From an uncultured Mediterraneibacter sp. (GTDB lineage: Bacteria > Bacillota > Clostridia > Lachnospirales > Lachnospiraceae), in contig CALWTQ010000008.1 of NCBI GenBank assembly GCA_944384505.1, positions 4,929-68,928 on the forward strand: a stretch of DNA of 64,000 bases, written 5' to 3'. Under the pieces are notes generated by a model, which saw only the letters and a program-made list of their open reading frames with translations, did not search any database and was not told the DNA's origin. A program made the position numbers and the translations under genes. This document shows positions 1 through 64,000 of this stretch, one piece after another (position 1 is the first letter of the stretch; each line of letters opens with the position of its first letter).

Positions 1-1115
1 GTTGTAAGCACGCATCTTCCTCTGTCAAATCCGCTGGTCTCGCTCCCATTCTGTCTCGTAATATTTACAAGGCCATCCGGTCCCGCCAGAGCCGGCAGCA
101 TCACATAATCCTCATAGTTGTCAATATTTGCGATATCCCACGTAAAGCAGAGGCCGTATCTGTGATTCTTCCCCTTTGCCACATAAGTAGACCATTCCTG
201 AGTAAACGCTTCGGGATCTACGAGATCCTGTTCAACAAGAGAATGCAGCCATTCGATTCCTTCTTTGTAACCCTCCTGAACCGTTGTATAGATCACTTCC
301 CCCTCATCTGTCACCGCGAAATGATCTCCAGTATCTCCATAGCCATCTCCAAAGCCGTTGATCAGGATTGCTGGATCCTGATCGCCATTGTTGATGATGA
401 ATGACATAGGGATCACATCACCCTCGATATCAAATTCTTCTTCAAGGGCGTCTGCATTGTCACGGAACGCGATCAGCGTCTGCTCCAATTCATCTGTTGT
501 GGTTGGCATATCAAGTCCGAGGAAATCCAGCCACTTCTTATTAATATACGGGATATCACCGATGGCCTGAATAGCCTCTTTTCCTTCGCCTAATTGCTCG
601 ATCCACGGGAAGGAGTAAATATGTCCATCCGGCGCAGTCACCATAGTTCTATATTCCGGATATTTTTCAAATACAGCCTGAAGATTGGGCATGTACTTAT
701 CAATTAGATTTTCCAGCGGGATAATAATGCCTTGTTTTGCATACCGAAGCAGATCATAGTCGCCCATGCCCGCCGTGAAAAGCCCGTCCGGCAGGTTTCC
801 GAACTGTGCCAGAGCAAGATTTTTCTTATCGGCAAACTGATCATCCACAAAACAGGTCCAGTCAATATGTACGTTAGTCTGCTTCTCCAGCCTCTTGAAG
901 ATCAGCTTGTCATTGGGCTCCTGCGTGGTTGTTGCCGGAGCACTTGTGATAAATGAAAGCTCTTTTGTTTCTTTGAGCGGAAATGCAACTTCTTCGATGG
1001 GAGTATCCGGATCTGTGTCCGCCGTCTGGGCGTTCCCGCTGCTGCATCCGAACAGAGACAGTGTAAGTATAAGTGACAGCCCCAGCGCTGTCAGTCTTTT
1101 CATTCTTTTCTTCAT
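1..1115 (-). CDS. Carbohydrate ABC transporter substrate-binding lipoprotein (LplA-like), 3' end runs off window
   Basis: Absent from ORF track; translated by hand from ATG at 1115 (GGAGG RBS upstream): MKKRMKRLTALGLSLILTLSLFGCSSG.. lipobox, then ..FPLKETKELSF..GHIYSFPWIE..YINKKWLDFLGLDMPTTTDEL; open to base 1; follows two permeases. Confidence 0.9.
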   Translation of the reverse strand, partial: MKKRMKRLTALGLSLILTLSLFGCSSGNAQTADTDPDTPIEEVAFPLKETKELSFITSAPATTTQEPNDKLIFKRLEKQTNVHIDWTCFVDDQFADKKNLALAQFGNLPDGLFTAGMGDYDLLRYAKQGIIIPLENLIDKYMPNLQAVFEKYPEYRTMVTAPDGHIYSFPWIEQLGEGKEAIQAIGDIPYINKKWLDFLGLDMPTTTDELEQTLIAFRDNADALEEEFDIEGDVIPMSFIINNGDQDPAILINGFGDGYGDTGDHFAVTDEGEVIYTTVQEGYKEGIEWLHSLVEQDLVDPEAFTQEWSTYVAKGKNHRYGLCFTWDIANIDNYEDYVMLPALAGPDGLVNITRQNGSETSGFDRGRCVLT

Positions 1116-1129
1116 GGATTCTCAGCCTC

Positions 1130-2032
1130 CTAACCTTTTACGGAACCTACCATGATTCCCTTGTCAAAATACTTCTGGAAGAACGGATACATAATCAGCA
1201 GCGGCAGACTCGACACAACGATGGTCGCATACTTCAAAAGCTCCGCCACTTTCGCCATCTCCGCCGTACTCTGAATATCCGCGATCATACCCGGCTGAGG
1301 CGTATTCTGCACGAGAATGGATCTCAGTACGAGCTGCAGCGGCTGCATATCCGCGTCATTCAGATAAATCATAGCATCGAAATAGCTGTTCCACATTCCC
1401 ACAAATGACCAGAGCGCCAGCACGGCAATGATCGGTTTGCACACCGGCATCATAATCTTAAAGAAATGCTGGATTTCACTTGCGCCGTCCAGGGATGAGG
1501 CCTCTCTTAACTCGCCCGGTATTGACTGATAATAGGTTCTTGCAAGAATCATGTTCCACACGTTAAATGCTCCCGGAAGAAGGATTGCCCAGATCGTATT
1601 GACCATGTGAAGGTTATTGATCAGGATAAACGTCGGGATCATGCCGCCGCCAAAAAACATGGTGATCACAAATATTATATTAAAGAACTGCCGTCCCACA
1701 AAGTCCTTCTTGGACATCGGATACGCCGCAAGCAGCGTGACAAACACGGAGATCACTGTAAATGCCGCCGAATAGAAGAAGGAGTTTGCAAAGCCGCGCC
1801 AGATCATATCATTTTCCAGCACGCGCCTGTAGGCGTCCAGCGTCCAGTCCTTAAAGTTGAAGCTGAGCCCCTGATTGTTCAGCACGTTCGGATCCATAAA
1901 GGAGGCAAGGACTACATACACCAGCGGCACAAAAACCGCAAGCACAAACAGGCCGAGCAGTGTGTATCCGACGCCGAGAATAATCCGGTCGGATGTTCCG
2001 AGTTTCATTTTTCTTCTCGTTTCCATCATCAA
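1130..2032 (-). CDS. Carbohydrate ABC transporter permease (MalG/LplC type)
   Basis: EAA loop ELREASSLDGASEIQHF, multiple TM segments, C-term PFFQKYFDKGIMVGSVKG. Confidence 0.93.
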   Translation of the reverse strand: MMMETRRKMKLGTSDRIILGVGYTLLGLFVLAVFVPLVYVVLASFMDPNVLNNQGLSFNFKDWTLDAYRRVLENDMIWRGFANSFFYSAAFTVISVFVTLLAAYPMSKKDFVGRQFFNIIFVITMFFGGGMIPTFILINNLHMVNTIWAILLPGAFNVWNMILARTYYQSIPGELREASSLDGASEIQHFFKIMMPVCKPIIAVLALWSFVGMWNSYFDAMIYLNDADMQPLQLVLRSILVQNTPQPGMIADIQSTAEMAKVAELLKYATIVVSSLPLLIMYPFFQKYFDKGIMVGSVKG

Positions 2033-2042
2033 ATCCCCCTTT

Positions 2043-2981
2043 TTATAATCCTTCGCCGTCGTTTAATTTCTTCACAACCCAGTTCACGAACACAAGCAGA
2101 ATCACATTGATCACTGAATTGAAAAGCCCGACCGCTGTTGAATAGCCATAATCGCCGTTCAGAAGACCGAGTCTGTATACATATGTAGAAAGAATCTCGG
2201 AAGCCGGAAGGTTCATATCCGTCTGCAGAGCATACGCTTTTTCAAATCCGATGCTCATAATATTTCCGGCCTGCAGGATAAACTGGATTACGATAATGTC
2301 CTTGATCGCCGGGAGCTGTACATACCGGATCTGCTGCAGGATGTTCGCCCCGTCCACAATGGCCGCTTCCTCCAGATCCTTGCTGGCGTTAGAGAGCGCC
2401 GCCGTGTACATGATGGACGACCAGCCCGCCGTCTGCCAGATTCCGCTGGCGATGTAGATCGTGCGGAACGCCTCGGGCATAGTCATCCAGTTTGTGTTAA
2501 TTCCGAACAGGGAATTGATCGGCCCCACCGGTGAAAGGAACATACGGACCATACCACAGAGCACGATAACCGAGATAAAGTTCGGCGCATAGATCAGAAG
2601 CTGAATCTTTTTTCTGATTCCCGTTCTGCGGATCTGGTTCAGCAGAAGCGCCAGTATAATCGGAATGGGGAAGCCCCACAGCAGCCCGAACACACTCAGC
2701 TTCAGCGTATTCATCAGATAGTTCATAAAGTCCGGAGATGAAAGGAACCGCCGGAAATAATCCAGCCCCACCCAGGGACTTCCCAGAACGCCTTCGATGA
2801 CGTTATAATCTTCAAAGGCGATCAGGATGCCGCCCATCGGCCCATACTTAAAGATCAGTGTAAGCAGCAGTCCCGGCAGAAGAAAGAATACATAAAGCTG
2901 CCAGTTCTTTTTCACATACTTCAGTTTTTCCCGCGGCGTCTGCTTAGCGACCGCCGTACTGTTTTTGCGGAAAACTCTCAT
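2043..2981 (-). CDS. Carbohydrate ABC transporter permease (MalF/LplB type)
   Basis: EAA loop LEEAAIVDGANILQQIRYV, SPWVGLDYF motif, TM pattern. Confidence 0.93.
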   Translation of the reverse strand: MRVFRKNSTAVAKQTPREKLKYVKKNWQLYVFFLLPGLLLTLIFKYGPMGGILIAFEDYNVIEGVLGSPWVGLDYFRRFLSSPDFMNYLMNTLKLSVFGLLWGFPIPIILALLLNQIRRTGIRKKIQLLIYAPNFISVIVLCGMVRMFLSPVGPINSLFGINTNWMTMPEAFRTIYIASGIWQTAGWSSIMYTAALSNASKDLEEAAIVDGANILQQIRYVQLPAIKDIIVIQFILQAGNIMSIGFEKAYALQTDMNLPASEILSTYVYRLGLLNGDYGYSTAVGLFNSVINVILLVFVNWVVKKLNDGEGL

Positions 2982-2998
2982 TTTTAGCCCCTCCTGTG

Positions 2999-3243
2999 TT
3001 TACATTTGCACACTCTGCATTGTTCGATCGATCTTTTATGCATAGATAATTTATTTGTTGGGTTAATACTATCATTCATTGTGCATATTGTCAATATAAT
3101 TTTTACATTTGCATAACATTTTTATTTTACAAATGCACCATTTTTATGTTTTCTGTAAAATCTTATGATTATATTTCAGGACTTTTATCTTTTCTTTACT
3201 TTACATTTGACAAATCTGCACAATTCTATTACATTAAATGTAA
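2999..3243. promoter_or_regulatory. Divergent promoter region with repeated TTACATTTG half-sites and a TTACATT-A-AATGTAA palindrome (likely sites for the adjacent LacI regulator)
   Basis: TTACATTTG at 2999, 3103, 3201; perfect palindrome at 3229-3243; lies between divergent ABC operon and LacI gene. Confidence 0.5.
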
Positions 3244-3267
3244 CACTATTATTCGGGAGGCGCTATT

Positions 3268-4305
3268 ATGGAGAAGAAAATTACAGTTCAGGATATAGCA
3301 GACGCTTTGGGGCTTTCCAGAAATACAGTATCAAAAGCACTGAATAATACAGGGGTTCTCGCCGAAGAGACACGCCAGAAGATACTTGAGAAAGCAGCGG
3401 AAATGGGCTACCGGCGCGTGATCTATCTGTCACAGCCTTCCCCATCTGAAAATACTGAGATAAAAGAACTTGCTCTGATTACACAGAATATGCCTTATGG
3501 CTCCCATTTCGGAACTTATGCGCTAAATACATTTCAGGAAAAAATAAGCAGAAATAATTACCGGCTCTCTATGTTTCCGGTAAGAGAGACGGAAATCTCG
3601 TCTCTCCGGCTTCCGATGGGGTTTAATAAAGAAAAGACAGCCGGGATCATCTGCCTGGAGATGTTTGATATAGAATATATCGAAATGCTGAACAGTCTCA
3701 ATATCCCGCTCCTTTTTATAGATACAGCGGCCGATGCGGATATGACCCGCATCAACGCGGATTTCCTCCTGATGGAAAATCACATGAGCGTCTTTAACTT
3801 GACAGATACCCTGATCCAGAACGGCTTGTGCAGCCTGGCATTCGCAGGGGATCCAAAACACTGCCGCTCTTTTTCCGAGCGGTATCAGGGGTTTATGCAT
3901 GCTCTTAGTGAGAACGCTCTCTCCCCCTGCACCGCTCAGTTCACCGGAAGAACAGTCTTTGACAATCCGGACACGCTCAGAGAGGCGATCCGGCGCACGC
4001 TGCAGCTTCCCGATGTATTCGTATGCGCAAACGATTTTGTCGCCATTGACCTGATCGGCGCCCTGAAAAAAGAAGGAATCAGCGTGCCGGGAGATGTCCG
4101 CATCACGGGATTCGATAACTCCACCGAGTCCCGCATTGTCGATCCTCACCTGACAACGGTCGATATCCCGAGTTCACAGATCGGATATATCGCCGCGGAC
4201 ATGCTCCTCTCCCGCATTAACGAACCGGATACCCCCTACAGGATCACTCATGTCAGAACAACTTTGAAGTTCAGGGATTCTACGGGGAAACTTACACTAT
4301 ATTAG
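3268..4305 (+). CDS. LacI-family transcriptional regulator
   Basis: N-term HTH ITVQDIADALGLSRNTVSKALN; C-term periplasmic-binding-like domain (VCANDFVA, ITGFDN, LTTV). Confidence 0.93.
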   Translation: MEKKITVQDIADALGLSRNTVSKALNNTGVLAEETRQKILEKAAEMGYRRVIYLSQPSPSENTEIKELALITQNMPYGSHFGTYALNTFQEKISRNNYRLSMFPVRETEISSLRLPMGFNKEKTAGIICLEMFDIEYIEMLNSLNIPLLFIDTAADADMTRINADFLLMENHMSVFNLTDTLIQNGLCSLAFAGDPKHCRSFSERYQGFMHALSENALSPCTAQFTGRTVFDNPDTLREAIRRTLQLPDVFVCANDFVAIDLIGALKKEGISVPGDVRITGFDNSTESRIVDPHLTTVDIPSSQIGYIAADMLLSRINEPDTPYRITHVRTTLKFRDSTGKLTLY

Positions 4306-4319
4306 TGAAGCCATGGAGC

Positions 4320-4414
4320 TGACAGCTAACAAATTATTTAGTTGCTGTCACGTAGAAAAGGGGCAGTCCCATAGAGAATCTGTGCTTTGCCGGCATGAAT
4401 TCTCTATGGGACTG
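4320..4414. terminator. Paired hairpins between convergent genes (bidirectional terminator)
   Basis: TGACAGC..GCTGTCA stem 4320-4350; perfect 16-bp stem CAGTCCCATAGAGAAT (4364-4379)/ATTCTCTATGGGACTG (4399-4414). Confidence 0.7.
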
Positions 4415-4425
4415 TCTATCACTCT

Positions 4426-5091
4426 CTATTCTTCTCTACTAAATACGCGCCCGATCTCCTGTTTAAATTTCCTAATTTCTTTCAGCGGATTCTCACTTTT
4501 CGCAATCGCCGTCCCAATAATAAAGGAATAAATAGGCAGATCTTTAAACTTCTCTATTTTATCCAGCTTCAGCTTTCCGGTCACAGATACCCGGAGCCCT
4601 TTCGAACACAGCAGCTTCACTGTCTCTGTATCCTTGTCATCCCATGCAAACCCCGGATTAACAGAATGGTAGATCACATTTTCAATCCCTGAGCTTTTCC
4701 AGGCGTCAATCAGTTCTTCCGGAAAAGGCTCATGATTCTCCACATGGATATACATATACATTTTCTTATTTCTTTTTGTATAAATCTCATCTACCGCGGC
4801 CGCCACCATATCCATATCTCTGCTGCTGACCGCTATGACAGCATCCGCACCTGCGTCCATCAGCGGCGGGACACTCCCCCTGGCGGTCGGCATCAGCATT
4901 TTTATATCTGCCACGATTTCTTTTTCCGGGAATAGTGTCTTTACATATTTTATGACACGGTTTCCTTCTGAAAAAATAATACTGGAGCCCAGTTCGATCA
5001 CATCTGCTTCCTCGCCCACACCATCTTTCAGGCAGGACAATGTCTCTTCCACAGACAATGTATCCAATGCATAATGTAATTTCGGCAGCAT
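4426..5091 (-). CDS. OMP-decarboxylase/HUMPS superfamily protein (3-hexulose-6-P synthase / 3-keto-L-gulonate-6-P decarboxylase-like), atypical active site
   Basis: LHYALD, DVIELGS, IVADIK, VSVTGKL, FIIGTAI match the HPS/UlaD (beta/alpha)8 layout; second Asp of DxKxxD is missing. Confidence 0.8.
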   Translation of the reverse strand: MLPKLHYALDTLSVEETLSCLKDGVGEEADVIELGSSIIFSEGNRVIKYVKTLFPEKEIVADIKMLMPTARGSVPPLMDAGADAVIAVSSRDMDMVAAAVDEIYTKRNKKMYMYIHVENHEPFPEELIDAWKSSGIENVIYHSVNPGFAWDDKDTETVKLLCSKGLRVSVTGKLKLDKIEKFKDLPIYSFIIGTAIAKSENPLKEIRKFKQEIGRVFSREE

Positions 5092-5103
5092 TATGACATC
5101 CTC

Positions 5104-5586
5104 CTATTTCATTTTTAGCTTATCGAATGTTACCAATTTCTCCTGAGGCATAAATTGCAGATATACTTCGACCTGTAAGTCATTCAGTTCCTTTAGCTTT
5201 TCATACTCATCCGGACTCATAAAACATGTCTTATAAACCGGTTTTCTCCCAGGAGCAGTCGGTATATTTCCGATATTCAGCTTTTTATAGTGAAACCCGG
5301 ATTTCCATGATCGATATGCTGCATCAACATCCCGGAAGAGCACCATGACTTTTCCGTCTCCAAATTGATCTTTATCCCATTCTGCCGCTGCTTTTTCAAC
5401 AGAATATACGATCGCCTTCGTTCCTACCGGAGCCGCAAACTGCAGCCCCATAGCCAGCATCTCATCCGCCGCCACAATATCGTCAATTACGATAATCTTG
5501 CTCGCTCTTACCACATTATTCCAGCTCGTCGTAATCTGTCCATGTATCATCCTGGAATCGATTCTTACAAATCCCACCTCTGCCAA
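5104..5586 (-). CDS. PTS mannose/fructose/sorbose family EIIB
   Basis: FVRIDSRMIHGQI phospho-His motif, LNIGN. Confidence 0.93.
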   Translation of the reverse strand: MAEVGFVRIDSRMIHGQITTSWNNVVRASKIIVIDDIVAADEMLAMGLQFAAPVGTKAIVYSVEKAAAEWDKDQFGDGKVMVLFRDVDAAYRSWKSGFHYKKLNIGNIPTAPGRKPVYKTCFMSPDEYEKLKELNDLQVEVYLQFMPQEKLVTFDKLKMK

Positions 5587-5622
5587 AATAACACCTCCCT
5601 ATTTTCTATATAAGATTCTAGT

Positions 5623-6498
5623 TTAAAACAATCCAATTACCGCCCCTAAGAGCGCGATTACAATCACTCCCAAAATTGCATATAGAATTTTCCCTCCTTT
5701 GCGCAGAAACGCATAGCAGCCGAGCGTCAGCGCCATCGGGAGCATACCGGGCATGATCCCATCCAAAGTCGACTGCAGACTCAGCGCAGCTCCTGTGGAG
5801 AGTTCCCATTCTGGGATTAATGAAATGCTGACATAATTTGTTGTCATAACTCCCATCATAAATGCGCCAAGCACACTTACTCCAAGCATCAGGCTTTTCA
5901 TCTTTCCAGACGTCATTACTTCCATCAGATATTTTTTCCCTTTGCTGTATCCGATGTGACAGGAAAAATACGCAATCCCGCTGAACCATAAGAAAATACA
6001 AACTGCTGCCAGCAGTCCGGCCGCACTCCCCGCAAGCGCGAACGGAATGAACAATGCCCGGAAAACAGAAGACATTGTTGCAGAGTTCAATGCATCTCCA
6101 AATCCTGCCGACGGCCCCATCAAAGCAGATTTCATACCGGTTATCGCCGCATCACTGATATCCGCTCCATTCGCCTTTTCCTCTTCCATCGCGACAGTCA
6201 GCCCGATGATCGCCGCCCCAAATCCCGGGTCAGTCATAAAAGTCTCCAGATGCCTTGTCAGAGCTTTGCTCAGATCATCTTTTCTCGGATACAGTTTTTT
6301 CAAAACCGGAATCAGTGTAACACAGACGCCCAGACCATAATATCTCTCAAAACATTGAGAAATTCTGTGGAATGACAGCCAGTAAGCCCAGGTCTTTGTA
6401 ATATCTTTCTTTGTCAATTCTATATGGGGCTTTGTCTCATTGGAATTCTGTACATTATCATTTCGTTCCATTGCTGTATTCATCGTGTTTTCTGACAT
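5623..6498 (-). CDS. PTS mannose/fructose/sorbose family EIID
   Basis: LYPRKDDLSKALTRHLETFMT, MKSALMGPSAGFGD, LQSTLDGIMPGMLP. Confidence 0.92.
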   Translation of the reverse strand: MSENTMNTAMERNDNVQNSNETKPHIELTKKDITKTWAYWLSFHRISQCFERYYGLGVCVTLIPVLKKLYPRKDDLSKALTRHLETFMTDPGFGAAIIGLTVAMEEEKANGADISDAAITGMKSALMGPSAGFGDALNSATMSSVFRALFIPFALAGSAAGLLAAVCIFLWFSGIAYFSCHIGYSKGKKYLMEVMTSGKMKSLMLGVSVLGAFMMGVMTTNYVSISLIPEWELSTGAALSLQSTLDGIMPGMLPMALTLGCYAFLRKGGKILYAILGVIVIALLGAVIGLF

Positions 6499-6515
6499 TA
6501 CATTTCCCTCCTTTT

Positions 6516-7265
6516 CTATGCTGCCGCAGTTTTATCCTGTGTAAATGTTACATGCAGTATTCCAAGGATTGCCCCGACTACCGCCGTAACTACGATCGGT
6601 ACAGACGCCACCTGTGTGATTACAACTGCCAGTACATAGTATACAAGCAGGAATGGTTTATTCAGCAGGACCAGAATCATTGCAAGCCCTGTTGCCGGCA
6701 GCATGCCACCCGCCACACGGAATCCATTCATCAGCCAGTCAGGAATTGCCTCTACCAGCGCAGTCGCTGTATTGGCGCCAAGGTACACAATCACCGCAAC
6801 GGGGATCCATCGGATAATCACATTAAAGATAAGCGGGCCGCCAATTCCATCAAACATGATCGCTTTAGTATTTGCCTGAAGAGCATGTTTGTCCGCTCTT
6901 CTTGTCCAATACCCCATGACCGTTCTCCGGAAGTTATCCAGGAATACTCCCAGTACTCCGAATGGAACGGACATGACCATTGCCTCTTCTACGCCCATAC
7001 CGGTTGACATTGCGATTGGAATAGCAACACAGCATGCAAGCTGAGAATCTACTGAGAGATTCGCTCCAGGAGCCATAACTCCCGCAATATAAAGAATCTG
7101 GAAATTACCACCCATAATAAGACCCGTTTTAAAATCTCCCATGATCAAACCGATTGCCGCGCCGATCACAATTGCCTCTTTGAAAAAGAATTGAATAAAA
7201 GGACTTTCCACATATGCAAGATAATAAATAAATCCTACTCCAATCGCAATCCATAAATTTTCCAT
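6516..7265 (-). CDS. PTS mannose/fructose/sorbose family EIIC
   Basis: IGLIMGDFKTGLIMGGNFQ, IPDWLMNGFRVAGGMLPATGLAMIL. Confidence 0.92.
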   Translation of the reverse strand: MENLWIAIGVGFIYYLAYVESPFIQFFFKEAIVIGAAIGLIMGDFKTGLIMGGNFQILYIAGVMAPGANLSVDSQLACCVAIPIAMSTGMGVEEAMVMSVPFGVLGVFLDNFRRTVMGYWTRRADKHALQANTKAIMFDGIGGPLIFNVIIRWIPVAVIVYLGANTATALVEAIPDWLMNGFRVAGGMLPATGLAMILVLLNKPFLLVYYVLAVVITQVASVPIVVTAVVGAILGILHVTFTQDKTAAA

Positions 7266-7296
7266 ATACTTTCTCCTTCCTACTCATCGTCGGAAC

Positions 7297-8337
7297 TTAG
7301 TATTTCACTTCATTTGTCAATTTTTCACCTTTCAGATACTTTTCCAGATCTGCCGATAATATTTCCATGGATAATTCTTCCAATTCGCAGCATACTCCCG
7401 CAAGATGAGGAATCAGGGTAACATTTTCTAATTTGCGCAGCGGATGGTCTGCCGGAAGCGGCTCTTCTACATATACATCAAGCGCTGCGCCCATTATTTT
7501 ATTTTCCTGCAGCGCTTTTACCAGGGCATTTTCATCCACAAGCCCTGCTCTTGCGGTATTAATGAGATATGCTTCTGGTTTCATCATTGCGAGTTCTCTT
7601 TCGCCTATCATTTTTTCTGTCTCCGATGTAAGTCTAAAATGTACGGATATAATATCAGCTGTTTTCATCAGCTCTTCTAACGTTACTTTTTCAAATCCAT
7701 CGCCCCGGATCTGTTCTTCACTGCAATACGGATCATAGACAATAATCCTGGATCCAAACGGAACTAACCTGGCAGCCACTTTCTTTCCCACCTGGCCATA
7801 TCCTACGATCCCCACAGTCATACTTTTCATCGTATGTATCCTGCCATCGTTCGGATATGGTACCTCCCATTTTCCGGCGCGCATTCCCCTGTCTCCACGA
7901 GTAATATTCCGTGTTTCTGCCAGCATCAGACCCACTGTAAAATCCGCAACCGGAACAGAAACACGCCCTGGGGACAGCACCACCCGTACACCTTTTTCTT
8001 TTGCCTTTTCTGCGTTGATATTTTCCATGCCGCTTCGCAGGAGCCCTACCATTTCCAGATGCTCACCGGCATCCAGATAGGCGCTGCAGACAGGATTTAA
8101 ATGAGCGACAAGCACATCAGCATCTTTTACTTTTTCCAGGACCTCTTCATTGACAGGCAATGCGTCAGGCCCTTCTTCCTCCATCCTGCGGAAAGAAGTC
8201 TGCAGTTCCCCCCGGTTATGGTTCTGCTTATCTTCCACAATTTCCAGCTTCGCCCCATACTTCTCCAGGTAAGAAAATCCTTTTAGCATATTTTCCTTAT
8301 CTATTCCCACGTCACTGATACATAGAATTTTTTTCAT
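7297..8337 (-). CDS. D-isomer-specific 2-hydroxyacid dehydrogenase (SerA-like, no ACT domain)
   Basis: GIVGYGQVG Rossmann motif; INTARAGLVDE, LDVYVEEPL, IPHLAG give the Arg/Glu/His catalytic set. Confidence 0.9.
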   Translation of the reverse strand: MKKILCISDVGIDKENMLKGFSYLEKYGAKLEIVEDKQNHNRGELQTSFRRMEEEGPDALPVNEEVLEKVKDADVLVAHLNPVCSAYLDAGEHLEMVGLLRSGMENINAEKAKEKGVRVVLSPGRVSVPVADFTVGLMLAETRNITRGDRGMRAGKWEVPYPNDGRIHTMKSMTVGIVGYGQVGKKVAARLVPFGSRIIVYDPYCSEEQIRGDGFEKVTLEELMKTADIISVHFRLTSETEKMIGERELAMMKPEAYLINTARAGLVDENALVKALQENKIMGAALDVYVEEPLPADHPLRKLENVTLIPHLAGVCCELEELSMEILSADLEKYLKGEKLTNEVKY

Positions 8338-8365
8338 TTTATATAATGTCTCCTTCCTTTTTCTT

Positions 8366-9235
8366 CTAGTACCGGTTTGTCTGTCCGAACAATTTCATAA
8401 AATGAATCATTTTCTCCTTGTACCCCTTTAACCCCTGTTCTTCCATGAGAAAAATCTTCGGACTGTCATCTTCCTTTAAATAATTCTGGGAATAATTCAG
8501 AGCTTCTTCCGCCAGTTCTGAAAAAATATTGATCTTAGCAATTCCGCCTTCTACAAATCTTTTCAGATTCTCATCCCCACTGTAAGAAGCGCCGTGGAGC
8601 ACAAGCGGTTTATCTACCGCAGCTTTAATCGCAGCCAATCTGTCAAAATCCATCTTTGGCTCCTTTTTATATACCCCATGCGTAGTGCCAACCGCTACTG
8701 CTACACAGTCTACGCCAGTCTGCTTTAAATACTCTGCCGCATCTTCCGGAGTGGTCAGCTCTTCCGAATCCTCTTCATAACTGAAATTGATATTTCCATT
8801 TTCATCAGGGGCGCAGAACCCCAGGCCTCCCACATGTCCAATTTCGCCTTCTACGCTCACGCCTGCAGCATGTGCCATTTTAACAACCTCTTTTGTCTGA
8901 CGCACATTTTCTTCAAACGGAAGCGAAGACTTATCAATCATCACAGACGTGTAGCCATAATGGATCATTCTTGCAGCCATATCAAAGTCAAAACCATGAT
9001 CCAGATTCAGCGCAACAGGGACTTCCGGATATTTCCTCTCCCAATATTTCGCCGCTCCGGCGATCCATTCCATGTCTTTTACGAAGCCGGATACATTGAT
9101 GATCATCGGGGCCCTAAGTTCGCTTGCCGCCTCATAACATTTCTGCACACTTTCTCCATTCCATACATTTACTGCCGCTACTGCATAATGATTTTCTACC
9201 GCATGCTCCAAAATTTTGGTCATGTTCACTAACAT
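8366..9235 (-). CDS. Class II fructose/tagatose-bisphosphate aldolase family protein
   Basis: LNLDHG, VEGEIGHVGG, VGTTHGVYK, LVLHGAS zinc-binding motifs. Confidence 0.9.
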   Translation of the reverse strand: MLVNMTKILEHAVENHYAVAAVNVWNGESVQKCYEAASELRAPMIINVSGFVKDMEWIAGAAKYWERKYPEVPVALNLDHGFDFDMAARMIHYGYTSVMIDKSSLPFEENVRQTKEVVKMAHAAGVSVEGEIGHVGGLGFCAPDENGNINFSYEEDSEELTTPEDAAEYLKQTGVDCVAVAVGTTHGVYKKEPKMDFDRLAAIKAAVDKPLVLHGASYSGDENLKRFVEGGIAKINIFSELAEEALNYSQNYLKEDDSPKIFLMEEQGLKGYKEKMIHFMKLFGQTNRY

Positions 9236-9334
9236 AATGCCAATCCTCCTTTTTATTAATACACTGAAGCGTTCTCTCCATCCCTGCCCTTTTGTAATTC
9301 CACCTCCTGTCCGGCTTTTTTTCTGACAGAGTTC

Positions 9335-9742
9335 CTATTGATTCATTTGCTGATTAAATGTCTCCGTCACATTCATCATCTGACGCTTTCCTTCCTCAAT
9401 CGCATATTCAACTCTGTCTGAAATTTTCTCTGAAGTTTCATCCAAAGCATACTGAATCAAAAGAGCCAGATTCAAACCTGAAACGATCGTATAGTTCTTA
9501 TATTTTTTTGAATTGCGAAGCGCTACATTGCATGGTGTCCCCGATATGATATCTACCATCACAACAATATTTTCTCCATCCTGCGCTGCAGAGGCAATTG
9601 TATTAAACTGTTCTTCCACAGCCTCAGGACTCATCTCCGGCTGCACACAAATCGTATAGGTATTCTTTATTTCCCCTATGATCATCTGTGCGCTGTGCAG
9701 AATTCCTTCAGCAAAGTTTCCATGCGTCATTAAAATTAGCAT
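9335..9742 (-). CDS. PTS mannose-family EIIA
   Basis: LMTHGNFAEG phospho-His, MVDIISGTPCN, VSGLNLALL. Confidence 0.9.
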   Translation of the reverse strand: MLILMTHGNFAEGILHSAQMIIGEIKNTYTICVQPEMSPEAVEEQFNTIASAAQDGENIVVMVDIISGTPCNVALRNSKKYKNYTIVSGLNLALLIQYALDETSEKISDRVEYAIEEGKRQMMNVTETFNQQMNQ

Positions 9743-10389
9743 TTGGCACCTCCTTTATTTTCATCTATTCCTGTTTTTGCATACAGCCATTTCCTTTTCT
9801 GCATATCTTGTTCTATATACTGCACAATTTTTTCTTTGTACTGCATCGTTCTCTCAACATCATTCATCCCTTCCAGAAGAGCTTGCTTTCTTGCCTTATC
9901 TATCTCAAATTGATAAGTCTCCCCGGAAGGGGTTTTTACGGTTTCCTTTGGCAAGTCTACTTCGAATATGCCTCCTGTTTCCGCCTCTTCTGCTATCTTT
10001 ACCACAATGCTTTCTGGCAGTTTAACCGGAAGTATCCCCTGCTGATAACAGTTTTTTGTGAAAATACCGCCAAAAGAACTTCCAATCAGACATCGGATCC
10101 CGCACTTTCTAATCGCCTCAGGCGCAGTCTCTCTGGAACTCCCACAGCCGAAATTCTCTCCTGTAATCATAATCTTTGCATCTTTATTACGTTCCATATT
10201 CAGGGGAAAGTCCATGTTTAATGCACCTTTATCTCCATCACCGTTTACAAACCGATACGGTTCAAAAGAGTAATAAGCTATATTATCCATATCCAGTAAA
10301 AGCCGCTTCATCGGTGTAATGCAGTCTGTATCAACATTCGCCATCAGCCACGGAACCGCCTGGCTTTTAAGTACTTCAAACCTTTCCAT
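9736..10389 (-). CDS. 3-isopropylmalate dehydratase-like small subunit (LeuD type, divergent)
   Basis: [48 protein letters not shown]. Confidence 0.88.
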   Translation of the reverse strand: MERFEVLKSQAVPWLMANVDTDCITPMKRLLLDMDNIAYYSFEPYRFVNGDGDKGALNMDFPLNMERNKDAKIMITGENFGCGSSRETAPEAIRKCGIRCLIGSSFGGIFTKNCYQQGILPVKLPESIVVKIAEEAETGGIFEVDLPKETVKTPSGETYQFEIDKARKQALLEGMNDVERTMQYKEKIVQYIEQDMQKRKWLYAKTGIDENKGGAKC

Positions 10390-10400
10390 GATTCCTCCTT

Positions 10401-11795
10401 CTATACAATCCTGCCATTTAAAGCCGCAAGAGCTGCTGTATAGGGAGCCGCCAAATGGGTTCTCGCGCCTCTTCCCTGCCTGCCGATAAAGTTTCTATTC
10501 GTAGTTGACACACAGCGTTTTCCAGGAGGGATCATTTCTCCATTGCTTCCCACACACAGGCTGCAGCTTGGCTCTCCCCACGAGAATCCTGCTTTTGTAA
10601 AAATCTCTGCGATCCCCATCTGTTCCGCAGTTTTCTTCACCTGCGCAGATCCGGGCACAATCCACGCTGTCACGCCTTCCGCCACTTTTTTCCCTCTGAC
10701 TAATTCTGCGATTTGTTTTAGGTATGTAATCCTTCCATTGGAACATGAACCGATAAATACATAGTCCACACTAATCTCGCTCATAGCTTGTCCTGCCCGG
10801 AGATCCATATACGCATACGCTTTTTCGTAAGACTGTTTTTCTGCTATTGACGATCCTTTCACAATCTCAGGCACCCGCCCGTCTACGGCAACCGTCTGAG
10901 ATGGGTCGACTCCCCAGCTTATCTGCCGGCTTATCCCTGAAATATCAAATGTGATTTCCCTGTCAAATATACTTTCCGATGTCGTCGCAATCTGCCCGCA
11001 GTATTCTTTCATGGCATCCCAGTTATCACCTGATGGCGCGTATTCTCTCGTTCGCAGATATTCCAGTGTAGTTTTGTCCGGAGAGACCATTCCATATTCT
11101 GCGCCCAATTCAATTGTCAGATTGCACAATGTACATCTCTCATCAATATTCATGTGACGTACAACTTCTCCTGTATACTCCACGGCATACCCCACACCAA
11201 AATCAATTCCGACCTGTGAGATGATAAACAGTATGATGTCCATCGCGCTGATATCTTCCTTCCGCCGTCCTTTAATTTCAATTTTCAAAGTCTTTGGCTT
11301 TTTTGCGATGACGCATGTGGTTGCCAGTGCATGATACACCTCGCTTGTTCCCACCCCCATCGCAAGCGCGCCGACTGCGCCATGAGTACAAGTATGGCTG
11401 TCGCCGCATACGATTGTCATACCCGGCAGGGATAACCCGGTTTCAGGCCCTATAATATGAACGATTCCCTGATGACTGTCTCCGGTATCAAAAAGAGTAA
11501 TCCCGTATCTTTTGCACCCTTCCCGGAACTTCGGCATAATCAGTCTGCTGATCTCACAGGCGTCTTTTCTTTGGTCTTTGCGGGATGGCAGCGTATGATC
11601 CGGAGTTGCATATACATTTTCTCTGCGAAATATATCTTTTTTATTTTCCTTCATCATCTGAAAAGCAAACGTCCCGCACAGGTCATGGAGGTATATTCTA
11701 TCCACTGCCAGTAAATAACTCTCTTCATCCAGCTGTTCTATAACATGAGAATCCCACAGTTTTTCAAACAGAGTGTTCATCTTCTTTTTCAGCAC
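10401..11795 (-). CDS. 3-isopropylmalate dehydratase-like large subunit (LeuC type, divergent)
   Basis: [32 protein letters not shown], [4Fe-4S] ligands GSCSNGR and CSLCVG, STTNRNFIGRQG; start may be the ATG at 11780. Confidence 0.9.
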   Translation of the reverse strand: MLKKKMNTLFEKLWDSHVIEQLDEESYLLAVDRIYLHDLCGTFAFQMMKENKKDIFRRENVYATPDHTLPSRKDQRKDACEISRLIMPKFREGCKRYGITLFDTGDSHQGIVHIIGPETGLSLPGMTIVCGDSHTCTHGAVGALAMGVGTSEVYHALATTCVIAKKPKTLKIEIKGRRKEDISAMDIILFIISQVGIDFGVGYAVEYTGEVVRHMNIDERCTLCNLTIELGAEYGMVSPDKTTLEYLRTREYAPSGDNWDAMKEYCGQIATTSESIFDREITFDISGISRQISWGVDPSQTVAVDGRVPEIVKGSSIAEKQSYEKAYAYMDLRAGQAMSEISVDYVFIGSCSNGRITYLKQIAELVRGKKVAEGVTAWIVPGSAQVKKTAEQMGIAEIFTKAGFSWGEPSCSLCVGSNGEMIPPGKRCVSTTNRNFIGRQGRGARTHLAAPYTAALAALNGRIV

Positions 11796-12300
11796 CTTCC
11801 TCCAGTTTTATCTTTAAATATGCCATCAGGCCGCCTGCGCTCAGCTGCGCTCTTAAATCTTCCGGTATCGGCGTTCCTTCCATTATGGTTCCTTTCGTCA
11901 GGTTCCGGATCCTCCCTGTCTCCAGATCTACTTCCAGTTCATCTTTCACATCTGTGTTCTCCGATATTTTTTTACAAATCACACACGGGAGTCCGATATT
12001 CAATGCATTTCTGTAAAAAATTCTGGCAAATTCTTCTGCAATCACCATTTTTGTACCAGCAGCTTTTAATGCAATCGGCGCTGTCTCCCGGCTCGATCCG
12101 CATCCAAAATTCTTCCCGGCAATCAGAATTCCCCCCTGTGCCATTTTTGAGGGAAAATCCGGTTCTAAATCACACAGGCAGATGGAACCTAAATATTCTG
12201 GATCATAAGAAGTCAAATATTTTCCCGGCGTCATTACATCTGTGTCAATATGATCCCCCAGCTTCTCCAAAACTTTATATCTTACCTTTGTCTGCAACAT
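11764..12300 (-). CDS. Aconitase-family small subunit (HacB/DmdB/short LeuD type)
   Basis: [48 protein letters not shown]. Confidence 0.9.
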
Positions 12301-12312
12301 ACACCATCCCCC

Positions 12313-13563
12313 TTATATACACCGCGGATCCGTAATCCTGCCTGTCAGGGCGCTTGCAGCAGCCGTCTCTGGCGACCCCAGATAAACCATCGAATCCGGA
12401 CTGCCCATCCTGCCTTTAAAGTTCCGGTTATGTGTCCCCAGGCATCGTTCCCCCGCAATCATGGGCATCTGTATTCCGCAGCCTCCGCAGCCGGGATTTA
12501 CAATAATGCATCCCGCCTCAGCCAATGTCTGCAAATACCCCTTTTCCGAGGCTTTTGCATAAACTTTATTTGAGGCCGGTACGATAAAACATTTAAACGC
12601 ATGCGGTATTTTACGCCCGCCTATGATTTCCGCTGCGGCTTGAATATCTTCCAGCCTTCCATTGGTACAGGCCCCTATAATAATCTGATCCAGTTTCGTA
12701 CCTTCCACCTCTGTAACGTCAACACTGTTCGCCGGACTGTATGGAACCGCGACCTGTGGAGCCAGTTCCGCCGCGTTTATCTCAATACAGCTTTCATACT
12801 CTGCATCTGTATCACTGTACAGTTCTGAAAAGTCCGCTTCTTTTATTCCACAGGATTTCAGATATTCTTCTGTCTTTTCATCTGGTCGGATGATACCATT
12901 TTTAGCTCCTGCCTCAATCGCCATGTTACAGATCGTAAATCTTGAGTCCATAGACATATTTTCAATGGTATCCCCTGTAAATTCCAGCGCCTTATATGTT
13001 GCCCCATTAGCGCCTATCTGAGACAGTAGTTTCAGTATCACATCCTTCGACATAACATGTTCCGGAAGAACGCCGGTCACATGTATTTTCATTGTTTCCG
13101 GCACCTTAAACCACAGTCTGCCCTGAACCAGGACAGCGCACATCTCAGTGGATCCTATTCCAGTCGAAAACGCGCCCAGCGCCCCATAAGTACATGTATG
13201 AGAATCCGTTCCCACAGCCACCTGCCCCGGGAGGATCTTCCCCTCCTCAACAATAATCTGATGGGAAACTCCCTGCATATTATATAAATTAGGGATCTGA
13301 TAATCTTCAGCAAATTTTACGGTTTCATGGACTGTTCCCGCGTTTTCCATACTGCCCGGCAGGCACGAGTGATCAATCACCGGAAAGACTTTCTCCCTGT
13401 CCCAGAGCAGCACCCCCAGCTCTCTGAATTGTTTGTATACAATCGGGCCAAGCGCATCCTGAATCATGGCCAGATCAACTTCTGCGGTTACTATATCGCC
13501 AGCTTTTACATTTCTTTTCCCAGAAGCCCTTGCCAGAATTTTTTCCGTTATTGTCATACTCAT
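12313..13563 (-). CDS. Aconitase-family large subunit (HacA/DmdA/short LeuC type)
   Basis: MTITEKILA, GTDSHTCTYGA, IGACTNGR, NPGCGGC, HNRNFKGRMGS, SPETAAASA. Confidence 0.9.
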   Translation of the reverse strand: MSMTITEKILARASGKRNVKAGDIVTAEVDLAMIQDALGPIVYKQFRELGVLLWDREKVFPVIDHSCLPGSMENAGTVHETVKFAEDYQIPNLYNMQGVSHQIIVEEGKILPGQVAVGTDSHTCTYGALGAFSTGIGSTEMCAVLVQGRLWFKVPETMKIHVTGVLPEHVMSKDVILKLLSQIGANGATYKALEFTGDTIENMSMDSRFTICNMAIEAGAKNGIIRPDEKTEEYLKSCGIKEADFSELYSDTDAEYESCIEINAAELAPQVAVPYSPANSVDVTEVEGTKLDQIIIGACTNGRLEDIQAAAEIIGGRKIPHAFKCFIVPASNKVYAKASEKGYLQTLAEAGCIIVNPGCGGCGIQMPMIAGERCLGTHNRNFKGRMGSPDSMVYLGSPETAAASALTGRITDPRCI

Positions 13564-13632
13564 ATTCTTTTTCCTCCCTCCAAGGCAGACAGGTCTGCAG
13601 ACAAAATCCGCAGACCTCCGGCTTACCGTTGA

Positions 13633-14511
13633 TTAGTCTTCATTTAACACATCAAATACACGGGCATGTTTGTGTGTGCGGAATACATTCTTCAACTTTC
13701 CTGTAGAATAGAATACAGCGAGTCTGAGATCCTCGTCATAATTATTAAATGTTTTGGACGGCTGTTCCGGCGCATTATATCTCATAATTCCAGGACGTAA
13801 AGCAAGCCCCAGGTTCGGCATAATTACAGTTCCTCTTCCAGTGATCGCGAATTCCAACTCGTCTACTCCCGGATGGGAAACAAAATCTTCTTCCGGAGAA
13901 GACACTCCCGGTTTCTGGATCGGATGAAGGAAACAGATGTTATTTCCCTCGAAGATGATGGATGTCAGATGCCCCTCATCTGGTTTATTTCCAGTAAAGC
14001 CCGGCGCTGTTCTCTGTATTCCGTCATTGATATTCTTTACAATACAGCCGTTCTCACTGTCATATGTATCCCCCTCTTTATAAGCATTCCGTTTTACATC
14101 TTTCAGCGGTTTTGAATAAACCACAACATATTTCAGTACTTCTTTAGAATTATTTATGATTCCGTGAGGGTGCCCTTCTTTCAGATAAAAACTGATATCC
14201 GGCTTTAACTCGTATGTCTTTCCTTCCGGCAGCAAAAGTGTTCCTTCCCCCTGCAGAATCAATGTGATTTCCTCACAGTCCGGGTGCATAGTAAGTCCCT
14301 CTGCCGGCGCAGCCACTCCGGGTTCGATAGACACATACTGCATACTGATCTTCTCCAGATCGTATAGATTCTTGCAAACACATCCCGCAATTCCCTCCCG
14401 AATAAAGGACTGCGTACCCGGGATCACCTTTTTCAGGTGATAATCGTATCCCGTCTCCATGTCCAAAAATCCATAATGATTCTTTCCGTCTTTGAGTTCA
14501 AATTGTTTCAT
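13633..14511 (-). CDS. Bicupin (two cupin barrels) protein
   Basis: Cupin motif 1 MHPDCEEITLILQGEG..HPHG; second repeat SHPGVDELEFAITGRG. Confidence 0.75.
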   Translation of the reverse strand: MKQFELKDGKNHYGFLDMETGYDYHLKKVIPGTQSFIREGIAGCVCKNLYDLEKISMQYVSIEPGVAAPAEGLTMHPDCEEITLILQGEGTLLLPEGKTYELKPDISFYLKEGHPHGIINNSKEVLKYVVVYSKPLKDVKRNAYKEGDTYDSENGCIVKNINDGIQRTAPGFTGNKPDEGHLTSIIFEGNNICFLHPIQKPGVSSPEEDFVSHPGVDELEFAITGRGTVIMPNLGLALRPGIMRYNAPEQPSKTFNNYDEDLRLAVFYSTGKLKNVFRTHKHARVFDVLNED

Positions 14512-14559
14512 TCGTCCTTCTCCTTTTTCATTTATTAATAAAAACAGGTTTTTCTGTTT

Positions 14560-15963
14560 TTATTCAAGAATATATTTTTCAACCTCTTCCGCGAGAATAT
14601 GAATATCTTTTATTTTTTCCAGGTCAGATAACATTTTCAAAATTGGGTCAATTCCCTCTTCACGGACCGCTCTCTTCATACAGTCTCTCCACTTCTCTCC
14701 CATCTCTTCTCTCGTCATCGGATTATTGGGCCCGCCTTTTGCGAAGTCACAACGTTCTTTTAATACAATGCCATTCTTCAGCGTAACTTCCACCTGAGTA
14801 CTCTCCAGTGCATCGAAATAGGCTCCCGGTATCAGCGTATCATCCAGTATCATGTCTATCCGTTTCATCATCTCGATCAATGTTTTATCCCGCACGGTAT
14901 CTCCTTCAAAATCCTGCATCGTGAGTTTTCTCTGAAGTACTATTAACGCAATACAGTAATTCATACTGAATTTTCCTTCTGTCGGTGTCTTAGCGATGCT
15001 ATATCTGAGAATGTCTCCCGCATAGGGAAGGACTTTACAGTCAATATGCCGGATTTCTTCCGGTTTGATATCGTATTTATTCAGCAGGCTCAGCATTGCC
15101 CAGATGCCATTATGCGTTGCTTTGCAGGCCGGCCAAGGCTTCATGATCAGTCCTTTGTCAAGGAACTCTGAGTTCTGAATCTTCATAGCTTCTTCCAATT
15201 TATCTTCGTGACAAACTCCTGTCGTCACTTTTGTAAATCCGGCATCCATTTCCATAATAGTACGATTTGAGGTAAAACCTTTTTGGGCAAGCTTTGCCGC
15301 CATAATTCCTTTTGATGCAGCGCGGCCCGCATGAAGCGGCTTTGTCATACTTCCTGTATTTCCTTTCAGGCCGCAGGACTCACTTGCCGCAATTCCAATG
15401 GCGTTTACCAGCTCTTCTTCCGTAAGCTTAAGCAGCTCTGCCGCTGCTGCCGCCGCCCCGAATACGCCAATTGTTTCTGTACTGTGCCACCCTCTTCTGC
15501 AGTGTTCAGGAATATAAGCCCTCCCCATAAGCGCACAGGTTTCAATCCCCGTAATGTACGCTCGCAGCACTGCGCTGCCATCTGCACTGGTCTCCTCTCC
15601 GGCTGCCAGGACTGCCGGAAGAACCGCAACGCTTGGATGTCCGATCATCGTTGTGCAGACATCATCATAATCATGAAAATGTGCAGCCACTCCATTTACC
15701 ATAGCACTATGGCAGGCATCTGATCTTATATGTGAGCCATAGATATAGGCAGCGGCTTTACCGCCTTCAGAACATACATATTCCTTAACAATCTGTGTGG
15801 CAGTTTCATTTGCGCCCGCCAGCATACAGGCAAATGTGTCCGAAAAAAATTCAAGCGCTTTTTCCTTAACTCCCTCTTTCAGCTGCCTGGCGCGCATTTC
15901 AATCAGATAATGCGCAATTTTTTCACTCATTGATTTCATTTTTTCATCTTTCCTTCTCATCAT
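14560..15963 (-). CDS. MmgE/PrpD family protein
   Basis: NGVAAHFHDYDD, GHPSVAVLPA, GWHST, TKPLHAGRAA, KPWPAC, EGKFSMNY, AKGGPNNPM. Confidence 0.92.
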   Translation of the reverse strand: MMRRKDEKMKSMSEKIAHYLIEMRARQLKEGVKEKALEFFSDTFACMLAGANETATQIVKEYVCSEGGKAAAYIYGSHIRSDACHSAMVNGVAAHFHDYDDVCTTMIGHPSVAVLPAVLAAGEETSADGSAVLRAYITGIETCALMGRAYIPEHCRRGWHSTETIGVFGAAAAAAELLKLTEEELVNAIGIAASESCGLKGNTGSMTKPLHAGRAASKGIMAAKLAQKGFTSNRTIMEMDAGFTKVTTGVCHEDKLEEAMKIQNSEFLDKGLIMKPWPACKATHNGIWAMLSLLNKYDIKPEEIRHIDCKVLPYAGDILRYSIAKTPTEGKFSMNYCIALIVLQRKLTMQDFEGDTVRDKTLIEMMKRIDMILDDTLIPGAYFDALESTQVEVTLKNGIVLKERCDFAKGGPNNPMTREEMGEKWRDCMKRAVREEGIDPILKMLSDLEKIKDIHILAEEVEKYILE

Positions 15964-15980
15964 CTTCCGCTTTAAGTATT

Positions 15981-16163
15981 ACGTTTTACTATTACGTTAT
16001 ACTGTAACGATATACTATTCTCCTTATATTGTCAATAATTGTTTTATAATTCACCGATATTTTGGCATATTTGACAATATTTCAAAACATTATTGCTTTC
16101 CTCGCTCAAACAGTTTATAATATTAGAGTTAAGAATATTTAGTTTAACGTTTAAGTAAAACGA
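15981..16163. promoter_or_regulatory. Putative LacI-family operators in divergent promoter region
   Basis: ACGTTTTACTATTACGT at 15981-15997 (+) and TCGTTTTACTTAAACGT at 16147-16163 (-); same motif recurs at 20118 and 20223. Confidence 0.6.
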
Positions 16164-16216
16164 AAAAGCCAAATTAATACTTTTAAGATTTAATTTTATT
16201 ATTTTCAGGGGGATTT

Positions 16217-17242
16217 ATGGTTACCATTAAAGATGTTGCGGCAAGAGCAAATGTCTCCGTTACTACCGTGTCAATCGTACTGAACGGCAAAGCTGCAGAA
16301 AGAAAAATTTCAGACGCTACTGTCACCCGGATCATGAATGCTGTTGCACAATTGAACTATCAGCCAAACATTGCCGCCAGGAAACTGCGTGCCTTTGATA
16401 AAAACAGAGCCAATATTGGCATTTATCTGGCATATGACCATCGTTCCAGCATGCTCAGTCAGTTTGTGGAGGCCATATATAAGGAGCAGGCGAATAGTAT
16501 CCATGATTTTTACATTACTATCTGTCCCTTTAAAAGCGGAGCTTTAAGCGAAGAAGAGACTTTGCTCTCTACTGCTTCCTTTAACGCGGCTATTATCGCC
16601 ACCACAGCGCCTTCTGATATGGAATATCTGCGTGAGAACCGGCCTCCTTTTCCGGTTGTCCTAATGAACCGCTCCATAGAAGGTTTATCTTCTGTCTGCG
16701 CAGATATTAATGACTCAATTGAAGAACTCGCAGAGCAGGCTGCGCATAAAGGGCATCAGCGGATAGCTGCCATTTTAATGAAAGATGCTTATATGGCTAA
16801 CAAGTTCCGTTCCCAGAATTTCCTTGCTGCATGCCGCAGGCATAATATTAACTGCTCAGACGAACACCTCATTCTTACAACAGATTCCCTGTCCGGAGGA
16901 GCAGAAGCCGCGCGGAAACTCCTGGACAGTCCTAATATGCCCGGATTTCTATATTGTGATACAGATTCTATTGCACTGGGAGCTGTCAGTGTATTGAACC
17001 GGAAAGGAATTCGTATTCCAGAAGATCTGGAAGTTGTGTGTATCTGCCTGTCCAGCCCAGACTATACAGCGTACAGCACGCCTTCCATAACGACTATCGA
17101 TGTATCTCTTGAGAAGAATATGGTTGATTGTCTGAAGCTGGCACTAGACTTATTGTTTAACAAGACAATGGAATCAATTCAAAAAGTTTATAGTGCTCCA
17201 ATTCTATATCGGGAATCTTTTCCCCGGCTCGAAGACGTTTAG
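16217..17242 (+). CDS. LacI-family transcriptional regulator
   Basis: MVTIKDVAARANVSVTTVSIVLN HTH; YQPNIAARKL hinge; PSITTI. Confidence 0.93.
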   Translation: MVTIKDVAARANVSVTTVSIVLNGKAAERKISDATVTRIMNAVAQLNYQPNIAARKLRAFDKNRANIGIYLAYDHRSSMLSQFVEAIYKEQANSIHDFYITICPFKSGALSEEETLLSTASFNAAIIATTAPSDMEYLRENRPPFPVVLMNRSIEGLSSVCADINDSIEELAEQAAHKGHQRIAAILMKDAYMANKFRSQNFLAACRRHNINCSDEHLILTTDSLSGGAEAARKLLDSPNMPGFLYCDTDSIALGAVSVLNRKGIRIPEDLEVVCICLSSPDYTAYSTPSITTIDVSLEKNMVDCLKLALDLLFNKTMESIQKVYSAPILYRESFPRLEDV

Positions 17243-17277
17243 TTTTTGCAGAATATTTATTCATAGTCCTATAAAAA

Positions 17278-17312
17278 CAGTGTCAGGAAGATCTCGCCTC
17301 TTCCTGGCACTG
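17278..17312. terminator. Hairpin between convergent LacI and amidohydrolase genes
   Basis: CAGTGTCAGGAAG / CTTCCTGGCACTG stem (one G-U pair). Confidence 0.65.
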
Positions 17313-17339
17313 CTTTCCATTCTATCTGGTTTTCTCCTC

Positions 17340-18803
17340 TTAATTATTCTGTGAACTCTTCCCCGGGAACGGATTGTCGGCAAATCTTCCTATCGCTTCT
17401 TCTGCCACAATCTTAAAGTTCTCCGCAACAAGGTTTCCTCTCACAAAAGTTGCCACTGGCGCGCCTTTTAGCTGCATTCCATCATACAGGCTGTACTTAT
17501 GAGAACTTTCGCTGTATTCCTTATGGAATATCCATTCTTTGTTCAGATCCAGTATGACAATATCTGCATCTGAACCAACGTTTAAAGCTCCCTTCTGTGG
17601 ATAAAGCCCCATCGCTTTCGCAGTATTTTCACACATGATCTTCCTCAGGGTGTCGAGAGAAATCCGATTCTTATTTACTCCTTCACTGATCATGATGCTT
17701 AAAGACGCACTCATTCCTTCTCCTGTTCCCGGCGGAGTATCCCAGTAATTCCTGCCCAATTTTTCTTCCGGCCGGAAATTGGTATGGTCATTCCCAATCG
17801 TCTGAATTACCCCTTCCTGAATCCCCTTCCATAAGCGCTCTCTGTCTGCGCTTTCCCTGATCGCCGGGTTTACCTTTGCATAGTGTGTCCATTCCTTGTT
17901 ATTTCTGCATATCTCATCGTCTGCCGCAAATACCAGATAATGAGGGCAGGTTTCGGCCGTTATATCATATCCCAGTCCTTTGAAGTACTTAATCTGCTCC
18001 ACAGCCTCTTTAGAACTAACATGCACAATATAAAGCGGACAATGTGTCTCATGCGCGATATATGCAGCCTTACATACGTCAATCGCCTCCGCAATAGCCG
18101 GCCTGGCCCGGTTCTGCCTCTCCGTATAGTTATAGTCTGCGGGCGGCGCTTCCTTCTTAACTCTTTCTTCCAGTAATTCAAAAATCTGCGGATCCTCACA
18201 ATGCACCATGGCTGTCGCAGGCAGCCCTGTTTTTCCTATTATTTCAAATCCTTTGTATAAAAAAGTAGAATCAATTCCCCTTTCGTCCATTCCAAGGGCT
18301 TTCGCGCCCTCTCCCCTGTATCCCATAAGGAATTTATAGTTGCTCACCCCTTTTTCTACAAGTTTAGGAATTTCCTGAAGATGCTCTTCTGTGAACGGTG
18401 AAATGTGGAATCTCACATCACAAAAAGCACTGCCTTCCAACCCATCCTTAAATTCTCTGAACCGTTTTGTCATAGCATCAGCATTCTGCATCGTTGTACT
18501 GCTGATCGTTGTATAGCCGCCCTGGACTGCTGTTCTGGTTTCAGATCGCACCTCTTCTTTATAAGTCTCCAGATTAAATTTCTTATCTTTATTTACGACC
18601 CACAGTTCAAAATGGCAGTGCGGTTCTATAGCCCCCGGAAAAATGATATTTTTTTTCGCATCATAATAGTTTTCCGCTTCCGGAAGAGACGCATCGGCTC
18701 CCACTTGTATTATAACTCCGTCCTTTACGGCCACGCCGCCTGTCACCACTCCCTGCTCTGTACAAACATACCCATTTCCAATTACTAAATCTGCTTTTGT
18801 CAT
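17340..18803 (-). CDS. Cyclic amidohydrolase (dihydropyrimidinase/allantoinase/dihydroorotase superfamily)
   Basis: EPHCHF (HxH), NYKFLMGY (carbamylated Lys), MVHCED, IVHVSS, AKVNPAIR, IGNDH, KGALNVGSDADIVI. Confidence 0.9.
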   Translation of the reverse strand: MTKADLVIGNGYVCTEQGVVTGGVAVKDGVIIQVGADASLPEAENYYDAKKNIIFPGAIEPHCHFELWVVNKDKKFNLETYKEEVRSETRTAVQGGYTTISSTTMQNADAMTKRFREFKDGLEGSAFCDVRFHISPFTEEHLQEIPKLVEKGVSNYKFLMGYRGEGAKALGMDERGIDSTFLYKGFEIIGKTGLPATAMVHCEDPQIFELLEERVKKEAPPADYNYTERQNRARPAIAEAIDVCKAAYIAHETHCPLYIVHVSSKEAVEQIKYFKGLGYDITAETCPHYLVFAADDEICRNNKEWTHYAKVNPAIRESADRERLWKGIQEGVIQTIGNDHTNFRPEEKLGRNYWDTPPGTGEGMSASLSIMISEGVNKNRISLDTLRKIMCENTAKAMGLYPQKGALNVGSDADIVILDLNKEWIFHKEYSESSHKYSLYDGMQLKGAPVATFVRGNLVAENFKIVAEEAIGRFADNPFPGKSSQNN

Positions 18804-18812
18804 ATATTATTT

Positions 18813-20090
18813 CTACCCTTCTTCATCTTCCACTTTTACAAAAATATCCGCAGCATGCGGAATAACCAGAAACGTTGCATCCCTGCCGTATAGTCTGAGC
18901 GAATCCTCCACTGCATCCTGTACTGTAGGATAATAATGGAAAAACATTTCTTCCAGCTCTTCTCTGGACATCAGACTGTTCGCAATACTGATCCGATGTT
19001 TCATCATCCCTCTTGCCCACATATAAGCCTTACCAGTCGCATCCGCTGTCATTCCGACACGTTTAAAAAGGTCAATTACTTCCTGTGGACTATTTGCATT
19101 CTTCAGGTGTTTCCCAAATTTTGCCGATCCATCCGGGGCTTCCGCGCATACAATAATATGTCCTCCCGGCCTGCAGGCCATTTCTGCTACAGAACTTGCT
19201 TTCTGGGCCTGATGCAGATCAAAGTCTCTCGGATAACCCCCCGGGCTTACAATCACAACATCCGCTCTTGTCGGAATACTGGTCGTCCAAATCTCTGCAC
19301 ATATCTTTGTCCCGGCTATATGGGCTTCATTTAAATCCCCGGCCACAGCCGCGACCATTTCCCGGCTGGCATTGTCAATATTATTGACAATAAAGTCAAC
19401 GCCTGCCAGTCTTGCCGCTGCCAGCGCCTGCTCATGAAACAGATTTCCTTCCATCCACCCCATTGCTGGATCTGCCGGAACTACAGGAAATGAATGATGC
19501 AGTTTCAGGCACGCCATTCCGGAAATTCCCGGAACAATGCTTTTTCTTCCTCCTGAAAACCCGGCACAGGAATGTGGAGTAATAAGTCCTGTCAGTATTT
19601 TTACTTCCGCCTCCGCGAACTCCTTATTGATCTGCACCGTCATGCCATACTTTGTTTTCCCAAGCGTTTTCAAAGTACTGTCATCGTCGGCCTTGTGATG
19701 AACAAAGCGGAATCTTCTTACTATATTTTCGCCAAACATCTGTATTAGCTCTTCTTCCGTTTCCACACGGTGCGTTCCATACGCTACTACCAGAAAAATT
19801 TCCTCATCTTTGAGGCCAGCCATATGCAATTCATCCGCAATCTCCTCTACCATTATTCCCCCCGGATATGGACGGGTAATATCATTTACCACGATTGCCG
19901 CCGAATGCTTTCCTTTGGCAATTTCTTTTAATCTGGGAGACCCTATGGGATTTTGAATCGTCCTCCGGATCTCCTGCCGTGCATCCGGCACTCCTTTCAC
20001 ATCTTTCGGCTCCGCTATTTTTAATACATTCGGTACGGAAGCTTTAACATATCCCTTTCCCAGCGGCAGCCTAATTTCTGTACGTTCCAT
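18813..20090 (-). CDS. LarA-family nickel-pincer-dependent racemase/epimerase
   Basis: VNDITRP, YGTHR, PHSCAGFSGGRKSIVPG, LHH, GGYPRDFDLHQAQKA match LarA catalytic and NPN-binding positions. Confidence 0.9.
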   Translation of the reverse strand: MERTEIRLPLGKGYVKASVPNVLKIAEPKDVKGVPDARQEIRRTIQNPIGSPRLKEIAKGKHSAAIVVNDITRPYPGGIMVEEIADELHMAGLKDEEIFLVVAYGTHRVETEEELIQMFGENIVRRFRFVHHKADDDSTLKTLGKTKYGMTVQINKEFAEAEVKILTGLITPHSCAGFSGGRKSIVPGISGMACLKLHHSFPVVPADPAMGWMEGNLFHEQALAAARLAGVDFIVNNIDNASREMVAAVAGDLNEAHIAGTKICAEIWTTSIPTRADVVIVSPGGYPRDFDLHQAQKASSVAEMACRPGGHIIVCAEAPDGSAKFGKHLKNANSPQEVIDLFKRVGMTADATGKAYMWARGMMKHRISIANSLMSREELEEMFFHYYPTVQDAVEDSLRLYGRDATFLVIPHAADIFVKVEDEEG

Positions 20091-20117
20091 CTTTTCACCT
20101 CTCCAAGAATAAGTTTA

Positions 20118-20239
20118 ACGTTATAGTTTTTCGTTAAATTAATTCTAATTTAGTACTATCCTATTGTCAACATATTTCTTTAATTATTGACAAAAAATTG
20201 GAATTATAAGATAATTAATATAACGTTTTACTATAACGT
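20118..20239. promoter_or_regulatory. Putative operators in second divergent promoter region
   Basis: ACGTTTTACTATAACGT at 20223-20239 (16/17 identical to 15981 copy); ACGAAAAACTATAACGT at 20118-20134 (-). Confidence 0.6.
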
Positions 20240-20267
20240 AAATATTATTCATGGAGGTGTCAGCTTT

Positions 20268-21668
20268 ATGATTGATTTTCATTCCCAGATAACCCGGTGG
20301 TCTATCAGCGAGCTTTCTGAAAAATATAGCCGTCTGGAAGTTTCTCCCGTTGAGGCTGTCTCGATTCTTTTAGACAATATAGAACACAGTCAGACGATTC
20401 TTAATTCTTTTATAACGGTCTGCCGTTCCCATGCCCTGAAACAGGCACGTCAGTCAGAAAAACGCTATCTTGAGAAATCTCCTCTCGGAATACTGGACGG
20501 TATTCCTTACGCAGCGAAAGACCTGATCTATACGAAAGGGATTCCTACCACGATGGGCTGCTCATACTATAAGGATTTCCGGCCTTCTTATAACGCACAT
20601 GTCATTACCCTGCTGGACAATCAAGGCTCTGTTCTTCTGGGAAAGGCAAATACACAGCAGTTTGCCATGGGCGCAACCGGTGACCGGTCTTTCACCGGGT
20701 CTGTGCATAATCCCTGCGATCCGTCAAAAATCTCCGGTGGTTCCAGCTCCGGTTCTGCCGCTGCTGTCGCCTCGGGTCTGTGCTCCTTCGCGCTGGCAAC
20801 TGATACCGGCGGTTCCGCCCGCGTACCGGCAGCTCTGTGCGGTGTCACAGGGATTAAACCGACTTATGGGAGGATCAGTACAAGAGGCATCTTTCCGGCA
20901 TCCACTACTTTTGATACAGTAGGCATTATTTCTGAATCTGTCCGTGACAGCGCAATTGTATTAAATGCGATCGCCGCATTCGATTCTGCAAATCCACTTT
21001 CATGCAGCTATCCTCAGGAAGATTTTACCCGCTCCCTCGAGAGCTCTCTCTCCGGAAGCATTATCCATATTCCCGAAGAACAGGTTCGCGGAAAGGCAGA
21101 CAGCGATATTGAGAAGAACTTTTGGAAATCCATACGGCTGCTAAAAGAACACGGCGCTGTTATCAGACATATGTCTTTTCCTGATTACTCTCTCTATCGT
21201 CAGGTCAGGACACAGATTTTATTTGCCGAAGCCTACTGTACACATGAGCAACTATATAATAAACATCCTTCTGTCTACGATGAAGATGTACGGAGTGATT
21301 TAGAAAACGGAAAAAAGATAACAGCTCCCGCATATATCCGCCTGTTAGAAAAGAATCGTGAATTCTCACTCATCTTTAGAGATCTGTTTAAAGATGTGGA
21401 AATCATGGCAGTCCCCTCCACTTCTATAGCTGCTACTGATATTGATTATCGTGGGAATGTCACAGTAAACGGAACGTGCACCGGACTATATGAAGCATTA
21501 TCCAGATTTAACTGGTTCTCCAGCATGAGCGGATATCCTGCTATCACAGTTCCCAATGGTTTCAGCGGGAATCTGCCAACAGGGATCCAGTTTATCGCCC
21601 GGCCATTCCAGGAAAATCGTCTGTATCAAATTGCTTATCAGCTTGAAAAATTACAGGAAATGTGCTGA
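20268..21668 (+). CDS. Amidase-signature family amidase (GatA-like, stand-alone)
   Basis: YAAKDLI, ISGGSSSGSAAAV, ATDTGGSARVPA give an intact Ser-cisSer-Lys triad; start moved from track 20187 to the ATG at 20268 behind GGAGGT. Confidence 0.9.
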   Translation: MIDFHSQITRWSISELSEKYSRLEVSPVEAVSILLDNIEHSQTILNSFITVCRSHALKQARQSEKRYLEKSPLGILDGIPYAAKDLIYTKGIPTTMGCSYYKDFRPSYNAHVITLLDNQGSVLLGKANTQQFAMGATGDRSFTGSVHNPCDPSKISGGSSSGSAAAVASGLCSFALATDTGGSARVPAALCGVTGIKPTYGRISTRGIFPASTTFDTVGIISESVRDSAIVLNAIAAFDSANPLSCSYPQEDFTRSLESSLSGSIIHIPEEQVRGKADSDIEKNFWKSIRLLKEHGAVIRHMSFPDYSLYRQVRTQILFAEAYCTHEQLYNKHPSVYDEDVRSDLENGKKITAPAYIRLLEKNREFSLIFRDLFKDVEIMAVPSTSIAATDIDYRGNVTVNGTCTGLYEALSRFNWFSSMSGYPAITVPNGFSGNLPTGIQFIARPFQENRLYQIAYQLEKLQEMC

Positions 21669-21735
21669 ACAAACTCTGTAACAGAGCATGATCGCAAATG
21701 GAACGCAAAGGCATGAATCTAACCGGCCGGATCTG

Positions 21736-22692
21736 TTATAAACAGGATATCTCCTCGATGCATCCGGCGATATCCGCGTTGATTCCCACCGATCTTTTGC
21801 CGAAGCTCTCCGGAACTACAGCTTCGTTCAGATTCAGCCGGATCAGAGACCATCCGCTATGTTCCCGAATCATATTTTCAAACGGGAAGCGGATAATCGT
21901 CGGAGTGTTGAATCCGACTCCAAGCTCCAGAAGCACGGTACGCTTTCCGGCGCACTCTTCAAGAAACGCGCCATAGCGTGCCGCCGCTTCATGCCAGTGC
22001 TCATCCTCCACAAAATACTGGTCACAGCGCAGATGCATCGCCATATTCCCGCCGCAAACCGGGCACTTAGGCACCAGCGCGGATGGGATCCGGCAGTCCT
22101 TCCGGGTCTCATTCATCTTTCGGAACAGCTCAATGGCGTCATACACCTTTGGATGACATCCCTTCTCACACTGAATCTCACCATAATCCCCCTGCGTAGC
22201 GAAAATATTTTCATCCGAAAATCCTGCTTTCCAGAACTGATGATCCACATTTGTCGTCAGTACAAAGTGCGGTTTTTCTTTTACCATATCATAAACTTTC
22301 CGATACAGCGGCATCGCGTCCGGCTCCACCCGGTTCAGCCACGCATGTTTAGACCAGTACGCCCATTTCTCCTCTTCCGTCGGGAAAGGATAAAAGCCCG
22401 CGCTGTACATATCCGTCATATATTGGGAGCCATATTTTTCAATAAATTCTTTGAAATTATCTGTAAAGCGCCGGCCGCCGTAATTCAAGCCGGCTGCTGT
22501 AGAAAGCCCGGCTCCGGCTCCGACAATCACTGCGTCCGCGTCTTTTAATAATTCCGCCGCCTGCCTGATCTGTTCTTCATAAGGCGTTGCCTGAAATATA
22601 TAATCCCTGGCAGGGATTCCACTTAAGAAGCGGGAAAAATCAACCTTCTCCGCCTCATTTTTCCTTCCGGATATACGAATTGCCATTTTCAT
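21736..22692 (-). CDS. Sirtuin, class M-like (Sir2 family NAD-dependent enzyme)
   Basis: GAGAGLSTAAG, FVLTTNVDHQF, TQGDY..QC, CPVCG, LELGVGFNTPTIIRFPFE; Gln-Gly-Asp where deacylases have HG. Confidence 0.85.
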   Translation of the reverse strand: MKMAIRISGRKNEAEKVDFSRFLSGIPARDYIFQATPYEEQIRQAAELLKDADAVIVGAGAGLSTAAGLNYGGRRFTDNFKEFIEKYGSQYMTDMYSAGFYPFPTEEEKWAYWSKHAWLNRVEPDAMPLYRKVYDMVKEKPHFVLTTNVDHQFWKAGFSDENIFATQGDYGEIQCEKGCHPKVYDAIELFRKMNETRKDCRIPSALVPKCPVCGGNMAMHLRCDQYFVEDEHWHEAAARYGAFLEECAGKRTVLLELGVGFNTPTIIRFPFENMIREHSGWSLIRLNLNEAVVPESFGKRSVGINADIAGCIEEISCL

Positions 22693-22859
22693 GCGCCTCC
22701 TGTTATCTTTTCTCTATTGCGGCAAACGGACAAGCTGTTCTCGTCCGTCAGCATAATATCAATCACACGAGTAACCGGCCTTCCATTTTCATCAACTGTG
22801 GCGATCACTGTAGAATGGATCTCCTCTCTCAGAATCCGCAGATAGTCTCTTGTCTCCAT
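22689..22859 (-). pseudogene. Pyridoxamine-5'-phosphate-oxidase-like / 4Fe-4S fusion gene collapsed by an internal deletion
   Basis: Frame 1 METRDYLRILREEIHSTVIATVDENGRPVTRVIDIMLTDENS; immediately after, another frame reads CPFAAIEKR* (ferredoxin CPxxAI end, TAA 22703-22705) followed by the GGAGG RBS of the sirtuin. Confidence 0.75.
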
Positions 22860-22883
22860 AGTAGCACACCTCTTGCCATATGT

Positions 22884-22934
22884 TTAGAATTCATACGGCG
22901 GGTTTGCCTGTAAAAATTCTACTACTTTGCTCAT
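22884..22934 (-). pseudogene. 16-codon remnant MSKVVEFLQANPPYEF of a PNPOx-family gene (first and last codons only)
   Basis: Strong RBS (AAGAGGAG) precedes it. From recall (not searched), N-term MSKVVEFLQANP and C-term NPPYEF match the two ends of a ~130-aa clostridial PNPOx family, joined at AACCCG. Confidence 0.6.
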
Positions 22935-23104
22935 AATAATTTCTCCTCTTCATTTTGTTTTTAATGTAACATTCGTTGTTCTATCTTGCAGTATAAAAAT
23001 ACCACCCTTTTATTGTAATGTCAATAGTTACATTAAGCTTTTTTGAGAAATTTGCAGCTATATATTCATTAACTCCCGTCTTGAAAAACCCAGAAAACAG
23101 CCCC

Positions 23105-23345
23105 ATTTCGAGAAAAATTCTGCGGAGATGGAGGATGGCTCCTGGCGCCTTCGGAAGGGGATTAGGGACAGTTAAAGCTGCGGCGACAGACGTTAGGGCT
23201 GACGGTGGAATTGTCTGAGCGGATACGCGAGTTGTCCACCGTCAGTCCTTGCATTTAGTCTGTCGCCGCAGCTTTTAGTTTCCCTTATCCCCTGGAGCGA
23301 AGCCAGGAGCCATCCTCCATCCCCGCAGAATACGTTTTAGAAATT
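23105..23345. repeat. ~240-bp imperfect palindrome (REP/REPIN/MITE-like long hairpin)
   Basis: Nested arms TTCTGCGG.GATGGAGGATGGCTCCTGGC / GCCAGGAGCCATCCTCCATCCCCGCAGAA; AAAGCTGCGGCGACAGAC / GTCTGTCGCCGCAGCTTT; CTGACGGTGGA / TCCACCGTCAG; central TGTCTGAGCGGATACGCGAGTT. Confidence 0.85.
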
Positions 23346-23403
23346 GTCCCTGTTTTCGGACGTTTTGCCTGCGGAAGTTATTGAACTTTATAGATGTTCA
23401 TTT

Positions 23404-23955
23404 TTATTGGATGGATTTTCCGAGCTCATACGCCTGCTGAATTTCTGTTTTCCCCGCGATATCGCCCGCATCCATATTCCCACCTGCAAGGACATGGCCG
23501 AGATTCTTCCATCTCAGATGCTCCATCAGATGATCATAGTAGCGAAGTACGTCTTCGAATCCATTTCCCTCTGCCGCCATCAGAAGGGCGGAGGCTCTGT
23601 CATGTCCTCTGAGGAGATTGCCGTCCCCCTCTTCCAGTGCAAACAGGCGGTCAAAAGCTGTTCTGATCTGGCCGCTTATGTTCCAGTAGTACAGCGGGCT
23701 CGCCAGCACTACTACATCGGCCTCCTTTACTGCCGGATAGATCTGATCCATATCATCCTTCTGAACACATGGACATTCTCTGCTGCTGTGTCCGCCAAAG
23801 CATCCTCTGCATCCGTGAATATTCATGTCGTTTAAAAAGAATTCTGCCACCGAATTCCCCGCGCTTTCCGCTCCCTGAGTGAAGGATTTTACAAGCGCCG
23901 AGGTATTTCCCTTTTTTCTTGGGCTACCGTTTAATGTTACAATCTTCTTGCTCAT
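23404..23955 (-). CDS. Iron-sulfur flavoprotein / multimeric flavodoxin (NAD(P)H-dependent FMN reductase family)
   Basis: LNGSPRKKGNT, GCRGC..CPC, ASPLYY. Confidence 0.9.
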   Translation of the reverse strand: MSKKIVTLNGSPRKKGNTSALVKSFTQGAESAGNSVAEFFLNDMNIHGCRGCFGGHSSRECPCVQKDDMDQIYPAVKEADVVVLASPLYYWNISGQIRTAFDRLFALEEGDGNLLRGHDRASALLMAAEGNGFEDVLRYYDHLMEHLRWKNLGHVLAGGNMDAGDIAGKTEIQQAYELGKSIQ

Positions 23956-23978
23956 ACTGTCTCTCCCTTCATTTGTAC

Positions 23979-24524
23979 TTAGAACTTATCGGCCAGCGCC
24001 GCCGCCTGAGCACACCCGTCTGTCTTTTCGATATCTCCTGTATTCAGGACGCCGGGAACCAGTACTTCGCCTACCATCTTCCATTTATTCAAAGCTGCTG
24101 TACGCTCCATAGGGATGCGGACTCCGTCCAGCACGGTCAGATCTTCTTCCTCGCAGCAGGCGATAATCGCACATTCTTTGCCGGCGATGTCTTTGCCTCC
24201 TACAACCAGGGAATAGATGCGGTCGATTACTGCCTTGATCTGGGACGGTATAGAATACCAGTAAACCGGCATAGTGAATACGAGGCCGTCAGCCTCCAGA
24301 ATTGCCGGGGCTATTGTGTTGAAATCATCGTCAAAGGTACATGCCTTCCCTGTACTGTAACACGTCTCACACGCATGGCAGCCGCTCAGCTTCATCATTG
24401 CCGCGTCGAATCTCGTCACTGTATGCCCTTTCTCCTCTGCCGCTTTGATAAAAGCGTCTGTCATAGCGAAGCTGTTTCCGTTTTTGCGCGGACTTCCTGT
24501 GATTACAACGATTTTTTTACTCAT
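23979..24524 (-). CDS. Iron-sulfur flavoprotein / multimeric flavodoxin paralog
   Basis: ITGSPRKNGNS, GCHACETC..C, TMPVYWY. Confidence 0.9.
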   Translation of the reverse strand: MSKKIVVITGSPRKNGNSFAMTDAFIKAAEEKGHTVTRFDAAMMKLSGCHACETCYSTGKACTFDDDFNTIAPAILEADGLVFTMPVYWYSIPSQIKAVIDRIYSLVVGGKDIAGKECAIIACCEEEDLTVLDGVRIPMERTAALNKWKMVGEVLVPGVLNTGDIEKTDGCAQAAALADKF

Positions 24525-24603
24525 GATAATCTCTCCTTTTCCTTGCGGATTTGACTTTCTCCGCTTCTGATATTACAATCATAGCAAGAATACGCCATAA
24601 AAC

Positions 24604-24630
24604 AAGTACGCACATAAAAGTGCGATACTT
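24604..24630. promoter_or_regulatory. Inverted repeat, likely operator of the adjacent HxlR regulator
   Basis: AAGTACGCAC-ATAAAA-GTGCGATACTT between divergent flavodoxin and HxlR genes. Confidence 0.5.
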
Positions 24631-24669
24631 ACAGTCAAGTTCAATACTTACCTAAAGGAGAGTGTAAAA

Positions 24670-25002
24670 ATGAGTAAAAGATGCATTTCTAACGAAAATC
24701 TAAGCACTACTGGATTCAGTTATACATTATCTCTGATCAACGGGAAATATAAGATGACAATTCTCTACACACTGATGGAATTCGGCGTGGTGAGATTCAA
24801 TGAAATGAAAAAATATATCGGGCAGATTTCCTATAAAACGCTGAGCTCCACACTGAAAGAACTGGAAGCTGACCAGCTTGTCCACAGGGAAGAATATCCG
24901 CAGATTCCGCCCAAAGTAGAGTACAGTCTGACCGAAAGGGGCAAGTCACTGATCCCTATTCTGGACGGGATGTGCGAGTGGGGTGATAAGAACCGGCTTT
25001 GA
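24670..25002 (+). CDS. HxlR-family winged-helix regulator
   Basis: LINGKYK..IL, VRFNEM, KTLSSTLKELEADQLV, PPKVEYSLTERGKSL. Confidence 0.93.
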   Translation: MSKRCISNENLSTTGFSYTLSLINGKYKMTILYTLMEFGVVRFNEMKKYIGQISYKTLSSTLKELEADQLVHREEYPQIPPKVEYSLTERGKSLIPILDGMCEWGDKNRL

Positions 25003-25062
25003 CGATCAAAGCCGGGCGGCATTTTACGAACATATTTTTATAGAACTGCATTTGTAAAATTA

Positions 25063-25704
25063 TCAATCTTTAAATCCCTGCAGCAATCTGACCGCAATTG
25101 ATTTTATAATTTCATAGATTGAAAGAAAAACATAATTTGCATGTGCCTGTTCCATTGCTTCTTTCTGCTTGTCTGTCACAACCGTATATGGATACACGCC
25201 AAATAAAAACGGGAAGAAGGCATAAATAAATCCCTGCCTGTCTTCCGCCGTCATATAAGGAAAAAACTTTTCCAGACATCCGGCAACCATTCTCATAGAA
25301 TTCCCATATACGGTCTTGAAGGCGACCAGATTCTCCATCCTGCTGTTGCTCTCCATGTCATAATGATTCATAGACATCAGTTTCAGCAGGCGGTCCCGTC
25401 TCTCCAGGGAATGTGCCAGCTCATCAGCGAACTGCTCAACAGACATTTCCTGATGACTCTGCCGTATAGAATTCAGATCCTGTATCCACGCTTCATACTC
25501 CCTCTGGAGCAGGGCAAGAAATATCTCCTCTTTCGTATGGAAATAATAATAGATTAAAGTGCGGGAAAAGGATGTTTTCTTTCCGACCTCTTTGAGGGTG
25601 ACATCTTTAAAATTCATCGTTTCATAAAGTTCCGCACAGGCATTAATAATTTCTTCTTTTCTTGCCCTTGTCAGCTCCGGGGATCCCTTCGGCATAATTG
25701 GCAC
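25063..25704 (-). CDS. TetR/AcrR-family transcriptional regulator
   Basis: RKEEIINAC, VTLKEVG..SRTLIYYYFHTKEEIF HTH. Confidence 0.9.
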   Translation of the reverse strand: MPIMPKGSPELTRARKEEIINACAELYETMNFKDVTLKEVGKKTSFSRTLIYYYFHTKEEIFLALLQREYEAWIQDLNSIRQSHQEMSVEQFADELAHSLERRDRLLKLMSMNHYDMESNSRMENLVAFKTVYGNSMRMVAGCLEKFFPYMTAEDRQGFIYAFFPFLFGVYPYTVVTDKQKEAMEQAHANYVFLSIYEIIKSIAVRLLQGFKD

Positions 25705-25765
25705 ACTCCTTTTCCTGGTTATATCAAGATTTCACAGCATATGAAGCTATAATCTAACGCATCTT

Positions 25766-25794
25766 ATTATACCGATATACTGACATTGCGTCAA
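25766..25794 (-). promoter_or_regulatory. Sigma70-type promoter of tetR overlapping an operator-like palindrome
   Basis: Minus strand TTGACG-17-TATAAT; plus strand CTGACA-TTG-CGTCAA resembles TTGACA-N3-TGTCAA. Confidence 0.55.
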
Positions 25795-25795
25795 A

Positions 25796-26953
25796 TCACA
25801 TGCACATTTTCAAAATCTCCACAACGTCCTTTTCATCCAGCGGAACATATGCACCTTTTAAATATCCCACCTCTACTGCCTTTGCCGCCATTTCCTCAAA
25901 TCTTGAATCGTCAATATTAAATTCAGCGAGCGTCATTGGCAGGCCAATAGACTTGAAAAACTTCTCCGTTGCATCGATTCCTGTATTTGCCACGGCAAAT
26001 TTATCTTCCGATGGAGTGACTCCCCAGACATTCACCGCATAAGTATAGAATTTATCCACTGTCGTGTCAGAGAGAACATAGCGCATCCATTTCGGCGTCA
26101 GCATGGCAAGCCCTGCTCCGTGGGTAATATCGTAGTGCGCGCTCAGTTCATGCTCAATGTAATGGCAGCTCCACATAAAGTTTTTACCTGTAGTCACCAG
26201 ACCGTTCAGCGCCAGAGAACTAGTCCACATAAGCTGTGCCCTTGCTTCATAGTTCTCCGGATCTTTCAGGGCGATTGGCGCGTATTTGATCACCGCGCGA
26301 AGCAGACCTTCACTGATCGCATCCGGAACGAACGCCTCTTCCTGATCAAAGTAGCTCTCAAGAATATGTGACATCATATCAGCGGCTCCAGAAGCTGTCT
26401 GATACGCGGGTACGGAATATGTATTTTCAGGATTCAGCACAGATACTCTCGGAAGCAGAAGGGGATGTCCCATTAAGAGTTTCTCTTCTGTCTCTTCATT
26501 AGAAATAACCGCTGCACAGTCCATCTCACTACCGGTTGCCGCAAGCGTCAGTACAACCGCAAGGGGAAGGGCATTTTCAATGGGGGCTTTCCCTGTTACC
26601 AGATCCCAGGCATCTCCGCCATAGTAAGCGCCTGCCGCAATCGCTTTTGAACAGTCGATAGTGCTGCCGCCGCCAACTGCCAGGATCATGTCGATCCCTT
26701 CTTTTTTGCAGATGTCTACTCCTTTATTCACAGTGCTGACTCTCGGATTTGGCTCGATGCCGCTCAGCTCAAAGATCTCAAAATCTTTCAGCAGATCCAG
26801 CAGCTTATCATATAAGCCGCTGCGTTTGATGCTGCCGCCTCCGTATGTCAGTAAAATCTTTTTTCCATAACCATTCAGCTTTTCGGGAAGGTTCTTTTCC
26901 TGATCCCTGCCAAACAGGATATCAGAAGGAACATAAAATTCAAAATTTTTCAT
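25796..26953 (-). CDS. Iron-containing alcohol dehydrogenase (BdhA/YqhD type)
   Basis: YGGGSIK, VGGGSTIDCSK, LAATGSEM, HILESYF, CHYIEHELS, HGAGLA. Confidence 0.92.
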   Translation of the reverse strand: MKNFEFYVPSDILFGRDQEKNLPEKLNGYGKKILLTYGGGSIKRSGLYDKLLDLLKDFEIFELSGIEPNPRVSTVNKGVDICKKEGIDMILAVGGGSTIDCSKAIAAGAYYGGDAWDLVTGKAPIENALPLAVVLTLAATGSEMDCAAVISNEETEEKLLMGHPLLLPRVSVLNPENTYSVPAYQTASGAADMMSHILESYFDQEEAFVPDAISEGLLRAVIKYAPIALKDPENYEARAQLMWTSSLALNGLVTTGKNFMWSCHYIEHELSAHYDITHGAGLAMLTPKWMRYVLSDTTVDKFYTYAVNVWGVTPSEDKFAVANTGIDATEKFFKSIGLPMTLAEFNIDDSRFEEMAAKAVEVGYLKGAYVPLDEKDVVEILKMCM

Positions 26954-26987
26954 TTTGCTGTTTTCTCCTTTTTAATTCTTAAATTAT

Positions 26988-27542
26988 TTATTCCTGCGGG
27001 TTCTTCTTGAAAGACAGGCATTTTCCAATGACTTCACCGGTCTTCAGGTATTCATAAGTTGGGAACTCAAACAGTACCGGCTTCAAAGTCTGATAGTTAA
27101 TCTTGCCGGCCTCATTGAGATGTTCCTCTTCCACATAAGTGTTATCAATGGTGCAGATAAAGCTTTCAAAGCCCGGTGTATTGTAAACGTCCACCACAGA
27201 ACACTCCATTGTCAGAGGCGCTTTACTGATCACCGGCGCGCCGGACTCACCCATTTCGTACTCAAACACTTCCGATTTGTCAGTTTTTCCACCGCTGACA
27301 GATCCTACATAGTCTGCTTCCGGAAGTATATTTTCATTTACGACGTTTACAGTCAGCTTGTGATTCTCCTTGATAAACTGATTGATGTAATGCGCAGAAA
27401 CCAGGCTGACCAGGATTCTGTCGTGTCCGATAATACCCACATGAGCCACAAGCGTCCATGTCGGTTTATCGCCTGCCATAGCGCCTGCCACTACAACAGG
27501 AGTCGGATATAAAGCCAATGCTGAACCAATATTTTTCTTCAT
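26988..27542 (-). CDS. Flavin reductase-like (flavoredoxin) protein
   Basis: ALYPTPVVVAG, TLVAHVG, ADYVGSVSG, PLTMEC. Confidence 0.85.
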   Translation of the reverse strand: MKKNIGSALALYPTPVVVAGAMAGDKPTWTLVAHVGIIGHDRILVSLVSAHYINQFIKENHKLTVNVVNENILPEADYVGSVSGGKTDKSEVFEYEMGESGAPVISKAPLTMECSVVDVYNTPGFESFICTIDNTYVEEEHLNEAGKINYQTLKPVLFEFPTYEYLKTGEVIGKCLSFKKNPQE

Positions 27543-27564
27543 GATAATTACCTTCCTTTCTGTT

Positions 27565-27615
27565 TTGACACCATGTCAACAACTGCAATATATCATCATT
27601 TCGACACCGTGTCAA
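27565..27615 (-). promoter_or_regulatory. Promoter with tandem TTGACA-N3-TGTCAA operators
   Basis: TTGACACCATGTCAA 27565-27579 and TCGACACCGTGTCAA 27601-27615; minus strand TTGACA-17-TATATT. Confidence 0.6.
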
Positions 27616-27670
27616 TATATGTTTAAAAAATTTTGCAACAGTTCTGCCATGGGCTGAACTGCTGCATTCG

Positions 27671-28252
27671 CTATTCCGCCAACGCAAATGTCACCGTTAC
27701 ATCTCCGTCTCCAAGTGCAGTTTCCCAGCCGGTCAGGTCTTCAACCTTCCCCAGCCTTGTATAACTCCAGGAATTCGAGCCGTAGAAAATAACGATCTGA
27801 TTTCCCTGATACAGCACAATATCCCCTGCCTGAGTTGTTGTCTGCCTGTTGCTTGCCGGGAGACTTGTCCCCAGCGATCCTACTTTTTCAAAGCCAGCGT
27901 AATCACTCATCTGAATGGTGACCGGATTCTCCTGCATCATTTCCACCAAAGCATCCACTGACTCGTTATCCTCCAGCGCAGCCGTAAAACGAGTTCCATT
28001 AACCTCAACGATCATTTTTCCGTCCATATTCTCTTCCTCACTTACATTATCCTCTGCCGGGTCCTCTTCTCTTACTGCGGTCTGTGATTCTTCTTTTTCA
28101 TCTGCTGCAGCAGAACCGGCCGGATCCCCGGCCGGTTCTGAACCTGAGGACTGTGATTCACTGTTCTCCATCCGCCTGCTGCCCGTACAGCCTGACAATA
28201 CTGCTGCGAGAGCACACGCAATAATACACGTCATAAGAATATATTTTCTCAT
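27671..28252 (-). CDS. Lipoprotein with cyclophilin-like fold
   Basis: Lipobox LSGC, acidic low-complexity linker, C-term MSDYAGFEKV..AGDIVLYQGNQIVIFYG..SYTRLGK. Confidence 0.8.
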   Translation of the reverse strand: MRKYILMTCIIACALAAVLSGCTGSRRMENSESQSSGSEPAGDPAGSAAADEKEESQTAVREEDPAEDNVSEEENMDGKMIVEVNGTRFTAALEDNESVDALVEMMQENPVTIQMSDYAGFEKVGSLGTSLPASNRQTTTQAGDIVLYQGNQIVIFYGSNSWSYTRLGKVEDLTGWETALGDGDVTVTFALAE

Positions 28253-28275
28253 GATACATCCCCGCCTTGTTCTTC

Positions 28276-29445
28276 CTACATACTCTCTTTCAGGATCTCT
28301 TTCACTTCATCCCGGTCAAGGATCTTATAACCGCCCTGCATGATTAACGTACCGTCTGCGATACCGTCAAGCATCTCTTCTGTGGCGCCCAGCCCGGAAA
28401 TATTCATAACAAGCCCCAGTTCCTTCATCCAGCTTTCCATAGCTTTCAGGCCTTCCTCCGCAATCTGCTCATCACTCTTCCCTGACGGATCCACATCCCA
28501 TACATTAACTGCAAAGCGCTTGAACTTTTTCAGTCCATATGGCATGATATAACGGTAGTAGGGCAGGGAGACCGCCGCTAGCGTCATGCCGTGGGTAGCG
28601 TCTGTGTAAGCGCCCACTGACTGTCCTAACATGTGCACCATCCAGTCCGTGGACTTTCCTTTCGCCACAAGTGTATTCAGCGCCCATGTGGCAGTCCACA
28701 TGATGTTGCTCCGTGCCTCATAATTCTGCGGATCCTTATTAGCGGTCCGGCTGGAATGAAGGAGGGATCTCATCAGCCCCTCGCTGATATAGTCGCTGGT
28801 ATTGTCATCCTCTCCGGAGAAATACTGTTCGCAGATATGATTGAAAATATCATAAATACCGGCCACCATCTGATAATGAGGCAGTGTCAGCGTATACTTC
28901 GGATTCAGGATAGAAAACCGCGGCATGATCTTCTCATCTGCAAAGACATGGCCGATTTTCAGCTTTGTCTCATGGTTTGTGATGACCGCTCCCGCATTCA
29001 TCTCTGAACCTGTTCCCACCATTGTCAGGACGCATCCTACCGGCAGTGTCTCGCAGTCCGGTTCTTCAAAACGGATGTAGTATTTCTCCCACGGATCTTC
29101 CTCGCAGTTTACAGAGACTGAGACTGCCTTCGCATAATCGCAGACAGATCCGCCGCCAACGGCAAGGAGAAAATCCGCATGGTGATTTCTTGCGATCTCC
29201 ACGCCTTCATACAATTTTTCCAGGGTCGGGTTCGGCATGACCCCGGAGATCTCCGCCACATTCTTCCCATTGTCTTTCAAGATCCGGCACACATCCTCGT
29301 AGATCCCGTTCTTTTTGATAGACCCGCCGCCATAGATCAGTACCACATTGTCGCCGTATTTCGGCAGCTCTGTATTTAAATAGTTCAGAGAATCCTCTCC
29401 AAAGTAAAGTTTCGTCGGATTACAGTATTCAAAATTTCCAAGCAT
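28276..29445 (-). CDS. Iron-containing alcohol dehydrogenase paralog
   Basis: YGGGSIK, VGGGSVCDYAK, VGTGSEM, HICEQYF, VHMLGQ, HGMTLA. Confidence 0.92.
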   Translation of the reverse strand: MLGNFEYCNPTKLYFGEDSLNYLNTELPKYGDNVVLIYGGGSIKKNGIYEDVCRILKDNGKNVAEISGVMPNPTLEKLYEGVEIARNHHADFLLAVGGGSVCDYAKAVSVSVNCEEDPWEKYYIRFEEPDCETLPVGCVLTMVGTGSEMNAGAVITNHETKLKIGHVFADEKIMPRFSILNPKYTLTLPHYQMVAGIYDIFNHICEQYFSGEDDNTSDYISEGLMRSLLHSSRTANKDPQNYEARSNIMWTATWALNTLVAKGKSTDWMVHMLGQSVGAYTDATHGMTLAAVSLPYYRYIMPYGLKKFKRFAVNVWDVDPSGKSDEQIAEEGLKAMESWMKELGLVMNISGLGATEEMLDGIADGTLIMQGGYKILDRDEVKEILKESM

Positions 29446-29489
29446 TTCTATTTTTTTCCTTCCTATTCTGCTATTTCATTTTCTGCAGC

Positions 29490-29522
29490 AGTTCAGCCAT
29501 CCAGAATGAGGCAGGCTGAACT
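29490..29522 (-). terminator. Hairpin downstream of SDR gene
   Basis: AGTTCAGCC / GGCTGAACT stem. Confidence 0.45.
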
Positions 29523-29546
29523 AATTCCAATTCTGCTTTTATTGTA

Positions 29547-30317
29547 TTAGAGGAATGCTCCGTTGCAGACCTGAAGCACCTGGCCTTTTACAGCTTTTCC
29601 CATCTTACTTGCCAGGAACAGGCACGCATAAGCCTGATCCATAGGATCACATTCCGGCCCCGGGAAGTATACAAAGTGTCCGCTGTACTCCAGCATCTTA
29701 GCCCCGCCCGGCTGTTCTCCCGCTTTATTTGCCAGGTGCGCCGGCGTCACAGTCGCTCCCGGAGCGACAGCATTGCAGCGGATATTCGTATCAATCAGAC
29801 GCATAGCCACATTCTTTGTCAGAGTGTTCAGCGCGCCTTTGGTCGATGTGTAAGTCGCGCCGCAGAACGGCCTTGTTCCGTTTACAGAAGAAATATTGAT
29901 GATCACTCCGTCGTTCTTCGGCAGAAAGATTTTCAAAGCTTCCCGGATATATCTCATGGGACCGCCCAGGTTTGTGTCCATGACATACTTCATCCAGTCG
30001 TCGTCTGTCTCGTCGATCATTTTCTGCTCGCCGATCCCTGCATTATTGATCAGGATATCCACATCCCCGAATTCTTTCAGTGCCGCCTCAAATACTTTCT
30101 TTGTATCCTCCGTGGAGCAGACGTCAGCCACTACTCCCGCGGCCCTGCCGCCTTTTGCCCGGATCGCTTCCACAACTTCGTCCAGTTTATCCTGGTGTCT
30201 GGCCGTGATCACCACATTGGCGCCTTCCTCTGCGAAAAGTTCTGCCATAGAACGGCCCATTCCGTAACTTGCTCCTGTTATAATAGCAGTTTTTCCATCT
30301 AACATTTTTGCATCCAT
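29547..30317 (-). CDS. Short-chain dehydrogenase/reductase (SDR)
   Basis: TGASYGMG, NNAG, NISS, YTSTK (YxxxK), NAVAPG; start set at the ATG behind AAAGGAG. Confidence 0.92.
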   Translation of the reverse strand: MDAKMLDGKTAIITGASYGMGRSMAELFAEEGANVVITARHQDKLDEVVEAIRAKGGRAAGVVADVCSTEDTKKVFEAALKEFGDVDILINNAGIGEQKMIDETDDDWMKYVMDTNLGGPMRYIREALKIFLPKNDGVIINISSVNGTRPFCGATYTSTKGALNTLTKNVAMRLIDTNIRCNAVAPGATVTPAHLANKAGEQPGGAKMLEYSGHFVYFPGPECDPMDQAYACLFLASKMGKAVKGQVLQVCNGAFL

Positions 30318-30356
30318 ATCTGAAACTCCTTTCATGTCTTATCTTTTTCTGGTTTC

Positions 30357-30423
30357 ATTGTAAGATGGATGAAATAATATTTCAAATACTTATATCAAAT
30401 GTTTTTCAATAGCTATTTTCTAT
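30357..30423 (-). promoter_or_regulatory. Sigma70 promoter with upstream LysR-type binding architecture
   Basis: Minus strand TTGAAA-17-TACAAT; upstream ATAG-N7-CTAT; block CAAATACTTATAT-N10-TCAATA-N4-TTTTCTAT shared with 35923-35963. Confidence 0.6.
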
Positions 30424-30512
30424 GTACTTGTATCCGCAGATTTCCGTTTTCTCGTCATCCGTAAAGACATTCAGGATGGCATCTGTATGCCAGACTACTA
30501 TATATGCAGAAA

Positions 30513-30965
30513 TTACGTGCTGAACACCTCTTCCAGTTCTTCAAAATGCGTACAATGTTCAAGTTTTTTCATAATTGAATCATTCCCTAATTTAGAGGCA
30601 AGTTCTGCTAATAGTTTTAAATGAACTTTGGCGTTTTCGTTATCTGATGGGACTGCGAACAGAAAAATATAGTTTACAGGCTGGTCATCGTAGGATTCCC
30701 ATTCAACCATTTTTTCAGATTTCCCTATAGCAATTCCTACTTTTTTTACAAAATTGGATTTGCCATGAGGGATTGCGATGTGGTTTCCCATACCGGTAAT
30801 CCCTTCGCTTTCCCGAACATAGACATCTTTTATATAGCCTGACAAATCAGAAAGATAGCCGGCCTGGTAAAGCAACTGGGAAAGATGTTCAATTGCTGAA
30901 TGTTTGTCGGAAACATTCATTTTTAAATCAATTACTGACTGATCCAGTATATCTTTAACTTCCAT
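30513..30965 (-). CDS. PTS fructose-family EIIA
   Basis: RESEGITG, IAIPHGKS phospho-His, FLFAVP, HLKLLAELA. Confidence 0.92.
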   Translation of the reverse strand: MEVKDILDQSVIDLKMNVSDKHSAIEHLSQLLYQAGYLSDLSGYIKDVYVRESEGITGMGNHIAIPHGKSNFVKKVGIAIGKSEKMVEWESYDDQPVNYIFLFAVPSDNENAKVHLKLLAELASKLGNDSIMKKLEHCTHFEELEEVFST

Positions 30966-30977
30966 TTAACCTCTCCT

Positions 30978-32924
30978 TTATTTAATAAAATATTGGTATA
31001 AATCCAATTCGGACTGAATATGCCGAAGCTGATTTAAAAACGCTTCATTTTCGGTCAGATGAATAAAGTCTTTATAAAACTGCTGAGCCTTGGCGCGCTC
31101 TAAAATGGTATCCATTTTTAATGCCAGCAAAAATATAATATCAACCTGCTCTTCATGCCACATAATAGGCTGGTCCAGGATCGCGACAACAACTCGTGAT
31201 TCATTTACTGCCATATTATTGCCATGAGGGATCGCAACACCACCTCCTATTGCTGTAGTAGTGGCGTTTTCTCTTTTCAGTACATTGCCCAGGTATTCTT
31301 CTGTCACATCGCCTTTTTCTGCTAATCGGCTGACCATCTTAGCCAAAAGATCCTCTTTCCCATTAACCTTGGGATGAACCAGCATATACCCAACACGGAA
31401 AAGATCATGACAGATACTTGATGAATGGAAACAAGTGTTTTGTCCGATCCTCCGAATTTGTTTTACCCGTTCTTTTACCGCAAAGATGTCTCTGTCTGAA
31501 AGAACCTCTCCTATCCGAATGACCTGCCCGCGGCTGCAGTTTTTTAATTCTTTAGTCGAAAAGATCACATCATATTGACGGCACATATTTTCACGAAAAT
31601 CATGCTCGCTGATAACCTTGATGTTGTCAAGTTCAGGAATGTTCTTAAGAAGTAAATCGACCATAAGCTGTGAAGAACCCATTCCAAAGTTACTTACCAA
31701 TAAACCAGTTAAAGGAGTATTTTTTCTAATGACAGCTGATTGAATATAAAGTGCAATATTGACAATCTCCTCTTCTGTGATCTGTACATTATAATATTTT
31801 TCAAAGACCGGACTAATAGACCACGCGGCCAGATATACCTGTTTATATTCCTTTTTTATATATTGACTGATCTGGTTTATATTCTCTTCACCGTACCTCA
31901 GGCGAAAAACGGCAGAACGTATATGCATCAAAAGTCCTTCATATAAAATCGTATCTTCAGAAAAATTTTCATTTAACACAGCTCCTATAATACTGATAAT
32001 ATCATTTACACCCTGGTTGAGCTGACGGTTAAAATAGCTTGGATTTGTCCGAATATCTGTCAGACCGTTATTGCCGATCTTTTGGGCAGACAGAAGCACA
32101 AATGTTAAAAATAAAATATCATTTTCACAATTACCCAGGGAGAATTCGCTGCTGACCCGGTCATATATGGACTTTGCAAATAAGTATTCCGAATATCGGG
32201 TAAGTGTCTCTCCTTTATCAGAGGAATCTACCATCTGTAGAGGATGACGAAAACGCTTTATTGACAGACATACCATCAGCCAGGCTGTTCTAAAAGAATT
32301 CTCCGCAAATTGAAGTCGCCAGGAGCTTTCTGCATGAATAATAATAGATTTAACTTTGGCATAATCTACCCCTGACAGATATGTTTCGAAAAGAGTGTCT
32401 GTTATTTCCGTCATCGTATAAACAATATAATCTACTAAGGCCTGGCGATAGGCACGCTCTGTCCCCTGCAATTGAATCCCTTTGCTTCGCATGCTGATTA
32501 CATGCAGTTTTCTTTTTTCAAACCAGGGAGTAACCATTTTAAGCAGAGACGCTGCAGTAGGCGGGCTGATATACAGGTGATCAGCCAGCAGCTGTAAAGT
32601 AGCCGGCTGATCAACCGCATATTTTAATAAAATCCCGATCAGCTGATTCTGCCGGGAAAGATCTGTATCCCCGCTTTTGACTGAAATATCACTGGTCAGA
32701 ATATCGCTTGCTTTTTCCGTAATCAGACTGATTCCTAACCCCGGTGTTTTTTTTATAAATCCAAGATCCTCTTTTTTTAGCCATTGATTTACCTGATCAA
32801 CCTTATTTCTTGCAGTTTTTTCAGAGACCTGCATAAGTTTCGCAAGCTTTGAAATAGTGATCACATCATTTTCCATCAGGACTTTCAGCATTATTCTGTT
32901 GTAAAGCTCATCTTTATTTCCCAC
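30978..32924 (-). CDS. PRD-containing transcriptional regulator (MtlR/ManR/LicR type: HTH-Mga-PRD-PRD-EIIB-EIIA)
   Basis: GTG start; HTH ITISKLAKLMQVSEKTARN; PRD LLMHIRSAV; EIIB-like VSNFGMGSS; EIIA GVAIPHG. Confidence 0.88.
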   Translation of the reverse strand: MGNKDELYNRIMLKVLMENDVITISKLAKLMQVSEKTARNKVDQVNQWLKKEDLGFIKKTPGLGISLITEKASDILTSDISVKSGDTDLSRQNQLIGILLKYAVDQPATLQLLADHLYISPPTAASLLKMVTPWFEKRKLHVISMRSKGIQLQGTERAYRQALVDYIVYTMTEITDTLFETYLSGVDYAKVKSIIIHAESSWRLQFAENSFRTAWLMVCLSIKRFRHPLQMVDSSDKGETLTRYSEYLFAKSIYDRVSSEFSLGNCENDILFLTFVLLSAQKIGNNGLTDIRTNPSYFNRQLNQGVNDIISIIGAVLNENFSEDTILYEGLLMHIRSAVFRLRYGEENINQISQYIKKEYKQVYLAAWSISPVFEKYYNVQITEEEIVNIALYIQSAVIRKNTPLTGLLVSNFGMGSSQLMVDLLLKNIPELDNIKVISEHDFRENMCRQYDVIFSTKELKNCSRGQVIRIGEVLSDRDIFAVKERVKQIRRIGQNTCFHSSSICHDLFRVGYMLVHPKVNGKEDLLAKMVSRLAEKGDVTEEYLGNVLKRENATTTAIGGGVAIPHGNNMAVNESRVVVAILDQPIMWHEEQVDIIFLLALKMDTILERAKAQQFYKDFIHLTENEAFLNQLRHIQSELDLYQYFIK

Positions 32925-32942
32925 TTTGCTTCCCTCAGTGAC

Positions 32943-33827
32943 TTATTCATTTCCCGTAGCTGCTGCGTTTAAGAATTTGTATCGCCCTGCCGAGCCGAGA
33001 ATATTCATATAATATTTAACAAATTCTTTAATCTTTTTCTCCGCTTCCATGCACATGTGCATATAATCCATATCGGGTTCTTTTTTTAAAGCGTCAAGCA
33101 TTGCTGTTTTCCCAACAGAAAATGCATCTGTAGCCACATTTACCTTATTGATTCCACATGCAACTGCTTTTCGCAGATTATCTTCTCCAGCACCAGATCC
33201 TCCGTGAAGCACCAATGGAATATTCAGCGTTTTCTTTAACAGTGCAAGGCGTTCGAAATCAAGTTTTGGAATTCTTCCCTGCGGATAATTGCCGTGTGCA
33301 GTTCCGATAGCTACTGCTAATGCATCAACGCCGGTTTTAGCTACAAATTCCAGCGCCTGCTCTGGATCCGTATAAAGATCGATATTCGCGTCATCAGAAT
33401 CAGCAGCCATACCTACATGACCTAATTCTCCTTCTACGGAGCAAGATACAGAATGTGCCATTGATACTACAACAGCAGTACGTTTGAGATTTTCATTGTA
33501 CGGAAGGGCAGAGCCATCAAACATTATATTCGTAAATCCTTTATTAATACAGTCAGCTATTATATTGTAGTCCGTAGCATGATCCAGGTTCAGGGCAATC
33601 GGCACGCTGACCCTTTCTGCCAGTTCTTTAATCATAGGTATCATTTCTTCAAGATGAGCATGATTCTTCATTTGTCCGCATCCGAATTGAATAATCATGG
33701 GGGAATAGGCCTCCTGAGCGCCTATAATGGCGCCTCTTACCATCTCCATATTAATACTGTTCATTGCCATTACTGCATATTGATTCTGATGCGCATGATC
33801 CAGAATTATTTTCATGGAAGTTAACAT
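32943..33827 (-). CDS. Class II fructose/tagatose-bisphosphate aldolase family protein
   Basis: LNLDHA, VEGELGHVG, IGTAHGNY, LVLHGGSG, INKVNV. Confidence 0.92.
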   Translation of the reverse strand: MLTSMKIILDHAHQNQYAVMAMNSINMEMVRGAIIGAQEAYSPMIIQFGCGQMKNHAHLEEMIPMIKELAERVSVPIALNLDHATDYNIIADCINKGFTNIMFDGSALPYNENLKRTAVVVSMAHSVSCSVEGELGHVGMAADSDDANIDLYTDPEQALEFVAKTGVDALAVAIGTAHGNYPQGRIPKLDFERLALLKKTLNIPLVLHGGSGAGEDNLRKAVACGINKVNVATDAFSVGKTAMLDALKKEPDMDYMHMCMEAEKKIKEFVKYYMNILGSAGRYKFLNAAATGNE

Positions 33828-33860
33828 TATTGATCCTCCTGTCAGAATAAGTTTAAACGA

Positions 33861-34967
33861 TCAGCTGAATTCGATATCGATGTCAAAATCTTCGTCATCT
33901 TCAATCACAGTCTTCTGCTCTTCCAGTGGTTTCTTAATGACTGCGTAAATCACCCCGGTTAATACAGAGCCGATAATCAGGGCAATAATAAACACTCCGG
34001 GATTGGTCATCATGGGAACAACAAAAATACCGCCTGCCGCTGCCGGGCATTCACATCCAAATCCGACAGCTATAGCTCCTGCTGCTGCAGAACCAATCAC
34101 GGACGCCGGAATAAAACGGATAGGATCAGCCGCGGCAAAGGGAAGAACCCCTTCGGTAATGAAGCATAAACCCATGGGAAAAGCAGCTTTTGCAGCATCC
34201 AGCTGGACTCTGTTGAATTTCTTTTTCGCGATAATTGTTGCAATGAATGCTCCGATAGGCGGAGTCATACCTCCAATGATTTTAGCCGCAGCCGGTCCCA
34301 TGATCTGATCAGCTAACAGGGCATTTGCTGCCATAGAAGCAGTTTTGTTCACAGGACCGCCTAAATCAAATCCCATACAGAATCCTATTACTCCGCCTAT
34401 AATTCCTTTTGCGCCTCCATTTAGTGTAATAATCCATTCCTGAAATCTGGTCATAATGAAAGCCAGAGGAATAGAAAATACGCACAAAAATATCATCCCA
34501 CATACAAATGTGGACAACAAAGGAATTAGCATAACCGGCATCAGGCCTTCACACCACTTGGGCATTTTCCATTTTTTCATCCAGTTAATAAAATAACCGA
34601 TTATGAATGCCATCAGCAAGCCACCTAAAAAGCCTGCTTTTGACTGTGAAGAACAGTATCCGATAATAAGGCCTGGCATAATTCCGGGTCTTCCTGATAT
34701 AGAATAGGCCACACCCGCCGTCATTACTGCCACTGCAAAGTCCATGGCATATGTACCAAGTTGATTTACACCCCACCAAAAACCTGACCATGTAAATGGA
34801 TTCAGATTGCTAAACGGGGTATCCCCAGCTACTACTGCATTGCCGATATCGTATCCGCCTAAAGCCTTTGCAAGCGCACACAATAATCCACCCGCTACAA
34901 CTACAGGGATCATATAAGCAATTCCCGTCATTACATGACGCTGAATTTCATCTTTTTTTCCTTTCAT
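33861..34967 (-). CDS. PTS fructose-family EIIC
   Basis: HVMTGIAYMIPVVVAGG, FDLGGPVNKTA, LCFITEGVLPFAAADP. Confidence 0.93.
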   Translation of the reverse strand: MKGKKDEIQRHVMTGIAYMIPVVVAGGLLCALAKALGGYDIGNAVVAGDTPFSNLNPFTWSGFWWGVNQLGTYAMDFAVAVMTAGVAYSISGRPGIMPGLIIGYCSSQSKAGFLGGLLMAFIIGYFINWMKKWKMPKWCEGLMPVMLIPLLSTFVCGMIFLCVFSIPLAFIMTRFQEWIITLNGGAKGIIGGVIGFCMGFDLGGPVNKTASMAANALLADQIMGPAAAKIIGGMTPPIGAFIATIIAKKKFNRVQLDAAKAAFPMGLCFITEGVLPFAAADPIRFIPASVIGSAAAGAIAVGFGCECPAAAGGIFVVPMMTNPGVFIIALIIGSVLTGVIYAVIKKPLEEQKTVIEDDEDFDIDIEFS

Positions 34968-34984
34968 TATTTTCCTCCTGTCTT

Positions 34985-35302
34985 TTACTTTTCCACCTTT
35001 TCCAGTTTTTCCCGCGTTTTATTAATTACACCTTTAGCTGATTTCATAACCAGGCTAATAGGTATTTCTACAATCGGCTTGCCTTTAAACCGATTTTTAG
35101 CAATTCCAATATCTGCGGCAATAATAACGACATCAGCGTCTCTTATATCCTCAGAAGAGAGTTCATTTTCAACGCCGATCGACCCCTGAGTTTCTACTTT
35201 AATTTCGTCTCCTAATTCTCGTGCGGCTGTTTCAAGCTTTTCTTTCGCAATATAAGTGTGTGCGATTCCTGCTATACATGCTGTGATTGCTACAATTTTC
35301 AT
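34985..35302 (-). CDS. PTS fructose-family EIIB
   Basis: MKIVAITACIAGIAHTY phospho-Cys, KVETQGSIG; start moved to the ATG at 35302 behind AGGAGG. Confidence 0.93.
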   Translation of the reverse strand: MKIVAITACIAGIAHTYIAKEKLETAARELGDEIKVETQGSIGVENELSSEDIRDADVVIIAADIGIAKNRFKGKPIVEIPISLVMKSAKGVINKTREKLEKVEK

Positions 35303-35496
35303 TTGCTTTGAACCTCCTGTTTCTTTTGATGTGAAAATTATAGCATTACCAATAGACAATGTGAAAAAGAGTTCGTATTTGTATTGTGGTAATTTTTTGT
35401 TTTTATCTGATATGACACTATGTCAGAAATTTTAATTGTATACCTTTCCTGTAGAGCGGTAATTAAACCGGAGGAATTTCAAAGGGAAGAAAATTT

Positions 35497-35536
35497 CAGG
35501 AGCCGATGCGATTCATACAGATCACATCGGCTCCTG
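35497..35536 (-). terminator. Hairpin downstream of 80-aa gene
   Basis: CAGGAGCCGATGCGAT / ATCACATCGGCTCCTG stem. Confidence 0.6.
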
Positions 35537-35603
35537 TTCTGGCCTATCTTTCCCGACAGCCCCTCGGCCTTGCGTCAGCCATCAAATGGCTATTATAAAT
35601 ATA

Positions 35604-35846
35604 TTACATAGTCCGGACTGCATTATGCTTTCTGTCCAGCTGAAAAATAAGATAATCAAGACAAGATATCTTCTTTTCTTCTTTGTGCACACGATTCAAC
35701 AATTTCTTCCGGTGTTCTTCTAATAACTCCTTCTGCCTGTCTATATCGCTTTCGCCTGCATAAGTAAAGAATTCTCTGATCATCTCAGCATTGCATCCGG
35801 CATCCTTTAAATTCTGCTCGACTTCATTTTTTGACAAATAATACAT
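35604..35846 (-). CDS. Small hypothetical protein resembling the C-terminal half of a MerR regulator (no N-terminal HTH)
   Basis: GAGGTG RBS, own promoter and terminator; LKDAGC..EMIREF..LLEEHRKKLL..EKKISCLDYLI helical pattern. Confidence 0.7.
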   Translation of the reverse strand: MYYLSKNEVEQNLKDAGCNAEMIREFFTYAGESDIDRQKELLEEHRKKLLNRVHKEEKKISCLDYLIFQLDRKHNAVRTM

Positions 35847-35896
35847 TAACTTATCTCACCTCATTTTTCATCAGTCGATGTTTTTAAGTTAATGCT

Positions 35897-35963
35897 AATA
35901 TAAGCCTCTCACATCGAAATAGCAAATACTTATATATTATTATACTCAATAAATTTTTTCTAT
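35897..35963 (-). promoter_or_regulatory. Sigma70 promoter with the same upstream architecture as the SDR promoter
   Basis: Minus strand TTGCTA-17-TATATT; CAAATACTTATAT-N10-TCAATA-N4-TTTTCTAT at 35923-35963. Confidence 0.6.
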
Positions 35964-36130
35964 ATTTTTTATTCCTTTTCTTGAACATCAAAGACGCCTG
36001 TTGTAAAATCATCTACGGCTCTCAATCCACTCACATGCGCTAAAGAGATTTCCTCCTTTTTGGCTATAAAACTTAGTTGCTGCAAAATCTCTAATGGGAT
36101 CTTATGCTTCGCCGTCAGAGGGCATCCCTG

Positions 36131-37456
36131 TTATCTTACAAGGCACGGTTTTTTCGGATTAAATTTCCACCCGGGGATGAGATACTGCATTACCACCGAA
36201 TCGTCTCTTCCTCCCAGACAGTTCTCCTGATAAAGCTGATTTGCCTTTTTGATCTGTTCCATATCCACTTCAATCCCAAGTCCCGGTTTCTTCGGCACTT
36301 CCACGCAGCCGTCTTTAATCTGCAGAGGCTCTTTTGTAAGGCGTTCTATGCCTTCCTGCCAGATCCAGTGCGTATCCAGCGCATTGTACTCTCCCGGTAC
36401 CGCCGCCCCTACATGGGTAAACATGGCAAGTGAAATATCAAAATGATTATTGGAATGGGATCCCCATGTATATCCGAAATCATGACACATCTGGGCTACT
36501 CTTACCGATCCGCTCATTGTCCAGAAATGGGGATCTGCCAGAATGATGTCCACGGCCTGTGACTCCAGAGAATGGCCTACTTCCCGCCAGTCAGTAGCTA
36601 TCATATTGGTCGCTGTCGGGAAGCCTGTTCTTCTGCGAAACTCGCTCATGATTTCCCTTCCGGAATATACGCCTTCTGCACCGCAGGGATCTTCGCAGTA
36701 TGTAAGGATTCCTTTCATTCCTTTTACATATTCTACTGCTTCTTCCAGAAGCCATCCTCCGTTCGGGTCAAGATCGATTCTTGCATCCGGGAATTCCTTT
36801 TTCAATGCCCGGATCACATCCATCTCCTCATTGCCTGGAAGCACGCCTCCTTTTAATTTAAAATCCTGGAAGCCGTATTTCTCATGAGTTGCTTTTGCAA
36901 ACGCAACAATCTTGTCCGCAGTCAGCGCCTCTTCGTGACGGATTCTGTACCACTCGCAATCTGCATCCGGCTCCTCGTCATATGGGAGATCCGTCTTTTT
37001 TCTGTCTCCTACAAAGAACAGATAGCCGAGCATTCTCACTTTGTCCCTCTGCTGCCCGTCTCCCAGAAGCTCACATACCGGAACCCCGAGCATCTTTCCG
37101 AGGAGATCCAGGCAGGGAGCTTCGATTGCCGTAAGTACATGAACTCCTGTTCTCAGATCAAAAGTCTGGTTGCCCCTTACATCTTCTTCTCCTTTGGAAT
37201 CCAGGTATTTCTTTACTTTTAACAGAGTGCTCTTATATTCCGCCAGATTTGTGCCTTCTACGATTGACCTGCACTCTTCCAGTGCATTTGTAATCTTTGT
37301 TCCTCCCGGTACTTCTCCCACTCCCATATCGCCGTTATCTGCATGGAGGATAACAATATTTCTTGTAAAAAACGGGGCGTGAGCGCCACTTAAGTTTAAT
37401 TCCATACAGTCTTTTCCCGCCACGGGGTAAACTTCCATTTTTACAATTTTTCTCAT
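36131..37456 (-). CDS. gudD: Glucarate dehydratase
   Basis: [70 protein letters not shown]; start moved to the ATG at 37456. Confidence 0.92.
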
Positions 37457-37551
37457 CTTAATCTCTTCTCCTTTTTTCTCCACATGCTTTATCATCGAAA
37501 TATCCGTCTCCGAATCTCTGCAATCCCTGCGCCTTCCCGCGGAGTTCTGTC

Positions 37552-38457
37552 TTAAGATTCGATCAGCCCGGCGTTTTTCATCTCAGCCTTAATCCTGTCA
37601 AGCACCGCGCCTTCCGGAGTCGGAAGATTCGGCCTGTACGGAAGCCCTGCATCAAGGCCTCTCAAATTCGCCATATCTTTCGCTGCCACCGGGAAGCTCG
37701 CCCCGTCCATGGAAAGGCGGACCGGATTCAGTTTAAACTGTGCTTCCAGCGCCCCTTTGATATCCCCGGCGGTAAATTTATTATAAATATCCGTAATCAG
37801 CTCCGGCATGAAGTTTCCAGCCGTACAGACGCCGCCCACAGCTCCGTGGCAGAGAGACGCATACAGAAGTGTGTCTTTTCCTCCGAAAACCTTAAAGTTC
37901 ACATCTCTTGTACGGCGGATAAATTCCTCAGTCTGTGTCATGTCGCCGCTTGTGTCCTTCATGCCGACAATATTTTCCACCTCATGCGCCAGCCGCTCCA
38001 CAAGATTTCCCGACATGGTGTAGCCGACTCTGCCCGGATTGTTGTACAGCAGGACCGGTGTGTCCGCAACCGCCTCAGCAATCGTTTTAAAATGAAGAAA
38101 TAATTCATTTTCCGTCGGTTTCAGGAACATGGGCTGGAGAACAGAGATCCCTTTTGCGCCGTTTGCGGCTGCCATCTTTGCCAGACGCACACCTTTTTTC
38201 GTGCCGATAGCGCCTATTCCAAAGTATACAGGCACCCGGTCTGCCGCCTGGCTTACCATAATTTTTAATCCCCGTTCCATCTCATCTTCTTCGACCACAT
38301 AGAATTCTCCGTTACTTCCAAAGTCAAGGATTCCGGAAACTCCTCCGTCGATGACATAGTCAACCTGATTTCTCAGCCTTTTTTCATCAATCTTTTCTTC
38401 CTCGTCAATTGGCGTTATGATCGGCACAATTACTCCTTTTATAAAATCCGTATTCAT
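37552..38457 (-). CDS. DHDPS/NAL-family aldolase, probably 5-dehydro-4-deoxy-glucarate aldolase
   Basis: FGSNGEF, LYNNP (Tyr), GMKDT (Schiff-base Lys); between gudD and garR. Confidence 0.8.
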
Positions 38458-38472
38458 CCTGACTTCCTCCTG

Positions 38473-39873
38473 TTAATGCATCACCATAGAAACAAGCAGC
38501 AGTTCTATAATACCTATACCGGCCATAATCAGAGAAACCGCAGTCTTACACCGAAGCTGGTCTTTCAGCTCTGATACTCCAAACATACCGTTCCACACCC
38601 AGAATCCGCTGTCGTTGAAGTAGGAAAAGGAGATCGCGCCTACACAGCAGGAGATCGCCATGAGCAGAGGGCTTACCGAGATCGCACCCATCAGCGATGC
38701 GGAAAGCGTTGCGGCCGTAGTGATTGCAACTGTGGCAGATCCAAGAGCGATACGCATCAGTGCGGCAATGAGGAACGGGATAAGGATCGCCGGAAGAGGG
38801 AATTTCATAACCATCTCTCCGAGCGCATCTCCGATGCCGCTTACCTTGATCACATTTCCAAGGGATCCGCCGGCCCCGGTAATGAGCATAATGATTCCTG
38901 TGCTTTTGATAGCATCGTCCATTATGTTCAGCACCTTTTTGGTGTCAGCCTTTGCCATAAGTCCGTATATAGAAATCAACGTCCCCACTGCAAGTGCGAT
39001 GATCGGTTCTCCGATAAATGAGATCGCCGGGATACTGATTCCGAGAAGACCTAATACAGTATTCATAAGGATCAGGATAAGCGGAACGATAATCGGAGCG
39101 ATGGATACCCAGAGTCCCGGGAGTTCTTTCTCCCCCATCAGTCTGTCCAGTTCTTCCATGGACTTGATGTATTCCGATTTAAATTCTTTTCTCTCATATC
39201 CGCCGTCCTCAGTCGGAATCTGGTAAATCTTCTTGCCAATATACTGGCAGTAAAATACTGCAGCGATCAGCATCGGTATCGACACTAACGCCCCGCCGAT
39301 AATCATCTGTCCTACGTCCACTCCCAGCATACTTGCCGCGGTAGTCGGCCCGGGAGTTGGAGGCACAAGGCAGTGCGTCAGCTGCAGGCCGGAAGCCATA
39401 GCCAGCGCCAGGCCTACAATCGACTTGCCGGTTACTTTCGACATTGCCTTGCATAAAGGCGCAAAGATCACAACAGCTGAGTCGGCAAATACGGGAATCG
39501 AGATAAACCATCCGGTAATCGCGAGCGCCCATTCTTCTTTCCTTTTTCCAACAGCCTTGATAAATGAATACGCCATTCTCTCTGCGGCCCCGGACTTTTC
39601 CAGAATTCCGCCCATCATAACGCCAAGGCCGATCACGATTCCGGTGCTCGATAAAATATCTCCAAAGCCTTCCTCTATGGCTGTGACAAGCCCCGTAACA
39701 GCCGTCCCGTCCGCAGCTGTCGTATCGATCAGCGGCATACCTCCGATAATTCCTGCAATGCATGCTGCCACGAGCAGTGCTATAAATGTATGTACCTTCG
39801 TCTTAGACACCAGGATAATCATGACGACGATTCCTAACAGCAGTCCAAGCATCATTTGCGTAGATTCACTCAT
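38473..39873 (-). CDS. GntP-family sugar-acid permease
   Basis: FISIPVFADS, HCLVPPTPGP, RIALGSATVA, FNDSGFWV. Confidence 0.92.
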   Translation of the reverse strand: MSESTQMMLGLLLGIVVMIILVSKTKVHTFIALLVAACIAGIIGGMPLIDTTAADGTAVTGLVTAIEEGFGDILSSTGIVIGLGVMMGGILEKSGAAERMAYSFIKAVGKRKEEWALAITGWFISIPVFADSAVVIFAPLCKAMSKVTGKSIVGLALAMASGLQLTHCLVPPTPGPTTAASMLGVDVGQMIIGGALVSIPMLIAAVFYCQYIGKKIYQIPTEDGGYERKEFKSEYIKSMEELDRLMGEKELPGLWVSIAPIIVPLILILMNTVLGLLGISIPAISFIGEPIIALAVGTLISIYGLMAKADTKKVLNIMDDAIKSTGIIMLITGAGGSLGNVIKVSGIGDALGEMVMKFPLPAILIPFLIAALMRIALGSATVAITTAATLSASLMGAISVSPLLMAISCCVGAISFSYFNDSGFWVWNGMFGVSELKDQLRCKTAVSLIMAGIGIIELLLVSMVMH

Positions 39874-39906
39874 TCCATTTCCCTCCTGCTATAGATTTTT
39901 AATCCC

Positions 39907-40794
39907 TTATTCTTTCTCAACCGACACATTCGAGATCTTTTCATAATATTTTACAATCGCACTGTGATCCTCTTTCGCACATCCATCGTTTTTCAACGCC
40001 TGCATAATCTCCATCACCTGTGCTGTCATCGGAAGAGATGTATCTGTAGCATGAGCCGCGTTCAGAGCATTCGTAAGATCCTTAATATGAAGTTCTATGC
40101 GGAATCCCGGCCTGAAGTCGTGTGCCATCATCATAGGAGCTTTCGCATCCAGAACTGTCGAGCCCGCAAGTCCTCCGCGGATCGCCTGATATACCAGTTC
40201 CGGATCAGCACCATTCTTTACAGCCAGAGTAAGTGCCTCGGAAACTGCCGCGATATTCACAGCTACGATAACCTGATTTGCCAGCTTCGCCACATTCCCG
40301 GAGCCAAGAGCGCCCACATAAACGACAGAGCCTGCCATTGCCATTAACAGATCATAGTATCTGTCAAATGTCTCTTTTGCGCCTCCGACCATAACAGAGA
40401 TCGTTCCGTCAATTGCTTTCGGCTCCCCGCCGCTGACCGGCGCGTCCATCAGCTCAATGCCTTTTTCTGCAAGTTCAGCACCGATCGCTTTAGACTGTAC
40501 CGGATCAATAGAACTCATATCAATTACAACAGTTCCTTCTGCCGCCTTTTCTGCAATTCCGCCTTCTCCAAGACATACATCCCTTACATGCGGAGAGTTC
40601 GGAAGCATGGTAATGATCACATTACACTTTTCCGCAACTTCCGCGGCGCTTTCTGCCGTTTCTGCCCCAAGAGCGCCCAGCTCATCCACGCTTGCTGTGT
40701 TTCTGTCGTAAACGACCAGATCATATCCTGCTTTCAGCAGATTCTTGCTCATCGGCTTTCCCATGATTCCCAGACCAATAAATCCAATTTTCAT
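39907..40794 (-). CDS. garR: 2-hydroxy-3-oxopropionate (tartronate semialdehyde) reductase
   Basis: IGFIGLGIMGKPMSKNLLKAG, MDAPVSGGEPKAIDG, KLANQ, PGFRIELHIKDL. Confidence 0.9.
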   Translation of the reverse strand: MKIGFIGLGIMGKPMSKNLLKAGYDLVVYDRNTASVDELGALGAETAESAAEVAEKCNVIITMLPNSPHVRDVCLGEGGIAEKAAEGTVVIDMSSIDPVQSKAIGAELAEKGIELMDAPVSGGEPKAIDGTISVMVGGAKETFDRYYDLLMAMAGSVVYVGALGSGNVAKLANQVIVAVNIAAVSEALTLAVKNGADPELVYQAIRGGLAGSTVLDAKAPMMMAHDFRPGFRIELHIKDLTNALNAAHATDTSLPMTAQVMEIMQALKNDGCAKEDHSAIVKYYEKISNVSVEKE

Positions 40795-41123
40795 TTTTTA
40801 CTACCTCCTGGCTAAATTATTCTGGCTTTCCGCCTTTCTTGGGAATAGTATATAAAATCCGGAATCCGCTAACTATTGGCCTTATACTTAAAAAAGATAC
40901 CCTGATTTTTCTGTTTTGCATATAATTACAAAATTTGAAATTATCTTTTCATAATTATTTCTATTCTTTATATTTTTTTAACTCGGCATTTCACAATTTA
41001 TTGATCCATTTTATTTTGTAATATTATTGAAATGTCTATTTCGATATGCGAATGTTTTTTACTTTTCTACATATTGTCCGGTCTCTATATAGCAATTATG
41101 CCCATAGAAAAAACTATAGTAAA

Positions 41124-41147
41124 AGGCAGGGAATCCTATCCCTGCCT
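41124..41147 (-). terminator. Intrinsic terminator downstream of the PrpR-like regulator
   Basis: AGGCAGGGA / TCCCTGCCT stem, T-run on the minus strand. Confidence 0.6.
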
Positions 41148-41194
41148 CAAATCAAGTCTATATAGAATTTAATGAGTATTTATATCTGGCGCCA

Positions 41195-43105
41195 TCAGCT
41201 CTCAAAAGATGCTTCTATTCCATACTCCTTCATCTTCCTCCACAGTGTTGTCGTGCTGATGCCAAGCTCTTCCGCTGTCTTCCGCCTGCTGCCATGATTT
41301 TTCTTAAGCAGAGAAACAAGAGCCTCCGCCTCCTGCGATTTGTAGATAATAACCTTCTCCGTGCTTTCATCCACATGAGGATACAGTTCATCAAAGAGTT
41401 TCCGTATCCTGACTTCATCGATACTGCGCCTGTGGGAGGAGAGCACCAGCCTTTCACAAAATGACTTCAGCTGTATCAGATTGCCGTTCCATGAAAGTTT
41501 CTCCAGACAGTCATATGCGCCCTGCGTCAGCACAAGATGTTTATTGTACTGCTGAAGGTACTGTTTAAAATATCCCTCAAAATAATAAATCAGGTCCTCC
41601 CGTCTCTGATTTATTGAAGGTATCTCAAGCACAAGGCTGTTCAGTGCGTAATACAATCCTCTGTCAAATGATTCCCGTTTCACCAGAAATGCCAGATTTT
41701 TATGTGCTGCAGCTATGATCCTCACGTCCGAATTATCCATCGGCAGCACATCTGTCCTTGCGGCAGTCCCCGGCTGGATCATAAGGAAAAGCTGATACTG
41801 AAGGCAGGGCGCGAGATATTCTATCCCCTGAATAAAGAGGGTTCCGTGATTTGCCTTATTCAGCGCGCTCTTCATCTTCGATGAAATATCTTCTTTCAGC
41901 ACATGCCCTCCAAACAAAAGCTCTGACTGCTGCTCTTCACTGAGATTCTGGAGATTCACACTCACAAAAGGCCCCGTTTTCCTCCTGCTGTTATTATGGA
42001 CTGACTCCGCAATCGCGAAAATCTCCAGCCCGGTCTGCGCGTAGATCATAACCGGTGCCTCTGACACGGCATACTCTTTTGCCATTTCAAGAGTTTCCTC
42101 CATTTTTTTATTTTCTGTATGTATTTTTGAAAATGTCATCTGAGCGGAATATCCGTTCAGAAACATATTGTTTTGTAAATTTCTCTCCTTACGGATCGTA
42201 TTATCAAATTTCTGCAGCGACAAAATCGCTCCTGTGATCCTGTCGTCATACTGGATCGGCGCAATCATCAGCATCCACGCTTTATTCCTGATGTTGACCG
42301 AAGTCACGTAATTCTCCCTGACGCCTTTCAGGATCGAATTGATAGTCTTCTGCTCGATTTCCGGGACAACGTCAATAAGCGGCCGGCCTATTATTTCTTC
42401 TGTATTTTTCCCGATCAGATTTTCCGCCAGTTTATTAACAGCTATAATCTGCTCTTCTGCATTGATCTTGATAATACCGTTAAATGACGTATCCAGTACT
42501 GTCTCAAACTGTGCCGCACTCTGCTTTTCCACCTCTATCGCATAAGCCATGCGGCCTGCAGACAAAAGAGCCTCAGTAACAGATTCCCTTGTGGATTCAT
42601 AAAACAATGTTGGATAACCCATCTTCTGCGCTTCATTGCAAGTCACTTCGCCCCCGATAATGATATCTGGACGGTCTTTTTCCAGTTCTTTAAGTTTTTC
42701 CGCTGTGTCTTCAATCCGCTCCAGAAATACGATCGAAAGATGCACGTGGAATAACTGCTCCATATATGACATATCCCCCAGCATATTCTCAAACACAATC
42801 ATTCCGACTGTGGGGCATTCTTTTTTCACTATTTCTTTCGCCTTTTGAAGCAGAAGGCCGATCTCCTGAGCATGAAACCTGATCTCCACCAGAGGGATGT
42901 TCGTATGCTTTTTTACAAGAATCGCCTGATATCCTCTCGCCACAATAATGCGCATGCCATTCTCCACGGCAACCCGTGCCTCGCTCACCGTATTAACAGT
43001 ATCGATGCGCTTTATATAGCTTATGCCAAGATTTTTCTCAAGGGATACATTTCTCGCAATTTCCGCCATCTTATCATCCGGAACTAATACTGCTATTTCA
43101 TTCAT
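41195..43105 (-). CDS. PrpR-N / PAS / degenerate sigma54-type AAA+ / Fis-HTH regulator
   Basis: IIVARGYQA..PLVEI (PrpR N-term); PAS; GPFVSVN, DVRIIAA; HTH AEELGISTTTLWRKMK; start moved to the ATG at 43105 behind AGGAGG. Confidence 0.85.
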   Translation of the reverse strand: MNEIAVLVPDDKMAEIARNVSLEKNLGISYIKRIDTVNTVSEARVAVENGMRIIVARGYQAILVKKHTNIPLVEIRFHAQEIGLLLQKAKEIVKKECPTVGMIVFENMLGDMSYMEQLFHVHLSIVFLERIEDTAEKLKELEKDRPDIIIGGEVTCNEAQKMGYPTLFYESTRESVTEALLSAGRMAYAIEVEKQSAAQFETVLDTSFNGIIKINAEEQIIAVNKLAENLIGKNTEEIIGRPLIDVVPEIEQKTINSILKGVRENYVTSVNIRNKAWMLMIAPIQYDDRITGAILSLQKFDNTIRKERNLQNNMFLNGYSAQMTFSKIHTENKKMEETLEMAKEYAVSEAPVMIYAQTGLEIFAIAESVHNNSRRKTGPFVSVNLQNLSEEQQSELLFGGHVLKEDISSKMKSALNKANHGTLFIQGIEYLAPCLQYQLFLMIQPGTAARTDVLPMDNSDVRIIAAAHKNLAFLVKRESFDRGLYYALNSLVLEIPSINQRREDLIYYFEGYFKQYLQQYNKHLVLTQGAYDCLEKLSWNGNLIQLKSFCERLVLSSHRRSIDEVRIRKLFDELYPHVDESTEKVIIYKSQEAEALVSLLKKNHGSRRKTAEELGISTTTLWRKMKEYGIEASFES

Positions 43106-43107
43106 AA

Positions 43108-44064
43108 CTAATCCTCCTGCGCTTCTGCCGCCTGCTTTATTTTCAGGCATTGTCGATTATAATTTTCCCAATATTCTTTTGCCAGCCGGATAAATATTCG
43201 AAACGGATGGTTCAAATACGCCTGCTTAGAGTAACAGAAAGTCATCTCCCATGACGGATGTGACGTAAGCCGAAACAATCGTATATTATCATATCCGCTG
43301 CAGTAATACTGAGGGATCACTGCACAGCACAATCCGGCTGACACAAATGCAGGAATACTTGCAGTGTTAGAAGTCTCGAACAGAACCTTCGGAGTAAAGC
43401 CGGCCTTTTCAAAAATATGGTCCGTCACAGTCCTGCTGCTCGACTGGGGATACATCAGAACAAATGATTCCTCTCTTAAAAGGCCAATGTCCAGCTCACC
43501 GCCGTTTTCTCCAGCTTCCCGCTGTATCTGTTCTACAACCGGATAATCAGCAGGAACGGCAGCCAAAAATTCTTCCCCACATACATGTTCATATCTGAGA
43601 GTATTTTTCTTTCCCTCACCTATGGTAAGAAACCCCAGATCAAGTCTCCCCGCCTCCAGCAGTTCCTGCTGTGTGTAACTGTTCATCTCAATCGGAGAAA
43701 TAGATATATTCGGGCAAAGCTGCATAAATTTCGGATAAATAGAAGTGAACATTCTGATCCCCCGTCCTGCCGGGATTCCAAGCGAAAAAGAACGTCCTGA
43801 AATCTCTTTCTGATCGGCAATCCTGTTATACGTGTTCTTTTTAATCTGCAGAATTTCTTTTGCCCCGTCTGTGTATATTTTTCCGGCAGATGTCAGTTCC
43901 CAGCGGTTCCTGTCGCGATAAAACAGCGGCGTTTCCAATTCTTTCTCAAGCTTTAAAAGCTGCTGATTCAGGGCTGACTGTGTGATAAATAATTCTTTTG
44001 CTGCCTTGGACACATTTTTTGTCTCTGCAATTTTCAAGATATACTCGATCTGTCTTAAATCCAT
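43108..44064 (-). CDS. LysR-family transcriptional regulator
   Basis: MDLRQIEYILKIAETKNVSKAAKELFITQSALNQQLLKLEKEL. Confidence 0.93.
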   Translation of the reverse strand: MDLRQIEYILKIAETKNVSKAAKELFITQSALNQQLLKLEKELETPLFYRDRNRWELTSAGKIYTDGAKEILQIKKNTYNRIADQKEISGRSFSLGIPAGRGIRMFTSIYPKFMQLCPNISISPIEMNSYTQQELLEAGRLDLGFLTIGEGKKNTLRYEHVCGEEFLAAVPADYPVVEQIQREAGENGGELDIGLLREESFVLMYPQSSSRTVTDHIFEKAGFTPKVLFETSNTASIPAFVSAGLCCAVIPQYYCSGYDNIRLFRLTSHPSWEMTFCYSKQAYLNHPFRIFIRLAKEYWENYNRQCLKIKQAAEAQED

Positions 44065-44267
44065 AACCTTCTCCTTGGTATCGGTATCGTACGCTCGTTA
44101 GTGCTTTTATTATAAAAATCAAGCTGCCTAAAAGTCAAGCTGTCCCTCAAGGCACAGTGCTTTTATTCAGAATAACTAATACCCCTAGTAATTTTATGAA
44201 TTTTACATATTGCAGGAAGACGGTCTATAGTTAAATCATTCAAAGACGGAAAGGAGTCAGCAGATTT

Positions 44268-45716
44268 ATGGAACAGTATGATATAACGATCATTGGCGCA
44301 GGAGTTGTCGGCTGCGCGGTGGCAAGAGAAATTTCCCGTTTTCAGCTTCGGACAGTGGTACTTGAGAAAGATATGGATGTAGCCTGCGGCAATTCCAGCA
44401 GAAATACCGGAATGCTGCATGCAGGATTCACCTATGCTCCGGGATCACTGAAAGCAGAATGCACGGTGGAAGGAAATCAGGAATTTGATCAAGTGGCAAA
44501 AGAACTGGATGTTCCCTTTAAACGAACCGGGAAACTTGTAATAGGATTTAACGAGACCGACCGCGCCAACATTTTGAAATTCAAAAAAATCGGTGAAATC
44601 AACGGAGTAAAAGGCATGCGGATGATCAACCGTGAAGAGATGGATAAGATAGATCCGAACGCCGGAGGTGAATTCGCCATGTATGTCCCCTCTTCCGGAA
44701 TTCTTGATCCCATGCAGTACACAATTGCACTGGCTGAAAATGCCTGTTCAAACGGCGTTAAATTTCGGTTCGGCAGCAAAGTGGAAAAGATTTTAAGAGA
44801 AGGAGATACATATCGAATCCTTACATCTTCCGGGGAATTCAGGACAAAATGGGTGATCAACTGTGCCGGCATGTATGCTTCACAGATTTCAGAACAGCTT
44901 GGATATCCAAATTATCCGGTGCGGGGATTCAAGGGTGAGTATTATGTTCTGGACAAAAAAGCAGGAAAAAATATGCCGATTCCAATTTATCCTGCCCCGA
45001 ATGAAAAAGGCGGATTTGCAACTCACGCCACTCCAACGGTAGATGGCAATGTCCTTGTAGGTCCTGACTCTTATCTGACAGATGAACCGGAAGACTACAA
45101 AACAACAAAAGAACATATGGACGGACTTTACCGTGACGGCTTAAAAATGTTTTCGGAAATGAAACGCGAATATTTTATCCGTAATTTTGCCGGGATACGC
45201 TGGAAAATCTACAATCCTTCCACCGGTGAAAATCAGGACTTTGTTCTGGAATCGGATGACGCACATCCGCATACTGTCAATCTGGTTGGCATAGAGTCTC
45301 CGGGCATTACCTGTGCTCTTCCCCTTGGCAGGCGGGCAGCGGCCATTATAAAAGAAAAAGAACAGCCTGATAATAACCCTTCATTTAATCCCTGTCGAAA
45401 AGGGATACGAAGATTTTCTGAGATGAGCCCGGAAGAAAAAATCCATGCTGTGGCTGAAAATCCTGATTATGGCGAGATTGTATGCAGGTGTGAGACAGTA
45501 ACCCGTGCGGAGATTCTTACTGCGATCCATAATCCTTTGGGTGTTCACACTGTAACCGGGATCAAAAACCGTACAAGAGCTACCATGGGACGCTGCCAGG
45601 GCGGCTACTGTGAAACAAGAATTACAGAGATGATTGAAAAAGAGCTCGGAATCAGCGAGACAGATGTCCGTTATTCCAAAGCCGGTTCATATATGTTTAC
45701 AGGAAAGGTAAGGTGA
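44268..45716 (+). CDS. FAD-dependent oxidoreductase (GlpA/LhgO-like) with C-terminal BFD-like [2Fe-2S] domain
   Basis: IIGAGVVG, SSRNTGMLHAG, FKGEY, NFAGIR, IESPGIT; CRCE..TRATMGRCQGGYC. Confidence 0.88.
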   Translation: MEQYDITIIGAGVVGCAVAREISRFQLRTVVLEKDMDVACGNSSRNTGMLHAGFTYAPGSLKAECTVEGNQEFDQVAKELDVPFKRTGKLVIGFNETDRANILKFKKIGEINGVKGMRMINREEMDKIDPNAGGEFAMYVPSSGILDPMQYTIALAENACSNGVKFRFGSKVEKILREGDTYRILTSSGEFRTKWVINCAGMYASQISEQLGYPNYPVRGFKGEYYVLDKKAGKNMPIPIYPAPNEKGGFATHATPTVDGNVLVGPDSYLTDEPEDYKTTKEHMDGLYRDGLKMFSEMKREYFIRNFAGIRWKIYNPSTGENQDFVLESDDAHPHTVNLVGIESPGITCALPLGRRAAAIIKEKEQPDNNPSFNPCRKGIRRFSEMSPEEKIHAVAENPDYGEIVCRCETVTRAEILTAIHNPLGVHTVTGIKNRTRATMGRCQGGYCETRITEMIEKELGISETDVRYSKAGSYMFTGKVR

Positions 45717-46957
45717 GAAGTGTGAAAGAGGTATCAGTCGCAATCATTGGTGGAGGACCCGCCGGACTGGCAGCTGCTGTGCGGCTTTATGACAAAGGAA
45801 TAAAAGATATTGTAATACTCGAAAGAGAAAAAATGCCCGGAGGTATTCTCCGACAATGTATCCACGATGGTTTCGGCCTTACACGTTTTAAAGAGACACT
45901 GAGCGGTCCTGAATACGCCCAACGTTTCATCGACATGGCAGAGGAACGTAAAATACCATATATTACGGATACAACAGTTCTGGAGATTACACCGGATCGA
46001 AAAATTTATGCCGCATCTAAAAACGGGATTCTGGAAATTCAGGCAAAAGCCGTTATCCTTGCCATGGGATGCAGAGAACGGACTAGAGGCGCGATCAGTA
46101 TTCCCGGCGAACGTCCTTCAGGAGTATATACCGCAGGGGTAGCACAGTCCTATATCAATCTTTATAACAAAATGGTCGGAAAAGAAGTTGTAATCCTTGG
46201 TTCTGGTGACATCGGAATGATCATGGCGCGCAGACTTACCCTCGAAGGAGCACATGTTCAAGCTGTCTTTGAAATACAGCCGTATTCAAGCGGACTTCCA
46301 AGAAATGTTGAACAGTGTCTGCGAGATTATAACATTCCTCTTTATCTGAGCCATACTGTGACAGATATTCTGGGGAAAGAGCGACTGGAAGGAGTAGTTG
46401 TCTCCCGTGTAGATGAACATATGCAGCCCATCCCGGGAACCGAAAAAACTTACACCTGTGACACTCTGATTCTCTCGGTAGGCCTTATTCCGGAGAATGA
46501 ACTTTCTATCGGAGCGGGTGTCACACTGGACGGCCGCAGTAAAGGAGCAGTCGTTGATGAGAATTATCAGACAGACATAGAAGGTATTTTTGCAGCAGGT
46601 AATGTGCTTCATGTTCATGATCTGGTTGATTTTGTATCCAGAGAAGCTGAAAGCCTTGCGGATGCAGTGGCAGCATACATAGAGAACGGGGAACTTCGCA
46701 AATGCAGTCTGGAAGTAGAAACTGATACAAATATTACCCATACAATCCCCCAGAAGATCAGCGGGGAAAAATCTTTTCTTCTTTCTATGCGGGTCAGACA
46801 GCCAATGAAGAACTGTGAAATAGTAATTTCCCAGGGAGGGCAGATCATAAAAAAGAAGAATTTCAAAAAAGCACTCCCTGCAGAGATGATACAGATCCCA
46901 ATCGATGCAGAGAAGTTAAACAGCAGCGAAAATTTGGAGGTGAGCGCCATATGTTAA
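45713..46957 (+). CDS. Pyridine nucleotide-disulfide oxidoreductase family (FAD/NAD(P)) subunit
   Basis: IIGGGPAGLAAA, GGILRQCIHDGFG, LAMGCRER, ILGSGDIG, FAAGNVLHVHDLVD; GTGA overlap with upstream gene. Confidence 0.88.
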   Translation: MRSVKEVSVAIIGGGPAGLAAAVRLYDKGIKDIVILEREKMPGGILRQCIHDGFGLTRFKETLSGPEYAQRFIDMAEERKIPYITDTTVLEITPDRKIYAASKNGILEIQAKAVILAMGCRERTRGAISIPGERPSGVYTAGVAQSYINLYNKMVGKEVVILGSGDIGMIMARRLTLEGAHVQAVFEIQPYSSGLPRNVEQCLRDYNIPLYLSHTVTDILGKERLEGVVVSRVDEHMQPIPGTEKTYTCDTLILSVGLIPENELSIGAGVTLDGRSKGAVVDENYQTDIEGIFAAGNVLHVHDLVDFVSREAESLADAVAAYIENGELRKCSLEVETDTNITHTIPQKISGEKSFLLSMRVRQPMKNCEIVISQGGQIIKKKNFKKALPAEMIQIPIDAEKLNSSENLEVSAIC

Positions 46958-47313
46958 GAGAATTTATCTGTATCATGTGCCCTCAGGGATGTGCATTACA
47001 GGCAGAGGAAGAAAACGGGAAAGTCCTGGAAGTCAGTGGGAATACATGCCCCCGTGGAAAAGAGTATGCAATTCAGGAAATTACAGCACCCATGCGCAAT
47101 ATCGCGACCTCGGTGAAAGTTGAAAACGGTGAACTTCCACTGGCCAGCGTCCGTCTGACCGGACCTATTCCAAAGAGTAAAATATTCCGTGCGATGGATG
47201 AGATTCGGAAAATCTATGTAAAAGCCCCTGTCAAAACAGGCGATATAGTTATTGAAAACCTCCTGGGGACGGGAGAAAGCGTAATCATTACTAAGACAAT
47301 TCACAAAATCTAA
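46951..47313 (+). CDS. DUF1667-type small CxxC..C..C protein (third subunit of the oxidoreductase)
   Basis: ICIMCPQGC..GNTCPRG, PIPKSKI, APVKTGD. Confidence 0.85.
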   Translation: MLREFICIMCPQGCALQAEEENGKVLEVSGNTCPRGKEYAIQEITAPMRNIATSVKVENGELPLASVRLTGPIPKSKIFRAMDEIRKIYVKAPVKTGDIVIENLLGTGESVIITKTIHKI

Positions 47314-47365
47314 AAATACAATTACATATCTGATTCTTATCAAAGGAGATTTCCCCTTTTCTAAA

Positions 47366-47405
47366 CAGGGGGAGGCATGGCTCGCATGAGTCACTCCTCC
47401 CCCTG
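47366..47405. terminator. Bidirectional hairpin between convergent genes
   Basis: CAGGGGGAGG / CCTCCCCCTG stem. Confidence 0.6.
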
Positions 47406-47424
47406 CTTCACAGATTTTTACCTT

Positions 47425-49046
47425 CTACAATTCTTCATGCAGAATTCTGCATTCCTTGAGGCAGCACGCCACGCCGTACGCATGAATCAGTTCCATCCCG
47501 TCATCCCTCAGCACGGCGGCATAGTCCTTTTCACGGATCTGTTCCATGGCCTCCCTGCACGCAGACTCAAATTTCTTGTTTTCCGCATATTTTAATTCAA
47601 ACACGCATCCGACTGCGTCATCCGGGATTTCCACAAGGATATCACTGTAGCCTTCTCCGGATTCAGGATTTGACCGCAGTATCCCGAATACTGATTGATC
47701 TTCTTAAAAATCCGTTAAATAATTTCTTCCGCATTGCCGTCCTTTACCGCATTGCAGAAACTGCGGAGCTTCACCGTATCACTTTTGACCGCTTTGGAGA
47801 ACCATGTCAGGATCTGCTGCTCGAATATAAGCCTTACCTCCCGGTTCGGAATCGCCAGACTGTGCACGCCTCCTGCTGCTCTTTCGGTGTCGGTCAGATA
47901 CCCCGTATTATACAACAGACTCCAGAGATAAGTCATCTTTTCCTCCGGGTCTTCGGACTCCAGATCCTGATATGTCATCTCGGGAATGATTTTCTTCTTC
48001 ACCACTCCGCCGGAAACCAGCAGCTCAATCTCCGAGCGCACTGTGCCTGTGGACTGTTCAATGATGTCTCTTACCGTCATATTTCCGCTGCTGTTGGCCC
48101 AGTAAAGCGCAGGCTCGGCACTTCTGTCAGCCAGATGATCCGACACATAGTTCAGCACATCCCACGGGCAGTATACCTCCTGCTGCCCGAACCGGTATCC
48201 ATCGTACCATTCCCTTACTTCTTCGTATTTCTCTTCCATTCCATAATCGGCAAGCAGCTTTCGGACTTCTGCATCTGTAAATCCGAAATATTCATCATAC
48301 CTGACATCCGATATGGCATGAACTTTAAAATTGTTCAGGCCTGTAAAAATACTTTCCTTTGACACTCGAAGGCAGCCTGTCAGGACGGCAAACAACAGCG
48401 AATCATTTGTTTTCAGCGCCATGCTGAACATCGTTCGGATCAGCGATACCATCCTGTCATAATATCCATTCTGGTATGCCTTGTGCAGAGGCACATCATA
48501 TTCGTCGATCAATATGATCACTTTCTTATCATACTGTTTGTAAAGAAGTCCGGACAGCAGTTTTATGCTCTGACACAGTTCCGCCTGACTACGGAAACCA
48601 TGATCCAGAATTCCCTGCAAAGGAGCCTTGTCATACTTTGTCAGCCTTTCGCTGTCCAACAGCCACTGCAGGCGAAGCGCTTCATCGTATATAATTCCGC
48701 TCAGCAGTTCGTAAGACATCTCGTATGAATCGCTCTCCACATCTTTCAGGCTTATGGAGATCACCGGGTACTGCCCCAGATATTTTTCGCACAATTCTTT
48801 TTCTTCTGATATCTGCAGTCCTTCGAACAGAGCCGCATCTGCGCCAATGCCAAAGAAAGACCGGAGCATATCCATATTCAGTGATTTCCCGAAACGACGG
48901 GGTCTGGTAAACAGATTCACCTTTCCCCAGGAATCCATCAATTCCTTTATAAAACCGGTTTTATCGATATAGTAAAATTTTTCCGTTCGTATCTCTTTAA
49001 ATTTTTCAATTCCAATCGGAAGTTTTTTCATGATCTTCTCTTTCAT
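47425..49046 (-). pseudogene. AAA-ATPase-like + PD-(D/E)XK nuclease fusion gene, split by two frame-disrupting lesions
   Basis: KKLPIGIEKF, RPRRFGKSL, IDEYDVP, IPNREV; stop at 47715; second frame FNGFLRRSISIRDTAVKS*; third frame NPESGEGYSDILVEIPDD..FELKY to 47425. Confidence 0.85.
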
Positions 49047-49151
49047 TCTGCCGCCTCCCCTTTTCGGATGCTTTTCTGATATTATACCTCAGGAGCCGGA
49101 AGAATGAAACCGATATCAGCACGCGAAATATTCACGTCCCGTTATCCGCTT

Positions 49152-49322
49152 TCAGTTCATAAACTTTTTCATTTCATCCTGCTGTTTCGCAAAATCCTTC
49201 ATCCCCATATCATACAGCTTCCGCTCTGTCTCTTCATCCATGGAATATGTTCCCACCTTGACGGTCCCACTGGGCGCAAAGATGAATACTCTTCCTTCCC
49301 AACTGGCAAGGGCGCTGGTAGT
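49152..49322 (-). pseudogene. C-terminal remnant resembling patatin-family (DUF6363-type) proteins
   Basis: Hand translation ..EGRVFIFAPSGTVKVGTYSMDEETERKLYDMGMKDFAKQQDEMKKFMN*; no start or RBS; family call from recall only. Confidence 0.4.
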
Positions 49323-49464
49323 ATTTTATACTGCTTTTTTTATGAAAGGCGGTAAAAGATTTAAGCCGGGTATATGCGATGCAGACCCAGCCCTACGGCC
49401 TGCGGGTGCTCGGAAAGATTGTCAATGTGATTGCCGATGAAAAGATTCTGCATGATGCCGGAAA

Positions 49465-49513
49465 GCAGGATCATCTGTCAGATTTCTGTCTTAAGACTGT
49501 CAGATGATCCTGC
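49465..49513 (-). terminator. Hairpin downstream of the Sip1-like galactosidase
   Basis: GCAGGATCATCTGTCAG / CTGTCAGATGATCCTGC stem (one mismatch). Confidence 0.6.
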
Positions 49514-49558
49514 TCTTCCCATCTTTTTCTTCTGCTATTGAACCTGTGTTTCTCAGAT

Positions 49559-51586
49559 TTATTCCCAGATTAGTGTACAAACAGTTTTGGATGAAATTTC
49601 CGGCAGCTCGATTACATACACTTTATCTCTTTGCTCCAGTTTTTCGGAAGCATCCATATTGTTAATCAATATTTTCTGTAGTTTCTTATCTGAGATCCAT
49701 CCTGTCTTTCCTGATTCACGTAATACCACAGTCACGCTGTTTTCCCTTTCACAAATGCTTTCAACTGCCGAAAAGCCTGCATATTTATCCAGCAGTCCAA
49801 GGCAGACGCCATTCTTTCCGCATGGCAGGATAACAAACCATCCGTAACCGCCTGCTTCCATGGTACTCTCATACTTTTCGTATCGGCCAAGAGAAACCGC
49901 TTTCTTACCGAAATAATCATATACCCAGTACGTATCAGCCTGATCCAGATCCGGTATATCTGCCGGAATGAAAGAAAGGAGCTGTTTTTTGTCTGTCAGG
50001 TTGTACGCCGCGATTCCTCCGGCCTTCTTGTCCCCATAGGACGCTGTATTATGAAGCTTCAGCACCCCCTCTGTAAGCGGATCAGAGAAGGCGCAGTCTT
50101 CCGCAGGTTTAGCAGAGCGGTCCATCATAAGGATCTCTCCGTCCAGATACATCAGCGGTTTCAGAATAGCCTGATCGGTCGCTCCGGGCTTATCGCTCAC
50201 GTAAACCGGTCCTCCGCTGATGGCACGCAGCAGACTGTGTTTTCTGGCATCCTTATGCATGGTCCAGAACATATCCCAGTCGCAGCAGTAAAGTTCATTA
50301 TGATAGAGGGAATTATAGGCATTCTGCAGAAGATGTTCTGCGAAGCCGCCCTCATTATCCGGACAGAAGTCATCGCTGTTTCTCGAGATGGCCGAAGCCG
50401 GTCTTGCCAGAATATTTTCCATGGCCATTCCCATGCAGTTGATCACTGCGCCGTCCATACGGGAAGCCCCGCTCTCAAGCGCCTGATTCATACCTCTGGC
50501 CGCATCGCAGACCGGCAGGCTGTTCTCAAAATAATAGGGAACTGCACTCTGCCCGTCTACTTTCACAAAGCTGATCCCTTCCCTGTTAAGCTCTTTGTAC
50601 CAGTCTCTGTAAAATTTCTCCCCGGTAAAAGGACTCGGAAGGACTTTTCCGTTTACAGTCCGGTAAAGATAAGGGCGCTCCTGCTCTTCTAATTCACTTC
50701 CCGGCACTATACCGCCCCAGTATCCGCCCAGAGCGTGCCATACACCGAACCACCGTACCTCTGTTTCTTTTTTGATGTCTTCTGTCATTTTCTTAAATCC
50801 GTCCGAGAATTTCTTCCTGTCCGGCTCAAAACCGGCGAGCAGTTCTTTCTCCGCCGTCATCCAGCCATCATCAATGAGCATCCAGCGGAACGGAATCCTC
50901 TTTTCAGCTATCTCATCCGCTTTCTGTCGGATTCCCTCCTCGCTGACTTCTTTATAAAATGCATCCCAGCTGCACCATCCCAGATACCGGAACATCTCCG
51001 GAATCCGGCGTTCTTCCCTCATTCGGATTCCTTTATAGTCTGCCAGCCATGCAAAAGCCTTATGTATGGCCTCGTAGAGTCCGGGAGCTTCCGCAATCAG
51101 ATAAAGCGGCTCCTCAACAGCGTTCTGCCCGCCAAGACCGGCCGACATCTCCAGACATACTTCCTCCTCCGTTCCGCCGGTCAGATATGTTTTAAAGTCT
51201 CTGCCTGCCGGCAGCACCATACAGGCATAACGATCTCTGTACTTGAGAAACACTGTCTGGGTACGGTCAGGTATCTTCTGAAAGCTGTCAGTAAATGCCG
51301 GTCTTGTCCACCATTCATTAAAAAGATACATTGCCGTAATCTTTTCAGGCCGCTCCTGCGGAAGCCATATCCTGACCGGTTTTTCCATATCCAGATTCGC
51401 ATTTTCTCTGCAGGACTCATTCTTTATATAAAGAGAGAGTTTTCCGAACCGACAACTCTCTTCTGCCTCTTCCGTCACTCGTATATAAAATCCGTCTTTT
51501 GAAAACCCTTTTGAATTCATCGGAAATTCCGCATAAATCTGCTTTCCCTTTTGAAACCGAATTTGGCATCTTATATTTTCTGTCAT
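49559..51586 (-). CDS. Sip1/raffinose-synthase-related alpha-galactosidase (GH36)
   Basis: GWCSWDAFY, LIDDGW, GVWHALGGYWGG, FVKVDGQ, RNSDDF, CDWDMF, RAISGGPVYVSD. Confidence 0.9.
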   Translation of the reverse strand: MTENIRCQIRFQKGKQIYAEFPMNSKGFSKDGFYIRVTEEAEESCRFGKLSLYIKNESCRENANLDMEKPVRIWLPQERPEKITAMYLFNEWWTRPAFTDSFQKIPDRTQTVFLKYRDRYACMVLPAGRDFKTYLTGGTEEEVCLEMSAGLGGQNAVEEPLYLIAEAPGLYEAIHKAFAWLADYKGIRMREERRIPEMFRYLGWCSWDAFYKEVSEEGIRQKADEIAEKRIPFRWMLIDDGWMTAEKELLAGFEPDRKKFSDGFKKMTEDIKKETEVRWFGVWHALGGYWGGIVPGSELEEQERPYLYRTVNGKVLPSPFTGEKFYRDWYKELNREGISFVKVDGQSAVPYYFENSLPVCDAARGMNQALESGASRMDGAVINCMGMAMENILARPASAISRNSDDFCPDNEGGFAEHLLQNAYNSLYHNELYCCDWDMFWTMHKDARKHSLLRAISGGPVYVSDKPGATDQAILKPLMYLDGEILMMDRSAKPAEDCAFSDPLTEGVLKLHNTASYGDKKAGGIAAYNLTDKKQLLSFIPADIPDLDQADTYWVYDYFGKKAVSLGRYEKYESTMEAGGYGWFVILPCGKNGVCLGLLDKYAGFSAVESICERENSVTVVLRESGKTGWISDKKLQKILINNMDASEKLEQRDKVYVIELPEISSKTVCTLIWE

Positions 51587-51674
51587 ATCCGTCTCCTATA
51601 TATTTTATTTTTTATATTCACACCTGACCATACGCCTCATGCCACATACACCTGCGCGCCCAGGTCCCGCACGT

Positions 51675-51884
51675 TTATTCCCACTTTGCGAATAATACGC
51701 AGGTTCCGCTTTTGTGATACATTTCAATTACTCTTTCCAGCTGCAGGCGGTCAACCCGCAGGTACTCTGCCTGACAGTCCAGACACATAAACTCCTGTGC
51801 CCCTCTGCCGAACAGTTTTCTGTGCAGGGCGATCTCATCAGACATAAGTCTTTTTCCACACTTCATGCATATATGATCTGTCAT
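51675..51884 (-). CDS. 69-aa Cys4 (CxxC..CxxC) zinc-ribbon-like miniprotein
   Basis: MTDHICMKCGKRL..EIALHRKLFGR..FMCLDCQAEYL..GTCVLF; ATG overlaps GH27 stop (ATGA). Confidence 0.75.
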   Translation of the reverse strand: MTDHICMKCGKRLMSDEIALHRKLFGRGAQEFMCLDCQAEYLRVDRLQLERVIEMYHKSGTCVLFAKWE

Positions 51885-53035
51885 TTTTTCGGCACCAGAG
51901 AGCATCTGTATACTTTCGATCCATGTGCCGGCACTGTTGTTGAGAACATCTCATTGTGTTTACCGATATTCACATGATCGATACAATCGTAAAACTCCAG
52001 ACTCATCCCCGCGCTCACAGGCAGCCCCAGATCCCAGAAGTCAAAAGCTCCCATTGCCGGAACATCACCCATATTGAACATACCGACCGCAAGATCTCCT
52101 CCGGCTAAAAACTTCACCATCACATACATATCCAAACTATTTGACTCACAGTTCAAAAGGAACGGAGTCCTGCACTCAATATCCTGATTGATTGCGATCA
52201 TATCGCGGTTCAGCAGAATCTTTTTCGCCTCTTCAGAAAGATTTCTGACATCGCAGCCGATCATAAGCGGAGAATTCATCATTGCCCAGAGCGAGAAGTG
52301 TGTCTGATACTCCTCATCCGTGCAGCCGCCGGCGGAGATAAAATCATTTCCGCCCTTGCCGTACATCCCGACTACCAGCATATCCATATCATTATGGCAG
52401 TAAGTTCCGGCGTGAGCCATCTTATCCATCTGGGAAAGAGCGATATCTTTAATCGAATTCCAGGAATCATTAATATCTTCTGTAGAACGGAACAGATGCG
52501 CTCCGGACGAGCGGATCCAGTCATATACGGAATCTCTTCCCCACTGGCAGGCAGAAAAAACAATATCTCTTCCGGAATTTGCCAGCGCCAGTCCCATTCT
52601 CCGGTACAGTGTCCTTCCATCCTGATTCTGCGGCTTGAAACAATTGTCATATTTCAGGTAGTCCACACCCCACTGGGCGAACTGCCTTGCATCCTCATAT
52701 TCATGTTCAAAGCTTCCCGGATAATTGGCGCAGGTTCTCGTGCCGCAGCAGCTGTACATACCGAATTTAAATCCTTTTTCATGGACATAATCAGCCAGTG
52801 CCTTTATACCATGTGGGAACTTCTCCGGATCAGCCACCAGTCTGCCTTCATCATCACGTTCTTTCAGACTCCAGCAGTCATCCATCACTACATATTCATA
52901 GCCTGCCTCCCGAAAGCCCTGGTCTTTCATTGCGTCCACTGTCTCTTTAATCAGATCCTCATTGATCTTATCTGTAAATGTATTCCATGAGTTCCACCCC
53001 ATAGGCGGAACCGCGCACATTGCTTTTCTCGTCAT
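51881..53035 (-). CDS. GH27 alpha-galactosidase (melibiase)
   Basis: PPMGWNSWN, VMDDCW, DYLKYDNC, RSTEDI, NDMDMLVVG, SPLMIGCD. Confidence 0.93.
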   Translation of the reverse strand: MTRKAMCAVPPMGWNSWNTFTDKINEDLIKETVDAMKDQGFREAGYEYVVMDDCWSLKERDDEGRLVADPEKFPHGIKALADYVHEKGFKFGMYSCCGTRTCANYPGSFEHEYEDARQFAQWGVDYLKYDNCFKPQNQDGRTLYRRMGLALANSGRDIVFSACQWGRDSVYDWIRSSGAHLFRSTEDINDSWNSIKDIALSQMDKMAHAGTYCHNDMDMLVVGMYGKGGNDFISAGGCTDEEYQTHFSLWAMMNSPLMIGCDVRNLSEEAKKILLNRDMIAINQDIECRTPFLLNCESNSLDMYVMVKFLAGGDLAVGMFNMGDVPAMGAFDFWDLGLPVSAGMSLEFYDCIDHVNIGKHNEMFSTTVPAHGSKVYRCSLVPKK

Positions 53036-53076
53036 ATCCCTGTCTTTCCTTTCTTTTCATAATACGTTCTTATTCA

Positions 53077-53739
53077 TCATGCAGCTTTTCTGTCTGTCAA
53101 TATCTGGCTTTCAGAATATTTCCTGATCTGCGAAATGATAAGCTTTGCCGTAATCAATGCGATCAGTCCAAACCCGAAGAAAGCTCCGATAAAAGCATAA
53201 GTCGGACGGTTTGCTTCATCAAGGCAATACAGCGCCACCGGAATCACATGAAGCATCACGATCACGACAAGCTTAAGCGGCCGGTTCATGGCCAGGAAAA
53301 GCGCCTTTTTTACCATCTCTGTCACATTCCCCGTACTTACTGACAAAAGGGGAAATAAATACAAGGCAATTACAAGCAGTACAAGCATTACCGCAATGAC
53401 TCCCGCCGAAAAGTACCGTATTCCCCCGCTAACCTGCCTGCATACCTGCAGGTCAATATACCCCAGTATCATAATCCCTGCGAAGGCAATCCAGTACAAT
53501 GTTGTCCTGATAAAATTTTTACGAAATCCCTGCCAGAAAGTCGTAAACGGATTAATGGCATCCTCTGCCTCCAGCATGGAAAAAATAGTATGATACAATG
53601 CTTTCCAGGCAGCCCCGATGGTAACCACCGGGATACTGCACACTGCAAAAAGTACGTTTGCCGCGATAATGGTTCCAGCCTTTGTCATCAACCTTCCAAA
53701 CGTGCTGTCATTTCCTAAAAAACCGCCTATTATATTCAT
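53077..53739 (-). CDS. YesL/DUF624-family membrane protein
   Basis: NVLFAVCSIPVVTIGAAWKALY, FWQGFRKNF; start moved to the ATG at 53739 behind GAGGTG. Confidence 0.85.
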   Translation of the reverse strand: MNIIGGFLGNDSTFGRLMTKAGTIIAANVLFAVCSIPVVTIGAAWKALYHTIFSMLEAEDAINPFTTFWQGFRKNFIRTTLYWIAFAGIMILGYIDLQVCRQVSGGIRYFSAGVIAVMLVLLVIALYLFPLLSVSTGNVTEMVKKALFLAMNRPLKLVVIVMLHVIPVALYCLDEANRPTYAFIGAFFGFGLIALITAKLIISQIRKYSESQILTDRKAA

Positions 53740-53749
53740 AAAACACCTC

Positions 53750-54616
53750 TTAAAGCTTTCCGCCTGATGTGGCGATACCTTCCACAAACTGTTTCTGGAA
53801 AATCAGATATATAACAATCATTGGCACCACTGCCATAACCGCTCCCGCCATGATCTGCGGATAATCGCTGACGAACTGTCCCTGCAGTCTTGAAAGACCT
53901 GCCGTCAGTGTCGTAGCGCCTGCCTGGGGAGCTACAAGGAGCGGCCACATCAGATCTTTATATGCAAACAATGCGGTAAACACTCCGAGAGACACCAGTG
54001 AAGAACGGGTAAGCGGCAGCATGACAAACAGAAATCTCTGCCCTACGTTTGCCCCGTCAATCTCCGCAGCCTCTTCCAGTGACCGCGGCAGACTCTGATA
54101 TCCCTGCTTACACAGGTAAGTGCCGAATGCAGTGACAATTCCCGGAAGCACCAGAGCGAACTGGGTATTAAGCATGTGAAGCTTTGACACGATCAGATAC
54201 TGCGGTATCGTAAATATCTGTCCCGGCACCATCATCTGGATCAGCACCAGCGCAAACAGGAAATTTTTAAACGGAAACTTCAGCCTTCCGAATGCGTATC
54301 CTGCCAGTGTGGCGGTCAGACACGCACACAGCACGCGAAGCGCGATCATGATCAGTGTATTTTTATACAGAAGCAGGAAATTATAGGAATTCCATACTTC
54401 TATAAAGTTCTCTATGTGCCATCCGGCCTGGGGCAGGATATAAAACGGGTCAATAGATATCGCTTCTGTTTTTGTCTTAAACGCCGTGAGGATCATCCAG
54501 ATAAACGGTACGATCATGACCAGTGAACCGGCTATCAGGAAAAGGTGAATCACACCCGATGTCATCCTCTGTTTCAAATGCCAGCCTATTCCAGGCTTCT
54601 TCTCTGTCTTATTCAT
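53750..54616 (-). CDS. Carbohydrate ABC transporter permease
   Basis: LPRSLEEAAEIDGA EAA loop, FQKQFVEGIATSGGK. Confidence 0.93.
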   Translation of the reverse strand: MNKTEKKPGIGWHLKQRMTSGVIHLFLIAGSLVMIVPFIWMILTAFKTKTEAISIDPFYILPQAGWHIENFIEVWNSYNFLLLYKNTLIMIALRVLCACLTATLAGYAFGRLKFPFKNFLFALVLIQMMVPGQIFTIPQYLIVSKLHMLNTQFALVLPGIVTAFGTYLCKQGYQSLPRSLEEAAEIDGANVGQRFLFVMLPLTRSSLVSLGVFTALFAYKDLMWPLLVAPQAGATTLTAGLSRLQGQFVSDYPQIMAGAVMAVVPMIVIYLIFQKQFVEGIATSGGKL

Positions 54617-55493
54617 AATGCACCCACTTCTTTTCTGTTTTCTGCAGAATAAACGTTATGATACCGATAATTACAACCATAAATACAACGATCGTCGACC
54701 CATACCCTTTATCACCTTTCTCAAAGGCATATTCGTAGAACAGATATGTAATCGTCTTGACCGTAGGCCATGCCCTGCTGCTCTGATCCATCAACATAAA
54801 CGGAAGGTCAAAGAGCTGGAGCGCTCCGATGATGCCTGTCTGGATAATAAAGAATAACATCGGGCTGAGCAGCGGAATCGTAATGTGGAAAAAGGAATGT
54901 ATCCCTGTTGATCCGTCGATCGCCGCCGCTTCATAATAATCTTTCGGAATATCCTGAAGTCCTCCCAGCAAAAGAATCATATTGTTTCCGATTCCGCTCC
55001 ACACTCCTACGATAATGACACTGATCCACGCTATTTTCGGATCCGTGATCCAGTTGATATCCGTACCAAAGATATGATTCAGCAGGCCGTAATTCTGATT
55101 GAACAGCCACTTCCAAACCATTGCAACCGCCGCCGGCGCGCAGACCATTGGCAGGAAATAAATCGTACGGTAAATGCCTCTGCCCTTCATCTTCCGGTTC
55201 AGCAGAACCGCCAGAACCAGTGAGATAGCAATTGTCACCGGAAGGCTCACTGCCGCATATCTGAAGGAATTGAACAGCGTTCTGAACACCTCTTTATCAT
55301 GGATCAGTGTCACAAAATTTTTCAGTCCGATAAATTCATTTCCTATACCAAAATCTCCGGTCTTGCAGACCGACTGATAAAATGTTTCAAATATGGGGTA
55401 ATAATTCAGTATTAAAAGTCCGATAATGGTGGGGGCTACAAAAGCCAGCCCCCAGATCGCTTCGGATTTCTGTCTGGATGTCATTTTTTTCAT
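54609..55493 (-). CDS. Carbohydrate ABC transporter permease
   Basis: IPKDYYEAAAIDGS EAA loop, FIGLKNF, GYGST. Confidence 0.93.
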   Translation of the reverse strand: MKKMTSRQKSEAIWGLAFVAPTIIGLLILNYYPIFETFYQSVCKTGDFGIGNEFIGLKNFVTLIHDKEVFRTLFNSFRYAAVSLPVTIAISLVLAVLLNRKMKGRGIYRTIYFLPMVCAPAAVAMVWKWLFNQNYGLLNHIFGTDINWITDPKIAWISVIIVGVWSGIGNNMILLLGGLQDIPKDYYEAAAIDGSTGIHSFFHITIPLLSPMLFFIIQTGIIGALQLFDLPFMLMDQSSRAWPTVKTITYLFYEYAFEKGDKGYGSTIVVFMVVIIGIITFILQKTEKKWVHYE

Positions 55494-55519
55494 TTTATTC
55501 CATCCTTTCTATCTTTCCT

Positions 55520-56842
55520 TTATTCATCTGCAAGGATCTGATTCATATTATCAGCAGCCTGTTTCAGATCTGCCTCCATGTTATCAGGATTTGTCCATGC
55601 ATCGACAAGTATTTCCGAGTTGTCATCCATCCAGAGTGAAGTGTCTTTTGAATAAGGACGGAAAACAAGAGTCCCTTTTTCTTCAATATCTACAAAAGGT
55701 GAAATATCCATATCACCAAAAGCTTTTGCAAAAGGCTCTGAGCATCCGATATAACCGGACATTGTAACGCCAAGTTCTGACTGTTTATTCTGGCCTTCCT
55801 CTGAGCAGAAGAAAGAGATAAGTGAGTACGCAGCGTCCGGATTTTTCGTGTTCGCATACGCAGCCCAGCCCAGTCCGTTATAGATTGAACAGCGTTCACC
55901 CGGTTCGCACTGACCGTTTCCATTTACATCTGCATATGGCAGAAGCGCCCAGCCATAATCAGATGCATTGTCAGCATCTGCAAAGGTTCCGACTGCCCAG
56001 GAGCCCTGACATTCCATTCCGATCAGCCCTGACAGGAACATCGTATCTCCGCCTGTGGATGCCATGGTATCCTGCGGAGGACATGCGGGAACAATTTCAT
56101 CCGCTACAAATTTCATTGCGTCAATAGTGGCCTGTTCATCCAGTCCGGAAGCCGTTCTGTCGTCATTAATGATCTCTCCGCCATAGGAATAAACGATGTT
56201 GTACCACGTATCCTGATCATTTGCCACATTACAGTATGTTCCGTATACTCCGTCAGCTTTGCCCTTTTCGCTGATCTCCTGAGCTGCATCGGCATAATCC
56301 TCCCAGGTCCAGTCATCTGAAGGATACTCGACTCCGTATTTATCAAAAATTGCTTTGTTGTAGATAACAGCGATCGTATCATGATCTTTCGGAATCGCGT
56401 ACTGAGCGCCGTCCATGTTGTACAGCTCTGTAATTCCCTCATAATAATTGCTCAGATCCATGGCATCGTCATTTTCGATATAATCGTTCAGATCCAGAAG
56501 CACGCCTGCTCCCATATATTTTGTCGCGTTATCCGAGTGCATCCAGAAAACATCCGGCATCTCACCGCCCTGTACTCCGGCTTCGAGCATCGTCCAGTAT
56601 GTACTCCAGTCCAGCACTTCAAACTCCACATTGTAACCGTTCTCTTCTCCCCACTCATCAGCAATCTCCTGAAGTCCTGCCAGCTGGTTATTATCCCAGA
56701 TACCGACACGGATCGTATCTCCTCCGCCGCTGCCTCCATTCCCGGAATTTTCTCCCGAGCTGCCACAGCCTGCCATCGAAAATACGAATACTGCTGATAA
56801 TCCCAGTGCCAGTCCCTTTTTTATAATAATACCTTTTTTCAT
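55520..56842 (-). CDS. Sugar ABC transporter substrate-binding lipoprotein
   Basis: Lipobox MAGC, MPDVFWM, YAIPKD, YNKAIFDKYGV; start moved to the ATG at 56842 behind GGAGG. Confidence 0.92.
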   Translation of the reverse strand: MKKGIIIKKGLALGLSAVFVFSMAGCGSSGENSGNGGSGGGDTIRVGIWDNNQLAGLQEIADEWGEENGYNVEFEVLDWSTYWTMLEAGVQGGEMPDVFWMHSDNATKYMGAGVLLDLNDYIENDDAMDLSNYYEGITELYNMDGAQYAIPKDHDTIAVIYNKAIFDKYGVEYPSDDWTWEDYADAAQEISEKGKADGVYGTYCNVANDQDTWYNIVYSYGGEIINDDRTASGLDEQATIDAMKFVADEIVPACPPQDTMASTGGDTMFLSGLIGMECQGSWAVGTFADADNASDYGWALLPYADVNGNGQCEPGERCSIYNGLGWAAYANTKNPDAAYSLISFFCSEEGQNKQSELGVTMSGYIGCSEPFAKAFGDMDISPFVDIEEKGTLVFRPYSKDTSLWMDDNSEILVDAWTNPDNMEADLKQAADNMNQILADE

Positions 56843-57083
56843 GTTTTCCTCCACCTATCTGATTTTGTTCAGGCATGCATGCGTTTTATTTTTTATGCAC
56901 TTATTATATGTCCTGAAAACAGTGTAATCCATGACCTCAGGAAACGATTTTATGGAAATGTTGATATGTCAAAATCGTAAATTATATGGTATAATAGTTG
57001 CGCAAAGTGCGATCCGGATCGATGTATCTGATCCGTTTTGCTGCGCGAATAGTCTAATGATTGTTAGCCGGGAGGTGCCCCAC

Positions 57084-57971
57084 ATGAATACTGTAAAATA
57101 TACGGACAGCGCTGATTTTCATTGCCTGGAAGATCTGCAGGAAGGAGCACTTGATATTGCTCTGATACATATGGGAAAAGAAACATGTAAACCATATCAT
57201 GCGTTCTCAGGTGTCCGGGATGAGTACATTATCCATTTTGTTTTATCCGGGAGCGGATTTTATTCGGCGAATGGGAATACATGGCCTCTTGCAGCAGGGC
57301 AAATGTTCCTGATCTATCCGGACACTCCGATTGTTTACTGCGCGGACAAAAATACGCCCTGGACTTATGCATGGGTGGGATTTAATGGTCTCGGTGTCAG
57401 TACCGTACTGAATCAGTGCGGGTTTTCGAAAAGTCAGCTGATTCTTCCGGTTCCCGATACCGATGAATATATCAAATGCTTTGATGAACTGTTTAACCAC
57501 GTGAGTCTCAGCTTCTCCAACAGACTGTACCGGCAGTCTCTTCTTCTGAGACTCATGGCTGTTCTTATCGATTACCATACCCACTCTTTACTTAACAGCA
57601 GTCAGGGAAAAGCAGCCTATGGAAATAATACGTATGTGGATATGGCTATTGATTATATTAGTGAAATGTATATGCGGGATATCACTGTGTCGGACATTGC
57701 AGACAAGATCGGAATAACACGGGCGCGTCTCAATTCCGCATTTCAGAAAGAGCTGAATATCTCCATTCAGAGATTTCTTATAGATTTCCGTATGCACAAG
57801 GCCGCCAATCTCCTTGTTAATACAACCATGTCTGTAAAGGAGATTGCCGGCCATGTAGGATATAGCGATCAACTTGTATTTTCCAAAGCATTCAAGAAAA
57901 AATTCGAAATGAGCCCTAAAAATTACAGAACGTATAAAGCGGAACTGGAATTAAGAGACAAAAGGCCCTGA
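57084..57971 (+). CDS. AraC-family regulator (MsmR/MelR-like)
   Basis: YIIHFVLSGSG cupin-like arm; C-term twin HTH ..GYSDQLVFSKAFKKKFEMSPKNYR; start moved to the ATG at 57084 behind GGAGGT. Confidence 0.92.
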   Translation: MNTVKYTDSADFHCLEDLQEGALDIALIHMGKETCKPYHAFSGVRDEYIIHFVLSGSGFYSANGNTWPLAAGQMFLIYPDTPIVYCADKNTPWTYAWVGFNGLGVSTVLNQCGFSKSQLILPVPDTDEYIKCFDELFNHVSLSFSNRLYRQSLLLRLMAVLIDYHTHSLLNSSQGKAAYGNNTYVDMAIDYISEMYMRDITVSDIADKIGITRARLNSAFQKELNISIQRFLIDFRMHKAANLLVNTTMSVKEIAGHVGYSDQLVFSKAFKKKFEMSPKNYRTYKAELELRDKRP

Positions 57972-58099
57972 GAAACATTTTTCATTCCTTTGTCTAATCC
58001 CCAAACCATACCTTAATATACTCCCTGATCAGCTCCACACACCGCTCTCTGCCGATCCTGGCTCCTCGATATAAACGCTGATCACATTGTCAGAATCTT

Positions 58100-59590
58100 T
58101 CAGAACATGACTCTTTTTAGCGGCCACATCTGCAGCGATTTAATTTTTAGTTGTCCAGCAGGAACAGATAAAAAATTCTTGTTTTGGCTCTTGTCAGCAA
58201 ATACATTGCAGCTGTGATTTGTGCTGTAATTTTCTGTAAATACCTCTATTGAACTTTTATCTACATAAATGTGGATTGAAAAAATATCGTGATCCTTCAT
58301 CCACAGCGGACTGTGGCTTATCCCCCTGCTCCAGCCATCCCCATGATTTCTATCAAAAGTCATATGCTGCCTCTTTAAATCATAAGTGATCTTGGTATAT
58401 CTTTCTCTGCTGTCATCGCAACGCAGAAACAGTGAGAACGTATCTGCCGTTGTCGCTTTCAGATCTATCTCCATCTTCAGTTCATAGGCATAGCCATCCT
58501 TCAACGGGATGTCATCTTGCCCACCTTCTACGAGCATATTGTCCTGCTCAGTCTCTTCTCCCCGCAGCGTCCGCAGTTCTTCCACAGGTTCAAAGCGAAG
58601 TGTATGATCCGGATTCAGTTTGACCTCCCTGGGAACAGCGAAGAAACCACACCAGCCTTCCCGGTACGTCGGACCCCAGTCTTTCCAGAACGGCATCCAA
58701 TCCCAGCAGTTGGCCCATCCGATTACAAGCCGTCTGCCTTTTCCGTCCACAAATGACTGTGGTGCATAATAGTCAAAGCCCCAATCAGCCTCCCCACTGA
58801 CAACGTAGACAAATTTTCCTGTCTCATAACTGAAATCTCCGACCATGTACACACAGGTTCTCTCACCTGCTCCCATAGGAGAGACAAGCAGTACATACTT
58901 ATCTCCCAAAGGGAAGAAATCCGGGCATTCCCACATGTATCCCCATTCGCCTCTACTTTCCGCAAGGACGCTGAAGAACTCCCAATGGAACATATCCTCA
59001 GACACATAGAGAAGGGCCTGCGCACAATTATTTTTGCTTGCTCCGCACACCATATAATATTTCCCGTCATGTTTCCACACTTTGGGGTCTCTGAACATAT
59101 GTCTCGGTACATCATTCGGAGGTGTTAGAACAGGATTCCCCTCATATTTTTCAAAGTGGATGCCATCCTCGCTGTAGGCGATGCACTGACTCTGTTCAAA
59201 ACCATTTCCATTATTTGTACAACCTGTGAACATAAGGAAAAGTTTTCCATCATGTTCAATGGCACTTCCCGAAAAGCATCCTCCCCTGTAGTGATCATCG
59301 TAAAACTCACTGGGAGCAAGCGCTATAGGCAGATATTCCCAATGTACCAGATCCTCGCTGACAGCATGTCCCCAGTGCATGTAATCCCAATATCCATAAT
59401 AAGGATTATACTGATAGAAAAGATGATATTTTCCTTTATAATAGATCAGACCGTTAGGATCATTGAGCCACCCTGTCTGTGCCATGAAATGGTAGCTCTG
59501 GCGCATCTTTCCCTCTTTGACGATATCTTTATTCTGATCGATAAATACCTGGGCGCGGTCTATATTTTTCTGCATTAACTCTTTTGACAT
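58100..59590 (-). CDS. GH32 beta-fructofuranosidase / sucrose-6-phosphate hydrolase
   Basis: WLNDPNG, FRDPKV, WECPDF catalytic triad; C-term VDKSSIEVF. Confidence 0.94.
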   Translation of the reverse strand: MSKELMQKNIDRAQVFIDQNKDIVKEGKMRQSYHFMAQTGWLNDPNGLIYYKGKYHLFYQYNPYYGYWDYMHWGHAVSEDLVHWEYLPIALAPSEFYDDHYRGGCFSGSAIEHDGKLFLMFTGCTNNGNGFEQSQCIAYSEDGIHFEKYEGNPVLTPPNDVPRHMFRDPKVWKHDGKYYMVCGASKNNCAQALLYVSEDMFHWEFFSVLAESRGEWGYMWECPDFFPLGDKYVLLVSPMGAGERTCVYMVGDFSYETGKFVYVVSGEADWGFDYYAPQSFVDGKGRRLVIGWANCWDWMPFWKDWGPTYREGWCGFFAVPREVKLNPDHTLRFEPVEELRTLRGEETEQDNMLVEGGQDDIPLKDGYAYELKMEIDLKATTADTFSLFLRCDDSRERYTKITYDLKRQHMTFDRNHGDGWSRGISHSPLWMKDHDIFSIHIYVDKSSIEVFTENYSTNHSCNVFADKSQNKNFLSVPAGQLKIKSLQMWPLKRVMF

Positions 59591-59611
59591 TTTTTTACTC
59601 CTGATACCGTA

Positions 59612-60961
59612 TTATTCTTTGTTATAATCCTCTCTGAGTTTCTTTGCAAATTCTGTGTTCAGTTTGGATTCCCTACGTGCCTTATCTTCCTTGATCCGGA
59701 ACTGCTGTTCTCTTTCCGGATAATATTCCTCCCAGCGTTTGTGGTAGGATTCCCTTGCTGCTTTCATATCTTCTGTAAGCTCCGGCAGCATCTGCTTTCT
59801 TTCAGCAAGTACCGGCACATTCGGAAGTCTTTCCTCAACCGGAAGGATTGTCAGCGGCTTGGATGTCGGAAGTGTCTGATACCAATATGCGGTAGAGCTC
59901 CAGTCGTCAGAAAGATGGTTTGCATGTCCGTGTTCTATTGTCACCTTCAGATGTTTGTCAAACCGGACAGGATCTGTGATATGGAATCGGTACGCAACAT
60001 GGAATCCATCTGTATCTCCTTCATGCACGATCGTTCCGTAGAATGGGAAGGCGTTTCTCTGCATCCCCCACGCATGATTGAAATAATCTTCTGTTCCTGT
60101 TCCGTTCAGGCTGGGATATTCCTCTCCATCAATAAAGAACATGTCATTTCCTTCCCCCCACCAGCTTCCCTGGTAATGCTTTACCGTCAGATTGCAGCCC
60201 ACATAATGTCCTGTTCCTTCTACATCAAGCACGACATAGTTGCCATCCCCTTTCAGGTTCACAACATTATTGACTTCAGGGCTGTTTACCTGAAGATCCG
60301 GTCCCCATCCGTCACAAGGATTCTCTCTGTGCCAGCTGGCATGGAAATATGCTGTATTTTCATCCAGCGCCTCTTTGTACATCTCATAATCGATATTAAA
60401 GTAGAGAATAAACGGAAGTTCATTTTCGTTTATAATCTCGATTTTTGCCTTTTTGTTAAAAGGCATCGGGAAATAGCATGATACGGAACAAGGTGCGCCG
60501 TATCTGCCTGCCTCTTCCGGTTTTAATGATACATTAAAAGGCAGTGATGAAAAGTTTCCCGGGTAGCTGTTTCCGATACAAAAGAAATCTCCCAGAGGCG
60601 CCAGTACACCTGGAGTATCCTGATCATCCCAAGTCATCTTAATCAGAACCTTTCTGTAATAGAAGGGATCATAATCATCCCAGATAACTCCCAGGGCAGG
60701 ACCAATCTCCATAACAGGGGCACAGGAAGCATTCAGCTCAGGATCAAGAATGCTCGGTGCCTTTACCTTTCTGCATGAAGATGTCATCCATATATGTGTG
60801 ATACATCCCGGGCCTTCGATCTCGCCCAGTGTAATAGTCTCTCCAGCCGGTATCTCCCAGTAATCCTGATTTTTGCCCCGCTGATCCCAGCTTGCCAGAC
60901 GGCCGTTTCTTGCCTTTTTAATTTTTGTAAGATCCTGAAATAAACCTGATACATTACTCAT
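59612..60961 (-). CDS. GH172 (DUF2961) alpha-fructofuranosidase / difructose dianhydride I synthase-hydrolase-like
   Basis: EGPGCITHIWMT, PLGDFF, YFPMPF, WWGEGND, GTGTEDYF (both catalytic Glu), TIEHGHAN, STAYWYQ, long C-terminal helix. Confidence 0.88.
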   Translation of the reverse strand: MSNVSGLFQDLTKIKKARNGRLASWDQRGKNQDYWEIPAGETITLGEIEGPGCITHIWMTSSCRKVKAPSILDPELNASCAPVMEIGPALGVIWDDYDPFYYRKVLIKMTWDDQDTPGVLAPLGDFFCIGNSYPGNFSSLPFNVSLKPEEAGRYGAPCSVSCYFPMPFNKKAKIEIINENELPFILYFNIDYEMYKEALDENTAYFHASWHRENPCDGWGPDLQVNSPEVNNVVNLKGDGNYVVLDVEGTGHYVGCNLTVKHYQGSWWGEGNDMFFIDGEEYPSLNGTGTEDYFNHAWGMQRNAFPFYGTIVHEGDTDGFHVAYRFHITDPVRFDKHLKVTIEHGHANHLSDDWSSTAYWYQTLPTSKPLTILPVEERLPNVPVLAERKQMLPELTEDMKAARESYHKRWEEYYPEREQQFRIKEDKARRESKLNTEFAKKLREDYNKE

Positions 60962-60998
60962 TGTTTTATCCTCGCTTTCTTTAAATAAGATTTTCAGA

Positions 60999-61829
60999 TT
61001 ATCCTTTTACTGCTCCTGCAGTCATTCCTTCTACGATATTTTTCTGGAAAATGCCGTAGAATATAAGTTCCGGTATGATGATCATGACACTGGAGGCCAC
61101 GATTCCGCCATAATCCACTGTATATGTACCCTTAAAGAACGATGCTCCCATGGACAATGTATAGTCAGATACATCTCTCAACATTACAGACGCAAAAGGA
61201 TATTCGTTCCATATATACAGCACGTTAAAAATAACGATAGTCGCGATGACCGGTTTTGCCATTGGAAGAATGATGCGGAACATCAAATCCCACAGTGAAC
61301 ATCCGTCTATAATAGCCGCTTCATCAATTTCCGCAGGAAGTGCTTTGAGGTATCCCGTTAAAAGCAGCGTATTGAAGGAAATAGATGTAGCTACATATGG
61401 AAAGATCAGTGCCAGCTGTTCTCTGAGATGTAATGCTACGTTGATTTTATAAACAGGGAACAAAAGTATAAACGGTGAGACCGATAATCCCAATATCAGA
61501 AATCCATATAAAAGACTTCTGAGTTTTTTATTTTTGAAATACATTCTAGACAGCACAAAGGAACTGAAATATGTGATTGCCAATTCGATAATAATCGAGA
61601 CAACACATACAAAAAATGTATTTGCGTACAGTTGTACATAATTCAATGTATGAAAAGCATTCTTGTAGTTATCCAAATTAAATGATTTAGGTAAGGAGAG
61701 GGGATTAGCCAAAATCTCCGCATTTGATTTGAATGAAAGCAACAGCATCCATATGAGGGGAAAAACTACAATAAGTGTAACTAATATCATTATGATATAG
61801 CTTACTGTCTTTTTCTTTTTATTGACCAC
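60999..61829 (-). CDS. Carbohydrate ABC transporter permease
   Basis: LPAEIDEAAIIDGC EAA loop; FQKNIVEGMTAGAVKG; GTG start. Confidence 0.93.
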   Translation of the reverse strand: MVNKKKKTVSYIIMILVTLIVVFPLIWMLLLSFKSNAEILANPLSLPKSFNLDNYKNAFHTLNYVQLYANTFFVCVVSIIIELAITYFSSFVLSRMYFKNKKLRSLLYGFLILGLSVSPFILLFPVYKINVALHLREQLALIFPYVATSISFNTLLLTGYLKALPAEIDEAAIIDGCSLWDLMFRIILPMAKPVIATIVIFNVLYIWNEYPFASVMLRDVSDYTLSMGASFFKGTYTVDYGGIVASSVMIIIPELIFYGIFQKNIVEGMTAGAVKG

Positions 61830-61831
61830 CC

Positions 61832-62707
61832 TTACTCACCTTCCTTTTCTCTTGTCAGGAATGAATAAACACCTGTTATGATAAGTGATAACAAAAATGT
61901 AATTGTTGCCAGAGACATACCATATCCATAATCGCTGCTTGTAAATGTTGTAGCATAGCTGTATGTCACCAGAGTTTCCGACAAATGGTTTGGACCTCCT
62001 CCTGTGGTCTGCTGAACGATCTCAAAGATTTTAAATACTCCTGTAATGACCAGAATAGCCGTGCTTGAAATCGTTGTTTTCATCATCGGAATGATAACGA
62101 ATCTAACCGTCTGAACTGAACTCGCCCCGTCGATCTTAACCGCCTCGAGGACATCTTCTGGTATCATTTTCAGTCCTGCAACAAAAATAGTTGTAAGGTA
62201 ACCAAGCTGTTGCCACAAATAGATAATAGAAATACTGTATGGTGATAATACATCTCCGCCAATCCATTTATGTTTCAACGCTCCAAGATTTAGAGCATCC
62301 AGTATATTATTGATAATACCTACATTTGGATCCAGTATATAAACCCATATGATACCTACGATGATCGGTGCAATAATAGCCGGTGAAAAGATCAGTGCTT
62401 TTGAAAATCCAGTTCCCTTAATCTTGCTATTTAAGAGAAGTGCGAGCAGGAAGGACAAGACCATAAGAAGCACAAAAACCAGCACAAAAATAATCAACGT
62501 ATTTTTTAATGATACCCAGAACACATCGTCTTTGAGAAGACGTGCATAATTGCTTAATCCTGCAAATCTTGCCTTACCTATTCCCGAATAACGGGTAAAA
62601 CTATAATAAATGGCTATTATAATAGGAAGAATGATGAACACACTGTATACGATCAACGTTGGCAGCATTAATCCAATTTTATATCTTTTTTTACTAAGCC
62701 AGTGCAT
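61832..62707 (-). CDS. Carbohydrate ABC transporter permease
   Basis: IPEDVLEAVKIDGAS EAA loop, FAGLSNY, YGYGMS. Confidence 0.93.
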   Translation of the reverse strand: MHWLSKKRYKIGLMLPTLIVYSVFIILPIIIAIYYSFTRYSGIGKARFAGLSNYARLLKDDVFWVSLKNTLIIFVLVFVLLMVLSFLLALLLNSKIKGTGFSKALIFSPAIIAPIIVGIIWVYILDPNVGIINNILDALNLGALKHKWIGGDVLSPYSISIIYLWQQLGYLTTIFVAGLKMIPEDVLEAVKIDGASSVQTVRFVIIPMMKTTISSTAILVITGVFKIFEIVQQTTGGGPNHLSETLVTYSYATTFTSSDYGYGMSLATITFLLSLIITGVYSFLTREKEGE

Positions 62708-62782
62708 AAGCCGCTCCTTTTACTCTTATTAGAGCCGGGACTATATCGCTTATGAAACAGCCCCGGATATTTACCTGTTCAA

Positions 62783-64000
62783 TCATTTGTCATAAGACAT
62801 GGCATCATCCATTTTATCCAGTGCCTGCTCAGGTGTGTATGTTCCCTGAAGGACACCGAAAATGCCATTATACAATTCCGTCTGCACTGCTGAACTTAAA
62901 GTCTGATCTGGAGCAGCTTCCGGACTTTTCCAGTCTTCTGACATTGCTGTCAGCATAGCATTCATCGCATACTGTGTATCTGATGCAGACACATCTGAAT
63001 AACTTGTAGCAGGGAAAATCGAACCTGCATAAGAAATCTCTGCTGCATCTTCGCTGTAGTAGAAATTAAGGAATGTATAAACTGCTTCCTTCATAGTGTC
63101 ATCATTACCGACATCAGCGTTTACAACAATTGGCGCAGAAGGAACTTTCATGGCTACATTCTGTTCATAACTACTGTCTTCAAAAACCGGTCCCCACCAG
63201 AAACCAATTTTATCCCCAATATTCTCATCAAATTCTGAACAGTCCCACTGTCCTGTTCCGAACATAGCCGCTCTTCCATCGTCAAACTGCTGTTTTGCGT
63301 CAAAATACTCAATTGTTGCCATATTTTCCGGGAATGCCTGCGCATCTTTCAAACCTTCCAGTTTCTCAAAGCAAGAAACCATATCCGGATTATTGAATTT
63401 CATATCTCCGCTCAGGATATCATCAATATTTTCAGACCACCCATATCTCTCCATGAATTCGTTAAATGGCCACATTGTATATCCACTGTTCTTGCTGCCA
63501 ATAGCAATCGGTGTCACCCCTGAATCTTTCAGTTTCTGAATCATGTCGAGGAACTGGTTATAAGTTGTCTCGTTGGTAGGATAGGCAACTTCTGCCGCGT
63601 CAAACAGATCCTTGTTATAAAAAAATCCCTGCACATTACATTGATAAGGGAGACCATACTGTATGTCTCCATTGTTAAATGCATCTCCCATTCCATTTAA
63701 TGCAGCATCAATATCCTTATTTTCAGAAAGATAATCGGCAAGGTCCAAGAGTACGCCTGAGTCCGCATATTCCGGTGCCTCCGCAGAGTCCAGCCAAAAT
63801 ATCTCAGGGAGAGTGCCATCTGATGCTTCAAGCTTCATATTTTTGGAATGAGATTCTGTATCTGCCGCCTCAAATTCAACCTCATATTTCCCGTCATATT
63901 TCTCATTAAATGCTTCTACAATACTATTTGTTACGGGCTCCTGTTCTTCAGGATTTGCTACATGGATACCAAAAGTAATGACCGTTTCCCCATCCTTATT
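62783..64000 (-). CDS. Sugar ABC transporter substrate-binding protein, 5' end outside window
   Basis: Frame stays open upstream of the track start to base 64000 (NKDGETVITFGIHV..SHSKNMKLEASDGTLPEIFW); YGLPY, YNKDLFD, MFGTGQW. Confidence 0.9.
   Translation of the reverse strand, partial: NKDGETVITFGIHVANPEEQEPVTNSIVEAFNEKYDGKYEVEFEAADTESHSKNMKLEASDGTLPEIFWLDSAEAPEYADSGVLLDLADYLSENKDIDAALNGMGDAFNNGDIQYGLPYQCNVQGFFYNKDLFDAAEVAYPTNETTYNQFLDMIQKLKDSGVTPIAIGSKNSGYTMWPFNEFMERYGWSENIDDILSGDMKFNNPDMVSCFEKLEGLKDAQAFPENMATIEYFDAKQQFDDGRAAMFGTGQWDCSEFDENIGDKIGFWWGPVFEDSSYEQNVAMKVPSAPIVVNADVGNDDTMKEAVYTFLNFYYSEDAAEISYAGSIFPATSYSDVSASDTQYAMNAMLTAMSEDWKSPEAAPDQTLSSAVQTELYNGIFGVLQGTYTPEQALDKMDDAMSYDK

Follow-up and report, generated by a model that had tools for sequence, protein, structure and literature searches.

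The window analyzed here is a 64,000-nucleotide stretch of a contig from an uncultured Mediterraneibacter sp., and it carries a cluster of 17 genes (Table 1). Thirteen consecutive open reading frames (ORFs) lie on the minus strand between 4426 and 15963, with intergenic gaps of 11-99 nt and two overlaps (9736-9742 and 11764-11795). A LacI-family gene (16217-17242, plus strand) diverges from this run, and beyond it lie a minus-strand pair encoding an amidohydrolase and a LarA homolog (17340-20090) and a divergent amidase gene that ends at 21668. An earlier note on this DNA had described these 17 genes, including the closely packed 13-gene run, as a candidate catabolic system lacking leuA/leuB, gatB/C and other pyr genes. 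The ORF listing, Pfam and NCBIfam bear this description out: every gene is present, intact and in the family named, every enzyme checked has its catalytic and ligand motifs intact, and none of the genes said to be absent occurs within the cluster. The cluster also encodes no recognizable glycosidase, deglycase or C-N lyase, and Pfam finds no carboxylate carrier at the window locus, where the phosphotransferase system (PTS) is the sole transporter.

Table 1. Genes and regulatory features of the cluster, in window coordinates
Feature	Position	Strand	Match or detail
Atypical KGPDC/HPS-like (HUMPS family) enzyme, last of 13-gene operon	4426..5091	-	PF00215 (OMPdecase)
PTS EIIB, mannose family	5104..5586	-	PF03830
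PTS EIID, mannose family	5623..6498	-	PF03613
PTS EIIC, mannose family	6516..7265	-	PF03609
D-isomer-specific 2-hydroxyacid dehydrogenase (SerA/PdxB/glyoxylate-reductase-like)	7297..8337	-	PF02826, PF00389
Class II ketose-(bis)phosphate aldolase (AgaY/YdjI-like)	8366..9235	-	PF01116
PTS EIIA, mannose family	9335..9742	-	PF03610
LeuD-type small subunit, bacterial type (pair b)	9736..10389	-	PF00694
LeuC-type large subunit, bacterial type (pair b)	10401..11795	-	PF00330
LeuD/HacB/DmdB-type small subunit, archaeal type (pair a)	11764..12300	-	TIGR02087
LeuC/HacA-type large subunit, archaeal type (pair a)	12313..13563	-	NF001614
Bicupin, very small uncharacterized family	13633..14511	-	Weak PF07883 match (Cupin_2)
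MmgE/PrpD-family protein, first gene of 13-gene operon	14560..15963	-	PF03972, PF19305
13-gene operon promoter with three tandem operator-like TATAACGTTATA copies	15977..16035		Matches at 15977, 15990, 16003
LacI-family repressor, divergent from operon	16217..17242	+	PF00356, PF13377
Bidirectional terminator-like hairpin between convergent LacI and amidohydrolase genes	17278..17312		14-bp stem on both strands; inverted repeat I8
Cyclic amidohydrolase (hydantoinase/dihydropyrimidinase/allantoinase clade)	17340..18803	-	PF01979 (Amidohydro_1)
LarA-family nickel-pincer 2-hydroxyacid racemase/epimerase, malate-racemase-like	18813..20090	-	PF09861, PF21113
Divergent LarA-operon and amidase promoters, each followed by an operator-like TATAACGTTATA copy	20114..20241		Matches at 20114, 20219
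Amidase-signature hydrolase	20268..21668	+	PF01425, GGSSSGS

The distal part of the operon combines the mannose-family PTS with the aldolase, the dehydrogenase and the HUMPS-like protein. EIIB has its phosphorylatable His15 within RIDSRMIHGQ and EIIA has His7 in MTHG, while EIID falls under every substrate-specific NCBIfam cut-off. The EIIA gene sits between the LeuD and aldolase genes, with a 7-nt overlap that covers the stop of LeuD upstream. The aldolase passes TIGR00167 (228.6 against a cut-off of 215.6), is closest in the PDB to AgaY (1gvf) and YdjI (6ofu), and has the Zn/catalytic motifs LDHG, THG and LHG. For the dehydrogenase, the top NCBIfam models are PGDH and glyoxylate reductase, both below cut-off. 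The HUMPS-like protein scores best against SgbH/UlaD and HPS models, all far under cut-off, with 3exr and 1kv8 as its closest PDB entries, and its family comprises only 9 clusters among 5.8e9 proteins. Aligned with E. coli KGPDC, it retains the metal and catalytic residues D11, E33, D62, K64, E112, H136 and T169 and has lost D67 of DxKxxD, R139 (at a 4-residue deletion) and R192, so that the label "atypical HUMPS" given to it earlier is correct.

Two pairs of Aconitase and Aconitase_C proteins occupy the middle of the operon, one of bacterial LeuCD type and one of archaeal/HacAB/DmdB type. Both are additional to the housekeeping leuCD, a separate copy on another contig. In pair b, LeuD passes NF002458 (178, cut-off 167) and retains GSSRE, but its substrate loop reads ITPMKRLL, deviating from the usual IIPKQFL motif of E. 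coli. Its LeuC partner passes the subfamily model NF009116 (593, cut-off 531), falls short of the leuC equivalog TIGR00170 (527, cut-off 560), and has the three cysteine ligands C351, C411 and C414. The pair a subunits score 176 against TIGR02087 (cut-off 109) and 546 against NF001614 (cut-off 385). The large one has Cys299, Cys359 and Cys362 and shares just 42% identity with the housekeeping LeuC, encoded on contig C11; a 10-residue loop of the small one was compared with IIPARYLNSF of the genome's own housekeeping LeuD. LeuCD relatives include maleate hydratase, whose product is D-malate, and dimethylmaleate hydratase; we know of no sugar-derived substrate for enzymes of this type.

Upstream of these pairs lie the bicupin and PrpD-like genes. 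The bicupin matches no NCBIfam model and belongs to a family of 15 clusters among 5.8e9 proteins. Its AlphaFold (AF2) model (pLDDT 87) is closest in fold to UGlyAH/YlbA-type bicupins and oxalate decarboxylase, with TM scores of 0.6-0.67 at 10-15% identity. The PrpD-like protein (459 aa in its database version, with the start at 15939) is closest in the PDB to iminodisuccinate epimerase (2hp0, 1e-67), B. subtilis IRG1 and cis-aconitate decarboxylases. PrpD proper was rejected for it, as PrpD equivalogs score only 33-55 bits against cut-offs of 458-950.

The remaining three enzymes are encoded outside the main operon. The amidohydrolase scores 271 against TIGR02033 (below the cut-off of 393), is closest in the PDB to L- and D-hydantoinases (1gkr, 1nfg), and keeps its metal ligands (H62xH64, the Lys in NYKFLMGY, VHCED, VHVSS and NDH). 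To our knowledge, hydantoinase-type enzymes and mannose-family PTSs share no substrate. LarA matches the LarAH6 malate racemase model best (395 bits, cut-off 500), has Mar2 (6d6z) as its closest PDB entry, and contains GTHR, PH, GGRKS and LHH; larC and larE are located elsewhere in the genome. The malate racemases to which it is closest also epimerize tartrate. The amidase has GatA, AtzE-family and allophanate hydrolase as its top NCBIfam models, all below cut-off, and GatA, FAAH and allophanate/biuret hydrolases as its closest PDB entries. Its start is most likely ATG 20268 (466 aa, with orthologs of 463-464 aa) rather than TTG 20187, which frees 20187-20267 as promoter/operator DNA.

A 12-bp palindrome, TATAACGTTATA, occurs at all three cluster promoters. 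Five of its seven matches in the window fall in the two divergent promoter regions, overlapping or just downstream of the best -10 boxes. The 13-gene operon promoter reads TTGACA-17-TATCGT on the minus strand (16035-16007), and the position of the motif there is kept in the orthologous loci L004 and L091. Between LarA and the amidase, two promoter-like sites, each with a score of 11/12, occupy 20170-20142 (minus) and 20187-20215 (plus). L004, L006 and M. hominis retain the motif in this region, M. hominis with one perfect copy. Because the palindrome stands at all three promoters and is conserved in orthologous loci, the 17 genes appear to form a single LacI regulon with predicted operators.

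All 17 genes recur in identical order, at 52-86% amino acid identity and with unrelated flanks each time, in loci L004/L005 and L006/L007 and in the cultured Mediterraneibacter hominis NSJ-55. The order is carried by two other lineages, of which M. hominis is one, and the hosts are chicken and human gut Clostridia. The LacI repressor is 66-72% identical across these PTS-type loci. The earlier note held that failure of the genes to be co-conserved would count against a functional system; the full synteny, together with the shared operator-like motif, instead upholds a single co-regulated, conserved system. A chance mosaic or assembly artifact with no functional unity might be suspected, since the genome assembly comprises 141 contigs and the locus, which is rare and accessory and whose host is probably an Anaerostipes, is missing from the other sampled species of the genus. 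The same order in independent metagenome contigs and in the NSJ-55 isolate genome refutes it, and the conserved motif and the intact state of all active sites checked also speak against it, leaving it next to no probability.

Variant loci carry parts of the cluster by themselves. Clostridium sp. AM58-1XD has the block EIIA-aldolase-dehydrogenase-EIIC-EIID-EIIB-HUMPS at 55-83% identity (dehydrogenase 74%), immediately followed by an amidohydrolase ortholog (61%), two isochorismatase-family amidases and an HpaI-like aldolase; its genome contains no cupin, no PrpD-type core gene and no LeuC_b ortholog. Elsewhere, the bicupin, PrpD-like protein and both LeuCD pairs stand alone with DASS di/tricarboxylate carriers and without a dehydrogenase or HUMPS gene. 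An ABC-type locus joins the same core (cupin 82%, LacI 68% identical) to a ribose-type ABC importer, RbsD, an FGGY kinase, a CN-hydrolase, a 2-hydroxyacid dehydrogenase, a class II aldolase and an aldehyde dehydrogenase; the 20 kb covered there contain no cyclic amidohydrolase. The dehydrogenase and aldolase there, only 33% and 40% identical to those of the window, may not be orthologous to them. These variants show that the cluster is assembled from separable modules. The second amide hydrolase belongs to three unrelated families across them (amidase signature, isochorismatase and CN-hydrolase). The one AM58-1XD isochorismatase checked (the second) is closest to solved structures of N-carbamoylsarcosine amidase and maleamate amidases, and the CN-hydrolase matches nitrilase and N-carbamoylputrescine amidase best. 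This recurrence of amidase-type relatives points to amide chemistry, just as the malate-racemase-like LarA and the extra LeuCD pairs point to carboxylate chemistry.

The earlier note had offered two pathways, and the module pattern of the variant loci favors the first over the second. The second is a linear route for a branched-chain sugar acid, in which the PTS product, a 2-substituted-malate-like phosphosugar acid, would be isomerized by LeuCD, oxidized by the D-2-hydroxyacid dehydrogenase, decarboxylated by the HUMPS-like enzyme and cleaved by the class II aldolase, with LarA, amidohydrolase and amidase merely accessory. Its chemistry is a plausible LeuCD/LeuB analog, the genes concerned share an operon, and the C2 of 3-isopropylmalate has the D configuration, which suits a D-specific dehydrogenase. 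It is nonetheless disfavored, because the dehydrogenase/HUMPS/aldolase/PTS block occurs without LeuCD and the LeuCD pairs occur without dehydrogenase or HUMPS; it also offers no explanation for the amidohydrolase and amidase, which are conserved and co-regulated. We consider it improbable. The first pathway, in which a sugar joined to an N-heterocycle or imide is imported, ring-opened, deamidated and split, fits the modules better and stands as an inference, with a substituted maleate/malate-type acid as its likely product.

On our reading, which we advance tentatively, the cluster would be one LacI-controlled catabolic regulon, transferable from genome to genome, for a sugar or sugar acid bearing a cyclic imide or ureide. 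That it is a single regulon is suggested by the preserved 17-gene order, the embedding of EIIA against LeuD, and the palindrome at both promoter regions and in orthologous loci. The regulon would comprise three modules: the PTS (EIIABCD) with the hydantoinase-type amidohydrolase, SerA/PdxB-like dehydrogenase, AgaY/YdjI-like aldolase and atypical KGPDC/HPS-like enzyme; the new bicupin with the iminodisuccinate-epimerase/cis-aconitate-decarboxylase-like PrpD-family protein and two different LeuCD-type Fe-S (de)hydratases; and the amidase with the malate-racemase-like LarA. All steps are deduced from protein family and module pattern. The compound would be imported and phosphorylated by the PTS, its ring opened by the amidohydrolase, and the remaining amide or carbamoyl group taken off by the amidase. 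This last step would, by a hypothetical route, part the phosphosugar from a di- or tricarboxylate of the substituted maleate/malate type. The phosphosugar would pass to triose phosphate via dehydrogenase, HUMPS-like enzyme and aldolase. The two LeuCD pairs would hydrate or isomerize the carboxylate; LarA and/or the PrpD-like protein would correct its stereochemistry, unless the latter acts on it as a decarboxylase, and the bicupin would complete its conversion to a central metabolite. LacI would repress all three promoters via TATAACGTTATA until released by an intermediate.

The independence of the modules fits equally well with distinct substrates that have no more than a regulator in common. 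Two or three short pathways under one repressor could serve substrates that co-occur, such as in plant material, feed or caecal contents: a sugar acid or amide-bearing sugar through the PTS, a free di/tricarboxylate that is unsaturated or carries a hydroxy group (resembling tartrate, aconitate, citraconate or maleate), and a cyclic imide or ureide. Every module is found by itself elsewhere, with the LeuCD/PrpD/cupin core beside DASS carriers only and the PTS block and amidohydrolase without that core, and LarA, amidohydrolase and amidase lie in transcription units apart from the main operon. We nevertheless hold this arrangement to be rather unlikely: the PTS is the only importer at the window locus, PTS and LeuCD genes overlap within one tightly packed operon, the entire set is intact in three lineages, and the ABC variant re-couples the core and its LacI to another import-plus-kinase system.

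Amadori- or opine-type catabolism, for example of deoxyfructosyl-Asn, -Gln or -pyroglutamate from heated feed or food, would have the amidohydrolase open a lactam, the amidase deamidate, and the PrpD-like protein epimerize an N-substituted amino-dicarboxylate in the manner of iminodisuccinate epimerase, its closest relative. Import of fructoselysine and glucoselysine is an established role of mannose-family PTSs (Salmonella gfr), and the chicken and human gut habitat is in keeping with such substrates. However, Pfam detects no SIS-type deglycase or amadoriase in the cluster, LeuCD, cupin and LarA would be needless for freed Asp or Glu, LarA substrates are 2-hydroxy acids and not amino acids, and we know of no opening of a pyroglutamyl lactam by hydantoinase-type enzymes; such catabolism therefore seems very doubtful to us.

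A literature search turned up no described pathway matching the 17-gene combination, in line with the earlier note, which recognized none. Under the single-regulon reading, the target of breakdown is most likely a sugar-like compound in which a cyclic amide is combined with a branched carboxylic acid, to judge from the enzyme families encoded and the module pattern, and cultured strains carrying the cluster exist.

The 17 genes form a real, intact, co-regulated and co-inherited catabolic locus, in which known enzyme superfamilies stand in a new combination whose specificity is undescribed. All 17 family assignments of the earlier note are borne out by Pfam and NCBIfam. In the ORF listing, 13 successive minus-strand ORFs are spaced by 11-99 nt or overlap, EIIA with the small subunit of the bacterial-type LeuCD pair (LeuD_b) by 7 nt and the large subunit of that pair with the small subunit of the archaeal-type pair (LeuD_a) nominally. 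For the amidase, the ATG at 20268 is preferred over the TTG at 20187 that opens the longest ORF, giving a product of 466 aa versus 463-464 aa in orthologues; the TTG is probably the wrong start. The stretch freed by this revision (20187-20267) contains a predicted TTGACA-17-GATAAT promoter together with a predicted operator copy.

Features of the locus and its surroundings, in window coordinates
Feature	Position	Strand or orientation	Remarks
CUT1-type ABC importer (SBP and two permeases) with its own LacI, left flank	1-4305	minus (importer)	unrelated to the locus genes
Second LacI-family regulator, left flank	3268-4305	plus	with the CUT1-type ABC importer; convergent with operon end
13-gene operon	4426-15963	minus	ORF listing
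Bacterial-type LeuCD pair	9736-11795	minus
Archaeal-type LeuCD pair	11764-13563	minus
Bicupin gene	13633-14511	minus
Operator-like copies of TATAACGTTATA, three in tandem	15977-16014
Strong promoter-like site	16035-16007	minus	among the strongest of the region
LacI gene	16217-17242	divergent from operon	ORF listing
LarA/amidohydrolase two-gene unit	17340-20090	minus	ORF listing
Operator-like copy of TATAACGTTATA	20114
Strong promoter-like site	20170-20142	minus	among the strongest of the region
Strong promoter-like site	20187-20215	plus	among the strongest of the region
Operator-like copy of TATAACGTTATA	20219
Amidase gene	end at 21668	divergent	ORF listing
Right flank			Sir2-like gene, FMN reductases, TetR gene, Fe-ADH gene
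Fe-alcohol dehydrogenase gene, right flank	25796-26953

Neither flank in the window is related to the locus genes. The CUT1/LacI system on the left is part of the genus backbone and not of the accessory locus, as shown by orthologues at 69-85% identity in 15 of 40 further species that were sampled. In an empty-site comparison for insertion as one island, the left-flank and right-flank orthologues of relatives lay on separate contigs. No riboswitch or leader was found with Rfam between 3000 and 24000.

The earlier note had named a lack of co-conservation, as in a chance mosaic, as grounds for giving up the cluster. This objection fails, because the 17 genes are kept together in the same order in other lineages. 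Complete sets in the window order, at 52-86% amino-acid identity, occur on metagenome contigs of two lineages (L004/L005 and L006/L007) with different flanks, an HTH-cupin gene and a trailing HPr gene in one and PPDK and His_Phos genes in the other. The set is also present in the isolate Mediterraneibacter hominis NSJ-55, with chemotaxis and flagellin genes downstream. The HPr gene of the one lineage is a dedicated copy that follows the HUMPS-like gene at the operon end (L004, 18643-18689; L005, 17735-17781) and has no counterpart in the window.

The locus is rare. No PrpD orthologue was found in 36 other species of the genus searched, and no amidohydrolase orthologue in 400 other genera of the family. 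When PrpD was aligned to species-representative genomes, the best among the matches listed had 42% identity, and 79 of the 80 loci listed were unrelated PrpD-family contexts, so that this listing does not bear on distribution; a bicupin scan of JGI metagenomes returned only 4 loci, all short or of the carboxylate-carrier (DASS) type described below. The window sequence occurs almost only in chicken-gut metagenomes, and the neighbouring Fe-alcohol dehydrogenase clusters at at least 90% identity with proteins of Anaerostipes butyraticus and an Anaerostipes sp., a clustering that suggests an Anaerostipes from chicken caecum as the host of the window.

Co-regulation is indicated by the palindrome TATAACGTTATA. 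With a tolerance of 2 mismatches it is matched 7 times in the 64-kb window, and 5 of these matches fall inside the two divergent promoter regions. Each of the strongest promoter-like sites lies directly upstream of, or overlaps, copies of the palindrome. It recurs at matching places in L004 (both divergent regions), in the locus L091 with an ABC importer (LacI/cupin region), and in L006 and M. hominis (amidase/LarA region, with a perfect copy), and it was not found in variant loci that use other regulators. A bidirectional terminator is predicted between the LacI and amidohydrolase genes. The placement and recurrence of the palindrome, together with the terminator, support the view that the LacI protein governs the three units together, presumably by binding TATAACGTTATA. 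No RNA runs containing the window sequence were found.

Judged by their sequences, none of the locus enzymes is a housekeeping or textbook member of its own family. The transporter is a mannose-family PTS, with the EIIA-man, PTSIIB_sorb, EII-Sor and EIID-AGA models of Pfam all matched far above cut-off and the phosphorylatable histidines kept (EIIA His7 in MTHG, EIIB His15 in MIHGQ). It cannot be assigned Man, Aga, Gam or Sor specificity, as every component falls under the NCBIfam equivalog or subfamily cut-offs (for example AgaF, 87 versus 130; EIID-AGA, 189 versus 293). The aldolase is of the class II ketose-bisphosphate type (TIGR00167, 228.6 versus a cut-off of 215.6), with the DH, THG and LHG motifs, and does not reach the specific FBA or TBA equivalog cut-offs of NCBIfam. 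The HUMPS-like enzyme retains the Mg-binding and catalytic residues of KGPDC, including D11, E33, D62 and K64. Relative to KGPDC, D67 is replaced by P or T, R139 by N (with a deletion) and R192 by T, so that it departs from the DxKxxD, phosphate-binding Arg and catalytic Arg pattern of KGPDC/HPS; all of its NCBIfam scores are below cut-off (131 bits versus 250 in the 3-keto-L-gulonate-6-P decarboxylase comparison). Its family is tiny, with 9 clusters among 5.8 billion proteins.

The Fe-S cysteine triads are present in both LeuCD pairs (Cys351/411/414 and Cys299/359/362), as is GSSRE in both small subunits. The pairs belong to two classes in NCBIfam, one bacterial-type and the other archaeal/HacAB/DmdB-type. 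The genome has a housekeeping leuCD besides them on another contig (C11), the cluster has no leuA or leuB, the equivalogs score under cut-off (TIGR00170, 527 versus 560; TIGR02083, 460 versus 611), and the substrate loops are changed in the small subunits of both. The PrpD-like protein is not identified as a 2-methylcitrate dehydratase (NCBIfam equivalogs at 33-55 bits versus cut-offs of 458-950), and no prpB or prpC stands beside its gene; among solved structures, iminodisuccinate epimerase comes closest to it (1e-67), with IRG1/cis-aconitate decarboxylases next. By its AF2 model (pLDDT 87), the cupin is a bicupin whose fold resembles UGlyAH/YlbA-type bicupins and oxalate decarboxylase, a likeness of fold only (TM 0.6-0.67, identity 10-15%), and its family is again tiny (15 clusters among 5.8 billion proteins). 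Each of its barrels retains only a His...Glu pair (H76/E80 and H213/E218), where the canonical cupin site has 3 His and 1 Glu; in a 15-sequence alignment, conservation is higher in the C-terminal barrel.

LarA has the GTHR, PH, GGRKS and LHH motifs, which carry the two catalytic His, the NPN-binding Lys and the Ni-binding His, and larC and larE are found elsewhere in the genome (C1:192.8-195.7 kb), so its cofactor can be made. It is closest to malate racemases (LarAH6, 395 bits versus a cut-off of 500; Mar2 in the PDB), enzymes that epimerise tartrate too (PMC11770544). The binuclear metal site of the cyclic amidohydrolase is complete (H62xH64, the Lys of NYKFLMGY, VHCED, VHVSS, NDH). This enzyme falls in the hydantoinase/dihydropyrimidinase/allantoinase clade, yet below every equivalog cut-off (best match TIGR02033, 271 versus 393; allantoinase, 243 versus 358). 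The amidase has an intact GGSSSGS motif; it is not identified as GatA (298 bits versus 481, a partial match only), and gatB and gatC are not adjacent.

Variant loci show how these genes are divided among modules. In the DASS type (L008, L009, L102), a LacI gene stands with the bicupin (44%), the PrpD-like gene (51%), one or two DASS di/tricarboxylate carriers and both LeuCD pairs (53-70%), and there is no PTS, dehydrogenase, aldolase, HUMPS, LarA or amide hydrolase gene. The ABC type (L091 and L093, on one 20-kb contig) has LacI (68%), bicupin (82%), both LeuCD pairs (60-75%) and the PrpD-like gene (49%), along with a ribose-type ABC importer, Zn-ADH, an RbsD pyranase (above cut-off), a CN-hydrolase, an FGGY kinase, a 2-hydroxyacid dehydrogenase, a class II aldolase and an aldehyde dehydrogenase. 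In Clostridium sp. AM58-1XD (L103), the run EIIA-aldolase-DH-EIIC-EIID-EIIB-HUMPS (55-83%) and the cyclic amidohydrolase (61%) accompany two isochorismatase-family hydrolases and an HpaI-like aldolase; neither a bicupin nor an orthologue of the bacterial-type LeuC was found anywhere in that genome. The regulator there is a tandem GntR/FCD protein, and a MocR-type regulator was ruled out.

From these variants we take the PTS, aldolase, dehydrogenase, HUMPS-like enzyme and cyclic amidohydrolase to be one unit, and the bicupin, two LeuCD pairs and PrpD-like protein to be a second, which by its gene content can apparently work alone on an imported di/tricarboxylate. A second amide hydrolase always goes with the sugar-import versions, and comes from three unrelated families. 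The ABC-type CN-hydrolase is closest to nitrilase and N-carbamoylputrescine amidase, and the one of the two AM58-1XD isochorismatases that was checked is closest to N-carbamoylsarcosine amidase and maleamate amidases. One further gene set (L092, 3283-10885) pairs cyclic-amide hydrolases with an amidase, PrpD and a cupin: two PF04199 'cyclase' hydrolases (kynurenine-formamidase/isatin-hydrolase-type), a ferredoxin, a PrpD-like protein (36%), an amidase (38%), Zn-ADH and a bicupin (57%), adjoining a different mannose-type PTS. A different cluster around the same PrpD-family clade (42-45% identity; L010, 4418-14409, and L011) has a TRAP transporter, a PEP-mutase/isocitrate-lyase-family protein, two PrpD-family genes, an archaeal-type LeuCD pair and a PrpF-like isomerase, and is probably another uncharacterised tricarboxylate route.

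The main rival to a single pathway is a bundle of modules under a common repressor, each for a substrate of its own, where the substrates occur together. Three observations speak against this rival: no carboxylate carrier is encoded in the window locus, one operon there mixes PTS genes with LeuCD genes, and the core with its LacI gene has been re-coupled to a second import-plus-kinase system. We regard a single functional system as likely. Within such a system, the linear branched sugar-acid route proposed in the earlier note, through LeuCD, dehydrogenase, HUMPS and aldolase, is disfavoured because the LeuCD block and the dehydrogenase/HUMPS/aldolase block occur independently of each other. 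The note's other option, a sugar conjugated to an N-heterocycle or imide, has its counterpart in the mechanism that we find most likely; the module pattern fits it, and we infer each step from protein family and module pattern.

In the preferred mechanism, the PTS (or, in the ABC variant, an ABC importer plus kinase) would import and phosphorylate a sugar-like compound bearing a cyclic imide or ureide. The hydantoinase-type enzyme would then open the ring and the second hydrolase remove the half-amide or carbamoyl group. This last step could also be the one that parts a dicarboxylate from a glycosylamine-type phosphosugar, and the lack of a glycosidase or deglycase would then be explained. The phosphosugar part would be taken to triose phosphate by the SerA/PdxB-like dehydrogenase, the atypical KGPDC/HPS-like enzyme and the AgaY/YdjI-like aldolase. 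The released acid, a substituted maleate/malate-type compound, would be hydrated or isomerised by the two LeuCD pairs, with LarA epimerising the 2-hydroxy centre, the PrpD-like protein epimerising or decarboxylating the acid, and the bicupin acting on it in some way. The HpaI-like aldolase may replace this acid branch in AM58-1XD, and the DASS variant may take up the acid directly. We give this specific sugar-cyclic-amide-carboxylate model, built from gene content, a little under an even chance.

Several named substrates and pathways were considered and rejected. Muramic delta-lactam would call for an etherase, which is missing, and allantoin has no phosphorylatable hydroxyl; both leave the LeuCD genes unexplained. 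Nicotinate fermentation lacks its Mo and B12 enzymes, ascorbate the ula and sgb partner genes, and fructosyl-amino acids a deglycase, while pseudouridine, dihydrouridine, vicine and riboflavin have no supporting gene for any of them.

No described pathway with this gene combination was found in the literature. Each of the closest analogues covers only part of the locus, and in every case defining partner genes are missing or equivalog cut-offs are unreached. The aga (N-acetylgalactosamine/galactosamine) and dga (D-glucosaminate) operons of E. coli and Salmonella likewise place mannose-family EIIABCD genes amid catabolic genes, with an amidohydrolase-superfamily enzyme that takes an amide function off a phosphorylated sugar and a class II AgaY/KbaY-type (or other) aldolase that yields triose phosphate; the EIIA and aldolase of the locus are closest to AgaF and AgaY. 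However, the locus lacks AgaS/AgaI, the DgaE deaminase and tagatose-6-P kinase, its amidohydrolase is of the hydantoinase and not the NagA/AgaA clade, and it adds LeuCD, PrpD, cupin and LarA genes. The ula and sgb/yiaK systems (L-ascorbate/2,3-diketogulonate; UlaD/SgbH) share a HUMPS-family Mg-enediolate enzyme for a PTS- or kinase-phosphorylated sugar acid and a dehydrogenase that could set up the keto acid, but the locus has no UlaG lactonase, UlaE/UlaF epimerase or SgaTBA-type PTS, and its HUMPS-like enzyme lacks D67, R139 and R192 of KGPDC.

The Blastobacter cyclic-imide pathway of Ogawa and Shimizu reportedly uses an imidase and a half-amidase, then a maleate hydratase that gives D-malate. 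The likeness of such imidase/half-amidase pairs, and of hydantoinase/N-carbamoylase pairs, is at the family level: a dihydropyrimidinase-like ring opener followed by a second amide hydrolase, with the AM58-1XD partner closest to enzymes of this kind. By analogy, LeuCD-type hydratases and a malate-racemase-like enzyme could take (substituted) maleate to D-, then L-malate-type products. The known imide and hydantoin pathways, to our knowledge, act on free imides and hydantoins and have no link to PTS or sugar-phosphate enzymes. The LeuCD of leucine biosynthesis, the dimethylmaleate hydratase DmdAB of nicotinate fermentation and the maleate hydratase HbzIJ share the two-subunit aconitase-family Fe-S architecture, Cys ligands and GSSRE; the locus differs in having two classes in tandem, plus a bicupin and a PrpD-like protein, and in lacking all other enzymes of nicotinate fermentation. 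LarA and the PrpD-like protein have their closest solved relatives in malate racemase Mar (LarAH5/6) and in iminodisuccinate epimerase/cis-aconitate decarboxylase, respectively, and both relatives act on small polycarboxylates, but the locus proteins score below the family cut-offs and the genomic setting is wholly different.

In its fullest form, the proposal is that gut Lachnospiraceae have an undescribed pathway for an N- or C-linked glycosylated cyclic imide or ureide, in which a hydantoinase-type enzyme acts on the PTS-phosphorylated conjugate and an alkyl-maleate/malate-type acid passes to the LeuCDs, the bicupin, an iminodisuccinate-epimerase-like protein and a nickel-pincer epimerase. 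We consider this form rather unlikely; if true, at least four enzyme families would gain a substrate chemistry that is new for them, and a new class of gut nutrient would be indicated. The modular variants offer a ready comparative design (PTS, ABC-plus-kinase or DASS import; LeuCD core or HpaI-like aldolase), and the question is open to direct tests in two cultured carriers, M. hominis NSJ-55 and Clostridium sp. AM58-1XD. If the locus is the system that we propose, it would mark an uncatalogued gut nutrient, probably a diet- or host-derived sugar conjugate, in chicken caeca and the human colon, and would give first functions to the bicupin family, the atypical HUMPS enzyme, two catabolic LeuCD classes, the LarA homologue and the hydantoinase-clade enzyme.

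What the first reader, a model, noticed from the sequence alone, without database searches (positions are those of the whole stretch)
9736..13563. Two different classes of aconitase-family heterodimer in tandem, both with remodelled substrate motifs
Seen: a short HacA/DmdA-type pair (416+178 aa) directly followed by a long LeuC/LeuD-type pair (464+217 aa), so not a recent duplication. Fe-S cysteines are retained (CTNGR/CGGC; CSNGR/CSLC). Substrate-side motifs differ from LeuCD: RIYLHDLCG vs RHLVHEVTS, DTDCITP vs DTDQIIP, SSRETAP in both small subunits vs SSREHAP, CGGCGIQ vs CGPCLG. Inference: two sequential or stereo-complementary hydro-lyase steps on non-isopropylmalate substrates.
Basis: partly seen in the sequence, partly recalled or inferred. 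Interest (0 to 1): 0.65.

Follow-up and report, generated by a model that had tools for sequence, protein, structure and literature searches.

The report
Twin non-leucine aconitase-type hydro-lyases
Two different iron-sulfur "LeuCD-like" enzyme pairs sit side by side in a sugar-uptake operon of a chicken-gut bacterium; together with an orphan bicupin protein they form a rare, conserved, undescribed module that most likely breaks down a citrate/malate-like acid, not one that makes leucine.

Summary
Four minus-strand genes encode a short-type aconitase-family pair (416+178 aa) and then a long-type pair (464+217 aa). The large subunits are 35% identical. All Fe-S cysteines and catalytic motifs are intact. 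The altered substrate-side motifs are real and conserved across each clade.

Neither pair is the leucine enzyme. The genome has a bona fide LeuCD and LeuB elsewhere. Three of the four subunits score below the NCBIfam LeuC/LeuD/HacAB equivalog cut-offs. Each large subunit falls in its own monophyletic clade outside canonical LeuC.

The two pairs always occur together, next to an orphan bicupin, in 11 independent loci. The four subunits co-evolve (r = 0.82-0.92).

The module comes in two settings:
- With only a DASS/CitMHS anion transporter and a LacI regulator.
- As here, inside larger operons with a mannose-type PTS (or ABC transporter plus kinase), a class II aldolase, a 2-hydroxyacid dehydrogenase and C-N hydrolases, usually with a LarA racemase as well.

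Best reading: the two pairs carry out sequential hydro-lyase steps, with the bicupin between or after them, on a hydroxy-polycarboxylate. This resembles AcnD-PrpF-AcnB.

The substrate is not identified and I found no published description. The module is rare: 1 of 401 genomes sampled from the family and 1 of 401 from the class.

The parts
12313..13563 (-). L1: short-type (archaeal LeuC/HacA-length) aconitase-family large subunit, 416 aa
   Evidence: PF00330. Only subfamily-level NCBIfam hits pass (NF001614 545.7 > 385); LEU2 equivalog 459.9 < 610.65 and HacA_Meth 434.8 < 550. Clade motifs IQDALGP, GACTNGR, PGCGGCGIQMP, GTHNRNF. 43% identical to the genome's own LeuC.
11764..12300 (-). S1: small subunit of the short pair, 178 aa
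   Evidence: PF00694. TIGR02084 leuD equivalog 167.4 < 245.85; HacB models 152-155 < 230. [10 protein letters not shown]; recognition loop TPGKYLTSY. Its 3' end overlaps the start of L2 by 32 nt (GTG) or 17 nt (ATG).
10401..11795 (-). L2: long-type LeuC-like large subunit, 464 aa (459 aa if ATG at 11780)
   Evidence: PF00330 full length. NF009116 subfamily 593 > 531, but TIGR00170 leuC 527.4 < 560.25. Motifs DRIYLHDLCG, GSCSNGR, PSCSLCVGSNGE, STTNRNF. His37 aligns to aconitase Gln72, Asp66-His67 to Asp100-His101.
9736..10389 (-). S2: long-type LeuD-like small subunit, 217 aa
   Evidence: PF00694. TIGR00171 142.7 > 116.25. [10 protein letters not shown] and DTDCITPMKRL vs DTDQIIPKQFL in solved LeuDs. 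Overlaps the PTS EIIA start by 7 nt.
13633..14511 (-). Orphan bicupin, 292 aa; constant partner of the two pairs
   Evidence: Cupin_2; no NCBIfam family. AF2 model pLDDT 83, generic bicupin fold. Only 5 relatives at E<=1e-30 among 1.84 billion cluster representatives. Present in all 11 loci.
14560..15963 (-). MmgE/PrpD-family protein, 467 aa, first gene of the operon
   Evidence: PF03972 and PF19305. Closest solved relatives are IDS epimerase 2hp0 (231.7 bits) and B. subtilis IRG1 (189 bits), not PrpD 1szq (29.8 bits). Present in 7 of the 11 loci.
4426..9742 (-). Downstream genes of the same operon: PTS EIIA-Man (9335-9742), class II ketose-bisphosphate aldolase (8366-9235), D-2-hydroxyacid dehydrogenase (7297-8337), PTS IIC (6516-7265), IID (5623-6498), IIB (5104-5586), KGPDC/HPS-like OMPdecase-family protein (4426-5091)
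   Evidence: Pfam and NCBIfam. Gaps between genes are 11-99 nt or overlaps. The same order is conserved in L007, L089, L100 and L111.
16217..17242 (+). Divergent LacI-family regulator
   Evidence: PF00356 and PF13377. A LacI gene flanks the module in 10 of the 11 loci, transporter-only loci L092 and L102 included; none was seen at L103 or in the part of L097 that was annotated. A sigma70-like site lies at 16035-16007(-) upstream of the operon.
17340..21668 (.). Linked genes: cyclic amidohydrolase (17340-18803, -), LarA-family racemase (18813-20090, -), amidase-signature amidase (20187-21668, +)
   Evidence: Dihydropyrimidinase/allantoinase-like 270.7 bits; LarA best match malate racemase LarAH6 394.9 < 500; AtzE/GatA-like amidase. 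In L089 they are fused into the same gene string; conserved in L007, L100 and L111.

Best explanation
The four genes encode two distinct, catalytically intact [4Fe-4S] aconitase-family hydro-lyases. Neither is the leucine-pathway isopropylmalate isomerase. Together with the adjacent bicupin they form one conserved catabolic module that processes a hydroxy- or unsaturated di/tricarboxylate resembling malate, citrate or aconitate.

The most likely mechanism is sequential. One pair dehydrates the acid to an enoate. The bicupin, and where present the MmgE/PrpD-family protein, isomerises, tautomerises or decarboxylates that intermediate. The other pair adds water at a new position. This is the logic of AcnD-PrpF-AcnB in the methylcitrate cycle, and of aconitase plus Lys4 in fungal lysine synthesis.

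In some organisms the acid is imported directly by a DASS/CitMHS anion transporter. In this genome I infer that it is released from, or derived from, a PTS-imported sugar-type compound that carries amide or ureide bonds. Hence the cyclic amidohydrolase, amidase, aldolase, 2-hydroxyacid dehydrogenase and LarA-type 2-hydroxyacid racemase in the same regulon.

Shown: family membership, intact catalytic residues, non-LeuCD status, obligate co-occurrence and co-evolution, and catabolic operon context.
Inferred: anionic polycarboxylate substrate, order of steps, role of the bicupin, and the link to the sugar/amide part. The substrate itself is unknown.
For: (1) Intact enzymes. Three Cys ligands, DSHT, NRNFxGR and GSSRE are all present. 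The alignment to aconitase 1aco places Asp-His, Asp-Ser-His and Asn-Arg correctly.

(2) Not LeuCD. The genome has its own LeuCD and LeuB elsewhere. Three of the four subunits miss the equivalog cut-offs. Both large subunits sit in separate clades.

(3) Conserved triad of bicupin + pair 1 + pair 2 in 11 loci:
- Mannose-PTS type: window, L007 (Mediterraneibacter sp. NSJ-55), L089, L100/L101, L111, L093.
- ABC type: L008, L103.
- Transporter-only type: L092, L102, L097.
. Ten further pairs of hits share a contig length.

(4) Co-evolution. Identity matrices of L1, S1, L2 and S2 correlate at r = 0.82-0.92.

(5) The minimal loci L102 and L092 hold only LacI, a DASS/CitMHS anion transporter, the bicupin (L092 also MmgE/PrpD) and the two pairs. 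The module's own substrate is therefore an imported anion.

(6) The sister clade of L2 (57% identity) sits with a PrpB-like lyase (224 bits, below the 354.4 cut-off) and an MmgE/PrpD protein. That is a methylcitrate-cycle-like arrangement and points to tricarboxylate-type substrates.

(7) L1 has the aconitase-type Gln ('QDA') at the Gln72 position. S2 has Arg where LeuDs have Phe in the recognition loop. The small-subunit loop and GSSRE are the known specificity determinants (PMC7308503).

(8) LarA's best match is malate racemase.

(9) Overlapping reading frames S1/L2 and S2/EIIA tie the pairs to each other and to the PTS genes.

(10) Precedent for two aconitase-family enzymes with an isomerase between them: AcnD-PrpF-Acn (PMC5690661).
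Against: - No substrate is identified, and there are no expression data (no RNA runs).
- The minimal loci encode no lyase or dehydrogenase, so the end product is unknown.
- The bicupin has no informative relatives and its metal-binding motifs look incomplete in the alignment (my reading), so its role as isomerase is a guess.
- The bicupin is only about 45% identical between transporter-type and sugar-type loci, while L1 stays about 69%. The two settings may therefore not handle the same molecule.
- The MmgE/PrpD protein is absent from 4 of the 11 loci and resembles IDS epimerase/IRG1 rather than PrpD. This weakens the direct PrpD-plus-aconitase analogy.
- How a PTS-phosphorylated sugar connects chemically to a polycarboxylate is unexplained.
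- S2 passes the TIGR00171 cut-off, and L2 misses TIGR00170 by only 33 bits.
Confidence: 0.6

Rival explanations
1. Parallel, stereo- or regio-complementary hydratases. Each pair handles a different isomer of the same acid class (for example different diastereomers of a dihydroxy- or hydroxy-polycarboxylate such as tartrate or hydroxycitrate isomers, or cis/trans enoates). LarA and the MmgE/PrpD protein widen the set of usable isomers.
For: - A LarA racemase/epimerase is present in the PTS-type loci, and its best match is malate racemase. Malate racemases also epimerise tartrate (PMC11770544).
- The MmgE/PrpD partner is optional.
- The two pairs come from very different branches of the family.
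Against: - No locus with only one pair was seen among the 11.
- The four subunits co-evolve tightly.
- Even the minimal five-gene loci keep both pairs.
Confidence: 0.22
2. New substrate class. One or both pairs dehydrate PTS-phosphorylated sugar acids, or branched sugar acids with a malate-like head. They would feed the class II aldolase, 2-hydroxyacid dehydrogenase and KGPDC-like decarboxylase directly.
For: - S2 overlaps EIIA by 7 nt, and the pairs are embedded in a PTS/aldolase operon conserved in five lineages.
- In L008 an ABC transporter plus FGGY kinase replaces the PTS, while the dehydrogenase and aldolase are kept.
- Nearly all loci use LacI-type regulators, which are typical of sugar and sugar-acid sensing.
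Against: - Transporter-only loci (L092, L102, L097) contain no kinase, PTS or aldolase at all.
- Arginines and GSSRE typical of dicarboxylate binding are retained.
- No LeuCD-type enzyme is known to use a sugar phosphate.
Confidence: 0.12
3. Spare or condition-specific isopropylmalate/citramalate isomerases (ordinary LeuCD isozymes).
For: - Public records name the homologues '3-isopropylmalate dehydratase'.
- S2 passes TIGR00171 and L2 passes the NF009116 subfamily cut-off.
Against: - A bona fide LeuCD and LeuB exist elsewhere in the genome.
- No leuA, leuB or ilv genes lie nearby.
- The module sits in a LacI/PTS catabolic operon.
- Recognition motifs are altered across each clade.
- The module is absent from 400 other sampled genomes of the family, the one same-genus genome among them.
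Confidence: 0.04

Closest known systems
LeuCD, 3-isopropylmalate dehydratase/isomerase (bacterial long type; archaeal/clostridial short type)
   Same: Heterodimer of Aconitase and Aconitase_C domains. Three Cys ligands, DSHT, NRNFxGR and GSSRE motifs. Both size classes are represented.
   Different: - Equivalog scores are not reached for L1, S1 and L2.
- Large-subunit HEVTS -> HDLCG, or His -> Gln.
- Small-subunit REHA -> RETA, and the recognition loop is altered.
- Catabolic operon, extra copies, rare distribution.
AcnD + PrpF + AcnB (methylcitrate cycle II), and PrpD + aconitase
   Same: Two separate hydro-lyase steps on a tricarboxylate with an isomerase between them (PMC5690661). The sister clade of L2 sits with a PrpB-like lyase and an MmgE/PrpD protein.
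   Different: - The middle protein here is a bicupin, unrelated to PrpF.
- The enzymes are two-subunit LeuCD-type, not monomeric AcnD/AcnB.
- The MmgE/PrpD protein is IDS-epimerase/IRG1-like, not PrpD.
- This is analogy only.
Methanogen homoaconitase HacAB, and half-reaction homoaconitases (fungal Lys4, Thermus). The Lys4/Thermus point is from my own knowledge.
   Same: The short pair has HacA/HacB length and 358 bits to solved HacA 4kp2. Family members specialised for one half-reaction are a precedent for splitting an isomerisation between two enzymes.
   Different: HacA_Meth 434.8 < 550; HacB models about 152-155 < 230. The recognition loop is YLTS, not the Arg-containing HacB loop (the HacB loop is from memory). 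Catabolic context.
Catabolic aconitase-family hydratases: dimethylmaleate hydratase DmdAB (Eubacterium barkeri nicotinate fermentation) and maleate hydratase HbzIJ. Both are cited from my own knowledge.
   Same: LeuCD-like heterodimers used to hydrate substituted maleates in degradation pathways. DmdAB works downstream of an amidohydrolase and upstream of an ICL-family lyase in a Clostridium-type anaerobe. Imidase, half-amidase, maleate hydratase and D-malate chemistry would fit the amidohydrolase, amidase and LarA found here.
   Different: No molybdenum hydroxylase, B12 mutase or lyase lies in this operon. Here there are two pairs plus a bicupin and PTS genes.

Membership tests
Aconitase superfamily, two-subunit (LeuCD/HacAB-type) hydro-lyases | Aconitase (PF00330) large subunit plus Aconitase_C (PF00694) small subunit encoded as adjacent genes | tested here: met
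   PF00330 at 333 and 470 bits; PF00694 at 64 and 78 bits. Gene order is L-S-L-S.
Aconitase superfamily, two-subunit (LeuCD/HacAB-type) hydro-lyases | Three cysteine ligands of the [4Fe-4S] cluster and the catalytic/substrate motifs (Asp-His, DSHT, NRNFxGR, GSSRE) | tested here: met
   alignment to aconitase 1aco.
LeuCD (3-isopropylmalate dehydratase, leucine biosynthesis) | Score above NCBIfam equivalog cut-offs (TIGR02083/TIGR02084 for the short type; TIGR00170/TIGR00171 for the long type) | tested here: not met
   L1 459.9 < 610.65; S1 167.4 < 245.85; L2 527.4 < 560.25. Only S2 passes (142.7 > 116.25). The genome's own LeuCD passes both.
LeuCD (3-isopropylmalate dehydratase, leucine biosynthesis) | Canonical substrate-side motifs (large HEVTS or HD.TGP; small DTDQIIP.QF / SSREHA) | tested here: not met
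LeuCD (3-isopropylmalate dehydratase, leucine biosynthesis) | Biosynthetic role: the genome's only copy, or linked to leu/ilv genes | tested here: not met
   A separate LeuCD is on C11 and LeuB on C17. The neighbours here are PTS, aldolase and LacI.
LeuCD (3-isopropylmalate dehydratase, leucine biosynthesis) | Isomerisation of 2-/3-isopropylmalate; complementation of a leuCD mutant | not testable with these tools
   Needs enzyme assay and genetics.
Methanogen-type homoaconitase HacAB | Score above NF040615 / NF040604 / NF040625 cut-offs | tested here: not met
   434.8 < 550; 151.9 and 154.6 < 230.
Dimethylmaleate hydratase DmdAB / maleate hydratase HbzIJ | Close sequence relationship to the characterised enzymes; hydration of (di)alkyl-maleates | not tested
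   No specific model or reference sequence was available. TIGR02087 'LeuD/DmdB family' is only a broad subfamily model (176.5 > 108.95). Literature searches gave no sequence data.
PrpD (2-methylcitrate dehydratase), for the neighbouring MmgE/PrpD gene | Score above prpD equivalog cut-offs; closest to solved PrpD | tested here: not met
   TIGR02330 32.9 < 458. Closest solved structures are IDS epimerase (231.7 bits) and IRG1, against PrpD at 29.8 bits.

The most novel reading that the evidence does not exclude
The operon encodes a wholly undescribed catabolic route in which a PTS-imported, amide- or ureide-bearing sugar derivative is converted into a branched hydroxy-polycarboxylate. In the strongest form of this reading, at least one aconitase-family pair acts directly on a phosphorylated or branched sugar acid. 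That would be a new substrate class for LeuCD-type enzymes, and the orphan bicupin would be a new enoate isomerase or decarboxylase.
Probability: 0.15. Interest if true: 0.85.

Novelty: new variant of a known kind. Interest (0 to 1): 0.6.

Why it matters
Public records name these proteins '3-isopropylmalate dehydratase', and that name is very probably wrong for them.

The work defines two uncharacterised specificity clades of the aconitase family and an orphan bicupin family. The three always travel together, which gives a clean, testable unit of five genes plus one anion transporter for finding a new acid-degrading pathway in gut anaerobes.

The link to a mannose-type PTS, a LarA racemase and C-N hydrolases suggests a nutrient class, a sugar-acid-amide conjugate, for which no catabolic route is described.

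A cultured carrier exists (Mediterraneibacter sp. NSJ-55), so the question can be tested directly.

Tried and rejected
- The search for related loci in species-representative genomes with P0003 alone found nothing. Only L009 was close, and it belongs to the sister clade.
- A metagenome scan with the bicupin alignment gave only 5 loci, one of them informative (L097).
- The bicupin structure prediction and PDB fold search gave only generic bicupins: oxalate decarboxylase, quercetinase, ureidoglycine aminohydrolase, MncA. No function can be read from this.
- treekit/IQ-TREE runs got no answer from the script machine. The trees are FastTree with SH-like supports.
- Literature searches found no description of this module. 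Terms tried: maleate hydratase, dimethylmaleate hydratase, PrpD+LeuCD, LarA gene context, hydroxycitrate, trans-aconitate.
- No RNA-seq run holds the stretch.
- Substrates considered but not supportable with these data: citrate or trans-aconitate, hydroxycitrate isomers, tartrate isomers, substituted maleimides (including haem/bilin-derived hematinic acid imide), citrazinate-type pyridones, aceric acid, fructosamine-type conjugates, nucleoside-like ureides. None explains the polycarboxylate module and the PTS/aldolase part together.
- The simple 'PrpD + aconitase' reading was weakened once the MmgE/PrpD protein proved to be IDS-epimerase/IRG1-like.

Full report
**1. Observation**

The four ORFs exist exactly as described, all on the minus strand:
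- L1: 12313-13563, 416 aa.
- S1: 11764-12300, 178 aa.
- L2: 10401-11795, 464 aa. It starts at a GTG preceded by GGAGGA. An ATG 15 nt further in matches the conserved N-terminus 'M..TLF.KLW'.
- S2: 9736-10389, 217 aa.

Pfam assigns Aconitase to both large proteins and Aconitase_C to both small ones. The two pairs are old paralogues: L1/L2 are 34.6% identical and S1/S2 37.8%. They represent the two size classes of the family. L1 aligns end to end with M. jannaschii LeuC 4nqy (388 bits). L2 aligns to it only in two pieces.

The three cluster cysteines are present in both large subunits, as are Asp-His, DSHT and NRNFxGR, and GSSRE in both small subunits. The alignment of L2 with pig aconitase 1aco places these residues on Asp100/His101, Asp165-Ser166-His167 and Asn446/Arg447/Arg452, and puts His37 on Gln72.

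**2. The 'remodelled motifs' are real and define clades**

*Long large subunit.* 'DRI[YF]LHDLCG' occurs in every member of the window's clade. The next clade has 'DRC.LHDLSG'. Bacillus LeuC has 'DLHLIHEVTS' with 'CSMCL.MNPD', against 'CSLCVGSNGE' here.

*Short large subunit.* 'IQDALGP', 'GACTNGR', 'PGCGGCGIQMP' and 'GTHNRNF' mark the clade. The genome's own LeuC has 'GSCTNGR', 'PSCGPCMGGHM' and 'STTNRNF'. The 'DSHTCTYGALGA' block is shared with canonical short LeuC, so it is not diagnostic. The Gln in 'IQDA' sits where LeuC and HacA have His and aconitase has Gln72.

*Small subunits.* Both clades and the sister clade have 'GSSRETAP'. The genome's own LeuD and the solved LeuDs 2hcu, 3q3w and 3h5h have 'SSREHA'. 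In S2 the loop after 'DTD' reads 'DTD[CTVI]I[TS]PM[KR]R[LVIM]', against 'DTDQI[IL]P[KA][QV]FL' in solved LeuDs. The window's Cys is therefore not conserved, but three changes are: loss of Gln, Ile->Thr/Ser, and Phe->Arg. This loop and GSSRE are the two small-subunit regions known to bind and select the substrate (PMC7308503).

**3. Not the leucine enzyme**

The assembly (95% complete) contains, on contig C11, a LeuC/LeuD pair that passes the clostridial/archaeal-type equivalog models (704.6 > 610.65 and 248.8 > 245.85). A LeuB lies on C17 (502.4 > 353.2). Exactly three small-subunit genes exist in the genome.

Scores for the window's proteins:

| Protein | Model | Score | Cut-off | Result |
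|---|---|---|---|---|
| L1 | LEU2 (TIGR02083) | 459.9 | 610.65 | fails |
| L1 | HacA_Meth (NF040615) | 434.8 | 550 | fails |
| S1 | leuD (TIGR02084) | 167.4 | 245.85 | fails |
| L2 | leuC (TIGR00170) | 527.4 | 560.25 | fails |
| S2 | leuD (TIGR00171) | 142.7 | 116.25 | passes |

In a FastTree of 85 long-type sequences, the 23 'HDLCG' sequences form one clade (support 0.967). That clade is sister to the Firmicute 'HDLSG' clade, inside a large non-canonical 'HDL.G' assemblage that is separate from 'HEVTS' LeuC.

In the short-type tree the 15 'CGGCGIQMP' sequences are monophyletic. They lie inside a bacterial 'GTH-NRNF' group (support 0.988) that excludes the genome's own LeuC, M. jannaschii LeuC and the archaeal sequences that NCBI names homoaconitase.

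**4. What the pairs travel with**

The window's genes form a 13-gene co-directional string, 15963 -> 4426. Gaps are 11-99 nt. S1/L2 overlap by 32 or 17 nt, and S2 overlaps the PTS EIIA gene by 7 nt.

Gene order: MmgE/PrpD-family, bicupin, L1, S1, L2, S2, EIIA-Man, class II ketose-bisphosphate aldolase, D-2-hydroxyacid dehydrogenase, IIC, IID, IIB, KGPDC/HPS-like decarboxylase. LacI genes lie at both ends. Just upstream are a dihydropyrimidinase/allantoinase-like amidohydrolase, a LarA homologue (best match malate racemase, 394.9 < 500) and an amidase-signature amidase.

Related loci fall into three kinds:

| Kind | Loci | Content |
|---|---|---|
| Full PTS type | Mediterraneibacter sp. NSJ-55 (L007), L089, L100/L101, L111 | Same 16 genes as here. 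In L089, LarA and the amidohydrolase are in the same string. |
| Other sugar/amide types | L093 | PTS, NagA-like deacylase, 2-hydroxyacid dehydrogenase, HPr, bicupin, two PF04199 cyclase/formamidase-like genes, ferredoxin, amidase, Zn-ADH, both pairs, LarA |
| | L008 | Bicupin, both pairs, ribose-type ABC transporter, Zn-ADH, RbsD, CN-hydrolase, FGGY kinase, 2-hydroxyacid dehydrogenase, aldolase |
| | L103 | Two nitrilase-like CN-hydrolases, bicupin, both pairs, sugar-binding protein |
| Transporter-only type | L102 | LacI, DASS/CitMHS transporter, bicupin, both pairs, and nothing else |
| | L092 | As L102, plus MmgE/PrpD |
| | L097 | Bicupin, CitMHS, MmgE/PrpD, CitMHS, then L1 at the end of the fetched stretch |

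The invariant core is the bicupin plus both pairs. No locus with a single pair was seen. Ten more pairs of database hits share a contig length, which points to further co-occurrences. Pairwise identities of the four subunits across nine loci correlate at r = 0.82-0.92. The pairs are therefore inherited as one unit.

**5. Rarity and habitat**

The bicupin has no NCBIfam family. Only 5 relatives reach E <= 1e-30 among 1.84 billion cluster representatives. The bicupin profile found only the window's own genome among 401 genomes sampled from its family (400 genera) and among 401 sampled from its class. The one same-genus genome lacks it.

The stretch is found in chicken-gut metagenomes and in dust metagenomes. 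No RNA run holds it.

**6. Mechanistic reading**

The transporter-only loci show that the triad's own substrate is an anion taken up by a DASS/CitMHS carrier, that is, a di- or tricarboxylate.

Four further points favour a malate/citrate/aconitate-like acid:
- The sister clade of L2 is linked to a PrpB-like lyase (224 bits, below the 354.4 cut-off) and an MmgE/PrpD protein.
- L1 carries the aconitase-type Gln.
- S2 carries an Arg in the recognition loop.
- The LarA homologue is malate-racemase-like.

Constant co-occurrence and overlapping reading frames favour two consecutive steps: dehydration by one pair and hydration at another position by the other. The bicupin would handle the enoate or enol intermediate. 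Precedents are AcnD-PrpF-Acn (PMC5690661) and, from my own knowledge, aconitase plus Lys4.

The neighbouring 'PrpD' gene is not PrpD. Its closest solved relatives are iminodisuccinate epimerase (231.7 bits) and IRG1/cis-aconitate-decarboxylase-like proteins, against 29.8 bits for PrpD. It is also optional. I treat it as an accessory epimerase, decarboxylase or dehydratase.

In the sugar-type loci C-N hydrolases recur in varied forms: cyclic amidohydrolase plus amidase, nitrilase-superfamily enzymes, or a NagA-like deacylase. Sugar uptake and phosphorylation, the 2-hydroxyacid dehydrogenase and (in most of them) the aldolase stay constant. I infer that the acid is released from, or made from, an amide/ureide-bearing sugar derivative. 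This step is inference only.

One caveat: the bicupin is 78-83% identical among six of the sugar-type loci but about 45% to the transporter-type ones (L103 is intermediate at 59%), while L1 stays about 69%. The two settings may process related rather than identical molecules.

**7. Comparison with the known, and novelty**

These proteins are members of the two-subunit aconitase family. They fail the membership tests for LeuCD (three of four equivalog models, motifs, context) and for HacAB.

Relatedness to DmdAB and HbzIJ, the known catabolic members, could not be tested for lack of reference sequences. Functionally they are the nearest analogues.

No paper in the searchable library describes the triad or the operon.

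I classify the finding as a new variant of a known kind: known fold and chemistry, two new specificity clades, a new constant partner and a new pathway context. Interest is moderate to high. It is held down by the unidentified substrate and raised by the clean, rare, conserved and experimentally tractable module.

Noticed in passing
window 14560-15963 (-): The gene that Pfam labels MmgE/PrpD is far closer to iminodisuccinate epimerase (2hp0, 231.7 bits) and B. subtilis IRG1 / cis-aconitate decarboxylases than to PrpD (1szq, 29.8 bits). Its function is probably not 2-methylcitrate dehydration.
   Followed up: partly
window 13633-14511 (-): The bicupin belongs to a tiny orphan family: 5 relatives at E<=1e-30 in 1.84 billion representatives, and no NCBIfam model. 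Both cupin domains appear to keep only one His plus one Glu of the usual metal-binding motif. Identity is 78-83% among six sugar-type loci (59% in L103) but about 45% in transporter-type loci.
   Followed up: partly
window 9736-9742: The stop region of the LeuD-like small subunit overlaps the start of PTS EIIA-Man by 7 nt. An Fe-S hydro-lyase gene is thus tied to a PTS component by overlapping reading frames.
   Followed up: no
window 18813-20090 (-): The LarA homologue scores best against the malate racemase model LarAH6 (394.9 bits, below the 500 cut-off). I did not check whether the genome encodes the LarB/C/E cofactor-synthesis genes.
   Followed up: no
G000 C4:67266-69566 (L003) and C121:167-2467 (L004): The genome has two 766-aa YbhJ-type (PRK11413) aconitase-family 'hydratases' with near-identical scores (309 bits each). 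The Pfam Aconitase scan found no AcnA- or AcnB-type aconitase. One copy is next to a LysR regulator.
   Followed up: partly
L102 1-5100: In this metagenome contig the minimal transporter-type module lies next to an ascorbate-type (Ula-like) PTS operon: EIIC-GAT, IIB, OMPdecase, epimerase, Aldolase_II. The window's operon also ends with a KGPDC-like decarboxylase. This may be coincidence or a hint of ascorbate-related chemistry.
   Followed up: no
L103 1-2638 and 17114-19960; L092 245-4892: Fe-S serine-dehydratase-like genes lie near the module in L103 and L092. L103 also has a 3-hydroxyisobutyrate-dehydrogenase-like gene, an RraA-like aldolase/decarboxylase and a molybdenum hydroxylase. From my own knowledge this recalls the Hmd/Hgd/Ndh enzymes of clostridial nicotinate fermentation, in which DmdAB acts.
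   Followed up: no
G000 C2:53065-60199 and C49:863-3866: Four PEP-mutase/isocitrate-lyase-family genes lie elsewhere in the genome. They could supply the missing C-C lyase step after the hydro-lyases. Their neighbourhoods were not examined.
   Followed up: no
window 9736-13563: The stretch is held almost completely by several chicken-gut metagenome runs and partly by dust metagenomes. The host is therefore a poultry-gut anaerobe. The closest cultured carrier of the whole cluster is Mediterraneibacter sp. NSJ-55.
   Followed up: partly
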